A DNA stretch of 63,952 nt, filler included, from Bigelowiella natans CCMP2755 (GCA_000320545.1; 9 parts of 9 records of this genome joined end to end with filler, not necessarily neighbours in it), one strand, 5' to 3'. Counted from the whole stretch's first letter, positions 1-63,952 are shown. The notes: a model not told the origin generated them from the sequence alone. A program made the numbers and translations.

Positions 1-213
1 GACAACAATGAGAGACATAGAAAGCGAGGGATCCTAGCATCTAGATTATTCAGAGAGGAGCCTTCGGACGACTCCCCCCCCCCTCCCCCCCCCCTTCCCC
101 TTGCCCTACGCCGTCGCCCTACCTCGCATAAGAAAATCTCGAAGAATCGCTTTGCCCCGAGCGGGTTCGGCTTCAGACAGATTCTTTAGCAATAATAACA
201 ACAACACAACAAC

Positions 214-249
<36 letters not shown>

Positions 250-1448
250 CACACGCGCGCGCATTGAGAAATGTGCTTCTTTCGACGTCAAGTACAAACC
301 GAATTGTAACTTCAACAAACGAGGAATCACAGAGACACGTGCGAGTGGGGATGACGACGATGTGCGCGCGACGACGGCTTCACAAATGAGGGCAGCGATA
401 CGTGCCGCTTCTCACGGCTCCCAAGTGTCACATTACTTCCCGATTTCCTTCACAAGAAAGTGTAGTAAGATCTCCTTGCCGGCCTCCTTATACACCAGCA
501 GGTAGGACGGTTCCAGCACGACGTAGGCCTTCAAAAGGGGAAAACACAATCAACGGGAAAGAATAATCTGCGTCTCAGAGCAGCTTGCTTTTCCTTTTTG
601 CTGCTGTAATCTCAGATCCAGCAAAGAAACTAAGCGCGCGCACACACACAAAGAGGGGGGAGGGGAAGGGGGGGGGGGGTGGAATCAATCATCGCCATCA
701 GCACCTGAACCCATCTTGTCACACCAAACTGCTTTCGCTTTAGTTGCAGGTCTTTAGATTCTCGGATCTACAGCGCCAGGCAAGGGGGAGGGGGGGGGGG
801 GAGATATCGTGGGAGGGTCAATTAAAACCGAGCAAGAAAAGCAGAAAAGAGGAGGGGCAGAACAGAGGGAGGCAGCAATGGCGGGGGTCATACCGTCGGG
901 CGCTGCGACCGGATCTCGAGATTGAACGTGTACTTCCCTGCCTTCGCTGAGAGCGTGGTCTTGCCGTACACATTGCGGAGAATCCCTCTCGCTACCAGAT
1001 ATCGCGCCGCCTGGAATATTACGAGGAGAAATGAGGATGGGAGGAGGGGGGGGGGGAACAGGAGGAGCTCTTTGTCTCTCTCTCTCTACATTGTCAGCAA
1101 GCACAGCATTAGGCTTCCTATACACCATATATACATATTACATGGAGTGCTTCGATCTCGCTTGACATCCATTTACTTGCGAGCCAAGCCACGATCTGAT
1201 TGTGGCGGAGGTTAAGTTGGGTGGTTTTCACACATCACGCACATAAAAACAAATAATATATATTATATATATATAATTCTTTTCTGGTTGGGATTTTCTC
1301 TCACTCGAATCTGCTACAACGCACCTCTTTTCCAGTCGCAGTCTTCTCGTAAGTTTGCATATTCTTCCGCAATTTTCGAAACTGTCGCACAGTAGCTTAG
1401 TCAGTAATAGAAAGGAAGATAATAAACCTGGAATAATACGTTACTTCG

Positions 1449-1486
<38 letters not shown>

Positions 1487-1487
1487 T

Positions 1488-1525
<38 letters not shown>

Positions 1526-2268
1526 AATACATTGACGCCTGTCACAGGGTCGGTCAGGGCTTCGAGCAAATCCGCTAGCTTGTAAGTGGCCTTAAACTCG
1601 TTGATCATTCTCCTGTAAAGCACAGTGGCAGGAGGAGGGGGGGGGAAGCAGGACAGTCAAAATAGAGTATTCCAAGTGCGGGATGCAACAAGGGCGTCGG
1701 CCATTAAATGCATGTCGAAAGAATCAGCACCGCCATCACGATGATGCCGTGGTATTAGATTCTATAACGCGAAAACCTTAGTGATCGGTCTTGGGAGCTG
1801 GCCTCAGTGCTGGTGCTTAAGGCGAACTTTGTCGAGGACTTGAAGCCGGCGGCATCCAGAGAATCTTAATAAATTTGCCGTGGAAGAAAGGAAAAACGTC
1901 ACGCGCGGAGCAAAATAACTGAACAAGGACTGAAAGACCCCTTTCGAATGGGGGGTACATGCGTGGAGTCTCAAGAAGATACTATCATTTGTCAGAGTGT
2001 CCGTTGAAGGTGCCATCATAGAAAATGAAGATACGGGATTATTACCTGGGATCCTTTTGATATGGTAGTTTCCCATCAGGCTGTTTATTACGCGCGTAAC
2101 ATCTGTTTTCTTAAATTCTGATTGTTTCAGAGCTTCCACTAGCTTGGATCCTGTAATGAATTTGTTTTTTTGGAGAGCGCCCCGCACGCAGGCCAGGCTG
2201 CGAGCCTCCTCTTGTTTTGAGAGAAGCGGCTTTAGCGCATTGACCTTCATATCATTAACAGACGCCAT
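1..2268 (-). CDS. Multi-exon tandem DEP-domain + PH-domain protein (3' end runs off the window)
   Basis: Spliced exons read MASVNDMK..FITGSKLVEALKQSEFKKTDVTRVINSLMGNYHIKRI (DEP-like 1), then LLEALTDPVTGVN|FRKLRKNMQTYEKTATGKE|IVAWLASKWMSSEIEALH|AARYLVARGILRNVYGK (fits the DEP pattern TY..cf.GxElVdWL..eAl..a..Lv..Gil), then LQLKRKQFGVTRWVQ|AYVVLEPSYLLVYKE (PH beta1-3). GT-AG junctions are phase-consistent. Confidence 0.7.
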
Positions 2269-3157
2269 GTGTTTTGTAAGTTTTCATTCGCACAAGAGAC
2301 TCCGAGTTTATTTGTTTGATACAGAAGCCTCTTATAGTTAGCTGGACCTCTTGAGCCAGTTTTTGCCGGTAGGCTTTCATGTTTTTCCCAGCCTTTTTCT
2401 AACAGTTGCAGATCAAAATTAGAAGATTAAATTTTACGAAACATGGTGATTGAAAGTAATGGGAAACGGGAGGCCAAAAATCCCACGCCACATACCATCA
2501 GCCCCCCTCGGAAGCCTGAACTAGGCCAGAGCAGTTAAAGCCCCTTCAGGCGGTGAGAGAACCTACTGTGTAGCGCTCGTTGGGACACATGTAACGGAAA
2601 AGGGATTATGAGCCCTACCTCCTTAATTAAATTTCTCGCAACGACCGGTCAGTGCAGAACGTTGGGCAGCAATCTGCCTCCGCCCCTCTCGTATCTTCTC
2701 TATTCTCTAACAGACGAATACTCGTACAGTAGCTGTCAAGCAGGCGAGCCACAGTAGATTTCCTACGACATCAAACTTTGCATGTCGCGGATGCAAAATG
2801 TTACAACATTCCGATCGATTACACAACCGTGCTCTGAAATTGAAACTGTCACATTTCACCGTGTCCACCGTCGTCGCGACCCATCTAAGGCCCTACGTTC
2901 CTGTGGCGATGCGCGCGCCGAACGCCGCAGCGCAGCGCGCCGGGAAAACATGGCGCGACAAACCCAGTGCCCGGAAGGCCGGAAGGGATTGTTGAGGAAA
3001 AATATCGGCAGAATACAAGGATTCCCCGCTAAAACCGGGGGGTTCAATGTTGGCTAGAATCTCCATGGATGCTATGTCTTTGCCTGTTGCTGCACATGCT
3101 CGTCAGAGTGGGCTGAACACACGAATGACGAGAGGGGGAGGCTGAGGATGATGACGA

Positions 3158-3243
3158 TGAAGAAGAAGAAGAAGAAGAAGAAGAAGAAGAAGAAGAAGAA
3201 GAAGAAGAAGAAGAAGAAGAAGAAGAAGAAGAAGAAGAAGAAG
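3158..3243 (+). repeat. Long pure (GAA)n microsatellite
   Basis: About 86 nt of uninterrupted gaa repeats; it produces the spurious poly-K/S/F ORFs. Confidence 0.95.
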
Positions 3244-3970
3244 AGGACATCAATCATTGTGAGCGAAGGATGCGATGTCCAATCGCCACTGCTAGACTGC
3301 TGCCAGGTGCAGACTGCTAGACTGCTGGCCCCTGGACTGGTTCAACGCACCGAAGAGCTGACAAAACCTGACTGCGACACTGCGATGGCCGAGGAGGAGC
3401 AGCTCCCACGGACGCATCGAGAAAGCTACACGTCAAGGACAAGATCGATGGACATCACACCATCATCTGTGATTTGCTGGCACACCTTGACATTTGACGT
3501 GACCATCATCAGTTCAGAAGTGATGTCTGATGTCTCTGCAACCTCGTCCTACGAAAATTTTCAACCCGGGAATCAGCGCGCTGTTGTGCTCAAGAGATTA
3601 AGTGCAGCAGCTTTTCATAAATCTTCGCCCATCCAACTCGAAGCAATTTCACTTTGACGACAATGACTAGATCTAGAGATGACATTGTTGTGCGGATGCA
3701 AACGCATGCATGCAGATGGATCAATCTTGTGCAGGAGCCTGCAACGTGCGATGTATGAGATGCAGTCATAGACACCATGAGCTGCCGACCGAAATGAACA
3801 AGAATGCACATTAATTGTCATTCCGCATCCATCGATCGCACATTCAGCAACAACATGAGGTCAGGAATGCATGCATAGCAGTGGATATACAGTTTGCCTC
3901 ATTACAAACGCGTCTTAGAAACAATGAATTCTGATCACATCACAGTTCTGTTTTTAACCCTCGATATTCA

Positions 3971-5432
3971 TTAACTGAAGACGGTGATTCTACTGCCGTT
4001 GGAACTACTTTCTCTCGCTTGTCTCTGACTGCTGAGATCTCACAGCTTCTTTGATGTAATACTGCCCCACAAATTCGCCGAGGAGCCGACGATACGAGGT
4101 CACATACACCGCTTAGCGATGAAGATGAAGTTGGCGACGATCTTGCCGAGGACGATATTGGGCAGTTTTTTTTCCATTCCTAAGAGATGCGTAATAAAAA
4201 GGCGAACGTGAAGTACTATACCACGAAAAAAAGGGTGCTTTCGAGAAAAAAAACATCAGAATAAGAAACGTTCCTACGCCGCTGCTACTGCTCATCTCCC
4301 TGTCTCTAATTTTAAAAAAATTCCCTTCAGCTCCATCGCCCCCCCGCGCAAGCAGCAGCTACCTTTCCAAGCAGGAAGATGCGCTCCGAAACAACGTCGG
4401 CATTGGTCGCCACAGATTCCTCACACGCGAGGCGCAATATGTGGCCAGACTTGACCGTAGCCCTATCCAGACCTTTACCCCTTTTCCTGACCTGCGTATC
4501 CGCGGGGAGGCAGGGACGATTTAAATGAGTACACGGCCGGCAGGCGAAGAACGCTATGCTGAGCATCTCTCGGTGACCATGAATTCTCGGTCGTGCTTTC
4601 CTTCTTTCGTGTAGAGTTGTGTGGCTTCTCCTTCATGTATGGCGGCGTACTTACCGGCTTTTCCAGGCGCTGCAGCTCCCATCCGGCGCTGGCTCCCTAA
4701 TCGCGTAATACGAAAGGTGATGAAGATGGTTGATGATTGCCACATGGTCGAGAGATATGAGGGGCATGGATCAGATAGGAGTATCAGCTCTCAAGCCTAC
4801 CTCCTTCTCCCCCTTCTTTGTCACATGGTACATATCCATCCAAACCGCAGGTTCAGGGGGCGAGGGAGCAATTCCTAAGTAAATAAACAGTCGTTGGATA
4901 CACGCAATCGATGGCTGTGCCCACATGTGATGATGATGAATATTTATGTGCGCAAATCAGAGGAAGGTTCATATACGTAACTTGCCATGCGTGCTGCAAT
5001 CTTATCCCCTCCAATCCCGACAGGCTCTTGCACAACGGAACAATGGCCACTCTCCACGTAGTTCGCAATCAGTCCCTCGTCCTCAAACGCGCGACGATTC
5101 GACCTAGATACGGTATAATATTGTCAGAAAAAAAAGTGTGTGTGTGTGTGTGTGCGCGCGCTTGCGCGCCTATACATAATCCCTGCGTTTAACCATGCAG
5201 AAACTGCAACTGAGCAGCACTAGAGTCGACATATGCAAGCACCTAGCTGCGTTGAGGTAAACGATGATCTCCTCGATAGAAGCTTCACAAATACTGCACA
5301 AAAGAGCTTCCACGGCTTCGCGGATATCCTCGCGATCCCGCTCTGGCAATGAAACGGTTGGATCCTGGTACTCCTGAGGAGAGTTAAGTGCAAAGACCTT
5401 GGCGCATATCGTATTCTCTCTTCTCCGGGCAA

Positions 5433-5487
<55 letters not shown>

Positions 5488-6991
5488 AATATGTAATATT
5501 CCTGCTTCTTATTTCCATTTCCTACCTCTCGGAGCATCTGCTGCATCTGTGGATTCCTTTCGATTAATTTAAAAAAATCCTCCATTGTGTCATCCTCATC
5601 CTCCACTCCCTGCGCGCTTACAGGGACCTTTCCGCTGTTTCTTTTACCTTGAGCCTGCATCTTTTTCTTCTTTTTCTTGCTCTTGCCCTTGTTTTTCTTC
5701 TTCTTCACGTTCTTCCTTTTCATCTTCTTTTTCTTTCTTCCCCTCTCCCCGCTTCCCTCTCCGCCCTTCTCCTGCGTTTGCACAGGATCTGGAGGCGCCT
5801 CAATTCCCCCTTTGGATTGTCTGCGAACAAGAGCTCGAAGCTTCCCAGGGCTTCGATTATATGAAGACTGGGAGGGCTCGCTCCCCGGTAACTTCTCTGC
5901 TTGTTTCTCCGAGTAATCTCGGTGGAAGAAGAGCGAGCATGACCCCTCTTCGCGCTTCCAGCAAAACCTACCGACCGCCTCGTCAGCCAGCTCCCCCTTT
6001 TGGATATAGCCATACATTGCTGGGGAGAGGTCGAAGGCGACGGAATCCGCGTAGTGCATGCACATCTCCTTCAGTCGAAACGCTGATGCATACCCTTCAG
6101 GGGACAGCTGATCCTCCTGAGCAGATAACGATAACAGTGAGAAACGATTCTAGAGGCGGACGAAAGGGTAGTGACAGAGCTCTGTAGGCAACAGCGTGTG
6201 TGTGTGTGAATACGTGCGTATGTCGATGCGGTGTTGCTCGCTTCCTCTTCTATATCACCTCCTCTCCGAAGCTGTTTTGCCCCTTAAGACGCTCGACGTA
6301 GCCGTCGCCAGTCTCGGTTGAAATAGATATGAGGGTATAATTTTGGACCACCGCCAAGCATACTGCCTCCACGCTATCCAGAATCCCTTCCTCCCCGTCT
6401 TTACGAAGGATGTTATGCCTGATGGTGGTGATGATGATAATGACGATGACGATGACGAAAACGATGGTACGATCGTGATGATGACGAAGATCACACGCGC
6501 CCCCAAAGGATTACCTGTGAATTTCGGTGTGAAGCTCAAAGACAAGAGCCTCGCAGAGGTCGCAGGCAACCTCTTCCCCCATTGATGCAATCACCTTGTG
6601 ATAAATATATATTTGGTGCCGTTCGGCGTTTTGAGGGGAAACATACATGCTACGGACTCTGGTGGTGCAAAATGCATTCATATGTACGTACGGTTCGCGC
6701 GGGGCGAATACGACGTTTAGGTTCATATTGTGATCCTAGATAGGTTTAAAAGTATGCGTGAATTCATAATGCCTGGCTCGTTCTCCGCAGCGCCGACGTA
6801 GCCATCGCTTGTCCCCCTCGCGGAGAAGATCCATTGTAACCGGAGGGCAATAGTAATAGGAACACCTCAATCATCAAAGTGACGGCAACTCTTCCCCTCC
6901 ATAGCCCCTTCATTGTATGCGTCTCACGCCTTTCGTTGCCGTCCTGTTTCGGGTCTCCTGATGTCCTTGACGTCGATGCACGATGAAGCAC
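3971..6991 (-). CDS. Multi-exon protein with degenerate cyclic-nucleotide-binding-like segments and a Lys-rich low-complexity region
   Basis: Exons LCEALVFELHTEIHR|HNILRKDGEEGILDSVEAVCLAV..VERLKGQNSFGEE resemble the cNMP motifs (I.rqGd.g ... l..GdsFGE). The long exon 5490-6120 has poly-K. Further exons lie at 5238-5410, 4975-5105, 4363-4491 and about 4110-4140. Both ends are uncertain. Confidence 0.45.
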
Positions 6992-7184
6992 AACGCGTCT
7001 AAGACAATTTCACTGCGACAACTAATGCGGCATGTCGCAATCCAAAAACAGATCCTACTCTCTGAAGATCCGGCCAATCGAGCAAAAATCTTAGGAAATT
7101 GAAGGTTTCCCCTATGTAACGACTCAGAAACTCGGCCTTCACAATGAGAGAACGCCCTGTTATAAACGGAAGGGAAAGAGCTTG

Positions 7185-7192
7185 GCGCCAAA
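7185..7192 (-). promoter_or_regulatory. Candidate E2F site TTTGGCGC in the short divergent promoter upstream of SPC19
   Basis: ttggcgccaaa at 7182-7192 matches the TTTSSCGC consensus on the minus strand, about 110 nt before a kinetochore gene ATG. Confidence 0.3.
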
Positions 7193-7302
7193 ACAGAAAA
7201 TCAAGAAATAGAGGTCATTCCAAGCGGTTTCGCCCATGTTCTGAGACGAATAGCCTATTTTCCTCCTGCCCCCCCACCGAATCTGCATAACCCATCAGAG
7301 CC

Positions 7303-8130
7303 ATGGCGGAGGTTTGCCTGCAGTCTCTCTACAATATCAATCGATCGCTGGCGCGAACAACGCAGCTATTCCAAAGGACAGCTCTTGCCACCAAGCATGC
7401 TGCCTCTCAGATCGACTTCAAGAAGGTAATGTGCGGGCTCTCATCCTCATTCCTACCCTCTACCGTTGATCTGACGCACATGAAATGTCAAAAGGTCTGT
7501 GAGTTAACACCTGCTCCAGAGGTCGAGGCCCTCACGTCACAGAGCTCAAAGCTTCTATTGGGGAAGTTCGAGGTACATACAGACCTGACCAGCCATATCC
7601 TCCCTAATTTATGTGTTGCCGTGGTCTCATTGTGCTCAGTGCCTCATGGGCAAAGTTTCCACGGAGCTCAATAAGAAGCAGGAAGAGGTCTTTCTTTAGC
7701 CTCATAAAAAGTGGAGTGTTTCTTAAATTATATCGTTTCCCAGGAACACCACCTGAAGCTTGAGCTGGAGAAACGGCAGCATCAGGTTCATCGCCATGCC
7801 GTGCGACCACTGATTTAAGCCCGGTCCTCGTATTAACATCTCTCAACAAACACCATGCAAAATGGTAGGTAAAGGTGGAGGTTGCCAGACAAGTTACCCT
7901 CCAGGAACCAATTCGAAAAGACCGGATGCAGCAGATTGAGAGGAGGGTGAGAACTAAGAAAAATCGACTTGTTGGACACCTAGATGCAAAGCATGCTCTC
8001 ACACAAATCAAAGCATAGAAATCATTTGTTGCCCCACCCCACACGATTTTGCAGCGAGTCTTCTTGACAAAGGCACTTGAAACTCTCAAGGCGGAGCTCG
8101 TATCCGGCACCCCGAAACAACAAATTGTAG
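7303..8130 (+). CDS. SPC19: DASH/Dam1 kinetochore complex subunit Spc19 (short introns)
   Basis: Spliced: MAEVCLQSLYNINRSLARTTQLFQRTALATKHAASQIDFKK|VCELTPAPEVEALTSQSSKLLLGKFE|CLMGKVSTELNKKQEE|EHHLKLELEKRQHQ..RMQQIERR. It aligns to the recalled Spc19 pattern (krVfELvPe.dveaa..e.Ll.kvekel.kl.rre..Lk, with C-terminal RlrqL). The 3' exons are less certain. Confidence 0.7.
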
Positions 8131-8384
8131 GCCGCCACCCATGACGAAAGAATATTATAAACGGGGACATGATGCGCATGCCCGCTCGCCTGATTCCACA
8201 ACAGACACCAAACAGTCACTATGTTTTATTATTTACATACTATATTTATTACAAAACGGTGTGCATAGTTTCCGCCATTAGATGCTATTTGAAGAATCAC
8301 AATTGACATTCTTACTCTTAAGCCGCACATTTTGTTAGACCCCGGCACACGTATCCTCCGCCAAGCTAGACACAGCTTCCCTCA

Positions 8385-8761
8385 TGGACACGCTGGCCAA
8401 GACCCGTGCAGAACTGCAGGATCAACAGCAGAAAGTCATCTTTCCCCATCCCCCCCGCAGCAGCTGGCGATGGGGGAGTTAAAATAGCTAACACTCTTCC
8501 TGCTACCCTTTTGACTCAGGTGCTGGAGATTGAGCAGAAGCTAAGTTCTCTGCAAAACGAGGAGTCCAAAAAGGCGTCGCTCCCAGCTGCCACGATCCCG
8601 TCAGAGGCACAACAGCAATCGGATCTTGCAGCAACCCAGAAAAAGGCAGATGGAGATGACCGCAAGGCGCAATGTACACTCCAATGCGCTGATCCCGTGA
8701 TGTGATGTCTAGGGTTGAGGAGGAAGGGGAAGGGGGTTCAACTCTTTCATGCGTGTGGTGT

Positions 8762-8808
<47 letters not shown>

Positions 8809-9482
8809 CGTGCGTGTGCGTGAGTGGAAACGTAATTATTCTAAAAATCGCATGATGTATTCGTGCAGCTGACGTGACTAGTGGTGGTGGTGGTGGTGGT
8901 GGTGATGGTGGTGATATCAGCGTCCTCATTGTCACGACAACAACATCGCATACACTTAGTGCTGAACCAACTGGAGGCCATGCGTGCGAAGATGCAGAAG
9001 CTGCAGGACGAGAAGAAGGACTTCGAGTCCTTCAAGAGAGAGAAAGGTGGGTGTGGTCCGCAGCGATGCATACTTTCGATCTACAAAGCAGTTCTTCGGA
9101 TCTTTTCGTCCAGAGCGCTAATACGTTTGATTTTCCTGGTAAATAGCAAAGAGGATCGAGAACATGAGAATAAAGCTTAGTGCCGTGCGCCAATCCATCC
9201 CGTCAGCCGCCTCGCCTTCTGCCTGCACCGCCGATCCAAGCAAAGAGAAGGTGCGTGGCTGATGATGTTGGTAGTCGATGAGCTCCGCGTGCATCATTCA
9301 TCTATCTGATAGTAACGAGCCATTTTTATCATTGACATCAACATCGCTGCCGCCACTGACGCAACCCCGTGATGATACACCCTGTCTTCCAGAGGCCATC
9401 AGCGCCACCAGCAGCTGCTGCGAGAGATATCGATGTCAAGGCGCTGCTGTCCTTTTCACGAGTGCTGTTTCCAGGTGGAGTG

Positions 9483-9528
<46 letters not shown>

Positions 9529-10143
9529 TATTCATCATATTTCTGTATGTGCTGTTGGTCAATCCATGTCGATGGCCTCGTCATTCCACAAAAGAATTAA
9601 CTGAATGCGCGATCCCCCCCCCTTCCCCCCCTCTGCCTCAGTCCAAATCTCCAGCGCAGTGAGCTTCGTGATGGAGATGATCCTCAACTCGAAGACCGTG
9701 TCACGCGACGGATATAGAGTTGTTTCAAAGAGGGAAGTGTACAAGGTTATACTGAATACCGATACATCGTGGTGGTGCTTATTTCTCCCCCTCCCCCCCC
9801 CCCCNNNNNNNNNNNNNNNNNNNNNNNNNNNNNNNNNNNNNNNNNNNNTTAATTAATTAANNNNNNNNNNNNNNNNNNNNNNNNNNNNNNNNNNNNNNNN
9901 NNNNATGTTGTCCCGGATAAAGAAATTTTGGCTTCAAAATTGATGACCGCCCCGCCGCCCGCCCCCTCTCTCTCTCTCTGTATATTTCTCTCTTACTCAT
10001 CTACCTCTTCCTTCTCCCCCCGCGTTCTTCCTCTCTCCTCACCCCTCACCCCTTACCCCTCTAGGCAGCAGTGCAATTCGATCCATACCGATCAGGGCTA
10101 AGAATAGTCGCAGACCCCAGAGGTGATTCATCTTCAAATCCTA

Positions 10144-10181
<38 letters not shown>

Positions 10182-11403
10182 TTTTATTATATACAAAGAC
10201 ATACACGCACGCACGCACGCACGCGCCGTGCTACATGCAGCGTTGTTGCAAATCTTTGACGTTTCCCTCGCCTCAGGTCGGTTCCTTGCCGTCAGTGACG
10301 GGTACGCTCGGATATCTATATGGGACTCGCTCAGGTGATCGATTGATTTCATTCCACGACGGCAAAAATTTAAGCCGCGCCAGCAGCAGTGACCGCAACA
10401 ACAACAACTGCTTTCCTTCTTCCAGGAGGCGGTGCAATCAATCAAGCATCAAACAACGGCAACTAATGCACAACGTCCGCTAACCCCCCCCTCCCCCTCC
10501 CCCGTTTCTCATCATCAGGATGGTCGCTGTGAGGTGGCTCCGAGGCTACCGCGACGCGCAATGCGGATGGCTGATAGCAAACAGTAGCACAGATCAGAAG
10601 AGGAGGAAGAGGATGATGAAGATGAAGAAAAAGGTCAAAGGCGCAAATGGCGACGAGGAGAAGGGTGTCAACGAGGTCAGCAGCGGCTGCGGACTGTACT
10701 TGGTAGTTTACGTCGCAAGAAGAGGCCTTCTCGAGGCCTGGGCGATATCGGTAGTGACTTCAACTGAAGGAGGAGGAGGGGGAGGGGGAGGGGGGAGAAT
10801 CTGAAGATGTGAGCAAATAGAGCGATTACTGGTAACAGTGATCATGGACATAGCATCTGCGAGGTTGAAAATCGTCTTCAAGCTACGATTGCTTGTGCTT
10901 CACTTTCTGCCCAACTGTGTGTTACGTTTCCACGTCTCATCCCCCCCCTTTCCTCCTCTTCCTCTCCACCCGCACAGGGGAGTCCTGAAAGCGGGCGCAT
11001 AGGTACGAGGGGCGAGGAGAAAGGAAGGAAATAAACCAGAAGGATTAGGAACACGCGTTGTTGAGAGAATGTAAACATGAATGCTTGCGGGGAAAGGAGT
11101 TGGGTGCACGTGCATGCATCCGTGCGTTCCCCCGCTTCCCCAATGATTGACCACTAATCCCCAAGATGCCAGGCAATTGTGTGTGTACAGGGTTCACTGT
11201 GTAAATGATGAAGACGCCGAAGCATCTGCTCATTGTCTGCTGCTGCTGCTGTGCCGCATTGAGCGATTGTTTATGAAATAGGTGCGCGTAACGTCGGGAC
11301 AGGGGCGCGGCTCTGCTACGATACCGACGCACAAGGCGGTTGCAGCTGTGCCATGTTGCGGTCGGACGGGAGGACGAGTGCGATCAGCATCACTGCTCCT
11401 TGA
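8385..11403 (+). CDS. RAB3GAP2: Rab3 GTPase-activating protein non-catalytic subunit (RAB3GAP2 N-terminal domain) with coiled-coil N-terminus; spans a scaffold gap
   Basis: Exons GRFLAVSDGYARISIWDSL, MVAVRWLRGYRDAQCGWL, GLYLVVYVARRGLLEAW and ARNVGTGARLCY match the RAB3GAP2 motifs (AAVTDDFGRV; IAIRMWKGYRDAQIGW; FLVIYAPRRGILEVW; AFNVGKHCRLLY). Stop TGA is at 11401-11403. Linkage of the 8385-9750 exons across the gap is inferred. Confidence 0.8.
9805..9904. other. Scaffold gap linker N44-TTAATTAATTAA-N44 (also at 15665, 39739, 48669, 55059, 57337, 59287, 61961)
   Basis: Identical 100-nt spacer with a six-frame stop linker, found eight times; assembly artefact. Confidence 0.97.
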
Positions 11404-11873
11404 TCTTCATGCACTTGCCATTCTAGCATTATCAATAAAGCATTAACAACACTGTGATTTGTGACGAGGAGGATCATCGGAATCGCACATGTGTTTCATG
11501 AGACAGCCGTGCGTGTGCGCGCCCTCGGCAAGATGAAGTCAGCAAGCCTTATTTTCTGATGCATGCTGTAGCTTGCCACAGCATGTACCATTGGATTTTG
11601 TGTTAATCGTGAGTGGACCCACATTGCTAGATTGTATATCGGCTAGCTCAATCGTCTTTGTGGGCAAACACACTCGTATGCACTTGCTCCTGCTACGCAG
11701 TGCATGCATGCACTGGTAGCTGGCATTCGATCATTAACAACAAAACGAATTCCCTCTTCCTATCATCGTCAAGCTGCCTTAGCTAAGCCAAAGTTGCAAA
11801 GGGGCCATGCATGAGCGCATGCAGTCTCTATGACAGCGCAGCGTTGTTTCTCAGGCGTTCTCGACTAATTAAA

Positions 11874-12529
11874 TTAGGTAGCCGCCTTGGTGCTCTTCGA
11901 AATGTCAAATACTATTGGCTCATGCCTGGCCGCTCCTAGCATCGTACAAGAGGCTGCATTGATGCACACGGTCCCGCTAACCTCCTCCACCTTGACTCCA
12001 TAGCTGTACAACATGCAAAACAGTTGACAATATGGCCGGTGCGGTGACACAAGAATGAAAAAAGGTTTTTTATTTTTTTTATCCCGCAGTAACTATCGAT
12101 AGATCCAAGCTCTAGGCTTCGTATTGGGGGGGGGGGGATTAGCAGGGGATGGAGGGAGGGGCAGGAGCATAATCAACACCAGCCACATCTGAAAGACGGC
12201 ACGAGAAAGGCAGAGGAAGGAGGAAACACGTACTCTTCGTGGATGTGCCCGAAGACGCAGAACTTTGGCTTGAGTCTCCGAAGGCCAGCAAGCAGAGGAC
12301 GACTGCCTACACGATGGCCGCCTGATGGTCAAACAGCAACGTGACCGGCTCAAGACACAATGGGGATATTGCGACTTTACGCTCCTATCACTGATGATGG
12401 ATGAGCATGCAAGGCTGCGTTCCAACCCAACACAGATGATCCTCCTCCATTGCAGTGCATTTGCAAAAAATAAAATATAAAATGAAAAAAGGAAAAAAAG
12501 CAAGGAAAAATCGAAGATATGCGTGTTTT

Positions 12530-12568
<39 letters not shown>

Positions 12569-13162
12569 AGCTGATTACTCCAACAGCGATCCAAGACTCC
12601 TCGTGGAGGAGAATGCGTGAGGAGTACATCGACCTTCCCCATCTGCGGCACCAGCTTCTTCTCTGTCGTCATCAGCGAAAGGGGGAGGGGCAGGAGGGAG
12701 GGGGGTGGAAATGAGGAGAAATGACCGAAGAAAGGTGATAGCATGCGACGAGAGTTACTGCTCCTGAGGCAATTTATGTGGAGATGTAATTCGTATTTTA
12801 GTAAATTGTCCGCCCAGAAACGAAGATGGTAAATTGTGTCCACTGAAAGCGCTAGCCGACCCCAAAATTCAGATAGGTGATGCGAGGAGCGGTTCCAGGC
12901 CCAGAGCCTCCTGATTCGATCGATTGTAAAGATGATTGGGGTTGTGAGCTGACAGACGACTAGAAGAAATGAAGAAAGGGAAAGGGAGAAGGACTTATCT
13001 ATTCAATGCAAGAATGATGGTGGCACTTGTGTGCTGTGCCTGCTCATGCTCGTATACCTTCTTCATTTTCTATTTTCTCTTTTACCTTTTACATATTTAG
13101 CTATGGCATATTCTGTACGCTCTCTACGCTCCTCACATTCTCTCCATTCTCTACATTCTCTC

Positions 13163-13204
<42 letters not shown>

Positions 13205-13209
13205 GCCTT

Positions 13210-13240
<31 letters not shown>

Positions 13241-14229
13241 TTCTCTTCTCTCGTCTCTCACGTCCTCCCTCCCCTTGAAGATTGTTATCACCCGCTGTCC
13301 TTCGGCATATTTGGAGTCGCAAACACCCGAACACCTACCGACGTTGTTATCGTCATCTTCTTGCTACGACCAACGATCTTCACTACCAACATCCTCTCAA
13401 GATCCGCAAGGGGGAAGGGAGGAAGGGTCATTTACTGCTTTTGATGATATACCATCGATCTCAATCCCTTCGTTCTCCAAGTAGCGGCAGTTGGTCAGGA
13501 AGGCCTTGGCCTGGGCACATACGCGCAAATGGTGCGGTTAAGCTCCCTCCGCTGTAGGCGGGCACTTTTGTAGTTGCTTGTTCAGAGGATGATGGTGGTG
13601 GTGATGATGATGATAATGATAATGATGATGATGCAATGAGGTGGTCAATGATGACGATGGGTTGATGGATTATTCGAATGCGTCGAGGAGGAAGAGGATG
13701 ATGATGATGTTGTCTTCCATGGCCCTCGAGCCTCCAGCGCGACAAGCGCACAAAAGGGGAGGGGGGGCATGATAATTCGTACGACCTACACGTCAGTTGT
13801 TGATATAGTAACCAGGGAAAACAGCTACTACTACTTCTTACTACCTTCACGGAGTCCTGTTTCTCGTCGTGCCATTTCCTCCATTCTCTGTCGTAGAATC
13901 CGGTGTCCATTCTGATGCGTGATGAAAACACCGAATGAGTATGCGCGCGCACGCAAACCTTTCTTCACATAGCTCATCACCATCGCTATCATGTAGCCGT
14001 GATACAAAATGGTGCGAAGACAGCATAAGGAGGGCTCTACTACTACTGCTGCTGCTAACTCCATTATTTGTTGTTTTTTAGCTTTTACCAAAAAATTATC
14101 TTCTACTACCATGCCCCCTGCCCTGCAGCATGCACTTACGACGCACGTTAGGTCATGGTTTCCGGACACAACAATCTTGTGGCGATGTGGCAGCGTTCCT
14201 AGCCAACGGTTGAACTCGAAGATTTCCTA

Positions 14230-14266
<37 letters not shown>

Positions 14267-14535
14267 AAGAGAGAGAGGACATTGTCTGTACGCGAACGTT
14301 CAGAATACTTTTATGGTAGTACACTTCTCGCATATATGCTACGACAGCCCCGCTTACTCTCCTCAAAGTAAGAAATGACAAAATATTCCGATGATTTTGG
14401 CCGTTTGATGTGTCGTTGATATCGCTCTCTATTGCGGTGCCTTCTCGGTGCCGAATTTGGTGAAGTCGCCAGCGTGAAGCAACACGTCCCCGTCTGGGAC
14501 CTAGCACACAGCAATTTTTTTAGCAATCAAATGTT

Positions 14536-14574
<39 letters not shown>

Positions 14575-15664
14575 AATATAATAATACTTCCATATACGGA
14601 TTCCGTGTGCATATGTTAAGAAATATATGATTGCAGAGGGCCAATGTAGTTTGACACCCCAAGTAATTCTCTTTCTCATTACTTTGATTCGCTTGTGGTC
14701 GTTATGTGTGTCGCTAATACAGACAAAGCGCACGTAATCCTTATTTTCCAACGATGATGGCTGGGATGACAATGATGCCACGCCCTTCGCGTCGTCCACG
14801 AAGTTTCCCAGCTTCGGCATGGTTGGCTTGGGTCCGATCCCTGAACCAGGAGGGAGAAGAAATAATACCAGATGTGAAAAGGAGGAGATTACATCCCTCA
14901 CATCAAATGTTCATTCGAGATTCAATGCTGGAAGATCCAGCGGGCTGATTAGCACCCATCCTAGTATCTGCGACTTACCGAGGTAGTTGTAGCCAAAGCA
15001 CCAAATCCAAGCGCCGATGGTTGCGACAGAGGTGACAATCCACAGCAGTGAAACCTTCGGAAACCAAAGAGACAGGAGCCCGAGGCTAAGAAAATAGCCT
15101 GCTCAGATTATGTTAAAGAAGTCGAATTAGCCAAAGAATATCCAACGATTGCTGCTCTGGTCTACTACCGGAAATCACGCAGCATAAGAGTCCGGAGACG
15201 ACATATTTCGGCTCCAATCCAGTTATCCTAACCCTATGAATGAAGGGGAAAACTTTGGCGCTCGCTCGTCGAGTGTTACTGGCGGGAGAATCAGGGCCGA
15301 TGATCGAGTTGTTGATTACACTTACACGGGAAACACAATGAACCGAAGCGTCGCCACGATTAGTCTGTCGAATTCCGCCCACATATTGCTGCCCTACGAA
15401 TATTATGCGATCATCATGATCATGTTCCATCCCTCCTCCCTCCAGAGGCCGCGCTAACTCACCTTGGAAAAGGATGAGTAGTCTGAGCTCGGATGCTCGG
15501 ATGACGTTGTGGCTCGGATGACGTCAAGGCTCGGGTGCTTCTTTTTCAGTTCCGAGAAAGTTCCTTCGTCTGACCGGATAAATGCCAAGCGACAAAGACG
15601 AGTTCTTGTCTCTTCTGAGCAAAGGGTATCGATTTTCTCTCACTTTCCGCAGCGTCTTCAAGCT
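11874..15664 (-). CDS. MPPED1/2-like calcineurin-type metallophosphoesterase with an N-terminal hydrophobic segment
   Basis: Exons VRFVCISDTHNDH, VPDGDVLLHAGDFTKFGTEK|EIFEFNRWLGTLPHRHKIVVSGNHDLT, VDVLLTHSPPRGVLDR, RVGSRPLL..KPKFCVFGHIHE|DYGV..TVCINAASCT..EPIVFDI*. All five metal-binding motifs are present. The 5' end lies near or in the gap. Confidence 0.9.
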
Positions 15665-15768
15665 NNNNNNNNNNNNNNNNNNNNNNNNNNNNNNNNNNNN
15701 NNNNNNNNTTAATTAATTAANNNNNNNNNNNNNNNNNNNNNNNNNNNNNNNNNNNNNNNNNNNNATAG

Positions 15769-16143
15769 ATCCTGCGGGTTGTTCCCCCCATATCTGCAAT
15801 TTCTGCACGGATAAGTATGATAGGCCGGTGGGCATTTGTCCCGCTACGACACCTTAGAATTTATGAGGTTGCTAGTGCGATTTAAGACGAGGGAAGGGGG
15901 TGGGGCGGGGGAAGGGGTGCAGTTATTATTGGTTACATCGAGCAGTTGCATTTCTTCTGTGGGAATTGTGTTTGTTGTCGTTTCTCAATGGCCTTTCTTC
16001 GATCAGATGATGAGTGAAATTGCCGATGAAGAGTACTTTGCGTACGAGATGTACAGGTGGGGGGCGCTTTGATAATAGAGTAGGAATTATACTAGGAGAA
16101 CAACGATGAGATAGATGCACGATGTAAGGCCACAAGAGGCTCA

Positions 16144-16185
<42 letters not shown>

Positions 16186-17823
16186 ATATAATATACATAG
16201 ATATATAATATGTGTGTGATAGTAGTTTTATGTAGTTATTGCCAAAGACGATGCGGAACCGATTCATTGCCATTCACAAAAAAACACAAAATCATCACTC
16301 ATCGTCATCGTCGTCATCGTCGTTGTCGTCATCACTACCACCGGCGCCATGCACGCACGTACGTTTTCTTGGCGAGCTCTAATAAGACATGTAAAGAAGG
16401 CAAACCGATGTGTGTGCCAATTGACGGTGATGCTGTTCAAATCCATCGACTGTATGATAGGTGGGAATACATGTCGCAACTTCTGATGTCTATATCGGCG
16501 AGAACGAAGATGCTCGCGCAATGGGTACTAGGCTTCCTTTAGAGCGCGGGGAGGGGAGGGGAGGGTGAGGGTGGGGGGGGGGTAAAGCGCGAAGAGAGCA
16601 GCCAAACTATGGTTGGGAAAGATATAATCTCTCGTGTGTCTTTTTTGTCTTCTGTTATTATTTTGCGCACACACAACACAGGTGATAATAGTCGATATGC
16701 AGAAGTTCCCTACTAGCATATTCTCGAGAAAGGTAGTAGTATGCTATATGTGTGCGCCACGCCTCAGGAACACGAATGGCCGATATAAACATAAATGAGT
16801 ACATAAATATAACATATATTATATGTAATTTATTTATAGTCGTGGTGTGCATTGTTCGTCACCTGTATTCTGTGTATATGTGCATCGGCGCTGAGTGCTG
16901 TATGGTTGAGGACGTTATGGTGATATGCTGGGATACTGCCTCTTCTGCTGCTGTTGCGATTTTCACTCGTTACAGGGAATGAATTATCTCCGCAAACCCC
17001 ATCTTGTGCTCAACCAGATCTTCAAAGTCGCTTTGCACACACACACGCACATGCACACGCACACGCGCACGCACACGCACACGCCCACGCGCACACACAC
17101 ATATATACACATACACAATATCACCCTCATACAAACATTCGAGCTTCATATGCAAACAGAGAGATGGCTGCGTTGTAATTAGCATGCCTTCAAGTTGGGA
17201 TGTAGAGCATAGATCAACGAGATCAGCCTTCTCCTTTTGCTTCTTCCTCCTCCTCCTCCTCCTCCTCCTCCTCCTACTCCTCTTCCTTCTCCTTCTATTC
17301 TTACACGTAACAATAACATCAAATATAGGAGCTCTTGGGGCCTATCATCGTCATAAACGCCCCGCCGGTCTTTCAGGTTATTTGGCAATTTGCTTTGCTG
17401 CCTTGATGTACATCACGACGCGTCATTGATGCAAAGAATGAGAGAACTGATTCACACATTTCCGTATCGAGCCGAATATTTTATGTGTGCACTCTCTCTC
17501 TCTCTCTCGCCCTCGCTCTCTCTCGCCCTCGCTCTCGCCCTCGCTTTCTCTGTCTTGGTGTGTGTGTGATATGTGTGTGTGTGTGTGTGTGTTTGTGTGT
17601 GTGATATACATGAAACATGGGCAATAGGCTATATGGGGAATAGCAAAGTACTTCGTAACGAGTCGCACTCGAAAAAAGGTGACAGATAGAAAAACAAAAG
17701 GGGGGCTTGGTTGGGAGAAGGGAGAGAGGATAGTACACACCTATATCAGCACACGCGGGTACAGACATGCAAAGCTAAATTATATCAATAGCGTGAAATT
17801 TCATCTTATACTGAAACGTATTG

Positions 17824-17867
<44 letters not shown>

Positions 17868-18228
17868 GTACTAGTATATGTGTGTTTGGGGGGGGGGTGG
17901 GGAGTGGGGGGATTCACATGCGATTCTTTTGCCGATAGATGCTCCCGTATGCATGCTTGTCATTATTTTCTTGATTGTCTTTGTTTGTTATTTATGCAAT
18001 CCCCATTCCTTCCGCCACAATATGAAACAGGTTAGTGTATATGGGAGAGACTTCGAGGCCAAACTTAGCGAATTGATATCTGCCAAGGTCGTAAATATTT
18101 CAAACTTTCCCCTGGGTTTTTCCTTTAATATATTTACCTTGATTTTGAGCTTTGTGGCGTTATCATGATATAGGATGCTAAGTATAAAATATGTGTTGTT
18201 GGGTACTTATGTGACTCATATGTCATAA

Positions 18229-18279
<51 letters not shown>

Positions 18280-18410
18280 GTACTAATAGCATAATGTTAA
18301 ATCATTCTACATTGCAGAACGTACGCCGTTTGGTAAAAGAGACAATGACGCAAGCTGATAGATCTTTTGGCAGCGATTCCTCAAAGGACTTGAAAACGGC
18401 CGATGTATGA
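15769..18410 (+). CDS. CRAL-TRIO/Sec14 lipid-binding domain protein (5' end in gap)
   Basis: Exons FPHICNFCTDKYDRP, EEYFAYEMYR|WEYMSQLL, VIIVDMQKFPTSIF, ELLGPIIVINAPPVFQVIWQF and QVSVYGRDFEAKLSELISAK match the Sec14 motifs (TDKdGRPV; iiiDm; iINAP..F..iW). Confidence 0.8.
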
Positions 18411-19808
18411 ACATGTGAACACGCTGACATCATAGAAGTACATGCCGCTTACAGTTGTTACATCCATCCAAGCTAGCAAGTGCGCGCGCGACCGCGGTGC
18501 GTTTTTCTGCTGCTAATGACTAGATGAGCTAGTTTTGATGAATTGGCTGCTGCGGTGCGCAACATGTCTAGATTGAAGCGGGGTCAAAGGCAATGTCGCT
18601 GCATTTCATCAGGCATTCTCAGAACAAATTCGCATGAGTGAGTGAATGATGATGCATCTCTGATCCAGCTAGCCAGTGATGTGCCAGTCTAGTGGCATCT
18701 AGGCCTGTGCGTCTGTGCAATCTAGCAAGCGGATGAAGACGTAGCTGTGCTAGCTAGTCAGTGTGGTGATGCTCTGAACTTGCGCACCATAGCACCAAAG
18801 GCTGGAAATTACGATGCAAATCGAATGACTTCATTTGGACCATGCTTGCCGCCAAAGTAGCAAAAGCGAACCACTCTGCAAGACCATTGCAGATCGACTG
18901 CCTCAGCAATTGAATCACACCTCACTTGCATCTCCGACGAGTAGCTGAGGACATCTAGACATCTCTGTGACACTCGGTGCTCAACAAATGCGCCAAGTGC
19001 ATGACGTGTGCGACGTGGAGGGTTGATGAAGCGTGATCATGTTGTCGTAGTCATGTGGTCGTGCGCAAGGCTGGAACCACTGGACTGCTGTGGCATGGTG
19101 CTGGAGAAGGCGCGATGCAAATCAAGCATGGAAAACCATGTTCAATCATCCGTCTGCGAACAAGCGAGTAAATGCTTGTTTTTCCAGTGCGACTTTGGGA
19201 GCGTGCGGTTTTGTGCCAGAAGCTTTGAAGTCACGATGTTCCGATGTTTTCCGGGCCAAACAGCCAGGCAATGAGTCCACCCACTTTGCTTGGTCCACGT
19301 GTCGAACGTGTCCTACCTGAGAAGTGCGCAAAACGTGAAAAGGCGGTAATTTAGGCCACCCCCCTCAGGATTCTGATGTGCAGTTGCCTGGACGCTGTGC
19401 TTGGTGCATGCACGAAACAGAAAGCGTGTTCTTCCATGCAGGGACTCCATTTTCGTGTTGTTTAACAGTTTGCAAAGTCAAAAAATTGGTCCATAACCAT
19501 GTCGCAGCCTTGAAAGGTCGTGGAATCCGACACGAATTTGCTGTTCGCGTGGAATTCTCGGAGAATTTTTCCCGGAAGAGGAACATTCGCTGTCGCTTCC
19601 GAAGTTTTGGGCCGGCGCTGCTCAAATCAGGGGAAGGGTCCTATTTCTATTATTTTGGGCCGCAAAAGGCTAATAATTATTGATAAATGTATTCCTTTTT
19701 CGAAATAAAAGTGATTTTTTTGGCACTCGGTAGGTCTTACCACATCTGATCTCTCCGTCGCCGAGAGCCTCCCCCTCTAACACACAGAACAGAATCACCA
19801 AGGATACA

Positions 19809-20647
19809 ATGTCTGAGGCCCCAAAGGCAGAAGCTGCTGCTGCCGCAACAGTGGCTGCGAAATCGAAGGACGTAGCGAAGAGTGAGGCTAAGGATGGCGC
19901 GGCTATGACTCAAGAGCGCCCTACCGTCACCGTAAAGGATGTGAAGCTTGTTGCAGGCAACACGGCTATCTTCAGTGGAGAAGACATCGTAATCGAATTA
20001 CTTACTGACGACTTTCATTAACGAAATTATTAAGAACAGTAGGGGTTGGAGCGAGAGTAGAAATAGACACTCCTCTACGAGTAGGAGTTATTGCATGAAC
20101 GCTGAGAAGGAATGCTGCTTTTGCAGGCTATTATCGTTGCGAATCCAGAGATCGAAAGCCGGGAGGAGATAGCCCAGATGAACAAGAACTTCCTCAAGAA
20201 TAGGCTCAAGAAAAAAACGAAGAAGCAAGACACGGAAGAGCAGAAAGTAATTCCTGTTTACGGCACCAAACTTTCGTGACGATTTAACACGGCTGCCGCA
20301 CGATTACCTGTCATTTAGCGTACGATATTGACATTTTACTTGCTGTGTGGAGGGAAAAACATATTTGGAATTAAACCACCTCACCGCACTTTGTGTTGCT
20401 CATGTGAAAGTGTATTTCGGGAATTAAATAAATGGAGACGAGCGTGCACGCTCACAGCATGTCGTTTGTTCGAAAGGCGGGGCCTCTGCACAAGGGAAAA
20501 GTCTCCAAATGGTTTGGCGAGAAGGGATATGGTATGCCACGATGCGCTTGTAGATCTTAACAACAATGAGACAATGAAATATAAATATATTTCTCCCACT
20601 GAATGAATAGCGTGGAGCAAGATGCTTACAACTAGGACATTTTTTCA

Positions 20648-20686
<39 letters not shown>

Positions 20687-21042
20687 TTGTATATTTCGTG
20701 TGTTTGTCATAGGATTTTTGAATGCCGAAGGAATCAAAGACGACATATTCGTGCACTGGAAGAGTATTATACAGAAGGGGTAAGCACCTCGGCGTTAGTA
20801 TAAATGAAGAATAGTTACGGTTGGTAGCATATAGTAATGTACGCTTTGCATTAAATCTTCACGTTTGCGAGATGGTAACATTTGTGCGTGCGTGGCCAAC
20901 ATCATCATCATCATCAGGAAAAAGTCGCTGAACATTGGAGATACCGTTGTTTTTGAGAAGCATGAGAACGATAAAGGAAAACCGGTTGGCAAGCTTGTTA
21001 GGTGATATGATATAATGCATATAAGTATACACATATATACAC

Positions 21043-21080
<38 letters not shown>

Positions 21081-21587
21081 ATATTTTTCCTCACACTCTG
21101 GAATGTATACACTGAATCGAAGTTGTAGTAACGTCTTTTATTGATACTGCTACCATCGTTATTAGGGTAATGTCCAAGTACCATCTGAGCTATATCCAAC
21201 CGCTGTCGTTTGCGGAAACAAGTATATTAAGTCTAGGGAGAGGGAAGGGGGGATGGGTGGGGGGAACTGTAGAAAAAGGGAAACTTTAAATAGACAGTAC
21301 CTAATCAGCATATTTCATGTAATTATTATACACACTTGTCGCAGAAGCTGGAAGTCTCTCCGAAAAGCATTCGAATATAGAGCTTTTCGAGCATCCTGAT
21401 GTAACATACATAACGAGATTTGCATTACTTTTTTATAACTACATTTGATGTGTTCTCTCTCTTTCTCTCCCTCTATCTATTTATCTATCTCTATCTGTCT
21501 ATCTGTTAACTCTCTCTTTCTCTCTCTCTTTCTCTCCTTTTCTCTTTTTTACTGTCATTATTCTCATACAGCGACACATAAACACGC

Positions 21588-21625
<38 letters not shown>

Positions 21626-21735
21626 ACAAGCTTTCAAATATTCATTTGGTGTTATATATTATATCAGGCCGAGAAGCGCAAAGTTGCTCCTTTCAAAGCA
21701 AGGTTTAACCCGCAATATACATAGAATCCGATATA

Positions 21736-21796
<61 letters not shown>

Positions 21797-24339
21797 TAAA
21801 AAGCACTACCGCACCAACATTCTGCAAACAACAACACAAACTCTTATTCTCGGTGTCCTAATTGGACCCATCGTTTGCCAATAAATCCCGCATTGCAAAA
21901 TGATGACGCTGATATGGGGGGCGTTGGCAGGGTAAAAGGAGGCGCGGATATTGGGCGTGTGCAGAGATTTGCGGGAGATTTGATGTTTCTACTGCTCAAT
22001 AGAAGAAAGGTGCCGTGACCTCTTTCCCCCCCCCCTGTAGATCATTGCACACAGAATAACGTCGCCGACAAGTACACAAACACACACATGCACGTCTTCA
22101 TATATCCTAAACAATATAACATATGCGCCTCTTTCCTATCTTCACGTTGAAGTAGGGAGGAGATCCACGTGTAGCAGCAAACCACATAGCCTCACCCCTA
22201 CCTCCCCCCCCCCCCTCCTGCTCTTATGATGCTGTTACAAGGTTGCATTTGAAGGGCTCCCTTGCAAGAAATACGACGATTTTGGGCTATTGGCCAAGGA
22301 CGTCTCAGACATCAAGAAAGGTCCCCACGCATCTGATGCATGTGATAGCAGCAGCGCGGTGCTACTTGGGCTTCATGCGTGCAGCTCCATCGCCCCCCGG
22401 GGCCGCGCATATTGCCTTCCCAGAATGTGCGTATAGTCTCGTACTGTTTTCTCAGGAGTATTTAATGCCAAAATGCGCGCGCGTTTTGTAGTTGAGCAGG
22501 TCTTGCCGGGGGTATCGGAGGCCTCCACGCAGTTTAATATGAAAAGGTGGGTAAAGGGTATTGCAATGCCTCGGGGGGGGGGGGGTTGGGGGGGTATTCT
22601 AATTACATATTAATGAGTGTTACGTACGCGCAGGGATGCAGAGATCCAAAAGAAGCAGCTGGAAAAGCTCCACGGCATCAAGCAGGTACTACTACCCTTT
22701 GCCGCAACAAAATGGTAGATGTAAGGGAAGTGAGTAGAAATACCTACAGAACCATGGTCATATTTGATACGATGCGAATTAACATCCCATCCATGGCGTT
22801 GTGCTGTGTGTTTGTATTTTATCAGAAACTACTGGCCTACTTAGGGAAAACAAAAGGTCACTTCTCCCATCTTTCTCCCTCAAAAGCCTTCAGAGAGAAG
22901 GGGGGGGGAGAAATGCAAAAGAGAATAATAGTTGTAGTATAAAGGCTCAAAGCAGCCAAATTCCTTCAAATAGAATTTCTCATCTTTACTATCACCCCAC
23001 ACGACGAATGACGAAGAGAGAGACCGCCAAAGAATGAAACGTTTGCCAACACGTTAGGGCATGCAAGATCCACGCGTATCTCGACTTTGCGACAGTAAGC
23101 AGATTGTTGCCCGACACAAACCAAGAGAACAAATACAACAAATGCAACAAATGCAACAACTCAAAGAGCATCCTTTTCCTGATTCATCGCGCTTATTCGA
23201 GCCTAATGCGCAGTCGGCGACGTTCATACCACGACGCCACGCTGTCTCACGCTAATGCGTGCATGTATCGTGCGCCCCGCCCGCCCCGCCGTCAGAATCA
23301 TCCCGAAGGATGAATTCCCGCCCCGGGATGTTCGGATTTATCAAGTTTAACGACCTCCTTCGTGATATGCCTGAAGTGGTATAACGAGAAGGGAGAGGGG
23401 AGGGGGGCGGGGGGCGAAGGAGACGAGAGTGGTAGTTCTGTTGTTGTTTTCCACCGGGAAACGGGGGGGGGGGGGAGATTGAAAATTGGTTAGGTTAGCT
23501 TGTGCTTGCTTCATGTGTTTGATATTACTTATGAGTCCGCATTTGGATTTGTAAGATCGAATTTCTCAACGCAAACAAGATAAGGCTCACGGTAAATACA
23601 GTTGCATTCTGAGCGTGATTCTGCGACAGTTGTGTGTGGTGGTGGTGATGGTGGTGGTGGTTTTACTCCTCACGTTTCTTTCGCTCCTGCTACCTTGTTG
23701 AAGATATATGCGCGCACGCGTGTGTATGTGTATTTGTATGTGTGTGTATGTGTGTGCTGTGTGTAACTGTGCCCTTCCTTATCTGTCTATTATTAGAGCG
23801 CAAAGAAAAGAAAGAGAGATTCAGTAGAGCCTGCAGCAGCTGATACGGCCGAGAAGAAGGACGAGGGGGGGGAGAAAAAGGAGGCGGAAGAAAGAAAGGA
23901 GGCTGCTGCGTCCACCTCGACAGCAAATAAAGAAAGTACTTTAAGAAAATGTCTTCTTCTTTGATATGGGCCGATGAGTATATGGGCGATGATGTTACAC
24001 GGGGGAAAATCGGGCATGATCCCGATGAGATTTCATCTTGCATTTGAGCGTGGCCTAGTACTGTTTCTGGCAACTCTAGGAGTTGATTTTTCTGGCCAAT
24101 TTCGTGTTCACAGGCGACATGAAAGTGGATGGCGCCACTCTTGCCACGAAGGAATCTGCTGGAGAACAGCAAACAGGTTTCGATCATCTCCGCCATATGT
24201 GGTTGTTGATTTTATGTCGTTTTTTCCCCGCGTGTGTTGGCTATTGTTTTCGCCGTTATTCTCTGTATTTATTATGTATGGCATTGAACCGTTGTGCTCA
24301 GGGACAGAGCCCAGCCCAAAGAAGGCGAAGACAACTTAA
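19809..24339 (+). CDS. Multi-exon cold-shock-domain protein
   Basis: Spliced HKGKVSKWFGEKGY|GFLNAEGIKDDIFVHWKSIIQKG|KKSLNIGDTVVFEKHENDKGK is a CSD with RNP1 (KGYGFL) and RNP2 (DIFVH). It starts MSEAPKAE and many small exons lead to GTEPSPKKAKTT*. That all downstream exons belong to one gene is inferred. Confidence 0.75.
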
Positions 24340-25279
24340 GCTGGAGACAACTTAAGCTGGAATTATTGTCGTTTCCCTGTGCTCACCACCGTTGTGCATA
24401 TGCTAGATCTGAGTTATCCATAGCACGTGTTTAATAGCAACATTTCGATCTCTGGGTGCACATATATATACACACATACATATATGTATGTATGAACGCT
24501 TAGCTTGTGCGCATGCGCGACTAGATGACGAGTTTCCAAGAATGCAATGCCCGTGCATATATATATAGCATGCATGTGTACATGCACATATCTAGATATG
24601 CGTCACGAACGATGAATGCACAATACGCATGCTAACATGTACACACATCATATTATTGCGCATCATGTGAGACAGAAGGAATGACAAATTGAAATATTCA
24701 ACACACTCCTTGTCCTAATGTAGCTACCTCTATATAGAGCGTAGCGGCACAATAAAGCTTATGTTGAATTTATATAAATTGCGCACATAATTATTGATCT
24801 AGTAAGAGCATTTTAGTAGCAATGCAGATCTTGCTACTCTCATTTGGTTAATGATCTTCCTATATATAGCTAGCTCATTGCAATTGCGCTTATAACTATT
24901 GTGCTGGGCACATGCTATAGCATGCGGAAGAGACAAAGACAGAATTCATATTCTCTTCTCTATATCGGCAATGGTGCTGCTAGATCTAGAATGATGTGGA
25001 CTTCAGTTTTTTACCTACATGATCATATGCACATGCAAATGCAAGCCTCTAGATGTTTGAACATAGCTCCTTCTGCATGCAGCTGAATCTAGCAATAATG
25101 GCCGAGAAGCACGCGCGTAGATGCGCTGATTAGATCGAGCAAGCATTTCTCATCTTTGTACACTATGCAGCATTTCACTTCTGTACATCAGGACTTGATT
25201 TTTTCGCAATTAGAAATTAATGAACCACTAACCAGAGCACGACTCTCTTCCTAAGGACCATTCGGATTAGTTGTTTCCC

Positions 25280-25707
25280 TATAATCCCTCAAGCTTCTTC
25301 TTGTGTTAGCGCTATGCGAATGGCGCAACGATCGTCGTGGCACAGCGATGCCTACTGTGCTCCTACTACACCAACGGCTGGCCTCCCAGCTTCCCAATCG
25401 TACTAAGTGTCAGTGAAATCAATGATGTCATTATCATCCTCATCGTCCTCATCATCTTCGTCATGTTGCGCGCCTCGAAACCTGACCACAACACCAGCAG
25501 GGCGGCAGCATCATCGCTGTACTGTCAGATTGAAAAGGAGAACCGCGATCGCTTGAATCGTCAGCTACGAGACACACGGCGCTGTGTATCTCCTACCGCA
25601 CGGCGGCGGCCTCGCGCCGAGTAGCGAGAGTGAGGAAAACAAACCCTTGGGAAGAGTCGCAATTTATCTCTCGCACGCATATGGTACTGCTTTTCGTAAT
25701 CGTTATG

Positions 25708-25743
<36 letters not shown>

Positions 25744-25989
25744 ATGACACTACGGGTATGGCCTACCTCGCAAGGAGCAATTCGAGAAGGTAGTTTGTGT
25801 GGAATCGATTTCCTGAGATTATACAAATGCACAGACGATGAAGAGAGGACCACCAACCGCCCATATAAAAAAAAATTGCTAACCAAACTCATCGTAACAT
25901 TTACTCGTGTTTCGCCATCACCATAATCTAGAATTCGGGGAGTTTGTCAATATGCCTTGGTTATCCCCCCACCCCCCCGCGCGCGAGCG

Positions 25990-26032
<43 letters not shown>

Positions 26033-26349
26033 ACACTCACACACACATACACACACACTGCGTCTCTGTCCTTCAAAGGGGGAGGGGAGGGATGGGGGGA
26101 GATAATTACCATTTTCAAGTGAGCGCATATTTCTTTGCATAACAACTTCGGCATCGTCGAGTGGATTGTGGTAGTCGCTCACAGCCCTCCAAATCTATTT
26201 ATTTCATTCCATCACCAACACGATGAGCGGTGCGGCAAACATCGGACTACGCTTTGAAACACACGGTGTTCTTTCCTAGTGATGAGGTAGAGTTTGCGAG
26301 ACTCTCAACCTTGATCCTCATGAGAGTAGGTTGCGGGAGGGGATTTGTA

Positions 26350-26388
<39 letters not shown>

Positions 26389-26546
26389 CATGCGAGGGGT
26401 ATCTAACGTACAAATGTGGAATAAATGTCGTTTGGGATGATGACCTTCACAGTGCGCTCGATGCCACTTGTCGCGAGACAGGAGCCATCTGTCCGAAGCA
26501 CCAAAAACATGCATCACAGTACCACGTAAATGTAGGAGAGGTACAC

Positions 26547-26585
<39 letters not shown>

Positions 26586-26635
26586 ACAACAACACTATGA
26601 ATGATGAGAGGGAGGGAGGGAGAGAGAGAGAGAGA

Positions 26636-26667
<32 letters not shown>

Positions 26668-26717
26668 TCGTTATCTGTTGTTGTTGTTGTTTCTAGTAGT
26701 ACTAACATAAGTAGTGC

Positions 26718-26749
<32 letters not shown>

Positions 26750-26840
26750 CCTGGGCTGGACTGCACCACATTGACGACATCATCGTCTCCTTCTAACAGC
26801 TGTACCTGAACAACAACAACAACAACAACAACATCGACCA

Positions 26841-26899
<59 letters not shown>

Positions 26900-27521
26900 C
26901 GACAACTACCACCACCACCATCATCACTATCATCATAATCATCATGCTGCTACTCTACTGAGCAAGGAGGGAGGGAGGGAGGGAGAGAATAAACTATCAC
27001 TGTTATCACCACAGGCTTGCTGCCCTGTCAGTTTTTACTTAAACAGCTACATCTCACACTATCATCAAGAAGGTTCAAGTCGCTGTATCATCCATGCGAC
27101 GTTTGCTACTGTCATGAAGGATTTATGAAAAATGAGGACCAGTTTTCCGTCGCTCTTGCGCCAAATGAAGATCTAAGCCAACCCATGGGGGGGGGAAGAA
27201 GGGAGACAAAGAGAAAGAGAGAAAGAGAGCGAGAGAGAGAGAGGGAGGGAGAAAGCAATAGTTTATATCGTCGTTGATTTCTGCAAATCTTTTGATGATG
27301 ATGATGATGACGACGATGATAATGGCAATGGAAGTGCCATCAACACAGAAACAACTCTTCTCAAACTTCTGCCCACCACCACCACCGCCACCAAATACTA
27401 TCCCTATTCATTGCCCCGCACACCAAAAACGACTGCTTTCCGTTGAATTCCTCTCCTTTTCTCTTCACAGTCTCTCTAGATGATAACGTACACGTTTGCG
27501 TTTGAAACGTGTATCGTGCTA

Positions 27522-27556
<35 letters not shown>

Positions 27557-27587
27557 GTCTGTGTTTGAAACGTGTATCGTGGTAAAA

Positions 27588-27639
<52 letters not shown>

Positions 27640-27873
27640 ATATCTGCACACATTGCCGTCGTCGCTGCCTGATATAACATGATCGCTCCGAGGACCGTAG
27701 AAGTTGACCTTTATGAAGAAATCGCTTCAAAAACCATACATCATCATCATCATCATCTCTGCTACTGTCTCTTGCTTGTTTACGTGCCCCCCCTCCCCCC
27801 CCCCCCCAATATCTACCTCCTTCACTGTGCGAACGTTCAAATGTCCGGTATATTGCCTTGCCTGGTAGGAGAA

Positions 27874-27919
<46 letters not shown>

Positions 27920-28463
27920 GAGAGATAGAGGGGGGGGGGTAAAATCTCCTTAGTAACATCTACCACTACTACTGCTACTGCTACTACAACTCAAGCTGAA
28001 AATGCAAATAATACTAATTGAAGTAATTCCTAGAGCAATGGGGGGGAGTTCGCCGACAATCGTTCCCCGCCGCTCAATTTGATGAATACTCACACATTTT
28101 CTTACTTACACGTAGTGCCCAGCGCACAGCCAAAGGCATCATACATGCATGCATGCTGGTGCTGCAGTGGGCCATCGCCACCACACACATGTTCTACCAT
28201 TCATCATGTGTGCCATTGTGATGATGATGATGCCGAATGTGGTTTTTAAAATCTTGCACCTCTGTGAGCACGTACTGCTTCGATTCATCCTGAGTCTGTG
28301 GTAGTCGTCGTAGTGAGGAGGGGCTCGCTCTCTCTGAAGGAGAGCTGGAGTGCGCATTTATACTGCTGGCCTATATTTGTTAAGGGAGGGGGGATAAGGG
28401 GACGGGCAGGTGTGCGTTGGTTGAAAGAGGAAGCGATGCAAAAAGAGTGTGCATTTGGAATTA

Positions 28464-28499
<36 letters not shown>

Positions 28500-29121
28500 A
28501 ATATCATTTAAACGAAAGATACCTGCTTTTTCCCATCATCATCATCATCATCAGGTCTTCGGTCTTGTCCCCTTCGATCATCGTTTCCATCATCATCGCC
28601 GTCCCCTCCCCCTCTCCTCTCCCGCGACACCGACGCTGGTAGAGAGCACGAGATATAGTAAGTGTTATATATATAATCAACAGCACCATCAGCAGAATTC
28701 GCCTCCTCGTGCTGCTGTTTTTGGTTGTTGCGTATCAGTCGTTATAATAAAAAAAGGCCTTTACACGCTGTCGTGTTATGTGCTGGTGGTAGTATATTGC
28801 CGTTTAACATGCATGCTGTTTTCCGCCGCTGCTACTACTGCTTACATTGGTTGTGGGACTTCCTTCTCAGCTTCTCTTCCCTATCTCTCTCCTGTGTGTG
28901 CGAAACAAAGAGAGACGATACCAATGTAGAGGAGAGGAGAGAGCAGCAGAGATGTGTGTACTCAGCAAGAGACTGTGTGTCTCCGGTCGCACATGCATGG
29001 CATGTGTTCGTAGGAAAGAAATCAAAGAAACCATCGATGATGGCACTCTATGCTCCTCCCTCCCCCCATCCATCCTTCTACCAAATGGACGCTTGTCGGT
29101 GAAAATAAATCGCATATATAC

Positions 29122-29158
<37 letters not shown>

Positions 29159-30419
29159 CATTCGTTCTTTTATCTTACTATAGCTACGACAACTACGATT
29201 TCGCTCCGACCTGCCACCATTGGACTTTCCAGGCGGTGAGAGAGCGCTTTTCACCCGCATTGGACGAGGAGGGGGGAGAAACCGTCACACTACTACTACT
29301 ACTACTTGCTGTTGCTGCTGCTGCTCTCCCCCCCCCCCCTTCTACACTGTCGCCTCCGCTGCTTCTGCGTGCGGCCTTGAGGGCGGTACCTGCGTATTGT
29401 ATTTGATTTGCGTGGTGATCGGAGAAACCGGGAAAAAAAGTCCTCGGGGAGCAAAGCAATACTGCCGCATCCTTAGGGTTTGTATCATCGTTGTATGCAA
29501 AGAATAGATGTGATTGGGGGAATAAGGACGTACGCCAGTTTGTCTTGGCTCGATTCTTCGACTCTTCCTCCTTCGTGAGCCGTTTATCCTTGAGAAACCC
29601 CATCGGCCTCGATAACTCGCGTGACCCTTGCCAACAATTGCAACAACAATGGTAAGAACACGTTCCGTTCGTGTCTGGGTTTGGTGTACGAAGTCGTAAG
29701 GTAGCGACTATCGAAGTTATCATCATTATCATCATCATCATCATCATCATCATCCTCCTCTAAATCAACAACCAGCTTATCATTGATGACTAAAGACAAC
29801 GGCGACATCACGGAAATGGTGTTTCTGTGCTATTTTTCATGATGATGATGATGACGATGATGACGATGACGACGATGATGATAATGATGATGATGACGAT
29901 ACGAAATAACGACGCGAGCGCCCCTCCCTCTCCTCCTCCCATTACGATAGCCTACTACTGCTCGTTTAGTAGAAGCGAGCGTGTTCGGTACTTTTGTCAT
30001 CATGGGTATGGAAGAGGTAGATTTTGCCACTATGATAGGACGTCAGCAGCTCAAGTCCGTCCCAGCTGTAGGCTACGCTTGTAGCACCGTGGAACAACGG
30101 GCTATATGGTCTCCTCCTATTTCCTCCCTCCCCCCCACCCCCCCCCTCAGTCTCTCTTCTAAATTCAGTCGGCGTGTAAATCGCCATTGGCTTGGAAAAG
30201 TCTCCGATGCCGCTACTACTGCTACTGGTGCTGCTGTTAGAACCGCGACGAAGCATCCTTCGGTCGTATACGCGCGTGTGCTCATCCTTAGTTTTACCGG
30301 TGTACAAATCAAAAAAAGGGAGAATGAGAAGAGACGTGGTGGCGGCCCTATCACTAGCGTAAGCAGATAGGAGTATGCTATTAGCTTTCTCCAGGTTGAG
30401 ACTGAAGCTAGAGCAGCAA

Positions 30420-30454
<35 letters not shown>

Positions 30455-31705
30455 ATAGTAGTAGGAGTGGGTAGTAGCGTACCCGAGCCGCCACTGCGAT
30501 CTGATAGGAATTCATGGGGTTCATGGAGAGCGACATCATCCCGACAGTTTTCCCCTCCTCCCCCTCCAGCTTCACGAGAGTCCTACAGCCCTGCAATTGT
30601 TACGAGAGCAGTTTGATGGGAAAAGAAGAGGGGATGAGAGGCTGCCCTTGCGCTCTGTTTGGTGTGTGTGTCGGTTTGACGGGATTTGCGGTATATTTTG
30701 CCTCTGTGTGTGTTAGTCTGACGACACTACTTGCATGGGGGTTGAGCGCAAATCAGTGCTTTTCAGAACTCCATCCTCCCCACAACTGAACAGCATGTGG
30801 CCTGATTCGAGATCGTTTGCAACCTTTGCAAATGGCACAAGGGTGTGTAGGAGGAATAGAAGCACTCAAATAAGAATGTTGAAGACCGCACTCGCAACGT
30901 GAAATCCAAACTCAATATCATCATCACCCCGCAAAACTGCCGAAAGCAAATAGCATTGGCGCCGCGATAACAGCATACATTCGAGCCTTCTCCCTCCTCA
31001 AACAATAACTACAGCATCTCCTCTACTTTTAACCGTTTCTGAACTTATAATTACATTCTGCTCGAGTACCTTATGCGCCATCCCGCTATGCTCCGCCACC
31101 TTCGACACCATTCCTTTCTCAAGATCCGTCACCCTGACCTTTTATTTAGCATAGTAAGATTCAGCACCCCGCGCCATGAGAGGATGCATTGTCTTTTTGG
31201 TGCCGCAGCGCCTGGATGGCCAGGGTTCATACTACTGCCGAGGTGCATACACGCGTATATACTATCCGTTGGCTTTTCGTATTTGTAGCGTCCTCCCATC
31301 TACTCCCCTACTCGCTCACTTTGGGTACCGTACCTCTCCATCCGCAGCGCAACTAGCAATCTTTCGATCTCCTGATAGTAAGCGGGACGGAAGCAGGGTA
31401 GGGCATTGTCTTAAGTGCATTGCGTTTTATGAGTTTACAGGCTATCTAATCGTAAGCAAGCAGGTCTTTTATGATTGAAAGCTGCGTGAGACACTGTATC
31501 ATCCGCCCCTCCCCCAACCTTGTTCCTAACCCACGTTCTCACCAGAATGGTGCAAGAAAATTGCGTTAAAAATGTTGCCAGTATGCGAAGTTTGAAGACG
31601 GGCTAATAGCTGCTTCTTCCCCCCAGCGTATCTAAGCAAGATTGAAGTGAACAACGAGCGGCAAAAGAAAGAAGCGGTTCTTTGTGTCCTTACGTATTCT
31701 TTGGG

Positions 31706-31760
<55 letters not shown>

Positions 31761-32605
31761 ATCAAATATATTTTTAGTAATTCTTTCGAACGTACGGGTT
31801 GTAGATATGAAGGCATGTATCATCACTGCCTGACACCTAACCAATAGCCATGAAGAGGATGTTTAACAAATAAGGAAGACGATGAGGGTGAGCAAAGAAG
31901 ATATCGCGAGAAGAAAATCGACAATATAGTGAGTATGCAAGGATTTGGTCAATCGAGTCATTGGAATGTAACAAGCTCCCCTTCCACTTCACGAGCTTAA
32001 ACATAACTAACCAAGAGATTTCCTTGCGAGTTCCACCGAATAGTGTTGACACATCCTCCATGTTCTAATCACGATCGTCATCTCAATTGCTTGATTCTAC
32101 GAAAAGGAATACTAAAAACCTGGTTGTAACTCAGAGTCCAAAAGCAGGCGTCGAACAAAGCATTCGTGACTTCCCAAGTGCCTTCTGTTCGCGATACCGG
32201 AGCGACGCCTGCACAAGGATTCAGATTAGAGAGTTGAAGGAAAAACCTTGTTCGCATGCCTCAAGACAAAGGGCTGTGAGACGTGTGAAAACCTTGAAAA
32301 TTGGTTCTTCAAAATCGACAAGGCGATATTCCTTTGAGGACTACTTCGAATGGAGGCACGTGGTGATTCCTGGGGAGAGCTCAATGTAAGTTGCAAATAA
32401 AGTAGAAGGATAAAGAAAAGAACACCTTCGCATCCTCGTCGATCTCCATTGCCTCTTCCCCTTCCTGAATGTTAATCCAAAAGGCTATCAACTTTACAAA
32501 TCCACCTTATAGCTCACCGCACCCCCAATCTCCGAGACTCGAAACAGATGACACACCCATTCCGAACATTAATGAGATACCCACCTTTTTGCTTCCATCG
32601 TCCAT
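25280..32605 (-). CDS. DCAF8/DCAF6/WDTC1-like WD40 DDB1-CUL4-associated factor
   Basis: Exons GSHECFVRRLLLDSELQP|EHGGCVNTIRWNSQGNLL|VSGSDDTCLHIYN, SHTGNIFNAIFL, DRKIASCAADGE|VRV, TRVYDRR, ATSVAYSWDGLELLTSYHSGKIYLF, YTGHLNVRTVKE|VNFYGPRSDHVISGSDDGN|IFIWRK, LLEGDDDVVNVVQ and LATSGIERTVK. The 3' end is approximate. Confidence 0.9.
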
Positions 32606-32927
32606 TGCCAGCGGCACTTTAAGTTGTTTCTCTTGTGTCTCTTATTGGAAATCAAAACATCGAAACAATATCTGAAAGAATCATTTCATTTCCAGGAGAG
32701 CTTTCTCTATTCTTGCAAGATTAGCAACGCAAAGCTAAGTTAATGTAGGATGTTACCAGCTATTGATTTGGAACTTAAGTTACGATCGACTTCGGGCTAG
32801 ACTCATTGTTGTTATTGTTGTGGAAAATGTTTTTTTTGGAAAACAAATCATCCGGAAACTTTCCGAAGATCACAAGCAAGCTCTACCAGCAACTATGGAG
32901 GCAGCAAGTGTTCGCTGAACGCTGGAA

Positions 32928-34381
32928 ATGGACCATGTTCCAGAGGATTCTCAAGAGAGGTTCCTCTTCCCTGCCTTCTAATTTATCAAAAATCAAAAGA
33001 GAGGGATAGATTTGTGTCAGTACACTATATTTGCTTCCCCATGTCTCAGGTAGCAAGCCTGTCAAGGCATTTTTATCATCCCCCAGGGCGAATTTGCGTA
33101 CTGTGAGTTACACTATTTGGCAAACCCGGACATGTTTCTTCATTTTTTTGTTGATACTTTACGTGGTTTTGACCACGTGTACGAGCATATGGGGCGAGAA
33201 AGACATTCGACAGCTTACACCAATCAGTTTCGAAGAATATCAGCAACGTGTCCTATCTAAAGCGCAAAGAATGGCGGATGTCAAGAGTAAGATCGATCTA
33301 ACTAAATTGTTTGAGAATCATTTCCTAATTTTTACTATTTTTATGGACCACACAATAGATAACTCTTCAGACTTCTTCGTAACCAAATATCATCATCACT
33401 GTTTGTCTCCTTCTGACTAATTAAATAGCTGTTCTGCGACAAGACGTACAGCCGTCCTGGCTAGCATTGAGTTCGGACTCCTACTTGACAGACAAGAAGT
33501 TCTATCTTGCTTGCTTCGCGATCTTTAGAAACGAAGAGACTCAGCTGGAGGAATGGATAACGCACTATCTTAGTACTGGCGTGGAGCACTTCTTCCTCAT
33601 AGACCATGGGCCTAGCACTGATTCTTCGGCCAAGATTTTAAGCAAGTTTAGCAAGGAATTGGTGACGCGATGGGTGTTCACCGATCGTGATCCAGGCGCA
33701 CAGGCGCGCGCATATCACAAGTTCTTTCCGCAAGTGAAGGCACAGACAGAGTGGATGATAATGGCTGATGTTGACGAGTATGTGACCACCGCCTCAGGGG
33801 AATCAGGGCGCGCAACGCTCCTAAAGCACTTCGAACACAAGGCCGATTATGTGCAGATCCCAGGGCTATTTTTTGGTAGCAGTGGTCTCAAAAAGCAGCC
33901 GGAAAACGTCTTATGTCATTTTCGAAAGAGAGGCAACTACTCTCGTTGGACGAAGCATCGATGGATGAATCCCGCCCTCACGAAGTATTGGCTTCGGACG
34001 AGCGTCATAAAACATGTGGCAGACATCAACATCCACCATTCCTATAGCATTCCAGGGTCGCGCAGATACTGGTCGAATGGGACAATGATAACGAACGAGG
34101 CTATTTCTGTTCAGCTGAATGAGTCATCCATAGCCCACAACTTCCTTCTACTGAATCATCATTACAGGATAATGTCAGAAGAGTACTATGTTGATATTCG
34201 TGGGAAAAGGGGTAATGTGATGGCTGGCAATTTTACCCTGACCAGGGAGCACGCACTGCGAGAAATGCGAGCGTATGATGGCATCTACAATGACATCGTA
34301 GATACTACTCTTTCTCGCAACAGCCCGTACTGCCTTGACTTCAACCCAAGAAATCAACGACGTGTGATCGAAGCAAAATAG
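32928..34381 (+). CDS. Type II membrane glycosyltransferase, GT92/GT2-like (GT-A fold)
   Basis: Catalytic exon: YLACFAIFRNEETQLEEWITHYLSTGVEHFFLIDHGPSTDSS..QARAY..WMIMADVDEY (DxD). An upstream exon carries a TM helix, TCFFIFLLILYVVLTT. Two short 5' introns are inferred. Confidence 0.85.
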
Positions 34382-35653
34382 CTATGACTTTTATGACAGC
34401 AGCAGAAAATGGTGACAACAACGACCCGGCTCGTTCAAATAGCAATTCGATTATGGTGCATGTCTAGCATGTTCTGTCATCAAATTCAGCTACACTGTTC
34501 TCTTGGTGACGCATGAAGTGAATGTTTGTTGCTCTCGTCGCATGCGCGGTGCACATGTACGCACATTCGGACCTTGCTAGCTCATTGCTCATTGCACCAA
34601 CTCCAACTGCCCCGGAAAGAATATCTTCATTTTGCTGTGCACATCAAGTGCAATGTGTGTGACATCCCAACCTGTGGGTGTAAGTTAATGGGTTCTTCAC
34701 TGACACGCACCAAACACTGCTACGAAAGAGCCGCAAGTTCCACAGCGCGCAGCCGCACAAGCGTAGTGGTTCCACCGCCTCATGCAGTTCCAGTTCTGAT
34801 GATCACTGAAATGCATGTGTCACCCTTCTTGTCGACGTGGCCATGACTAGATGAAGAACTGAGTGAGTGCTGAATCCTGGGATGGGCAGAAGGAGAAAGG
34901 TGTGGGAGAGAGTGCGAGCACTGCACTGCCTTGCATGGCGAGTTCCACTTTTTTTGGCACTGCTAGACTGCATTGACCATTCCTTGCACTCAGAAGGTCC
35001 ATCGTTGTCTTCAGAGTCATCCAGTCGTTGGCCAGATAGCCAGAGTGTGACAGAGAGGAGGGGAAGCGGAAAAGGCATGAAAGCATTGCTCGGGGGGAGA
35101 ATTTGAAAACCGACCAAGTTCCGACGATGCCGGCGTGTCACCGTGTTGTTGTTGTTTACTTTTTTTTTCAGTGAAGTCAAGGGTGTTCCCACACACAGTG
35201 ACAGACTGATGCGACAGCACAAACAACAATTACATGCAATTTGGTGCACATTGGTCCATGCTTTTGGTCCGTGCTTGAGCGGTGTTTGACGTGCTGTGGC
35301 CCTTCAAGTGGTCAATTCAACAGCTGGGATTTTCACACAAAGTGCGCAATTTGTCACGACACTTTCCTTCGCAATCGTTCACCTCGCATGCTCTTCATGA
35401 GTGACACAATGTGGTGATGGAAAGAAAGAAAGAAAAAAGCAAGAGACTTGTTCATCGTTCACCCTTTTCTGAACACGATGCAATGACGCTTGGTTGTGGT
35501 TCCCAACCTGGTTCGACTGACACACCACGTGCACCATGTGTGCACACTGAAAGACTTGAAGAAGAAGAAGAAGAAAAAGAAGAAGAAAAGCTGGTTCTCA
35601 TCTCCAACAGCCCTCCCACACAATCAAGTTTGCCCGTTCCCCACTGCAAACGT

Positions 35654-35760
35654 TGGATCTGCTCGCAGTGCACGACAATGAACAATGAACAATGAACAAT
35701 GATGAAAAACCACATCTCCAAAGTATGACATGAAACTAGCAACGTGCGAAATGCAGTGCC
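35654..35760 (+). pseudogene. Decayed RanBP2-type zinc-finger fragment
   Basis: WICSQCTTMN is followed by tandem ACAATGA copies and a stop; ATCEMQC follows out of register. It lies inside a TpA-free tract. Confidence 0.4.
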
Positions 35761-36668
35761 TGCGAACTCGCTTCAGTGAGGGCCTGACCAGCAAGCCAGC
35801 GCGGAGTTCGTACAAATTGGCACGAACTGAACATTGAATGCATCACAACTGACAGCTGAGTGACGACGACGCAAAGCATCCCATCCCGAGCAGGAACTTC
35901 CTGACAGCCACGTCCACACGGAGATCAACGTCAGGGACCGTCGAAGGAGCGCCGAGCAAGGTTCTGGTTTTGAAAGAATCCACGAATCATTGTATCAAAA
36001 AAATGAACAAGAGCACGCAGGAGATGTAGGGCCGAGAGCTGCTCTGATGCTGGAGAACAATTGAGTTCTCACAACATTCAGGTGAGCGCAATGATGAATG
36101 AGGTGGTTGACACGTTGAACAACACCGGCATGTCGCTGGATCGCACAGAGAGCAGACAGAGGATGAGGGGGGCAAATTGTGAATTTTGGCCCTGAGTTCT
36201 TCAGTTTCGTGAGTCCCAGCACGGAACTTGAGTTGCAAAAAAACACCCAAATGATCGTGCCACTCATCAAGATGGCGTTCAAAGAGTCTGGAGGCTGGCC
36301 CACCAACGTGGCTCTTGGCCCAAGCTCTTGGTTTGGAAACGGGCTAGCGGGGGCATCGGGTTTGATGGACAAGTGAGAGCTACAACGCAAATTGCCATTG
36401 GTGGACAGCAGAGCCCTGACTCTACGGTTTAGGTCTAGATCAACAAGCTTGGGACAGGTCTGATCAAGGTTAGCCAACATGTCAAACCCACGCGCAGAGA
36501 GGCCAGCACGATGCGGTGAAGGATGGACAGCAAATGTGGATGCGGTTTTAACGGTTCTACCGGTGTCTAATTGTCGCACTTAGTAAATTCCTGTGTTTCT
36601 TTAAAATTTGGAAAGTCTATCACAAATGCTCACAAATTCAACCTCGCGACATCTTGTGTGTGATGTCG

Positions 36669-39597
36669 CATGTGTCCCTTTGAAGCAGAGGTGCTGCTTG
36701 GACTACCTCGATCGGGCTACAAAAAAGATCAGGTCATTGAAGCCGGTAATGGCGGCGGGGAGGGGACACGTAGCATGGATACTTCCACCCTTTTTATCCC
36801 TAAAGAATATGTGTTGATAGCTGGATGTAACCGCATGATGTTTATCGAAGCAATGAGTATTTTGGGCTGCTGAAGAGCGAGCGTGCGTGCATCTCACATG
36901 AAATGTCTCTTTCGTTTTCATGACTAAAAGAAACACGCTTCTGTGGACGAGAGATTGGCGATCGCCAGCAAATCCGTCGGTTATCACTGAGCGTACGTGA
37001 AAATCATCACATGTCCTCGTTTTTTGGATGTGGGGTTTGTTGGCGCCGTCCTCCTCCTGGCCAAAAACGTGAGAATATGGAAGCCAGAAGGGTAGGTACA
37101 CTGTTCACCCACAGCTCTCATTGCCGTGGATACGAACGTAGTATAGTATGTAGCAATTTCTAGCGGTACATGGATACGAATCAGATTGTAATATAGTTGG
37201 AAGCTGCGTGACTACGAGAGAGGGAAGAGGGGAGGGGGATTTCTATTGCTATCATGAAAGTGCTAATTTTCACCACGTTTACATGTCCCAACGATTGTCT
37301 GTGGCCTGCTATATCAATAGGTACTAGACATGGCAACTTACTTCGACCACGATAAAGACGGCCTGATTACGAGGTATGCGTCGCCAACATGCTCAAAATC
37401 AGTATTTTTACTTGCCAGCAGAAAGCAGGCTGGGGGGGGGCGGGGAGAAAGCCGATTCGACGTTTTTAAGTCTAAAATCGACACATGAAGAAAACTGCCA
37501 CCACAAAGTATAGTTGGTATCTTATACAAACTTTTGAGAAGGGCTGGAACGACATGATTTTGCTGCTAAATAGTGACGGATTCACCTCCTAAACACACAC
37601 TTCCCCATACAGGGAAGGCTTCGATGAGTGGATGAAATCTATCTGTAACATAGACGATAAAGAACGACAACACGCTTGGTGGAGGTCCCTCTACTGTGCG
37701 TGTTGATTCATTGAATACCAAATAATGTCACTACTACGACGATGGTTGGAATGCACCCAAATCTGAAGTTCGGTTAGATGACTGGGAGAGAGAGCACCTG
37801 TAGTAGTGCTCTAGAAAAGGCGCTCATTTACACCTCGGCTCTATTCACATCATCTAACAAAAAAAGGTACATCTGCGTTACTTCTCTCGGGGAACATATG
37901 GACACGAAACAGCAGGAATTGGATGGTACGTTTATCCATTAAGTTACATGTTTCTTCTATTCTTTATTGGGCTTCCCCCCCCCCCCCCTCCCCCCCTTCC
38001 CCCCTCCCTGTTAGAGCGTAAACTTGACGTGGAGGAGTTCGCTGAGTTTATACTCAATCAAAAGAAATATCGGTCAGTTTATCACTTGTCGCCCGAGAGT
38101 GTGGCATATTTGAACGAGAGTCTGGCTCTGTGTGAAACTTAAGTCCGAAATGTGTGCGTGCAGAAATCAGTTTTGTCATGGAAAGCTGATTCTATACCCT
38201 ATTCAAAGCAAAACAAATCCGTTGTGCTCTTATGTCGTACTCACCGCCTCTTTCTTGCAGCAAAATGTTAAAGCGTTTCAACCGGCTCATAGCGTTCAAA
38301 AAAGAGTCGGGGGGGGGGGGGGAAGCGCGATTGGAGAAAGGTAATCATTCACACAGATTTTGAGAAGAAGGGCTTTTCCTTACCCTTTCCGATGAGGAAA
38401 ATGTTTTTTTTCCACAACATGAAATCATGATGATAGCACAGTAGTGATATATATTTGCATTTGTTCATGCAATCCTCGACGTGTATTATCAGTATGTCTT
38501 ATTTACTTCATTACTGTCTTCTCTTTCTCTCTCTATTTCCCTCTCCCCCCTCATTATTGCTACATGTACAACAACTGCAGCTCCTCTTCTCTATCATCTT
38601 CCTCGAAAGAAGAGGGCGGGAACGATGGGGCATGCGAGAAAGAGGTACAGGGCCAAAACGAGAGAAGAGATGTGTGTGTGTGTGTGTGTGTGTATTATTG
38701 CTGCTACTGCTGCTGCTGCTGCTGCTGCTTGCTTAATCTGGGACATGCATTTCGCGAGTACTCGCGCGATGACCGCTGATGAGATATCAACGAATCTAAT
38801 TGAATGATGAGCGGTTTTATCAACCTCATATTTGCGTCATGAGAAATGCCAGAAGCAGACGGTTACGTAGTACCGTGATGGTATTGACTCCAACGAAAGG
38901 CGAGTGTCCCCGCCGCTGCAGATGCCTCAGTGCCAAAGCAAGCATTGATTGGGTGGTGCTATGTGTGTGACAAAGGCCTCGCGAGACTTTGATGATACCG
39001 CTCGGACAATGCCATTGGTTGTTAGGCCCTGCATCTTGTAGCGATTTGAGTGTATGTCTTGGCTCTCACAGTTGTGTTTCGGTGTGTTATTGTGGAAAGA
39101 CGGGTGCGTCTGAAGAAAAGGAAGGCCGATCCGCTCTCAATGGAGGCGAGGATGATGGCGAGAGAAAACCGACGGGTACTCAGCAATTTAGCACTGATGG
39201 GACGAAACGAGAGAATGCGGCTGGCGATCGTGTTGGCGTTGATGATTTTGTTCGACTGTGCCACTGATGGGACCCTGGGATGGTTGCTCTTTGAAGTGTT
39301 AGATGATAAGGAGGATGATGATGATTTCGTCGTGAAAGAGGACACTGGCAGTGAAGATGATCATGTGAGAGCACATTATAGTAACGATATAAATGAATAT
39401 TTAAATAGATAAATATATGATTGTATATTGCTGCTGTATTATGCTGCACTAAATCCTCATGGTAATATGATGATGACAATGATGCCATCATCATCATCAT
39501 CATCACCATCATCACCATCATTATCATCATCGTCGCCATCCTCAGTGAGTTGTCTTATAACACATTAGGAGGTCATAGACACCATGAAGGAGGAGGT
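36669..39597 (+). CDS. Multi-exon EF-hand protein (ends uncertain)
   Basis: Exons VLDMATYFDHDKDGLITR|EGFDEWMKSIC (canonical D-x-D-x-D-G loop), LD|ERKLDVEEFAEFIL and an acidic C-terminal exon. Confidence 0.55.
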
Positions 39598-39838
39598 GGG
39601 GGGCGGGGAAGAAGAGGAGAAAAAGCTTCCTCGCCATACTAAGCCTACTGCTCAAGGTGGTCAATACTATTGCATCATTTATATGCATGATAAAGAGAGA
39701 CAGGGGGGAGGGATTTATATGCATGATAAAGAGAGACANNNNNNNNNNNNNNNNNNNNNNNNNNNNNNNNNNNNNNNNNNNNTTAATTAATTAANNNNNN
39801 NNNNNNNNNNNNNNNNNNNNNNNNNNNNNNNNNNNNNN

Positions 39839-40517
39839 TCAAACGTACCTCAGCAGCTCTTCTTCTCCTTCCCCCGCGAGCTCCCTGCAGGCACGACGCG
39901 CATTCACGCAACAAGGAGGACATACAGACAGAGAGAGAGAAGGGAAGGAGGAGGGAGGAGTTTGTTCGAGGAGAAACATAAATGCCTCCACCAATAATTC
40001 TACTGCAAAGAAAGTAGGAAAAAAGACGCAAAGGTAGTTAATCCAGCAGATGAGCACACCTCGTTCTGTCCCGCACCATCTGCAGCTCAAAGGCAAAGCT
40101 CTCCTTGGAGCCCTTCCCCTCGCCCCAGAGCCTTGATATCGGGGTGTCCCCTATCGAAGGAGGGGGGGCGCTTACAGCCGCGTGGAGACGGCGGCCGCCC
40201 CCCGCCTCAGGGGAGGGGCAAGGACGGAAACGGCTATGCTGGATCGGAGGCCCGAAATCATGGTGGGGATAATCGATTTGGTAGGTCGTGAGCATCGACG
40301 ATGATATCACCAGAAGAAGGCCAAGGGTTATGTGCGGTAGAGGCCAGTCATTCATCGGTATTGTCGCGATAACAGCAGTAGTAGTAACAGCAGCAGCGGC
40401 AAGAGCAAGAGAGTGGTGGAAAAGAGTGTATGTATGAGCCGTAATCAACGAGGTTTTAGCCGAGGTGAAAGCGAGCAAAGTGCCACACTCAGCGCTCATA
40501 AACACAAATCACGCCCA

Positions 40518-40593
<76 letters not shown>

Positions 40594-41377
40594 AACACAC
40601 AAATATATTTGTAATACACAACACATTTAGATAGCACCCACACCCCGCATCGACACCACCGCCACCACTACCACCTGCCCGGTCTCTCCAGGGGAAGTGA
40701 ATACCTCGGGGGAGGGGGGGGCGGCAGCGGCCGTCTTAAACGTCATCTCCATCGTGCTTCCCGACACCGCCTTCGCCTGCCACGTTGTATGTATTTTGCA
40801 GATACTTCAGCAAAAAATGGTGAAGTTGGCAGCCTTCCTTACGACGACTACTCCTACTCCTACTGCTGCTACTTCTAGCCCCCCTCCAATTTCCTCAAAT
40901 TTGAACTCATCCAGATACACTTCGGATATATTCGTAGCATAACTGGGGGAGCCATTTATAACGCTGTTTTCTGCTAATAACGCCGCACATTATCTTGTTC
41001 ATATGGATTGTTGGGTTCTCCTATCTTCTACAACCTTCGCGATGGTGTCAAACAGCTCCTTGGGAGATATGCTACTAGGGTCTATTGGGTGGCCGGCGAT
41101 GCTGGCGATTTGCTGTCCGGCCCTCACCCCCAGACGCTCCGCCTGTTGTTGTTTTGTTGCGTATGCGGGGGGGTTGTGGAGTGTGGAGGAATATGGGAAA
41201 TTATTGATGTGGCATCGGGCTCATATTTACATATGTTAAAACAACGAACCTGCGAGCCCTCGTTAACTTGCAGCACGATCGCTGATTTGAAGACAAATCC
41301 AAAGGGCTCCGTGGTGGAGAACAGAGCGCGCCGCTCCTCTACTTCGTCGTCCTTTGGTTGTAAGGGCGTGGTGTGTG

Positions 41378-41426
<49 letters not shown>

Positions 41427-42793
41427 TGTGCTCGTTCGATACTACTGCGAATGCAGCAGCAGCAGCAGCAGCTGCTGCTACTACTAATGATGGTGATGGT
41501 GGGGATGAAGGTGTCATCATCTTGTAATGTGCTTAAGCGACCTGATTGGGTCCTCGGCTGCGTTGTCTAAAGTCAAGATATTTCTCGTTGGACTTGTTGA
41601 AGAACGTGCGGAAGTAGGCCTCCATTTCGTCGTCGTGGACGTTGGAGGGGAGGGGCGAGAGCTCCTCAGCGCCATCATCTGCTTGGTGTTGGTTTGGTGA
41701 GCCATTTCACGTCAGTACTCAGTTGTCGGCGGCTATAATTAAAAACAGTCATCCCGTCGTCCACAACCTCTACTGAATGTGCCGCTGCAAGATGCATATT
41801 CCTTCGTCTGATTTCTCTTCATCATCATCTTCTTCTTCTTTCTTCATAATCTTCTTATTTTTTTCAAGAATTCTCTCATCATCGCGCAAGAACGGCCTCT
41901 TCGCAAGTATATACCCTTTCCATCATCGATTTTGCCGCTGCTCCCCGTCCCGTCTTCGTCGTCATCACCATCATCATCGTCGTCGTTGCCCAATGCCATG
42001 AGCTCGCCGCCGTCTCCATCGGCTCTATCAGCTCCGCGAGCATCGTTACGTCCTCTCCTCGTGCCGTCTCCCCCATCAACAACCCTCCCTTTCTTGGGTG
42101 TCCCCCGCATCATCATCGTCATCATTTGTCGGGCCTCTCTTCCCTCCCGAGGCACTCTTCTCTTTGCAGGAGAGGGGGGAGGAGGAGGGGCGGTGGCGGC
42201 GCAGTCGTCATTATCGTCGTCGCCGTCGTCGCCACCACCACCACCACCATGATGATCATCATTCTCATGGTTCTCCTCGCCATCATCCCCCTCGCTGCAA
42301 TCGTCATAATCATTGTCAAAAATGCCTGCTGCCTCTTGTATCTTCCTCCACGCCTCCTTCGTTCCAGCTGCTTCTTTGGTGCCTTCTCCACCTCCCCCTC
42401 CCCCTCCTCCTCCTTCCCCAACACCAGCCGAGAAGGGCAATGGCGGCGATGGCGACGACGACGACGACGACGATGATGATGACACATTCACATCACGACC
42501 GCGCTTTCCAACATCCCTCCCCTCGCCGAGCCCCCCCCCCCCTCCTGCCTTCTTGCTCTGCCTCATGAGGCGCTTCCTCCGCCTTCGCTCCAGGTATCTG
42601 ATAGATAGAGTGCGTGTGAGGTTCAGTGTCAAGCATGGGCAGAGACGCCCCGGCGCGACGCTCGGAATGCTGCTTCGCTGGCCAACTCTCGCAACAGCGA
42701 TCGATCGCGAGGATCCATATCCAAGCGCATACATCGATGGCAGCTCTCACTTCCTGCAGCCACGCCGGATATAACATATCTCCGTCATTATAC

Positions 42794-42836
<43 letters not shown>

Positions 42837-43404
42837 CTACTACTACTCCTAATACTACTACTATTACTACTACTTCTGCTGCTACTACAACTGCAACCTC
42901 TCATGTTGTTTCCTACGATCCTCAACGAGCTCCTCGTGGAACAGGCTGATATTCGTCAGCAGCTTCCCTCCAAATCGCATGATCTCCAGCCTCCTCTCTC
43001 TCGTCAGGTTTCGAGCGTTGAACCCGCGCGGAGCTCTCAACCGCACGTTCGTCGTGTTACTGCGGCGACGATGACTGCCATCCATCGTTGCATTGACGTA
43101 GGCTATTATTCCGGGGAGGGCTGATGTGTGAGGAGGAGGAGGAGGGAGGGAGGGAGGAGGAGGAGAGAGAAGACGACGACGTGTATTCTCGATAAGTCTT
43201 GCTATTATCGGCATTATCTTATTCTCGCCGTCCTCCTCCTCCTCCTTCCTCCTCCTCCTCCTCATCATCATCATCAGTAATGCACACGACTCTCCATAGC
43301 AATTGCATGGCATCATCCACCTTTCAGGCTAGGGACGCCGAGCCCCTTCAATCGATTCTCCGCAATGGCTTTCACCGCGCGGTCCTCAAACTGATATGTA
43401 TAAA

Positions 43405-43454
<50 letters not shown>

Positions 43455-43878
43455 TGTGTTTGTGCGTGTATATATATATTACATTACTAGTTCATACGCA
43501 CATATCTTCGCTGATATTCCCAAAATCTGCTGCTGCTGCTGCTACTACTACTATTACGACGGCGACGACGGCGACGAAGACGACTACGACAACCACTCCC
43601 ACCCCACCTCTTTAATCAACGTCTTCTTGAAGCTAAGCTGTCGCGGGGAGTGATAAGGCCTCCCATCCTAAGGACAACATATTAAAACAAAGAGCGCATT
43701 GAATGGCGTCCACACACACACACACACACACACGCACGCACGCATGCATGCACATACGAGCGCGCGTCCATGCATGCATAATATAAGCACGTGCTTAGTT
43801 ACATCGTCGCAGGAGTCGGGTGGGGAGAACCCAGTGTGTATGCGTCTGAAAGAATCAACACACACACACACACACACA

Positions 43879-43920
<42 letters not shown>

Positions 43921-43965
43921 CTTCTTGGTGACAATGATGCCGCATAAGCACGCAGGAGAGAGAGA

Positions 43966-44003
<38 letters not shown>

Positions 44004-46170
44004 GACATCGTGCACGAGGTGGTGATGGTGGTGTTGGTAAGGAATACAACGACGACGACGACGATGGTGATGATGATGATGCTCACGACGATGCTGACGA
44101 TGCCCCTTCTCACCAACCCGTAAACACTGACCTGAGCTTCTCTGGACGGCGTCGCCCCCCCGTCTGCCCCTCCCTCCTCTCCTGTTCTTCGATAAACCCA
44201 GAGAATAGCGACCTGACCTCGTCTCTGCTGGGGGGAACGAAGCCATCGTCTCTATCAATCCCCTCGCCCTGATCTCGAGCGTATAGCCGACGATGGTAGC
44301 TGCCGTCTTCCTTCTCATCCTCCTTCTCCACGAACAAGTCTGAGCACCCGCTGTCGCTTGCAGGAGAGTCAGGCTGCGGAGGGGGGGGGAGGGAGGGGGG
44401 GAGGGAGAAGGGATACGTGGCATCTATCTCACATATCAAGTATACTAACGTGATAGCACAAACACACACACACACACAAACACACAAAAGCCTACCTGTG
44501 AAAGAGAATCGGTTGCGGGCGGCGAGTCGCCAAGCATGAGCCCTCTCGTCTTCATTCTCTTCGGCTTGCGAATGGCCTCGAGCAAGTCCGGGAGGGCGGG
44601 CGCGATCGCAGTGAGGTTGGGATGTACCTTCCCTGCGTGAAGGCTCTCTTCGATCATCTCTCCATATTCCTCAGATATCGGAGCCGGCAGGGCTTTCTAT
44701 GGAGGGGGGAGAGGGAGGGGGGGGGGGGGAGGGGGAATTAAATATGCACTATGTGTCGATGATGTGCTATCATGCATGCACGTAAACATATAGCAGCATC
44801 ATATCAAACACCACCACTACCACCACCACCACCACCACCATCTCTCATAGCGATCATTGTTTTCCTGCAACGACTTCTCTTCGCCCTAGCACGACGGGCG
44901 CTCGCAGGCACGGGGGGTACATCATCGATCGGCGAGAGCTCGCTCGCCGGCGAGATCTATTCGGATGCACTCTTCTCACCGTCACTTCACGGCATGCTAT
45001 CACATCGTTTACGGACCAAGTTCTCGAAGTACGTGACCGACTCATTGGAGTCCGAGAACAAGGACTCGGAGAGCTGAGGATATAGGAGGGGGGGGAGGGG
45101 GGGGGGGGGACAGCCAGAGAACAAATCACATCATTGCTCGCCAGTCGTTGCTTCGATCTCCAGTATTGATCTGGCCATCATGCACATTTAACAATTCTTC
45201 ATCGTACTACCGAGAAAGCACTCTCTGAGTCCCTCCGAACAGCTCTTACGCGATCGTAGGGAAACTCGCGGGTAACACCATCCCTAACCGAGGGGGGGGG
45301 GGGGGGGGGAAGGAGAAAGAAATGAATATATGAATACGAAGGGGAAGTAATAGAGGAGATCAACCAGCCCCCCCCCTCTCCCCTTCCATGAATATTTAGA
45401 TTCTGGTGGGGAGTGACGGCTAATACCTAAGCGACTCTACAGCAAGCATCTTGGAGTACACGCCTTTCACGATTCTGTAAGCAAACCACACGTAGAATGA
45501 GCGTGCGCACGTGTGAATGACGTGTAGATGCAGGTCTGTCCCGTTTGTAAAAGCTACACACGGGCCGTTGCTCGAGCTCCGAATACAAAGGTATTACACC
45601 ATTAAATATTCACCCACACAACAGTTAATCACAACAAAGCAAAAACATACTGGATGGGATTGCTATCAATCAACCCTCATTGTTCAGCATCTGTATTCTC
45701 TCCTCTCTATATGTTATGCACTACCCGGTCATCAACGGCTTAAACTCATCTTGCCTTGCAACTTCTACCTGAACTTCCTCACCAACCTAGTTGTCACAGT
45801 GTAATGCCGCTCATATGCGTATAATACGTGCCTTGTGTTAATTTTTAGGGAGTGCCCTTTCAACCTTATATTGATGGTTTCTCTGTTTTTCGATAAATTT
45901 CTCGTATTTTCCCAACAGTTTCTAAGTAATTGCAGAATTGGTCTCGTATAGGTATGTAAACACAAACATGAATATTTGGAATGATCTATTTATGTGTGTA
46001 ATGCATTTGCAAGGTTCTTTCAAATTTGGTAAAACTAGAGGAAAATATCGGAGCACAAGCACCTGATTCGCCCTGTCGATCGAAGCCCATTTAGGTTTGT
46101 TGTTCTTCCCAGCGAGTTCAAATTTACTAGAATGTTTTGCCAAGACAAATTATAAATATTATATATACAT

Positions 46171-46216
<46 letters not shown>

Positions 46217-46696
46217 CTTTATACATGTAAGTATATATTTATGTATCATTCAGGAAGAACGATACAATTACATCCCCTCTCCCCTTCCCCTCGACAGGAA
46301 AGGAAAATTAAACGGCTACGCCTTTCTGGTGCAGGCCTCTATTGGTTCTCGTGATTCTGCAATGTCACGAAATCTGCCCGATCTGACCATTTATCATATC
46401 TGCAGATCGCAGACGCCATTGATAACCGAGGTCATCAATGGCGGTTTTCAGCGACTTGCAATGGTTCCAAAAAAAAGGCAATTCGTCCACGTTAGGTTCT
46501 CTCCGTACATCTTCCTCATCAGCTTTTTCTGAAGCTTGAGGTTGATCGCTCCCCCAGCTGCGGACTTATCCTTCTTCGCAACGCCTTCACGCAGAGGTGC
46601 GCCTCCTTTCCCGCTCCCAGAGCATAGGGCGACCGCAATAAACACCAGAATCACGCAGCTGGATACGCGGCCGAGCTGGGGAGGTGCGGACGCCAT
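39839..46696 (-). CDS. Large signal-peptide-bearing multi-exon protein with a PDZ domain and low-complexity regions (3' end in gap)
   Basis: N-terminus MASAPPQLGRVSSCVILVFIAVALCSG. Many GT-AG exons follow. EPFGFVFKSAIVLQ..QAERLGVRAGQQIASIAGHPI at about 41010-41330 fits the PDZ pattern (G-F-x ... Aer.Gl..GD.I..inG). It could be more than one gene. Confidence 0.55.
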
Positions 46697-47310
46697 TGTT
46701 CTACAGCAAACCTTCAAGACCCGGCAATATTAGACTTGCATTTCACCCTCAGGATTCGCTAGAATCGGCAAGCTGGAGGCCTGCACGATCCCTGAAGCAA
46801 GCGAGCGAGCCGAACGCGGAGCTGCTGGCAACTGTCTCTGGATCGACGAGCTCTCCGCTGTATTCGCTGCGGTTTGCGGTCTGCAACCGGAGCGAGGACA
46901 AGGATGGATTTAGGTGAAAAAGCTAACCCCAAAAACCGGGGCTGGGGCGGTTGTCGCAGCAAACATTCAACCTGCGCCCCTGCCTGAGAGCACTGATTTC
47001 CAACAAAAGAAAAAGAAAACTTTGGCTCGCGCGCGTCCTTGTCGGAAGTACCAGCTCCACCCGCCACTGCCACTGTGCGGCTGTTCCCGCACAGAATTTG
47101 GACGGTGCGACACGGAGCCAAGAGCTCGTCGTAACGATAATTCCCCTTCTTTCCTTTGAGTCCAGGCCAAAAGCAAAGCAGTCCAAAAGCCACGGTGTAT
47201 GCGCATTGAAAGAATTCCGATAAAATTATTGTCGCATCCTTAAAACGTCATTGTATTTCCTATGATTTTCGTGCTTTTAGGTTTGGAAAAAAACTCTAAA
47301 ACCCGGAAGA

Positions 47311-48377
47311 ATGGTGACATCGGAAGCAGCCCGTGATCGCGGCCAAGGCGGAGGCTCCTTCGCTCCACGAGAGTAATCGTTTTCCCGAGAGTAACTAAGT
47401 TGAGACTTTTGTCATTATATCCTGTGGGGGTAGCAGGGGATAAAGGAATTGCTCGGCAAGAAATCTCACGTTGTCAGTATTAGGATTAAGTTCCCCTCCC
47501 TCATGTATATCTATGTTGAGAGATTCGGTGATCTAACTCCTTCCTTACCATCCATAGGCGGTCTCAACTTCCTAGTCTTGCTCTTCACACCACCTCACTT
47601 TTATCTATAATCCTGATTCTCCTCGGCTTTGCGGCGGCCTCTTCCAAGCTGCAACCTCCTTCGCATGGTAGAGTCGGAGCTGCAGGATCCCTCGCATGCA
47701 CAAAGTCAAAGAGTCTGCGGATGGGTTCTATCAAACGTAGCCCAGGACAATCTAAGCGAGCTCGGATGTACAATTCTCGCATCCTAAATCCTTTATCAAC
47801 GGTGCGATCACGTCGCTTATCCCAAGTGGTGAGGACCGCACCGGCCCCGCTCTCTGACTTTTCAGAGTCATCGAACAAGCTGGTGGGAGACTGAATTGCA
47901 TTTTCGTATGGCACTTACCATGAATGATGTTTTGGCAACCTACCCCCCTCCTCGCAACTTTCTGACCCTGATTGGTCCAGGTGTCCGTTGAGACAGCGGA
48001 GGAGCTGCATCTCACCAAGTTGCTGGAGCGTTTCAAGAACGCTGATGTGGATGGAGATAATATGCTGGTGGCGTGCCATTCACTCACGTTCCCATTAGTG
48101 ATTTTTATCCATTTGGTGGTTGCATCGTTGTCGTCATCCTCGTCGTCCAGTAACCAACCACACCTTGCTCATTACTGTATTCATCACCATCATTATCACT
48201 CTATGATGATCGCTCGTACGACTACCGCTATTGCTACTATTTTCCATGGTCATCCTTGAATAATCCAGAATGCGGAGGAGTTTCGGAACGTGCTCGAGTG
48301 CTCCGACGAGTTTTGTCTCACCGAGCACTGGCTACCGATGGATCGTGTCGAGCAGCTGATGCGTCACTACGACGAGG
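47311..48377 (+). CDS. Plastid-targeted EF-hand protein (3' end near or in gap)
   Basis: MVTSEAARDRGQGGGSFAPRE|RSQLPSLALHTTSLLSIILILLGFAAASSKL, then an S/R/K-rich transit peptide, then VSVETAEELHLTKLLERFKNADVDGDNML|NAEEFRNVLECSDEFCLTEHWLPMDRVEQLMRHYDE (EF-hand pair). Confidence 0.75.
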
Positions 48378-48768
48378 TACACGGGGGGGGGGGGGGGGGA
48401 AAGAGGGAGAGAAGAAAATAGCGGGGGTTGTTTACAAATGTTTTGACCCTATTTATATGAATCGCTGTATAAGAGAACAAAAAAGGCCCGTACTAGATCC
48501 GGGTGATCAAAGCCTCTACGTTCCGCAGGAGGATGGGCGCTTTGTTTTTTGTTTGTCACACGGTGTAGGTGACGTGGGAATGGATTGAGTGCGGGTGACC
48601 GGTAAGTGCTAGGGGAGTCGATGAGCGCAGCCGCGAGTGAGAACAAGATAGAGGATAAGTCCGGCAGANNNNNNNNNNNNNNNNNNNNNNNNNNNNNNNN
48701 NNNNNNNNNNNNTTAATTAATTAANNNNNNNNNNNNNNNNNNNNNNNNNNNNNNNNNNNNNNNNNNNN

Positions 48769-49126
48769 GTAAGTCTATTAATTTTATTTTCATGCTTCTC
48801 GGTAGACTCTGTTACATCGTGCCACGGGGAGATATATCGCCTGCCCCTTTCCTGGAAATAGAGAGCAAAATCGCCGCCACCGATTCTACCGGCTTTGAGC
48901 AGCGTATAACTGTACCAGGAGAAGGCAATTGCATGAATGAGAAAGAACTCAAAATCCATCGATAAGTTTGACTCACCGTGGATTTGCTTCCCTATCGAGC
49001 CCTGCTGAGTTTCCGCTTCCTTGAATTTCGATAGCGCTCGTTGCCGGGATGAGCTCCGGTGCATACGCGGAGCAGAGAAGGCCTGCAAGAAGGACAGTGC
49101 TGCCCCTTCTGCCAACCGACTCCATC
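48769..49126 (-). CDS. Family I soluble inorganic pyrophosphatase, 5' part (rest in gap)
   Basis: MESVGRRGSTVLLAGLLCSAYA..EANPR|YTLLKAGRIGGGDFALYFQERGRRYISPWHD; ISPWHD is the conserved eukaryotic PPase N-terminal motif. The phase-2 intron is consistent. Confidence 0.8.
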
Positions 49127-49405
49127 ACAGTATGGGATTTATGGCAATTCTGACGGATTTGCGAAGTCGCACTCACCGAAACCCCTTGATATTTTGATAA
49201 ATAAAGCACATGAAACTGGAATATTTAGCAGGATATTATCGGCTCGGGTATTATTTTGACTTCAGATACTACTCGCGGAGGTCTGAACATCTCTTCTTGT
49301 TCCGAACAGCACTCCATCTCGGCACAAATCTTATCGGTGGAATTACCGAATGGGAGGGGATGATCATACTTCTAGGGAATCCCAGGGGGACGCGCTTCTG
49401 CGACA

Positions 49406-50815
49406 ATGGAAATAACGGTGTTTTATGACAATATCAAGACTATTTGCTCAATGACGGAAATGGATCCTTGTGTACCCCCCTATCCGTACTCAGAGCTTCC
49501 CACAGCCAAACCCAAACTTGGACGTCCTCTGCGGAACCGAAGAAAATACTATCGACTAGCTCTAATCGCAATTTGTTTTGTATGCTGTTTAAGAATTGTA
49601 AATGAGAGAAAATGGCCAACAGGGCACGAAGGGACACTTTCTTCTCCAGCCCTCACCACCATCAGTAAAAGCCCTTTTCTAGGGATCAAAGGGCGGAGAT
49701 CGACAGGATCTATAATCACAAATAGAAGAATATCGTCAGCACATACTTCATTCAAGCGGAGGACGCCATCCGTATCGTGCTTTTCTTCTCGGAACATTAA
49801 ACCCTTGTACGACAACGCGACAGCAACGACCGCAGAAGGTGCCCCCATCCCACCAGAACTCACCGACTGGTTAATCGCTAGCCAGGATTTCAGACCAGGT
49901 AAACAAATGTCCCAGATATTTCTCGCCGATGAATCCGTCGCGATTGACGTAGCCGCAGCAGCGGACGTGAAACCAGGCGACCTGGTGGTAGAAATCGGGG
50001 CAGGGGGGGGGACGCTCACACGCGCATTGGTGAAGCAAGGCGCTTATGTCCTCGCGGTAGAAGCAGTTTCAGATCTTGCCAACGAACTGGATAAGTTCTT
50101 CGACAGGGAACACGTTAAGATTATCAACGCTGATTTCTTGAAGCTCGATCTGCGTGCAGTCGTCGGTGAGGAGCTCCAGCGGCGGCCTGGGTTTTACCAA
50201 AGTGTCAAGCTTCTATCCAACCTTCCGTATCACATCACTACCCCAGTTCTGCAGAAAGTCCTGCCCCTGGACGACGTCTTCGAGAAGGCCGTGATAATGC
50301 TCCAGCACGAGGCAGCAAAGCGATTCGCCTCCGCTGTTCCACGGGACCGCGACTATCGCTTTATGAACTTCTTCGTCGATTACTATTGCAATGCAACGTA
50401 CAGGTTTAAGGTGGGGCGTCACTGCTATCGGCCCAACCCCGGCGTAGCAGGCGGCGTGATCGAATTCAACCTGCAGGAAAGGAATCCTTTGGTGATGGAC
50501 GTGAACGGGACTTCGGAGTCGCTACTTGCGTTTGCCAAGAGCGCGTTTAAGGCCAAGCGCAAGACATTGCGCCAAACCCTCAACGGGTTTAATGACTACA
50601 GTGGCGAATACATTGAGACTGTTCTCGAGGACGCCCTAGGCCTTTCGAAACTAGCTAGGGCAGAAGAACTGAGCTTTGAGCAGCTGGTGATGCTGTACAA
50701 CGTACTTGAAAGCCGTGAGATTGAAGCAAGGCCCAGACCGGTTGAACCGCCGAAAAAACTTAATTGGACTAAGGCACATCTTAACCAAACATTGTGGTGG
50801 TCGAGCTTCATTTAG
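49406..50815 (+). CDS. ksgA: 16S rRNA adenine dimethyltransferase KsgA/RsmA (plastid PFC1-like), intronless, bipartite targeting peptide
   Basis: KQMSQIFL, VVEIGAGGGTLT (SAM motif I), VLAVE, IINADFLKLD, SNLPYHITTP, IMLQHEAAKR, AFKAKRKTLR and RAEELSFEQL. N-terminal hydrophobic LALIAICFVCCL is followed by an S/R-rich stretch. Confidence 0.93.
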   Translation: MEITVFYDNIKTICSMTEMDPCVPPYPYSELPTAKPKLGRPLRNRRKYYRLALIAICFVCCLRIVNERKWPTGHEGTLSSPALTTISKSPFLGIKGRRSTGSIITNRRISSAHTSFKRRTPSVSCFSSRNIKPLYDNATATTAEGAPIPPELTDWLIASQDFRPGKQMSQIFLADESVAIDVAAAADVKPGDLVVEIGAGGGTLTRALVKQGAYVLAVEAVSDLANELDKFFDREHVKIINADFLKLDLRAVVGEELQRRPGFYQSVKLLSNLPYHITTPVLQKVLPLDDVFEKAVIMLQHEAAKRFASAVPRDRDYRFMNFFVDYYCNATYRFKVGRHCYRPNPGVAGGVIEFNLQERNPLVMDVNGTSESLLAFAKSAFKAKRKTLRQTLNGFNDYSGEYIETVLEDALGLSKLARAEELSFEQLVMLYNVLESREIEARPRPVEPPKKLNWTKAHLNQTLWWSSFI

Positions 50816-51782
50816 TAGTGGTGCGGTGAGGCCAACGTCCGGGGGGATTGCACGACTGGGGCGGGGGGATGATGCCGTTTTGAGAAGCGATTGCTACAGC
50901 TGCCTCCCTATCAAGGAACACACCAATTTGTATTATAAGATAGGTCGACTACCAAAATGTTATTAGATGCTTACACGTGAATGATAATGCAATAGATTAA
51001 CAGAGAATAAACAATTGCAGCGAGTAATTCGAAATGACTTTTTAAGATTGCATTGCGATGCGTAAGGGTGGAGGATGTAGCGTATACTAGCTAGCTAGCG
51101 TATCATATTTTATTTTTCGTGCTTTTCGAGAAATCCTATGTTTACTTGCCAAAATGTGCCTGCTACGCAAGATGCTATGGACAATTTTGTCCTGGTTTGC
51201 TTGCATCATCAATGTCATGTGGAGGCTTTGGAGCGCGTGCACCATCACAATTTTTTGATGTCTGCAAAAAAAGGCACACAATGGCAGTTGTCACTGTGCT
51301 TCAAGATCACAACAATGCATGATCAAGTGGCATGTCAAGATGAAAGTGACAAATCAGTGCATGGACAGATGCAATTGGACGGTGCAGTGTTCGCACGAAA
51401 CCGATGTGAATTCAATGTCACGTCCACCACAGAACAGCACGACGTGGTGCCACAATCAGGATGACTGCAGTTGTTGAAGAGATTCAACCACTTCACAACA
51501 CCCGTCTCACACACGTGCATGTTTCTGCTGTGACTGCACGTTTCATGCATTTCAAATTGGCATTCGTGTGCACATCTGACAGTCTGCTTGCCAGATGGCA
51601 CATCATCCCTGAATCTCTAGCATCCACCCACTCTGCCATCACTGCCTAGCTAGCACTGTCAGAGGAAGTCCATGTGTTCCACGACACCACGCATGCTTCA
51701 TGCATCGCACCTGCTTCTTCACAATGACCGCACGGGACAACAAGAAGCTTCCGAGATCGCACACTGTGCCGATGACGCGCAT

Positions 51783-53302
51783 CTACTCCTGCACATGTTC
51801 ATTTTTTCGAGCTTGTGGCGACTGCTTCCGCTTTTTCGAGTTGATGGAGACGACTTCTGCCCCCAACCCCCGCTTCAATTCCGTGCTCAAGAAGTGCAAA
51901 TCCCTCAAGTCTCTGTGGAACACCTGGATCCGTCGCTCAACACAATGATGCTTGATGAAGCTTTTGAGTTCATCATCGCTTGCCAAGTCACAGGGAGTCT
52001 CCCCATTTCTATTCTTGGCCTCAATGTTTGCCTTCATGTCAACCAGGTACTTTACGATCTCCAAATGACCCCTTTTGGAACCCCAAACCAACGGAGTGTT
52101 ACCTAATATAATGTATTGATATCGTTACAAATTATGTAACATCATCTACAACTGCTGTGGCAATGCTAGTATTGGTACCCACCATCTCCGTCTTTTGCCT
52201 CAATGTTTGCCTTCGTGTCAATCAGGCACTTCACGATCTCCAAATGACCTTTAAAGGAACCCCAAACCAACGGAGTTTTACCTAATATGATGTATTGAAA
52301 TGTTATAATAAATTATTCAACATCTTCTTCAACCTTTTGTCTCAATGCTAGTATTAGTACCCACCATCTCCGTCTTTCGCTTCAATGTTTGCCTTCATGT
52401 CAACCAGGTACTTTACGATCTCCAAATGACCTTTAAAGGAACCCGCGATCAACGGAGTGTCACCTAATATAATGTATTGAAATTGTTGTAATAAATTATG
52501 TAACATCATCTACAACTGCTGTCGCAATGCTAGTATTGGTACCCACCATCTTCATCTTTCGCCTCAATGTTTGCCTTCGTGTCAACCAGGTACTTTACGA
52601 TCTCCAAATGACCCCTTTTGGAACCAGCGATCAACGGAGTATCACCTTATAGCAAAATGGCCACATCTTTGCACATCAACAATGATTAATGTCATCTTCC
52701 AAGTGTTGGCAAAATTTCCTGTCGGAGTTTTCATGACTCATTCTGTCACGACTTACATCAATACCTATGCGAAGCGACTCGTTTTTTTTAGTAAAGAAAA
52801 ATATCATGCATTCATTGCCAATACTCGTTTGTTGTTTATTGCTGGATGATGAACTTCTCACTGTTCGAACGACAAGCCTAATGTCTTGAAAATATCTAAT
52901 TGCAAACGCTGGTCGTTTGTTTTCCATGATAAATCATGACCCACATCCATAGAAATGTCACTTTTTCTCACTGTTTCTGCTGCTATCAGTGTCACCAAGC
53001 CCATTGTCAATGAACACTACTTTCTACTACTACCACTACTATTACAACAACTGCTACTAGTGCAGCAGCTGCAGCAGCTTCTGCTCACATCAACTAAATG
53101 TCAATCAAACACCAACACTACGTGTGCCATGAATCACTCAGCACTCCAACCACTGCCACCACAATGTCAACGCTGCAGCTTGCTACCCACCGTTCCAACC
53201 GCACTCCTCAATATTTGCGTTTTCCAAAATCAAACGCTTCAGATAGGGAAGGTCGTTGCTGTGTATTGCTTTGAAGATGCTGCTGGAGGTATCAGACGAC
53301 AT
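51783..53302 (-). CDS. Ankyrin-repeat protein, one repeat per exon
   Basis: First exon MSSDTSSSIFKAIHSNDLPYLKRLILENANIEECGWNG. Four near-identical exons of the type GDTPLIAGSKRGHLEIVKYLVDTKANIEAKDED follow. The last exon ends ..EHVQE*. Confidence 0.88.
52003..52646. repeat. Tandem repeat with a ~181-nt unit (99-nt ankyrin exon + ~82-nt intron), about 3.5 copies
   Basis: tcaatgtttgccttc[a/g]tgtcaa..gatctccaaatgacc..aacggagt..cctaatat..caatgctagtatt[g/a]gtacccaccatct recurs at about 52020, 52200, 52382 and 52564. Confidence 0.95.
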
Positions 53303-54136
53303 TGTGATTGCCCCACAGATGGCTTCTGCGAAGTGCGGCAACAGCGCTTGCTCCTTCCGTTGCACGTGAGCTCTGTTCCGTTGCGAGAAGTCGGTTAGTA
53401 GCGGGTACTAGCAGGATCCTTGCCTGTTCCGCAACTTTTTTTGGAATTGTCATTTTTGAAAACATCGCCAACGGATGACCCGAAAGCTAGTCTTAGTATG
53501 CATTACGACAACATTTTCTTGTAGCCGTACACATGAATAGAGCCGGAATGAAGTAGAATACCAAAGAGATCGGAGTTTCCAGGAGAGCAAAAGACCGCTG
53601 TGCTAGTGAATTCCTTGTCGTAGGATTAGAATTTCCTGGGTTTCCTTCGGATTTCGAAGATTAGGCTCTCAGAAAACAAATCTCCTACAAGAAGAGGTTT
53701 AGGAAGAATGGGTACGACGTTTAATTTATCTTAAGACAATGATTCAGATCGTGTCGTATCTAAAATTATTAGTTACATTTGGTATGAAAAGTCGCTGACG
53801 TACTGCCTCGGAGAATTTATTATGAAATCCAAGCTATATTTCTCCGATGCCTATCGGGAGAAAGTCTATGCAAAAATTTGAAGACGAATTGAATTATCGC
53901 ATGTATTCATGATCCTGCGACATGAAAAATGGCACATTTTCATAAATTTGATACCCGATGCACCTCAATGGCAGTGCATGTTTGGGCTTAAAACCCCGTT
54001 TCAAAATGAAGCCCGCCGGCTTACTACCCCAGTGCAATGAGAACTGATGGGGGAAAGGACGGCCATGCTCTAGCCAGATTCAAGGATACCAGTTGACCTT
54101 CGAAAGGCTTGCAGAAAACTTGCGTAGCCTCGCAAA

Positions 54137-54882
54137 ATGGAGTCCAACGGGGAAGGGGATAGTCAAACAATCGCATCCACGATGCCGGTTGAGATAGTGC
54201 TTACTCCCGAGATCCTGTCTATGCCCCACCCCCTCCTTGCTCCCCCTAAGGTGGTATTAAAGTTATATCTACATTTACGGATTGTAACCCTTCCGTCTTA
54301 GGAAGCAAATTTCTTCGATTAGAAGCGAAGGGGGTGCGTTAGAGAGGAGTTAGTTCTCCTCTTTGCCTGTAGAGGCTCCTTGGCATTTGTCATTTATCTA
54401 TTCGAACGTCTCCTGTTTCTTCCCGTCTTTCTGCACGTACAACCTTAACTATTCGCTTCTGGATACCCCTGCCCTCCCCCCCCCCCTCCCCTGTAACAGA
54501 GCTCTCTCCCCTCCTCGACCAACGCCCACTCCGGTAGCTCCAAGCGTGGGAAAGCATTCGGTGTCGGGAAGGGCGGCAAGGACGGCAAAGACAACAGTGA
54601 TGGAGACGCGCCTGAGATAATCGGGAAGAAATTGCAAGAGTTTTTCCAGTCGTCGCTTAAGACAGTACACACTGAATTAGAGGAACGCGGTATCTCCTCT
54701 TCCCCCATGACGGCAGGGTTAGTAGGTGGGGGCGGCGGGTCAATATCCGTTGCATCTTCCCCCTCCCTTGCAAGCCTAGTCCCCCCCAAGCCGAAGAGGC
54801 GGAAGGGTTGCGATCTTGCGGAGCATGAGAAGTGGTATTGTCCATATCGCTGCGGCAAGTTTTACCGGAAAACCTCGACGAG
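54137..54882 (+). CDS. Putative zinc-finger (C-x3-C, C2H2/C2HC-like) nuclear protein, 5' part
   Basis: MESNGEGDSQTIASTMP|..PKPKRRKGCDLAEHEKWYCPYRCGKFYRKTSTR| has an NLS-like basic patch and the first half of a finger; it continues into the gap. Confidence 0.6.
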
Positions 54883-55158
54883 GTTGGTGGGGGGTTGGGG
54901 GGGGGGGAGAGAAGAAGAAAAACAAAAAACAGAGGGGGGGTCGTGGGGAGAGGGGGAGGAACAAGAAGAAGAGTGAACGGAGTGCCGGGGCGAACTACGT
55001 GGAGAGTGATGAAGTGGGTAAAATGTTCCTCTTGTTTTTTTACTGGATAGGGAAGGGGNNNNNNNNNNNNNNNNNNNNNNNNNNNNNNNNNNNNNNNNNN
55101 NNTTAATTAATTAANNNNNNNNNNNNNNNNNNNNNNNNNNNNNNNNNNNNNNNNNNNN

Positions 55159-55234
<76 letters not shown>

Positions 55235-55962
55235 TATGTATGAACGTAGGCCTACAAGCGACACGCGGATTGGATGGCCCAATAGACCCTGGAGTCAAGC
55301 AACATGTCGCCGCATAGCAAAAAATCATTAGTATTTTCCTTCCTTCGTTTCAACATCGGGGTTGTCTTGACTCGGATACATCTCATTGATTGTACCGTTA
55401 TCGTCGGCTGTTTGTGCGATCATGGGTGTTTTCGTGTTTGTTTAGCTCATCAACGCATTGCGACATGCGAAGGAGGACATGAGAAAGAATCTAAATGCCT
55501 TTACACTGTAATCACACCAGCAGCTGCCGCTGTAGCGCCGCCGCATCATCCGCATTCTCTTGCTTCTGACCTCAACGAATTACGCTGCTGTCCCTGTATG
55601 GGCCTGGAAGAATGCATATAAACAATCACCACGCACAACAGTCGTCTGTTTTTCCCACATTATTTTCGAAAGAGAGGGGATATGTACCTTGTTTGAAGAA
55701 GTTCTGAAGCTACGGGGTTTTATTTGTTGTCAGTGCCAAAACGGAAGCATTGTGGAATAAGGAGAAGGAGGAGGAGGAGGGGATGGAGAGAAGGCCTGTT
55801 AATGTAGAAACAACTTGGCACGATAGGAACAATCCCCAAAAATAAGATTTTCCAACAACATTACAATGGACTGAGATAGCCATTTTTGATAGCCATTTCT
55901 CCCTTCCTCCTCCTCCTCCTCCTCCCGCCTTTTGCTATCCCCCCCCCCCCCCCCTCAATCTG

Positions 55963-56322
55963 TTGTCATTTGCGATCGATCTGGACTCCAAAATGCAAAA
56001 CCACCACCAACAACAACAGGTGAGGGATAGCCGTAATAACTTACCCCTCCGTAAGAAGACGAAAACTGAGGCTGCTGGTAAGGATGATCTAGATAGCCAG
56101 GACAGCACCAACGATAGCCGTTCCCGGAAGAAGCAGCGCAGATCAACGAAACAGACGGCCCACGACGAAGACCTTAGTGATGACGCGGAGATGTCCGAGC
56201 AAAAGCGCTCGCGAACACTCAAGGAATTCCAAAAGCAGCTACGCACGGCGGGCGTGCTCGATAGGCTAGAGAAAGCTGCGGGACAAGCCCTACCCTCGCT
56301 TGAAGGCGAAGATCTTTTTTGA
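55963..56322 (+). CDS. Terminal exon of a hydrophilic protein, probably the 3' end of the zinc-finger gene
   Basis: Coding-like ORF (..RSRKKQRRSTK..LKEFQKQLRTAGVLDRLEKAAGQALPSLEGEDLF*) after a polypyrimidine tract. Confidence 0.5.
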   Translation: MSFAIDLDSKMQNHHQQQQVRDSRNNLPLRKKTKTEAAGKDDLDSQDSTNDSRSRKKQRRSTKQTAHDEDLSDDAEMSEQKRSRTLKEFQKQLRTAGVLDRLEKAAGQALPSLEGEDLF

Positions 56323-57763
56323 TTTGTTCGTGTTTTGCTCTTATGCGTGCTAGCGTGCGCGCCCGCCGATGTCACGAATGAATTTAATGAAAGTGTGCGT
56401 TGAGAGATTTCTCTGTGGCTATTGGAAGCAAAGCACATGTAAAAATAATCCGCAGCGACGTACCCTTCGATATGTAGAGAACAGAGGATGGACATGCAGC
56501 TCCATTGTTCAAGTGCACTAGCTAGCTATTCTAGACGTGCATAAGGCGTACGATTTGCAAGTCAATCACCACCAAGATCGATGCACGCACAAAAGCTGTG
56601 CACAAATGCACCCCCCGCCCCGCCCCCTCCCCACTCTCTAACCCTGAAGGATTGGGCTCGGTTTAATCCCGACATGACAGAGGCGGAAATACTAGACCAC
56701 ACGTGCGGCGCCAATGAAGCCAACATTGAAATCGTGAGCATTGGCTGCCTTTAAATTGAGCTCCGCGCGGCGGCCCTTCGTTTTTCTCATGGGGATGATG
56801 ATGGTGGCTGATTGTGTGTTGGGCACCCCCTCACGCGCTCCCTGGCGTCTCACCACTGTAGTGTTCTGTGCGAAGATGTGATGATGGCAACATGGAGCGC
56901 AGAAGTAGTGCAAGCAGCTTTTTTGCTCTGTGCGGTCGTCCGGTTGTCGCAAATCACTCCGCAATGTGATGCTGGACGTGGCATGCGCTGTTGCGCATGC
57001 ATGTAGGCGAAGTTTTGAAGCTCAAATGATGCACAATTTTGTGTGATTTCGCACACTCTGTGACTGTTGACAATTGTGCGTGTCAGCCCAGTGTCGTGCA
57101 CCCACTGCTGTTCCAGTGCACTGTCACGTCAATGTGGGGACCATGTGGTCCCTGCACGTGCATGCGCAAGAAACACACGCACCCATGCACACCACATGCA
57201 CCTAAAAAGCACACGTGCTCTGTTCACATCCACACATGCACCAAATGGCACACACGTAGTTGCAGGTGCATGTGAAGTAGGTGATGCACATGTCGTAGAC
57301 TGCCTGCACCACGCGCAATGCTGCCGCTGCTGCCCANNNNNNNNNNNNNNNNNNNNNNNNNNNNNNNNNNNNNNNNNNNNTTAATTAATTAANNNNNNNN
57401 NNNNNNNNNNNNNNNNNNNNNNNNNNNNNNNNNNNNACGTACATTTGTTCTCAGCGTGCGTAGCTATGGCTAGGATAATGTGTAAAGTCTGCATATGCAT
57501 CGCATTGCGTTTTGAAAATTGCAGCAGCTAGAGTTGTGCTGTGCTTGCAAGCTTTGCTACAGAGCGCACAGCATGTATCGTATGATTGACACAACGAGGT
57601 AATAAGTCTATCGCAGCACATATACTACACTAGAGTACATTGTAATCATAATAGTTACGATTGGCGCAATTTACATTCGTATTGCGTTGTTATCACGCAC
57701 GCTACGTCTCTCTTTCCAACTCTCTCTCTCTTACACACACACTATACACACACACACACACAC

Positions 57764-57803
<40 letters not shown>

Positions 57804-58088
57804 AATCAGCTCCTCGCCAAAAAGTTGTCTCTCAGCGTACGTCATTGAGGCCTTTATCTTATGGTAACATTCCTCTCTTGCAGTCTATGTTGTCGCCACT
57901 GCGAAGACCCGATGAAGACTGCAACAAGCATGGCTAGCAGCTAACATAGCTTTGTGCGTTGTTTCATGGTCGATGGACAAACGGTAATAAGAAGCTTTAC
58001 GTTCGTTCTCATGGCTCATGAGCACAGGCTCGCGCACATCCATCATTTGATGATGACTATTCCACAGTCATCATCATCATCATCATCG

Positions 58089-58585
58089 TCATGTGCATGT
58101 AGCCTGTGGAAAACGGACCTCCATGGCACCAGTGTGGTTGAACTGACACACTGCGGAGAACAGTCTCAGAGAAGGCGACAAAACCTTCTTCGCCTGCACT
58201 GACGGTTGCCCATCATTCCCCCCCTTATCATCACATGCTGCTATCTCCGCCGCAACTAATAATGCTGCAGAGACCTGCACTTCCTCCCCCTCCACTCCGT
58301 TTACAAGCACTGATATACCATCATCATCATCATGATCATCACCATCATCCAGCTCCGAGAGCTGATCAAATCTCACCGAAGAGACTGCCACCCACTTCTC
58401 TTGCTCTCCTAGCAGCGCCCATCCGTTGGGGAGAATCGGCGAGAGGTTCCACAACTGAAACGACGACTTGTCGCTGCTTGGCACACGCAGCGGATTCTGC
58501 GCGTCAACGATGCTGAGATTGTGGGTCGAGTTGGCCTCGAAACCTACGAATTGCCACCCATTCCCCTCACCATCGCCAACGCTTG

Positions 58586-58622
<37 letters not shown>

Positions 58623-59165
58623 TTCTCCTTGCAAGAACAAGATGTCATCAATCGTAACAGTGTGAGCGATGGATTCAGCGGAGAGCACCTGGGTGGTAGT
58701 GGTGGTGGTGGTGGTGGGGATGTACGTGAGATGGAACGTGACGACAACAACGAGGACAATAGTGGTGGTGGTGGTGATGACAGCCCAACAGAGAGAACAT
58801 GGAGAAAAGTGAGAAAAGATTAAACACAATAAACACAGAGCGTAACACAAACGTAATTCAGTTGTTTTTCTTTCTCTCCTGCGCACTCAGAAAGCTGCAC
58901 AGACACACGTACCTGTGCGTGAACAACAATATCGTCGTCATTCCGCCCCTCTTTCTTCATGATCATCGACTGTGCGGCCCATACATCGCCCGCCGCTTCC
59001 GCAGCAAAGACCGTGCTTCTCAGCGCAGAATCAACAATGCGCGCAGGGACATCTGGACGCAATAGCTTCCCATCCTTTCGGCAGGACTTGGCCAGAAGTT
59101 CTCGGTCTAAATCGCCGATGCCATCGCTGGGTGCCACTGGACCGCCCGTCAGGGTGGATACCTTA
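58089..59165 (-). CDS. C-terminal part of a GH36/raffinose-synthase-like glycoside hydrolase (5' part in gap)
   Basis: STLTGGPVAPSDGIGDLDRELLAKSCRKDGKLLRPDVPA resembles the SGGPVyvSD..nfdLL..lv..DG.iLR motif. The last exon has FQLWNLSPILPNGWALLGEQEKWVAVSSVRF. Confidence 0.65.
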
Positions 59166-60751
59166 CATTCAGCATGCAGAAATTATTGGGCTAGTCTTCA
59201 AACACTGCTAGTTTTGCAGTAAGAAGGGGGGATGGGGGGGGGGGGGGGGGGAGGGCGGAGTGGAACAGGCATGAGTTACTGCTCCANNNNNNNNNNNNNN
59301 NNNNNNNNNNNNNNNNNNNNNNNNNNNNNNTTAATTAATTAANNNNNNNNNNNNNNNNNNNNNNNNNNNNNNNNNNNNNNNNNNNNATGTAAAGAAGCGA
59401 ACCCCGTCCCCCCCCCCCCCTTCCTCTTCCTTCCCAGGATGGGTCAGGCGGGTGTTTCACCCAGGCCAAGAGAGAGAGAGAGAGAGAAAAAGATAAAAGA
59501 AAGCGGTATCAGAGAAAATTTACAAAACCAATGTTCTAACCCGCAGAAACCCGGGAACCTAAAAAAGAGGCGTTTGGGGGAGAAGGGGAAAAACACTAGC
59601 TCCGGAGTTGGGAAGGGGGGGGGGGGGGGCGACCCGTAGAGAAGCTTGTTAACGACGGTGGTAGAGGACGTCATCAGCAAGACCAGAGCGACGGAAAGAA
59701 GGGCGGCCTGCTGGGTAGTAATCACAACAATGGCGCCCAGGACATTCACTCGCAGCTGCTTCTGCTTGGACAAGCGGCTGAGTCGGTCGCCGACTCGATG
59801 TGATGTATTATCAGATCACGCCAGCGCATCGATTTTTGCAGGATCCTCATACCTACAAAAATAAATTATGGGATTGGCTGCTTAAAAATCGACGCTGCGG
59901 CGTGCTTGATCGCGCGTGCCCACCCCGGCACTCGCCCTACCCTATTAATCAATAATGAAAATTTATACTGCCTTCGCCTGTGTGAAGACGATCGCACCGG
60001 CTTGTCACATAGATGAGAGCGACGACACATAGCATCGCTGCTGTTGTCAAGATATGACCATATATCCGTCCAAAATGATACCTGCGCGTGCATATACATC
60101 ACGCAGGCTGCCATACCTAGTCTTAGCAGGCTAGCAGGGCCTATCATCAGTAGACCAATAATTTGGTATGAGACACCCACATACAGCCACACATCTGCGT
60201 TGTCACGTTGTCGTGGCAGCGCTGTATGTGCTCATGCGAGCACCGGCTATAACGTCATTGTAAGCTGGGCACCTGCATCAGCTCAGGCGATGTAAAGTCT
60301 TCCGCACCACACGCTGAATTATATTATTATTAGCAGCGCATTGATTAGAAATGTGAGGGCTGCAGCCATCATATAATCACTTATTATATTCTGTAACGAT
60401 CGACTACGCACCATAAGACGGATGTAATTAATCAATTAAAGCTGCTCAACACTAGCTAGTGAATAGTCATCCTTATGCACTATGTACTGCTAGACAGCTC
60501 GACAGAGTACCTACATATATGTGTTCTGCTAGCATTGAACAACGCTATTGTCATAGATCTGTCGCGCACATATGTGCATTGACATAAGGCAGCAGCCTGC
60601 ACTTTGCATGTATGTACTCAGCCATGCATGCGCAGCCGTCATAGTCGCGCTTTCATTCTAATTCTTGCTTAGTTGTTGTTGAGTCTAGCGTAGTGCCATG
60701 TACGTCGAGTCGAATGTGTCTCAATTTGGGCCACTTTTATTCATTGCTTGC

Positions 60752-61710
60752 TAGTTGACCTCATTCCCGCCGAGCAGCAGCTTTTCCGCAATTTCTCTAT
60801 ATTTTGTAGCTTCAAATGCGAGCGAAACCATTGTTACTGAACGCTCACACGGTGAGATGCAAATAGGTCACATGCCCGTCGCCAGATACTTCGATAACGC
60901 TAGAACGAGCAAGCGATGTACCGCACCGCCTGATCGATTAATACACGGTTACGACACATCTGGAGACTGCCTCCTACCGCTGCCGTCCTGTTGTTGCGTG
61001 GCCAACATCTCCTTCAATTCTGATGGTGAAAGGAATGATAAATGCTGAGAAAATACAACGAACGAGCAGCATGGCCACATCGACTGCTACTGCCCTGCTA
61101 GCAGTGACAAATCAGCACCTCTGGACATCTCTAGCACACGCGCAATTGAGGGGAAGAGAGGAGGGGGGGGGGGGGGGGGGGGGAGGGATGGGCGTTGTCC
61201 AAGGGCTGATTCTTACTCTTGAGTCTTCGATATAGCTGCTTCCTGCGTTTTGCCTTTGCAGACCCTGGAGAGCAAGCAACAAGCCGTGACGAAGTGTACA
61301 ATGCAATGGCACATCGTGATGTCTTTAGCGGACGATGTCTGCCGCCGCTGCTGCTGCTGCAAGAAGGCAAGCGCACCGACGATCATCAGACTATTCTCCA
61401 CAGGGCCACTACCAGCACATTTCTTCTTCTTCTTACTGCATGTGACATACGTTCGTGTGTATATTATTGCATCGATATACGAAGGATGACCTTTTCCTTT
61501 GGCTTTTTCCATACCCGCCTCCACCTCCTTGATAGCTGTCGTGAGCCCCTCAATACTTCTCCTTTGTTCGCCGTCGTCGCCGGGGCGATCTTCCTTGCCC
61601 TCCCCCTGCCCCTGCCCCTCCCCCTCTCCCCCCTCCCCCGGCCGTGCGAGCGTGTCGATCAGCTCATCTATGTCGCGGAGGCTCACAGTGGGCGGCTTCT
61701 GAGAGAGCAA
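60752..61710 (-). CDS. 3' exons of a hypothetical protein
   Basis: Coding-like exons KPPTVSLRDIDELIDTLARP..IEGLTTAIKEVEAGMEKAKGK and ..KYREIAEKLLLGGNEVN*. It may continue the PH-C2 gene across the gap. Confidence 0.4.
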
Positions 61711-62319
61711 AGCACACGCAATATTTATCCTTCGTGCGAATGGTCAGTTCTCGAAGCAGCACCAGCATCACCTTGCTCCTGCCCCCCCCCCCCGTTGACG
61801 CGTCTTTGTTTGTGCGGGGATGACTTTGTCTTCCCGGGGAAACATCAAGAGGGAAAAGGGACGTTTAAAGCACGCTTAGTCCCCCCCCCCCCCCCCCCCC
61901 ACCCACACGCCCCACACGCTCCCCTTCAGAGGGGTAGCCGTTATTTGGCTGTCCCCCTTGNNNNNNNNNNNNNNNNNNNNNNNNNNNNNNNNNNNNNNNN
62001 NNNNTTAATTAATTAANNNNNNNNNNNNNNNNNNNNNNNNNNNNNNNNNNNNNNNNNNNNAAGTTTTTATAACAAAAGCGGGTTGGCCCCCTCAAATTTA
62101 AAATGGAATATCGCCAGCCCCCCATTTACTAGGTTTTTGCACCCCGGGTTAAAGAGGGGGGGGTCACAACGCGAGGGGCAAAGGCAGAAAAAACGAAAAA
62201 ACTTAGGGAAAAGGGCCTAATACCCCCCCCCCCCCCCCCCCCCCCCTCCCCCCGACTCCTTCTCTTTACTCCTCCTTATCTTCTTCTCCTTCGACTCTCC
62301 TTCCCCTGATGAGCAGGCA

Positions 62320-62822
62320 CCTTGCACAATCGAGGCTCGTAGCCCCCGAATACGGGGTCAGGCCCGAAACCTATCTCCGACTCACCCACCTCGTCCCTTA
62401 GCCGGTCTGCCCCATGCAGAACATACACGAATCGACAAAATAGCTCAGGGGGCCGTAGAGGGGGGGGGAGGGGCAACACTGCTGTCACGGTGAGTATATA
62501 TATATATTTTCAATCATCACAAATTGTGATTAAAATAAGTGAGTGTGAGAGGATGGACGGTACTTTACACCATCATCATCACCACCATCATGATCATCGT
62601 CATCATCACCATCATCGTTATCATCATCAGCGGCATCGCCACTCTCACTATCGCTGCTGCTACTATTCTTGTGCTCAGTTGGCTGCGTTAGTATTTACGG
62701 GGGCCGACAAGGCTGACACGCATGACGATCTTCGATGATGAGCGCACTTGTAGCCCGCGCGCGGAGATAACCTGAGCGTATGTCGTATTGAACATTATGC
62801 ACATTCAAAATAATACTTAAGT

Positions 62823-62865
<43 letters not shown>

Positions 62866-63421
62866 TATGTATGTGTGTGTGTGTGTGTGTTTTTGTGTAT
62901 GCGTGTCTTCATTGTTGCTACTTCGCTCATTCTATTCCACTATAAACGTGCTTATCCCTATGGCCATTAGTACTCCTCCTCCTCTTCCTCATCATCATCA
63001 TCAACAACAACAACAACGACGACGACGACGACGATGACGCTAATAACCCAACCCAAACCCCCATCCTCCTTCACCTGCACGTTCAGGAACTTTGAGTTGA
63101 AGTCGAAATCCTGCTCAAAGACGTTGTTCGGGATCTTGGCGCTCAGCCCCTCGTTGCTCGTCTGCATACGCCTCATTGCGATGCGAGCGATGTCCGACAT
63201 CTGAAACCCGTCCTTGCCCCCGTGCCGCCCAGCCGCCTCCCTCCACGAAGTCCTCCTGGGTGTTGGTGAGGTATCACATTTATGGTCCTTGTGTACGATC
63301 GATTTGTGTACATATATCTCTTTTGTTTTTTAAAAAATATTGAGGGGAGGGCTCTGGTGTCATTATCATTTCTCTTGCGCTGCTGTTGTTGTTGTTGCCG
63401 CCGCCGCTGCTGCTGCTGATT

Positions 63422-63452
<31 letters not shown>

Positions 63453-63866
63453 CTTTGGCTCGTTTGTATTGGCGAGGAGAAGCCCGGACAGCTCTTGTCC
63501 GACCTGTGATAATGAGTAGTGGGAGATACCAGCAGTTAGCCATGCACGAAGGCACGTATTCAGTGCTATTTGCTACCGTTCCTATATACCCGCCGCCCCC
63601 CCCCCTTGCAGTCACATACTCGTTCCATTTTTCCATTGCGTTATTCTCGATGATGCAGGGTTTCACCAACCTTCTTCGCTCTCCTCATCTCCTCCATTGC
63701 CTCCGGTGTGATTTCAACGCCGTAGAGGGCCAGCTTGTGGAGGGCGCGCGACCATTGCCAGCGGATGAGGGGGGCGGGGGCCTTGAGGAAGACATCCCGA
63801 GACTTATCTCTCGGGTCACAAATCGTGAAGACGAGCTGTTGGAAGTTAGTGGCGATGATCGAGCCT
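62320..63866 (-). CDS. Internal exons of a PH + C2 domain protein
   Basis: LVFTICDPRDKSRDVFLKAPPPLIRWQWSRALHKL (PH C-terminal strand and Trp helix). FLNVQ|VISARGLQVRSSSKIVMRVSLVG..GFGPDPVFG fits the C2 pattern (L.V.VisArgL..nPvf). Confidence 0.65.
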
Positions 63867-63952
63867 GGGAGAAGGAAGGAAGAACGCTGGCTTTAGTTAT
63901 ATTGCTTGTTGTTTACGGTTGGGGCTTCTTTCTCCTCTCCCCTACCCCCCCC

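What the first reader, a model, noticed from the sequence alone, without database searches (positions are those of the whole stretch)
3040..60750. Recurring TpA-depleted, CpA/TpG-rich tracts just downstream of gene 3' ends: candidate undescribed TpA-directed mutation or base-modification system
Seen: distinct blocks at about 3040-3890, 18410-19500, 34400-36400, 51180-52010 and 56800-57336 have very few TA dinucleotides. They are rich in TGCA/CATG/CACA/TGTG and still hold many CpGs. Weaker versions occur at 11400-11870, 24370-25200 and 60300-60750. Each block lies directly behind an inferred stop codon, often between convergent genes. Promoters and introns lack this signature, and introns are full of (TA)n. 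Established: CpG decay and fungal RIP are C-to-T processes that remove CpG or create TpA, the opposite of this pattern. Base J (made by JBP thymidine hydroxylases) marks Pol II termination sites in kinetoplastids, and dinoflagellates carry 5-hydroxymethyluracil. Inference: a modified T (or A) at TpA marks termination or silenced DNA here and drives TA-to-CA/TG substitution.
Basis: partly seen in the sequence, partly recalled or inferred. Interest (0 to 1): 0.85.

Follow-up and report, generated by a model that had tools for sequence, protein, structure and literature searches.

The report
Scars of algal TpA hypermutation
Five short stretches between genes of a marine alga have lost most of their TA pairs, two of them overlapping repeated DNA whose sister copies still hold TA at the same spots, which likely marks them as old scars of a TA-to-TG/CA mutation process already reported in this alga in a 2026 preprint.

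Summary
The five strong tracts are real: TpA o/e 0.07-0.41 against 0.76, CpA/TpG 1.4-2.2, CpG little changed. Two of the three 'weak' tracts are not TA-poor (1.02, 1.12). The DNA is chlorarachniophyte, very likely Bigelowiella natans. A bioRxiv preprint (10.64898/2026.01.13.699255) already shows TpA-to-TpG/CpA hypermutation in this species in mutation-accumulation lines, maps TpA-poor clusters and proposes an ADAT2-like deaminase. So the mutator exists but is described. Here, half of tract 3 is the 3' end of a high-copy element that looks like a non-LTR retrotransposon. Most of tract 4 is the 3' end of a multi-copy ankyrin gene. Sister copies differ at TA/CA/TG sites, including a lost TAA stop. 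Not in the preprint's main text: these 0.5-2 kb spacer tracts, sharp edges, spill into apparently unique DNA, and a context hierarchy in which CTAG and CTAC/GTAG survive while ATA/TAT contexts are nearly gone. No evidence for base J, hmU or a termination mark. New targets of a known process.

The parts
3040..3890 (.). Tract 1: TA-poor spacer with a (GAA)n run; origin not identified
   Evidence: TA o/e 0.34; no Pfam hit in its 6 fragments; copy number not tested
18410..19500 (.). Tract 2: TA-poor spacer between a likely stop at 18408-18410 and a likely next start at 19809; 11 CTAG survive
   Evidence: TA o/e 0.41; CTAG 11 vs 1.6 in shuffles; gene ends by reading only; copy number not tested
33425..34381 (+). 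Last exon of a glycosyltransferase gene; transcript ends about 34460
   Evidence: PF13704 E 1.7e-14; X15 contig 33048-34460
34500..35590 (.). Tract 3, left half: TA-depleted DNA with no multi-copy relatives laid at 85% identity; barely covered by RNA
   Evidence: X15 depth 0.3-4 vs 95 in the gene; a filter hole in the DNA run means absence of relatives is not proven
35676..36500 (-). Tract 3, right half: 5'-truncated 3' end of a high-copy element, likely a non-LTR retrotransposon, ending in a short 7-bp tandem repeat
   Evidence: X1 depth 22,567 / 2,970-2,984 / 526 vs 89 single copy; tblastn 1e-39 to B. natans model Bigna1 72328; that model's N-terminal part matches clusters of RVT_1 proteins at TM 0.70-0.79
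49376..50815 (+). Intronless KsgA/RsmA rRNA dimethyltransferase; transcript ends at 51024
   Evidence: PF00398 E 3.5e-34; relatives 75% Chlorarachnion, 71% Amorphochlora; X15 contig 49461-51024
51177..52010 (.). Tract 4: strongest scar, 4 TA in 831 bp, sharp edges at 51176 and 52010
51400..52124 (-). Last exon and 3' region of one member of a multi-copy ankyrin gene family; paralog TA sites read CA/TG here, including Tyr to Cys at residue 45 and a TAA stop read as CAA
   Evidence: PF00023 E 2e-7; paralog contigs and differences; classification
52015..52651 (-). Tandem ankyrin exon-intron units (about 180 bp, 86-89% alike) that keep their TA, outside the scar
   Evidence: self-blast; 13-15 TA per unit
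56800..57336 (.). Tract 5: TA-poor spacer running into an assembly gap; 6 of 7 surviving TA are GTAG
   Evidence: TA o/e 0.25; copy number not tested

Best explanation
The tracts have lost most TpA to TpG/CpA and are likely old, nearly exhausted scars of the TpA hypermutation process reported in Bigelowiella natans, acting here on short silent spacer DNA that holds retrotransposon relics and repeated genes. Shown here: TA loss with a CA/TG gain and CpG roughly unchanged; two tracts overlap multi-copy DNA whose other copies keep TA, or carry the reciprocal CA/TG, at the same positions; the tracts are barely covered by RNA; survival of TA depends strongly on its flanks. Taken from the preprint: the process is an ongoing DNA mutation, TpA only, in bursts, on integrated viral DNA. 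Inferred: a targeted single-base editor, most simply a TadA/ADAT-type adenine deaminase (A to inosine, read as G), is recruited to silenced repeat-bearing chromatin, works on both strands, spreads into neighbouring unique DNA and stops near the ends of active transcripts and at promoters. The position behind stop codons would then follow from where silent DNA can sit in a gene-dense genome, not from a termination mark.
For: Per kb, core tracts hold TA 13, CA+TG 207, CG 46; background 52, 137, 53; TA-normal 3' flanks 78, 174, 44, so the CA/TG gain is not explained by CpG decay. Tract 4: of the 40 shown (of 245) differences, 22 transitions lie in 51400-52010; 19 fall in pyrimidine-purine dinucleotides (52% expected, p 0.0008). 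At 7 sites this copy has CA/TG where paralog contigs have TA, and 3 more are reciprocal CA/TG pairs. Tract 3: of the 40 shown (of 87) differences, 31 are transitions, 21 at such dinucleotides (48% expected, p 0.02); 8 sites are TA-type, and 3 of them (35725, 35812, 36381) still read TA in the window while other copies read TG or CA. The preprint found de novo TpA-to-TpG/CpA mutations in two viral inserts (231 of 302 nuclear mutations lay there), reverse-transcriptase and transposase domains enriched among TpA-poor CDS, and 124 depleted clusters. 1-3 of 63 one-kb windows here pass its cut-offs, depending on offset. AA/TT is not depleted (o/e 1.05 vs 1.07), matching a TpA-only process.
Against: Copy number was tested for only 2 of 5 tracts; tracts 1, 2 and 5 have no identified foreign or repeated origin. 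The left half of tract 3 and 51180-51400 show no multi-copy relatives. The most repeated DNA nearby, the tandem ankyrin units, keeps its TA, so repetition alone does not direct the process. CpG-type differences are as common as TA-type ones in tract 3 (8 vs 8 sites) and make up 6 rows in tract 4, so ordinary CpG change contributes between copies. The asymmetry in tract 4 is partly built in, because the tract was chosen for lacking TA; 2 of the 7 sites (51792, 51794) lie beside indels. Only the best-supported differences were displayed. No ongoing mutation, enzyme or chromatin mark was measured here. The species is inferred, not given.
Confidence: 0.8

Rival explanations
1. A termination mark, such as a modified T (base J, hmU) or A laid at gene 3' ends, drives the TA loss.
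For: Tracts 3 and 4 begin within about 40-150 bp of transcript ends. The tandem ankyrin units upstream escape while the gene's 3' part is hit. 3' flanks have a distinct composition, rich in CTAG and poor in CC/GG.
Against: 3' flanks at 24370-25200, 60300-60750, 50816-51179 and others keep normal or high TA. The preprint's live targets are integrated viral regions, one of them described as transcriptionally silent. Both tested tracts overlap repeats. Base J is described from kinetoplastids (search listing only); no such base was measured here.
Confidence: 0.07
2. The tracts are relics of intrinsically TA-poor mobile elements plus CpG decay; no local TpA mutator acted on them.
For: Half of tract 3 is a high-copy element. 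CpG-type differences between copies are frequent. CG o/e is 0.73.
Against: The tracts share no sequence. CG per kb is nearly unchanged while TA falls 4- to 6-fold. Paralogs keep TA where this ankyrin copy has CA/TG. Element copies carry TA, TG and CA at one site (35711-35712).
Confidence: 0.06
3. Selection against UpA in long 3' UTRs (RNA stability, cryptic poly(A) signals) keeps these stretches TA-poor.
For: Tract 4 covers the 3' region of a gene family with expressed members.
Against: Tract 3 has 0.3-4 RNA depth against 95 in the adjacent mRNA. The real KsgA 3' UTR (50816-51024) is TA-rich and the scar starts after it. Expressed paralogs keep TA.
Confidence: 0.03
4. Error-prone repair synthesis by a polymerase-eta-like enzyme (A to G at WA; recalled, not from a call) in repeatedly repaired spacers produces the pattern.
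For: It would give TA-to-TG/CA tracts without any deaminase.
Against: AA/TT is not depleted, and the preprint's mutations were all on TpA.
Confidence: 0.04

Closest known systems
TpA hypermutation of integrated viral and other foreign DNA in Bigelowiella natans (Mettrop et al., bioRxiv 10.64898/2026.01.13.699255; main text parts 1-4 of 5 read, supplements not seen)
   Same: Same inferred species, same TA-to-TG/CA direction, same TpA-poor and CpA/TpG-rich signature, mobile-element targets.
   Different: Their live targets are 25-186 kb viral inserts and their clusters need three consecutive 1-kb windows. These tracts are 0.5-2 kb spacers next to host genes and nearly exhausted of TA; one covers an ankyrin gene copy. 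Flank preferences and CTAG sparing are not in their main text (CTAG 0 and trinucleotide 0 occurrences).
Fungal repeat-induced point mutation (RIP)
   Same: Tract-wise, dinucleotide-specific transitions on repeated DNA, both strands; the preprint itself draws this comparison.
   Different: Opposite chemistry: RIP is C to T, this removes TpA. The most repeated neighbour here (ankyrin tandem) is spared, and the preprint's main target is single-copy.
ADAR and fungal ADAT-type A-to-I RNA editing (PMC4817773, passages read)
   Same: Strong preference for U/T just 5' of the edited A.
   Different: Those edit RNA and favour or tolerate a 3' G (ADAR G first; Fusarium A about equal to G). Here TA followed by G, or preceded by C, survives best, and the change is in DNA.
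Base J of kinetoplastids (search listing and abstract starts only)
   Different: No modified base is shown here; many 3' ends lack the scar; none of the six abstract starts seen mentions a mutagenic role.

Membership tests
B. natans TpA hypermutation targets | DNA is from B. natans | tested here: met
   Inferred: chlorarachniophyte relatives at 71-75%; another copy of the tract-3 element is a B. natans gene model.
B. natans TpA hypermutation targets | Rho TpA <= 0.43 with Rho CpA+TpG >= 1.52 in 1-kb windows | tested here: met
   1, 3, 2 and 1 of 63 windows at four offsets, in tracts 2, 3 and 4; tracts 1 and 5 do not reach it at 1-kb scale
B. natans TpA hypermutation targets | Cluster of at least three consecutive such windows | tested here: not met
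   At most two in a row
B. natans TpA hypermutation targets | Changes are TA to TG or TA to CA | tested here: met
   Copy differences at TA/CA/TG sites in tracts 3 and 4; CpG-type differences also occur
B. natans TpA hypermutation targets | Target is foreign or mobile DNA | tested here: inconclusive
   Likely retrotransposon in half of tract 3; ankyrin multigene copy of unknown origin in tract 4; nothing identified for tracts 1, 2 and 5
B. natans TpA hypermutation targets | Ongoing de novo mutation about 1000 times background | not testable with these tools
   Needs line-by-line variant calls; few TA targets remain in the tracts
Fungal RIP | C-to-T transitions that create TpA | tested here: not met
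   TA is lost and CA/TG gained
Fungal RIP | Targeting by sequence duplication | tested here: inconclusive
   Two tracts overlap repeats, but tandem ankyrin units are spared and flanks without laid relatives are hit
Base J / hmU termination mark | Modified thymine present at the locus | not testable with these tools
   Needs LC-MS or long-read kinetics
Base J / hmU termination mark | Signature at transcription ends generally | tested here: not met
   Seven 3' flanks pooled hold 78 TA per kb, above background; five of those gene ends rest on reading, two on RNA
ADAR/ADAT-type adenosine deaminase footprint | T immediately 5' of the changed A | tested here: met
   TA is the depleted dinucleotide; AA/TT is unchanged
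ADAR/ADAT-type adenosine deaminase footprint | 3' G favoured or tolerated | tested here: inconclusive
   CTAG and CTAC/GTAG survive best, but the strand test could not tell a 3' G effect from a 5' C effect
ADAR/ADAT-type adenosine deaminase footprint | Enzyme shown to edit this DNA | not tested
Non-LTR retrotransposon (tract 3 element) | Reverse transcriptase ORF, 5' truncation, simple-repeat 3' tail | tested here: inconclusive
   Depth falls away from the tail end and a tandem tail is present; structure-level match of a sister copy's upstream part to RVT_1 clusters; no Pfam or PDB sequence hit; the RT core is not in the window

The most novel reading that the evidence does not exclude
The mutator is not only an antiviral response but a standing editor of silent spacer chromatin across the genome. 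It spreads from retrotransposon relics into unique DNA and into host-type multigene copies, recoding them (Tyr to Cys, TAA stop to CAA), halts at active transcript ends, and spares CTAG because that palindrome, enriched about five-fold behind stop codons, is modified or protein-bound.
Probability: 0.25. Interest if true: 0.7.

Novelty: new member of a known kind. Interest (0 to 1): 0.38.

Why it matters
A DNA process that turns TA into TG/CA is rare, and its enzyme in B. natans is unknown. These tracts suggest the footprint is common and fine-grained: 5 tracts in this 64-kb window, below the preprint's cluster size, on a likely retrotransposon and on a gene-family copy. The flank hierarchy (ATA/TAT contexts nearly gone, CTAG kept) is a ready fingerprint. 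It can be checked on the preprint's 231 mutations and used to accept or reject the ADAT2 candidate in vitro. The core phenomenon is already in print, which caps the interest.

Tried and rejected
No whole genome was held, so the genome-wide 3'-end profile could not be made. Self-blastn found no similarity among the tracts; repeat scans found only short, low-identity pairs. Pfam on 70 tract fragments gave only sub-cutoff hits; Pfam on 95 flank fragments gave none, so gene ends at tracts 1, 2 and 5 rest on reading. Rfam and ARAGORN found nothing. Both metagenome scans for more element copies were empty. The ankyrin tail found no named relative (Atlas scores under 0.9). The large HMMER search never ran because the queue was full. 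A single-sequence fold of P0090 was unusable (pLDDT 35), so no fold search was made; PDB and Pfam sequence searches of it were empty. Strand asymmetry: TG exceeds CA in tracts 2 and 5, CA exceeds TG in tract 4, tract 3 is even, and tract 1 goes against a sense-strand rule; not pursued. The test of whether a 3' G or a 5' C protects was inconclusive: on 20 hand-picked events both models fit worse than no strand preference (lnL -17.2 and -23.3 vs -13.9). A 'CTAG only' model fits worse than an additive flank model (deviance 33-43 vs 7-11). Site 35851 was dropped from the TA-type count as an adjacent GA/AG swap. My first idea that 51941-51942 lies in a Tyr codon was wrong; it spans a codon junction. 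Excess 6-bp palindromes appeared clearly only in 24370-25200 (0 of 200 shuffles) and marginally in tract 2 (8 of 200). One 151-nt contig of run X20 matched tract 4 exactly at depth 2; too thin to use. Three look-ups in earlier scan findings returned nothing. Paper searches; the preprint was the only listed paper on TpA hypermutation in this group. PMC12730881, PMC13746701 and PMC13196603 were seen as passages only; the first had no occurrence of 'dinucleotide', the second none of 'TpA', the third none of 'CTAG'.


Full report
Observation. Sliding windows and masked counts confirm five TA-poor blocks with TA o/e 0.34, 0.41, 0.18, 0.07 and 0.25 against 0.76 elsewhere. Pooled CA is 1.59, TG 1.73 and CG 0.73 (0.94 elsewhere). 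TGCA, CATG and CACA/TGTG are 2.2-2.9 times background. In the window, 46 of 1189 overlapping 500-bp windows hold 6 or fewer TA; none did in 100 order-3 Markov simulations. The three weak blocks do not carry the signature: o/e 0.64, 1.02 and 1.12. They are ordinary 3' flanks with their own composition, rich in CA/TG, GC and CTAG and poor in CC/GG.

Organism. The intronless KsgA gene at 49376-50815 has its closest named relatives in Chlorarachnion (75%) and Amorphochlora (71%). An ORF in tract 3 matches a B. natans gene model, Bigna1 72328. I infer B. natans.

Accounting. Per kb, the core tracts (4,774 bp) hold TA 13, CA+TG 207 and CG 46. The rest of the window holds 52, 137 and 53, and seven TA-normal 3' flanks (2,764 bp) hold 78, 174 and 44. 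A starting composition midway between background and 3' flank would lose about 52 TA and gain about 51 CA+TG per kb with CG nearly unchanged; the midpoint is my assumption. AA/TT is not depleted.

Tract 3. RNA contigs of run X15 end the glycosyltransferase transcript at 34460, and the next gene's introns begin at 36744 on the same strand; RNA depth over the left half of the tract is 0.3-4 against 95. In DNA run X1, summed depth rises to 22,567 at 35676-35879, about 2,970 up to 36287 and 526 up to 36491, against 89 for a single-copy contig. The tool warns this is no true copy number, but the DNA is clearly repeated and truncated at one end. The high-depth end carries a 7-bp tandem tail. The matching gene model's upstream part aligns by predicted structure to clusters of RVT_1 proteins (TM 0.70-0.79); Pfam and PDB sequence searches were empty. 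It is likely the 3' end of a non-LTR retrotransposon on the minus strand. Of 87 differences between copies, 40 were shown: 31 transitions, 21 at pyrimidine-purine dinucleotides (48% expected, p 0.02), 8 TA-type sites and 8 CpG-type sites. At 35711-35712 the depths require TA and CA states and are most simply read with a TG state as well. At 35725 and 35812 the window keeps TA while all laid X1 contigs read TG. The left half (34500-35590) is as depleted but had no multi-copy relatives laid; a record filter leaves that unproven.

Tract 4. The KsgA transcript ends at 51024. TA is dense up to 51176, absent for 442 bp, then only 4 occur before 52010. From about 51400 the DNA is the 3' part of a minus-strand ankyrin gene with several paralogs, some expressed. 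Of 245 differences, 40 were shown, 31 of them in 51400-52010: 22 transitions, 19 at pyrimidine-purine dinucleotides (52% expected, p 0.0008). Seven sites read CA/TG here and TA in paralog contigs (two lie beside indels), three are reciprocal CA/TG pairs, and six rows are CpG-type. One change is Tyr to Cys at residue 45; another turns the paralogs' TAA into CAA, so this copy reads 10 codons further, assuming the same frame. The tandem ankyrin units just upstream, the most repeated DNA nearby, keep 13-15 TA each, with 3 TA-type among 18 variable columns in the first 90 aligned. Repetition alone therefore does not set the target.

Tracts 1, 2 and 5. By reading, tracts 1 and 2 lie between a 3' end and the next promoter, and tract 5 between convergent genes, ending at an assembly gap. 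B. natans has a median intergenic distance of 960 bp (PMC13746701 table, passage), so most spacer DNA lies close to a stop codon anyway.

Context. CTAG makes up 24 of 62 surviving TA in the core tracts, against 117 of 2,855 in background (p 8e-17) and 28 of 213 in TA-normal 3' flanks (p 3e-5). It exceeds dinucleotide shuffles in tracts 1-4 but is absent from tract 5, where 6 of 7 survivors are GTAG. Against the midpoint baseline, survival is 0.82 for CTAG, 0.48 for CTAC/GTAG, 0.27 for GTAA/TTAC and 0.02-0.14 for the rest. An additive flank model fits (p 0.09-0.35 across three baselines); a flat model and a CTAG-only model do not. The order is TAT > TAA > TAC > TAG, or equally ATA > TTA > GTA > CTA. 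A strand test on 20 hand-picked events favoured neither reading. CTAG is also enriched at 3' flanks without TA loss (10 per kb vs 2), so part of its survival may reflect a high starting level, regeneration or protection.

What is known. Mettrop et al. (bioRxiv 10.64898/2026.01.13.699255; parts 1-4 of 5 of the main text read; supplements not seen) found 231 of 302 nuclear mutations in two viral inserts, nearly all TpA to TpG/CpA, at about 6e-7 per site per generation and in only some lines. They report reverse-transcriptase and transposase domains among TpA-poor CDS and 124 depleted clusters of at least 3 kb, and propose an ADAT2-like deaminase by prediction. One to three of 63 one-kb windows here pass their cut-offs, never three in a row. 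Their main text has no occurrence of CTAG, trinucleotide or downstream; their supplementary tables may hold the mutation contexts and may list these loci. RNA editors of the ADAR and fungal type share the 5' U preference but favour or tolerate a 3' G (PMC4817773, passages).

Mechanism. Shown: tract-wise TA loss to TG/CA, overlap with repeated DNA in the two tracts tested, low RNA coverage, sharp edges, flank dependence. From the preprint: an active DNA-level TpA mutator in this species. Inferred: recruitment to silenced repeat-bearing spacer chromatin, action on both strands, spreading into unique DNA, and a TadA/ADAT-type adenine deaminase as the enzyme. I put 0.8 on the tracts being scars of that process and about 0.5 on a deaminase of that type as the enzyme. 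A modified-T termination mark is untested chemically and disfavoured by the many unscarred 3' ends.

Verdict. A real feature and a good catch from raw sequence, but the process is already described. The additions are small-scale spacer targets, a recoded ankyrin copy and a context fingerprint. New member of a known kind; interest 0.38.

Noticed in passing
window 24370-25200, 60300-60750, 11400-11870, 50816-51179, 56323-56600, 57440-57700: 3' flanks have their own signature without TA loss: pooled CC+GG 48 per kb vs 110 and CTAG 10 per kb vs 2; GC o/e 1.7-2.0 in the first three, and 54 six-base palindromes in 24370-25200 vs 23 expected. Could be a second mutation process or a 3'-end motif.
   Followed up: partly
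window 52015-52651 (-): Ankyrin exon and intron duplicated together as a roughly 180-bp tandem unit; laid contigs show many such units genome-wide and transcripts that join repeat exons.
   Followed up: partly
window 51813-51815 (-): This ankyrin copy reads CAA where paralog contigs read TAA, adding 10 codons.
   Followed up: yes
window 49376-50815 (+): Intronless KsgA/RsmA in an intron-rich genome, with a long N-terminal extension that may be a plastid-targeting leader; its next relatives after chlorarachniophytes that carry a name are prokaryotic, at 25-38% identity.
   Followed up: no
window 35676-36287 (-): Short reads of run X21 pile on the minus strand of the element at mostly under 99% identity, so other copies of the family appear to be transcribed.
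   Followed up: no
window 9805-9904 and six further gaps: Assembly gaps are filled with a fixed N run around a stop-in-all-frames spacer; its TA must be masked in composition scans.
   Followed up: yes
window 12000-15000 (-): Exon fragments with metallophosphoesterase-like motifs, by eye and recall only; no Pfam hit on single fragments.
   Followed up: no
window 52800-53250: A milder CA/TG-rich, TA-reduced patch upstream of the ankyrin units, possibly another partial scar.
   Followed up: no
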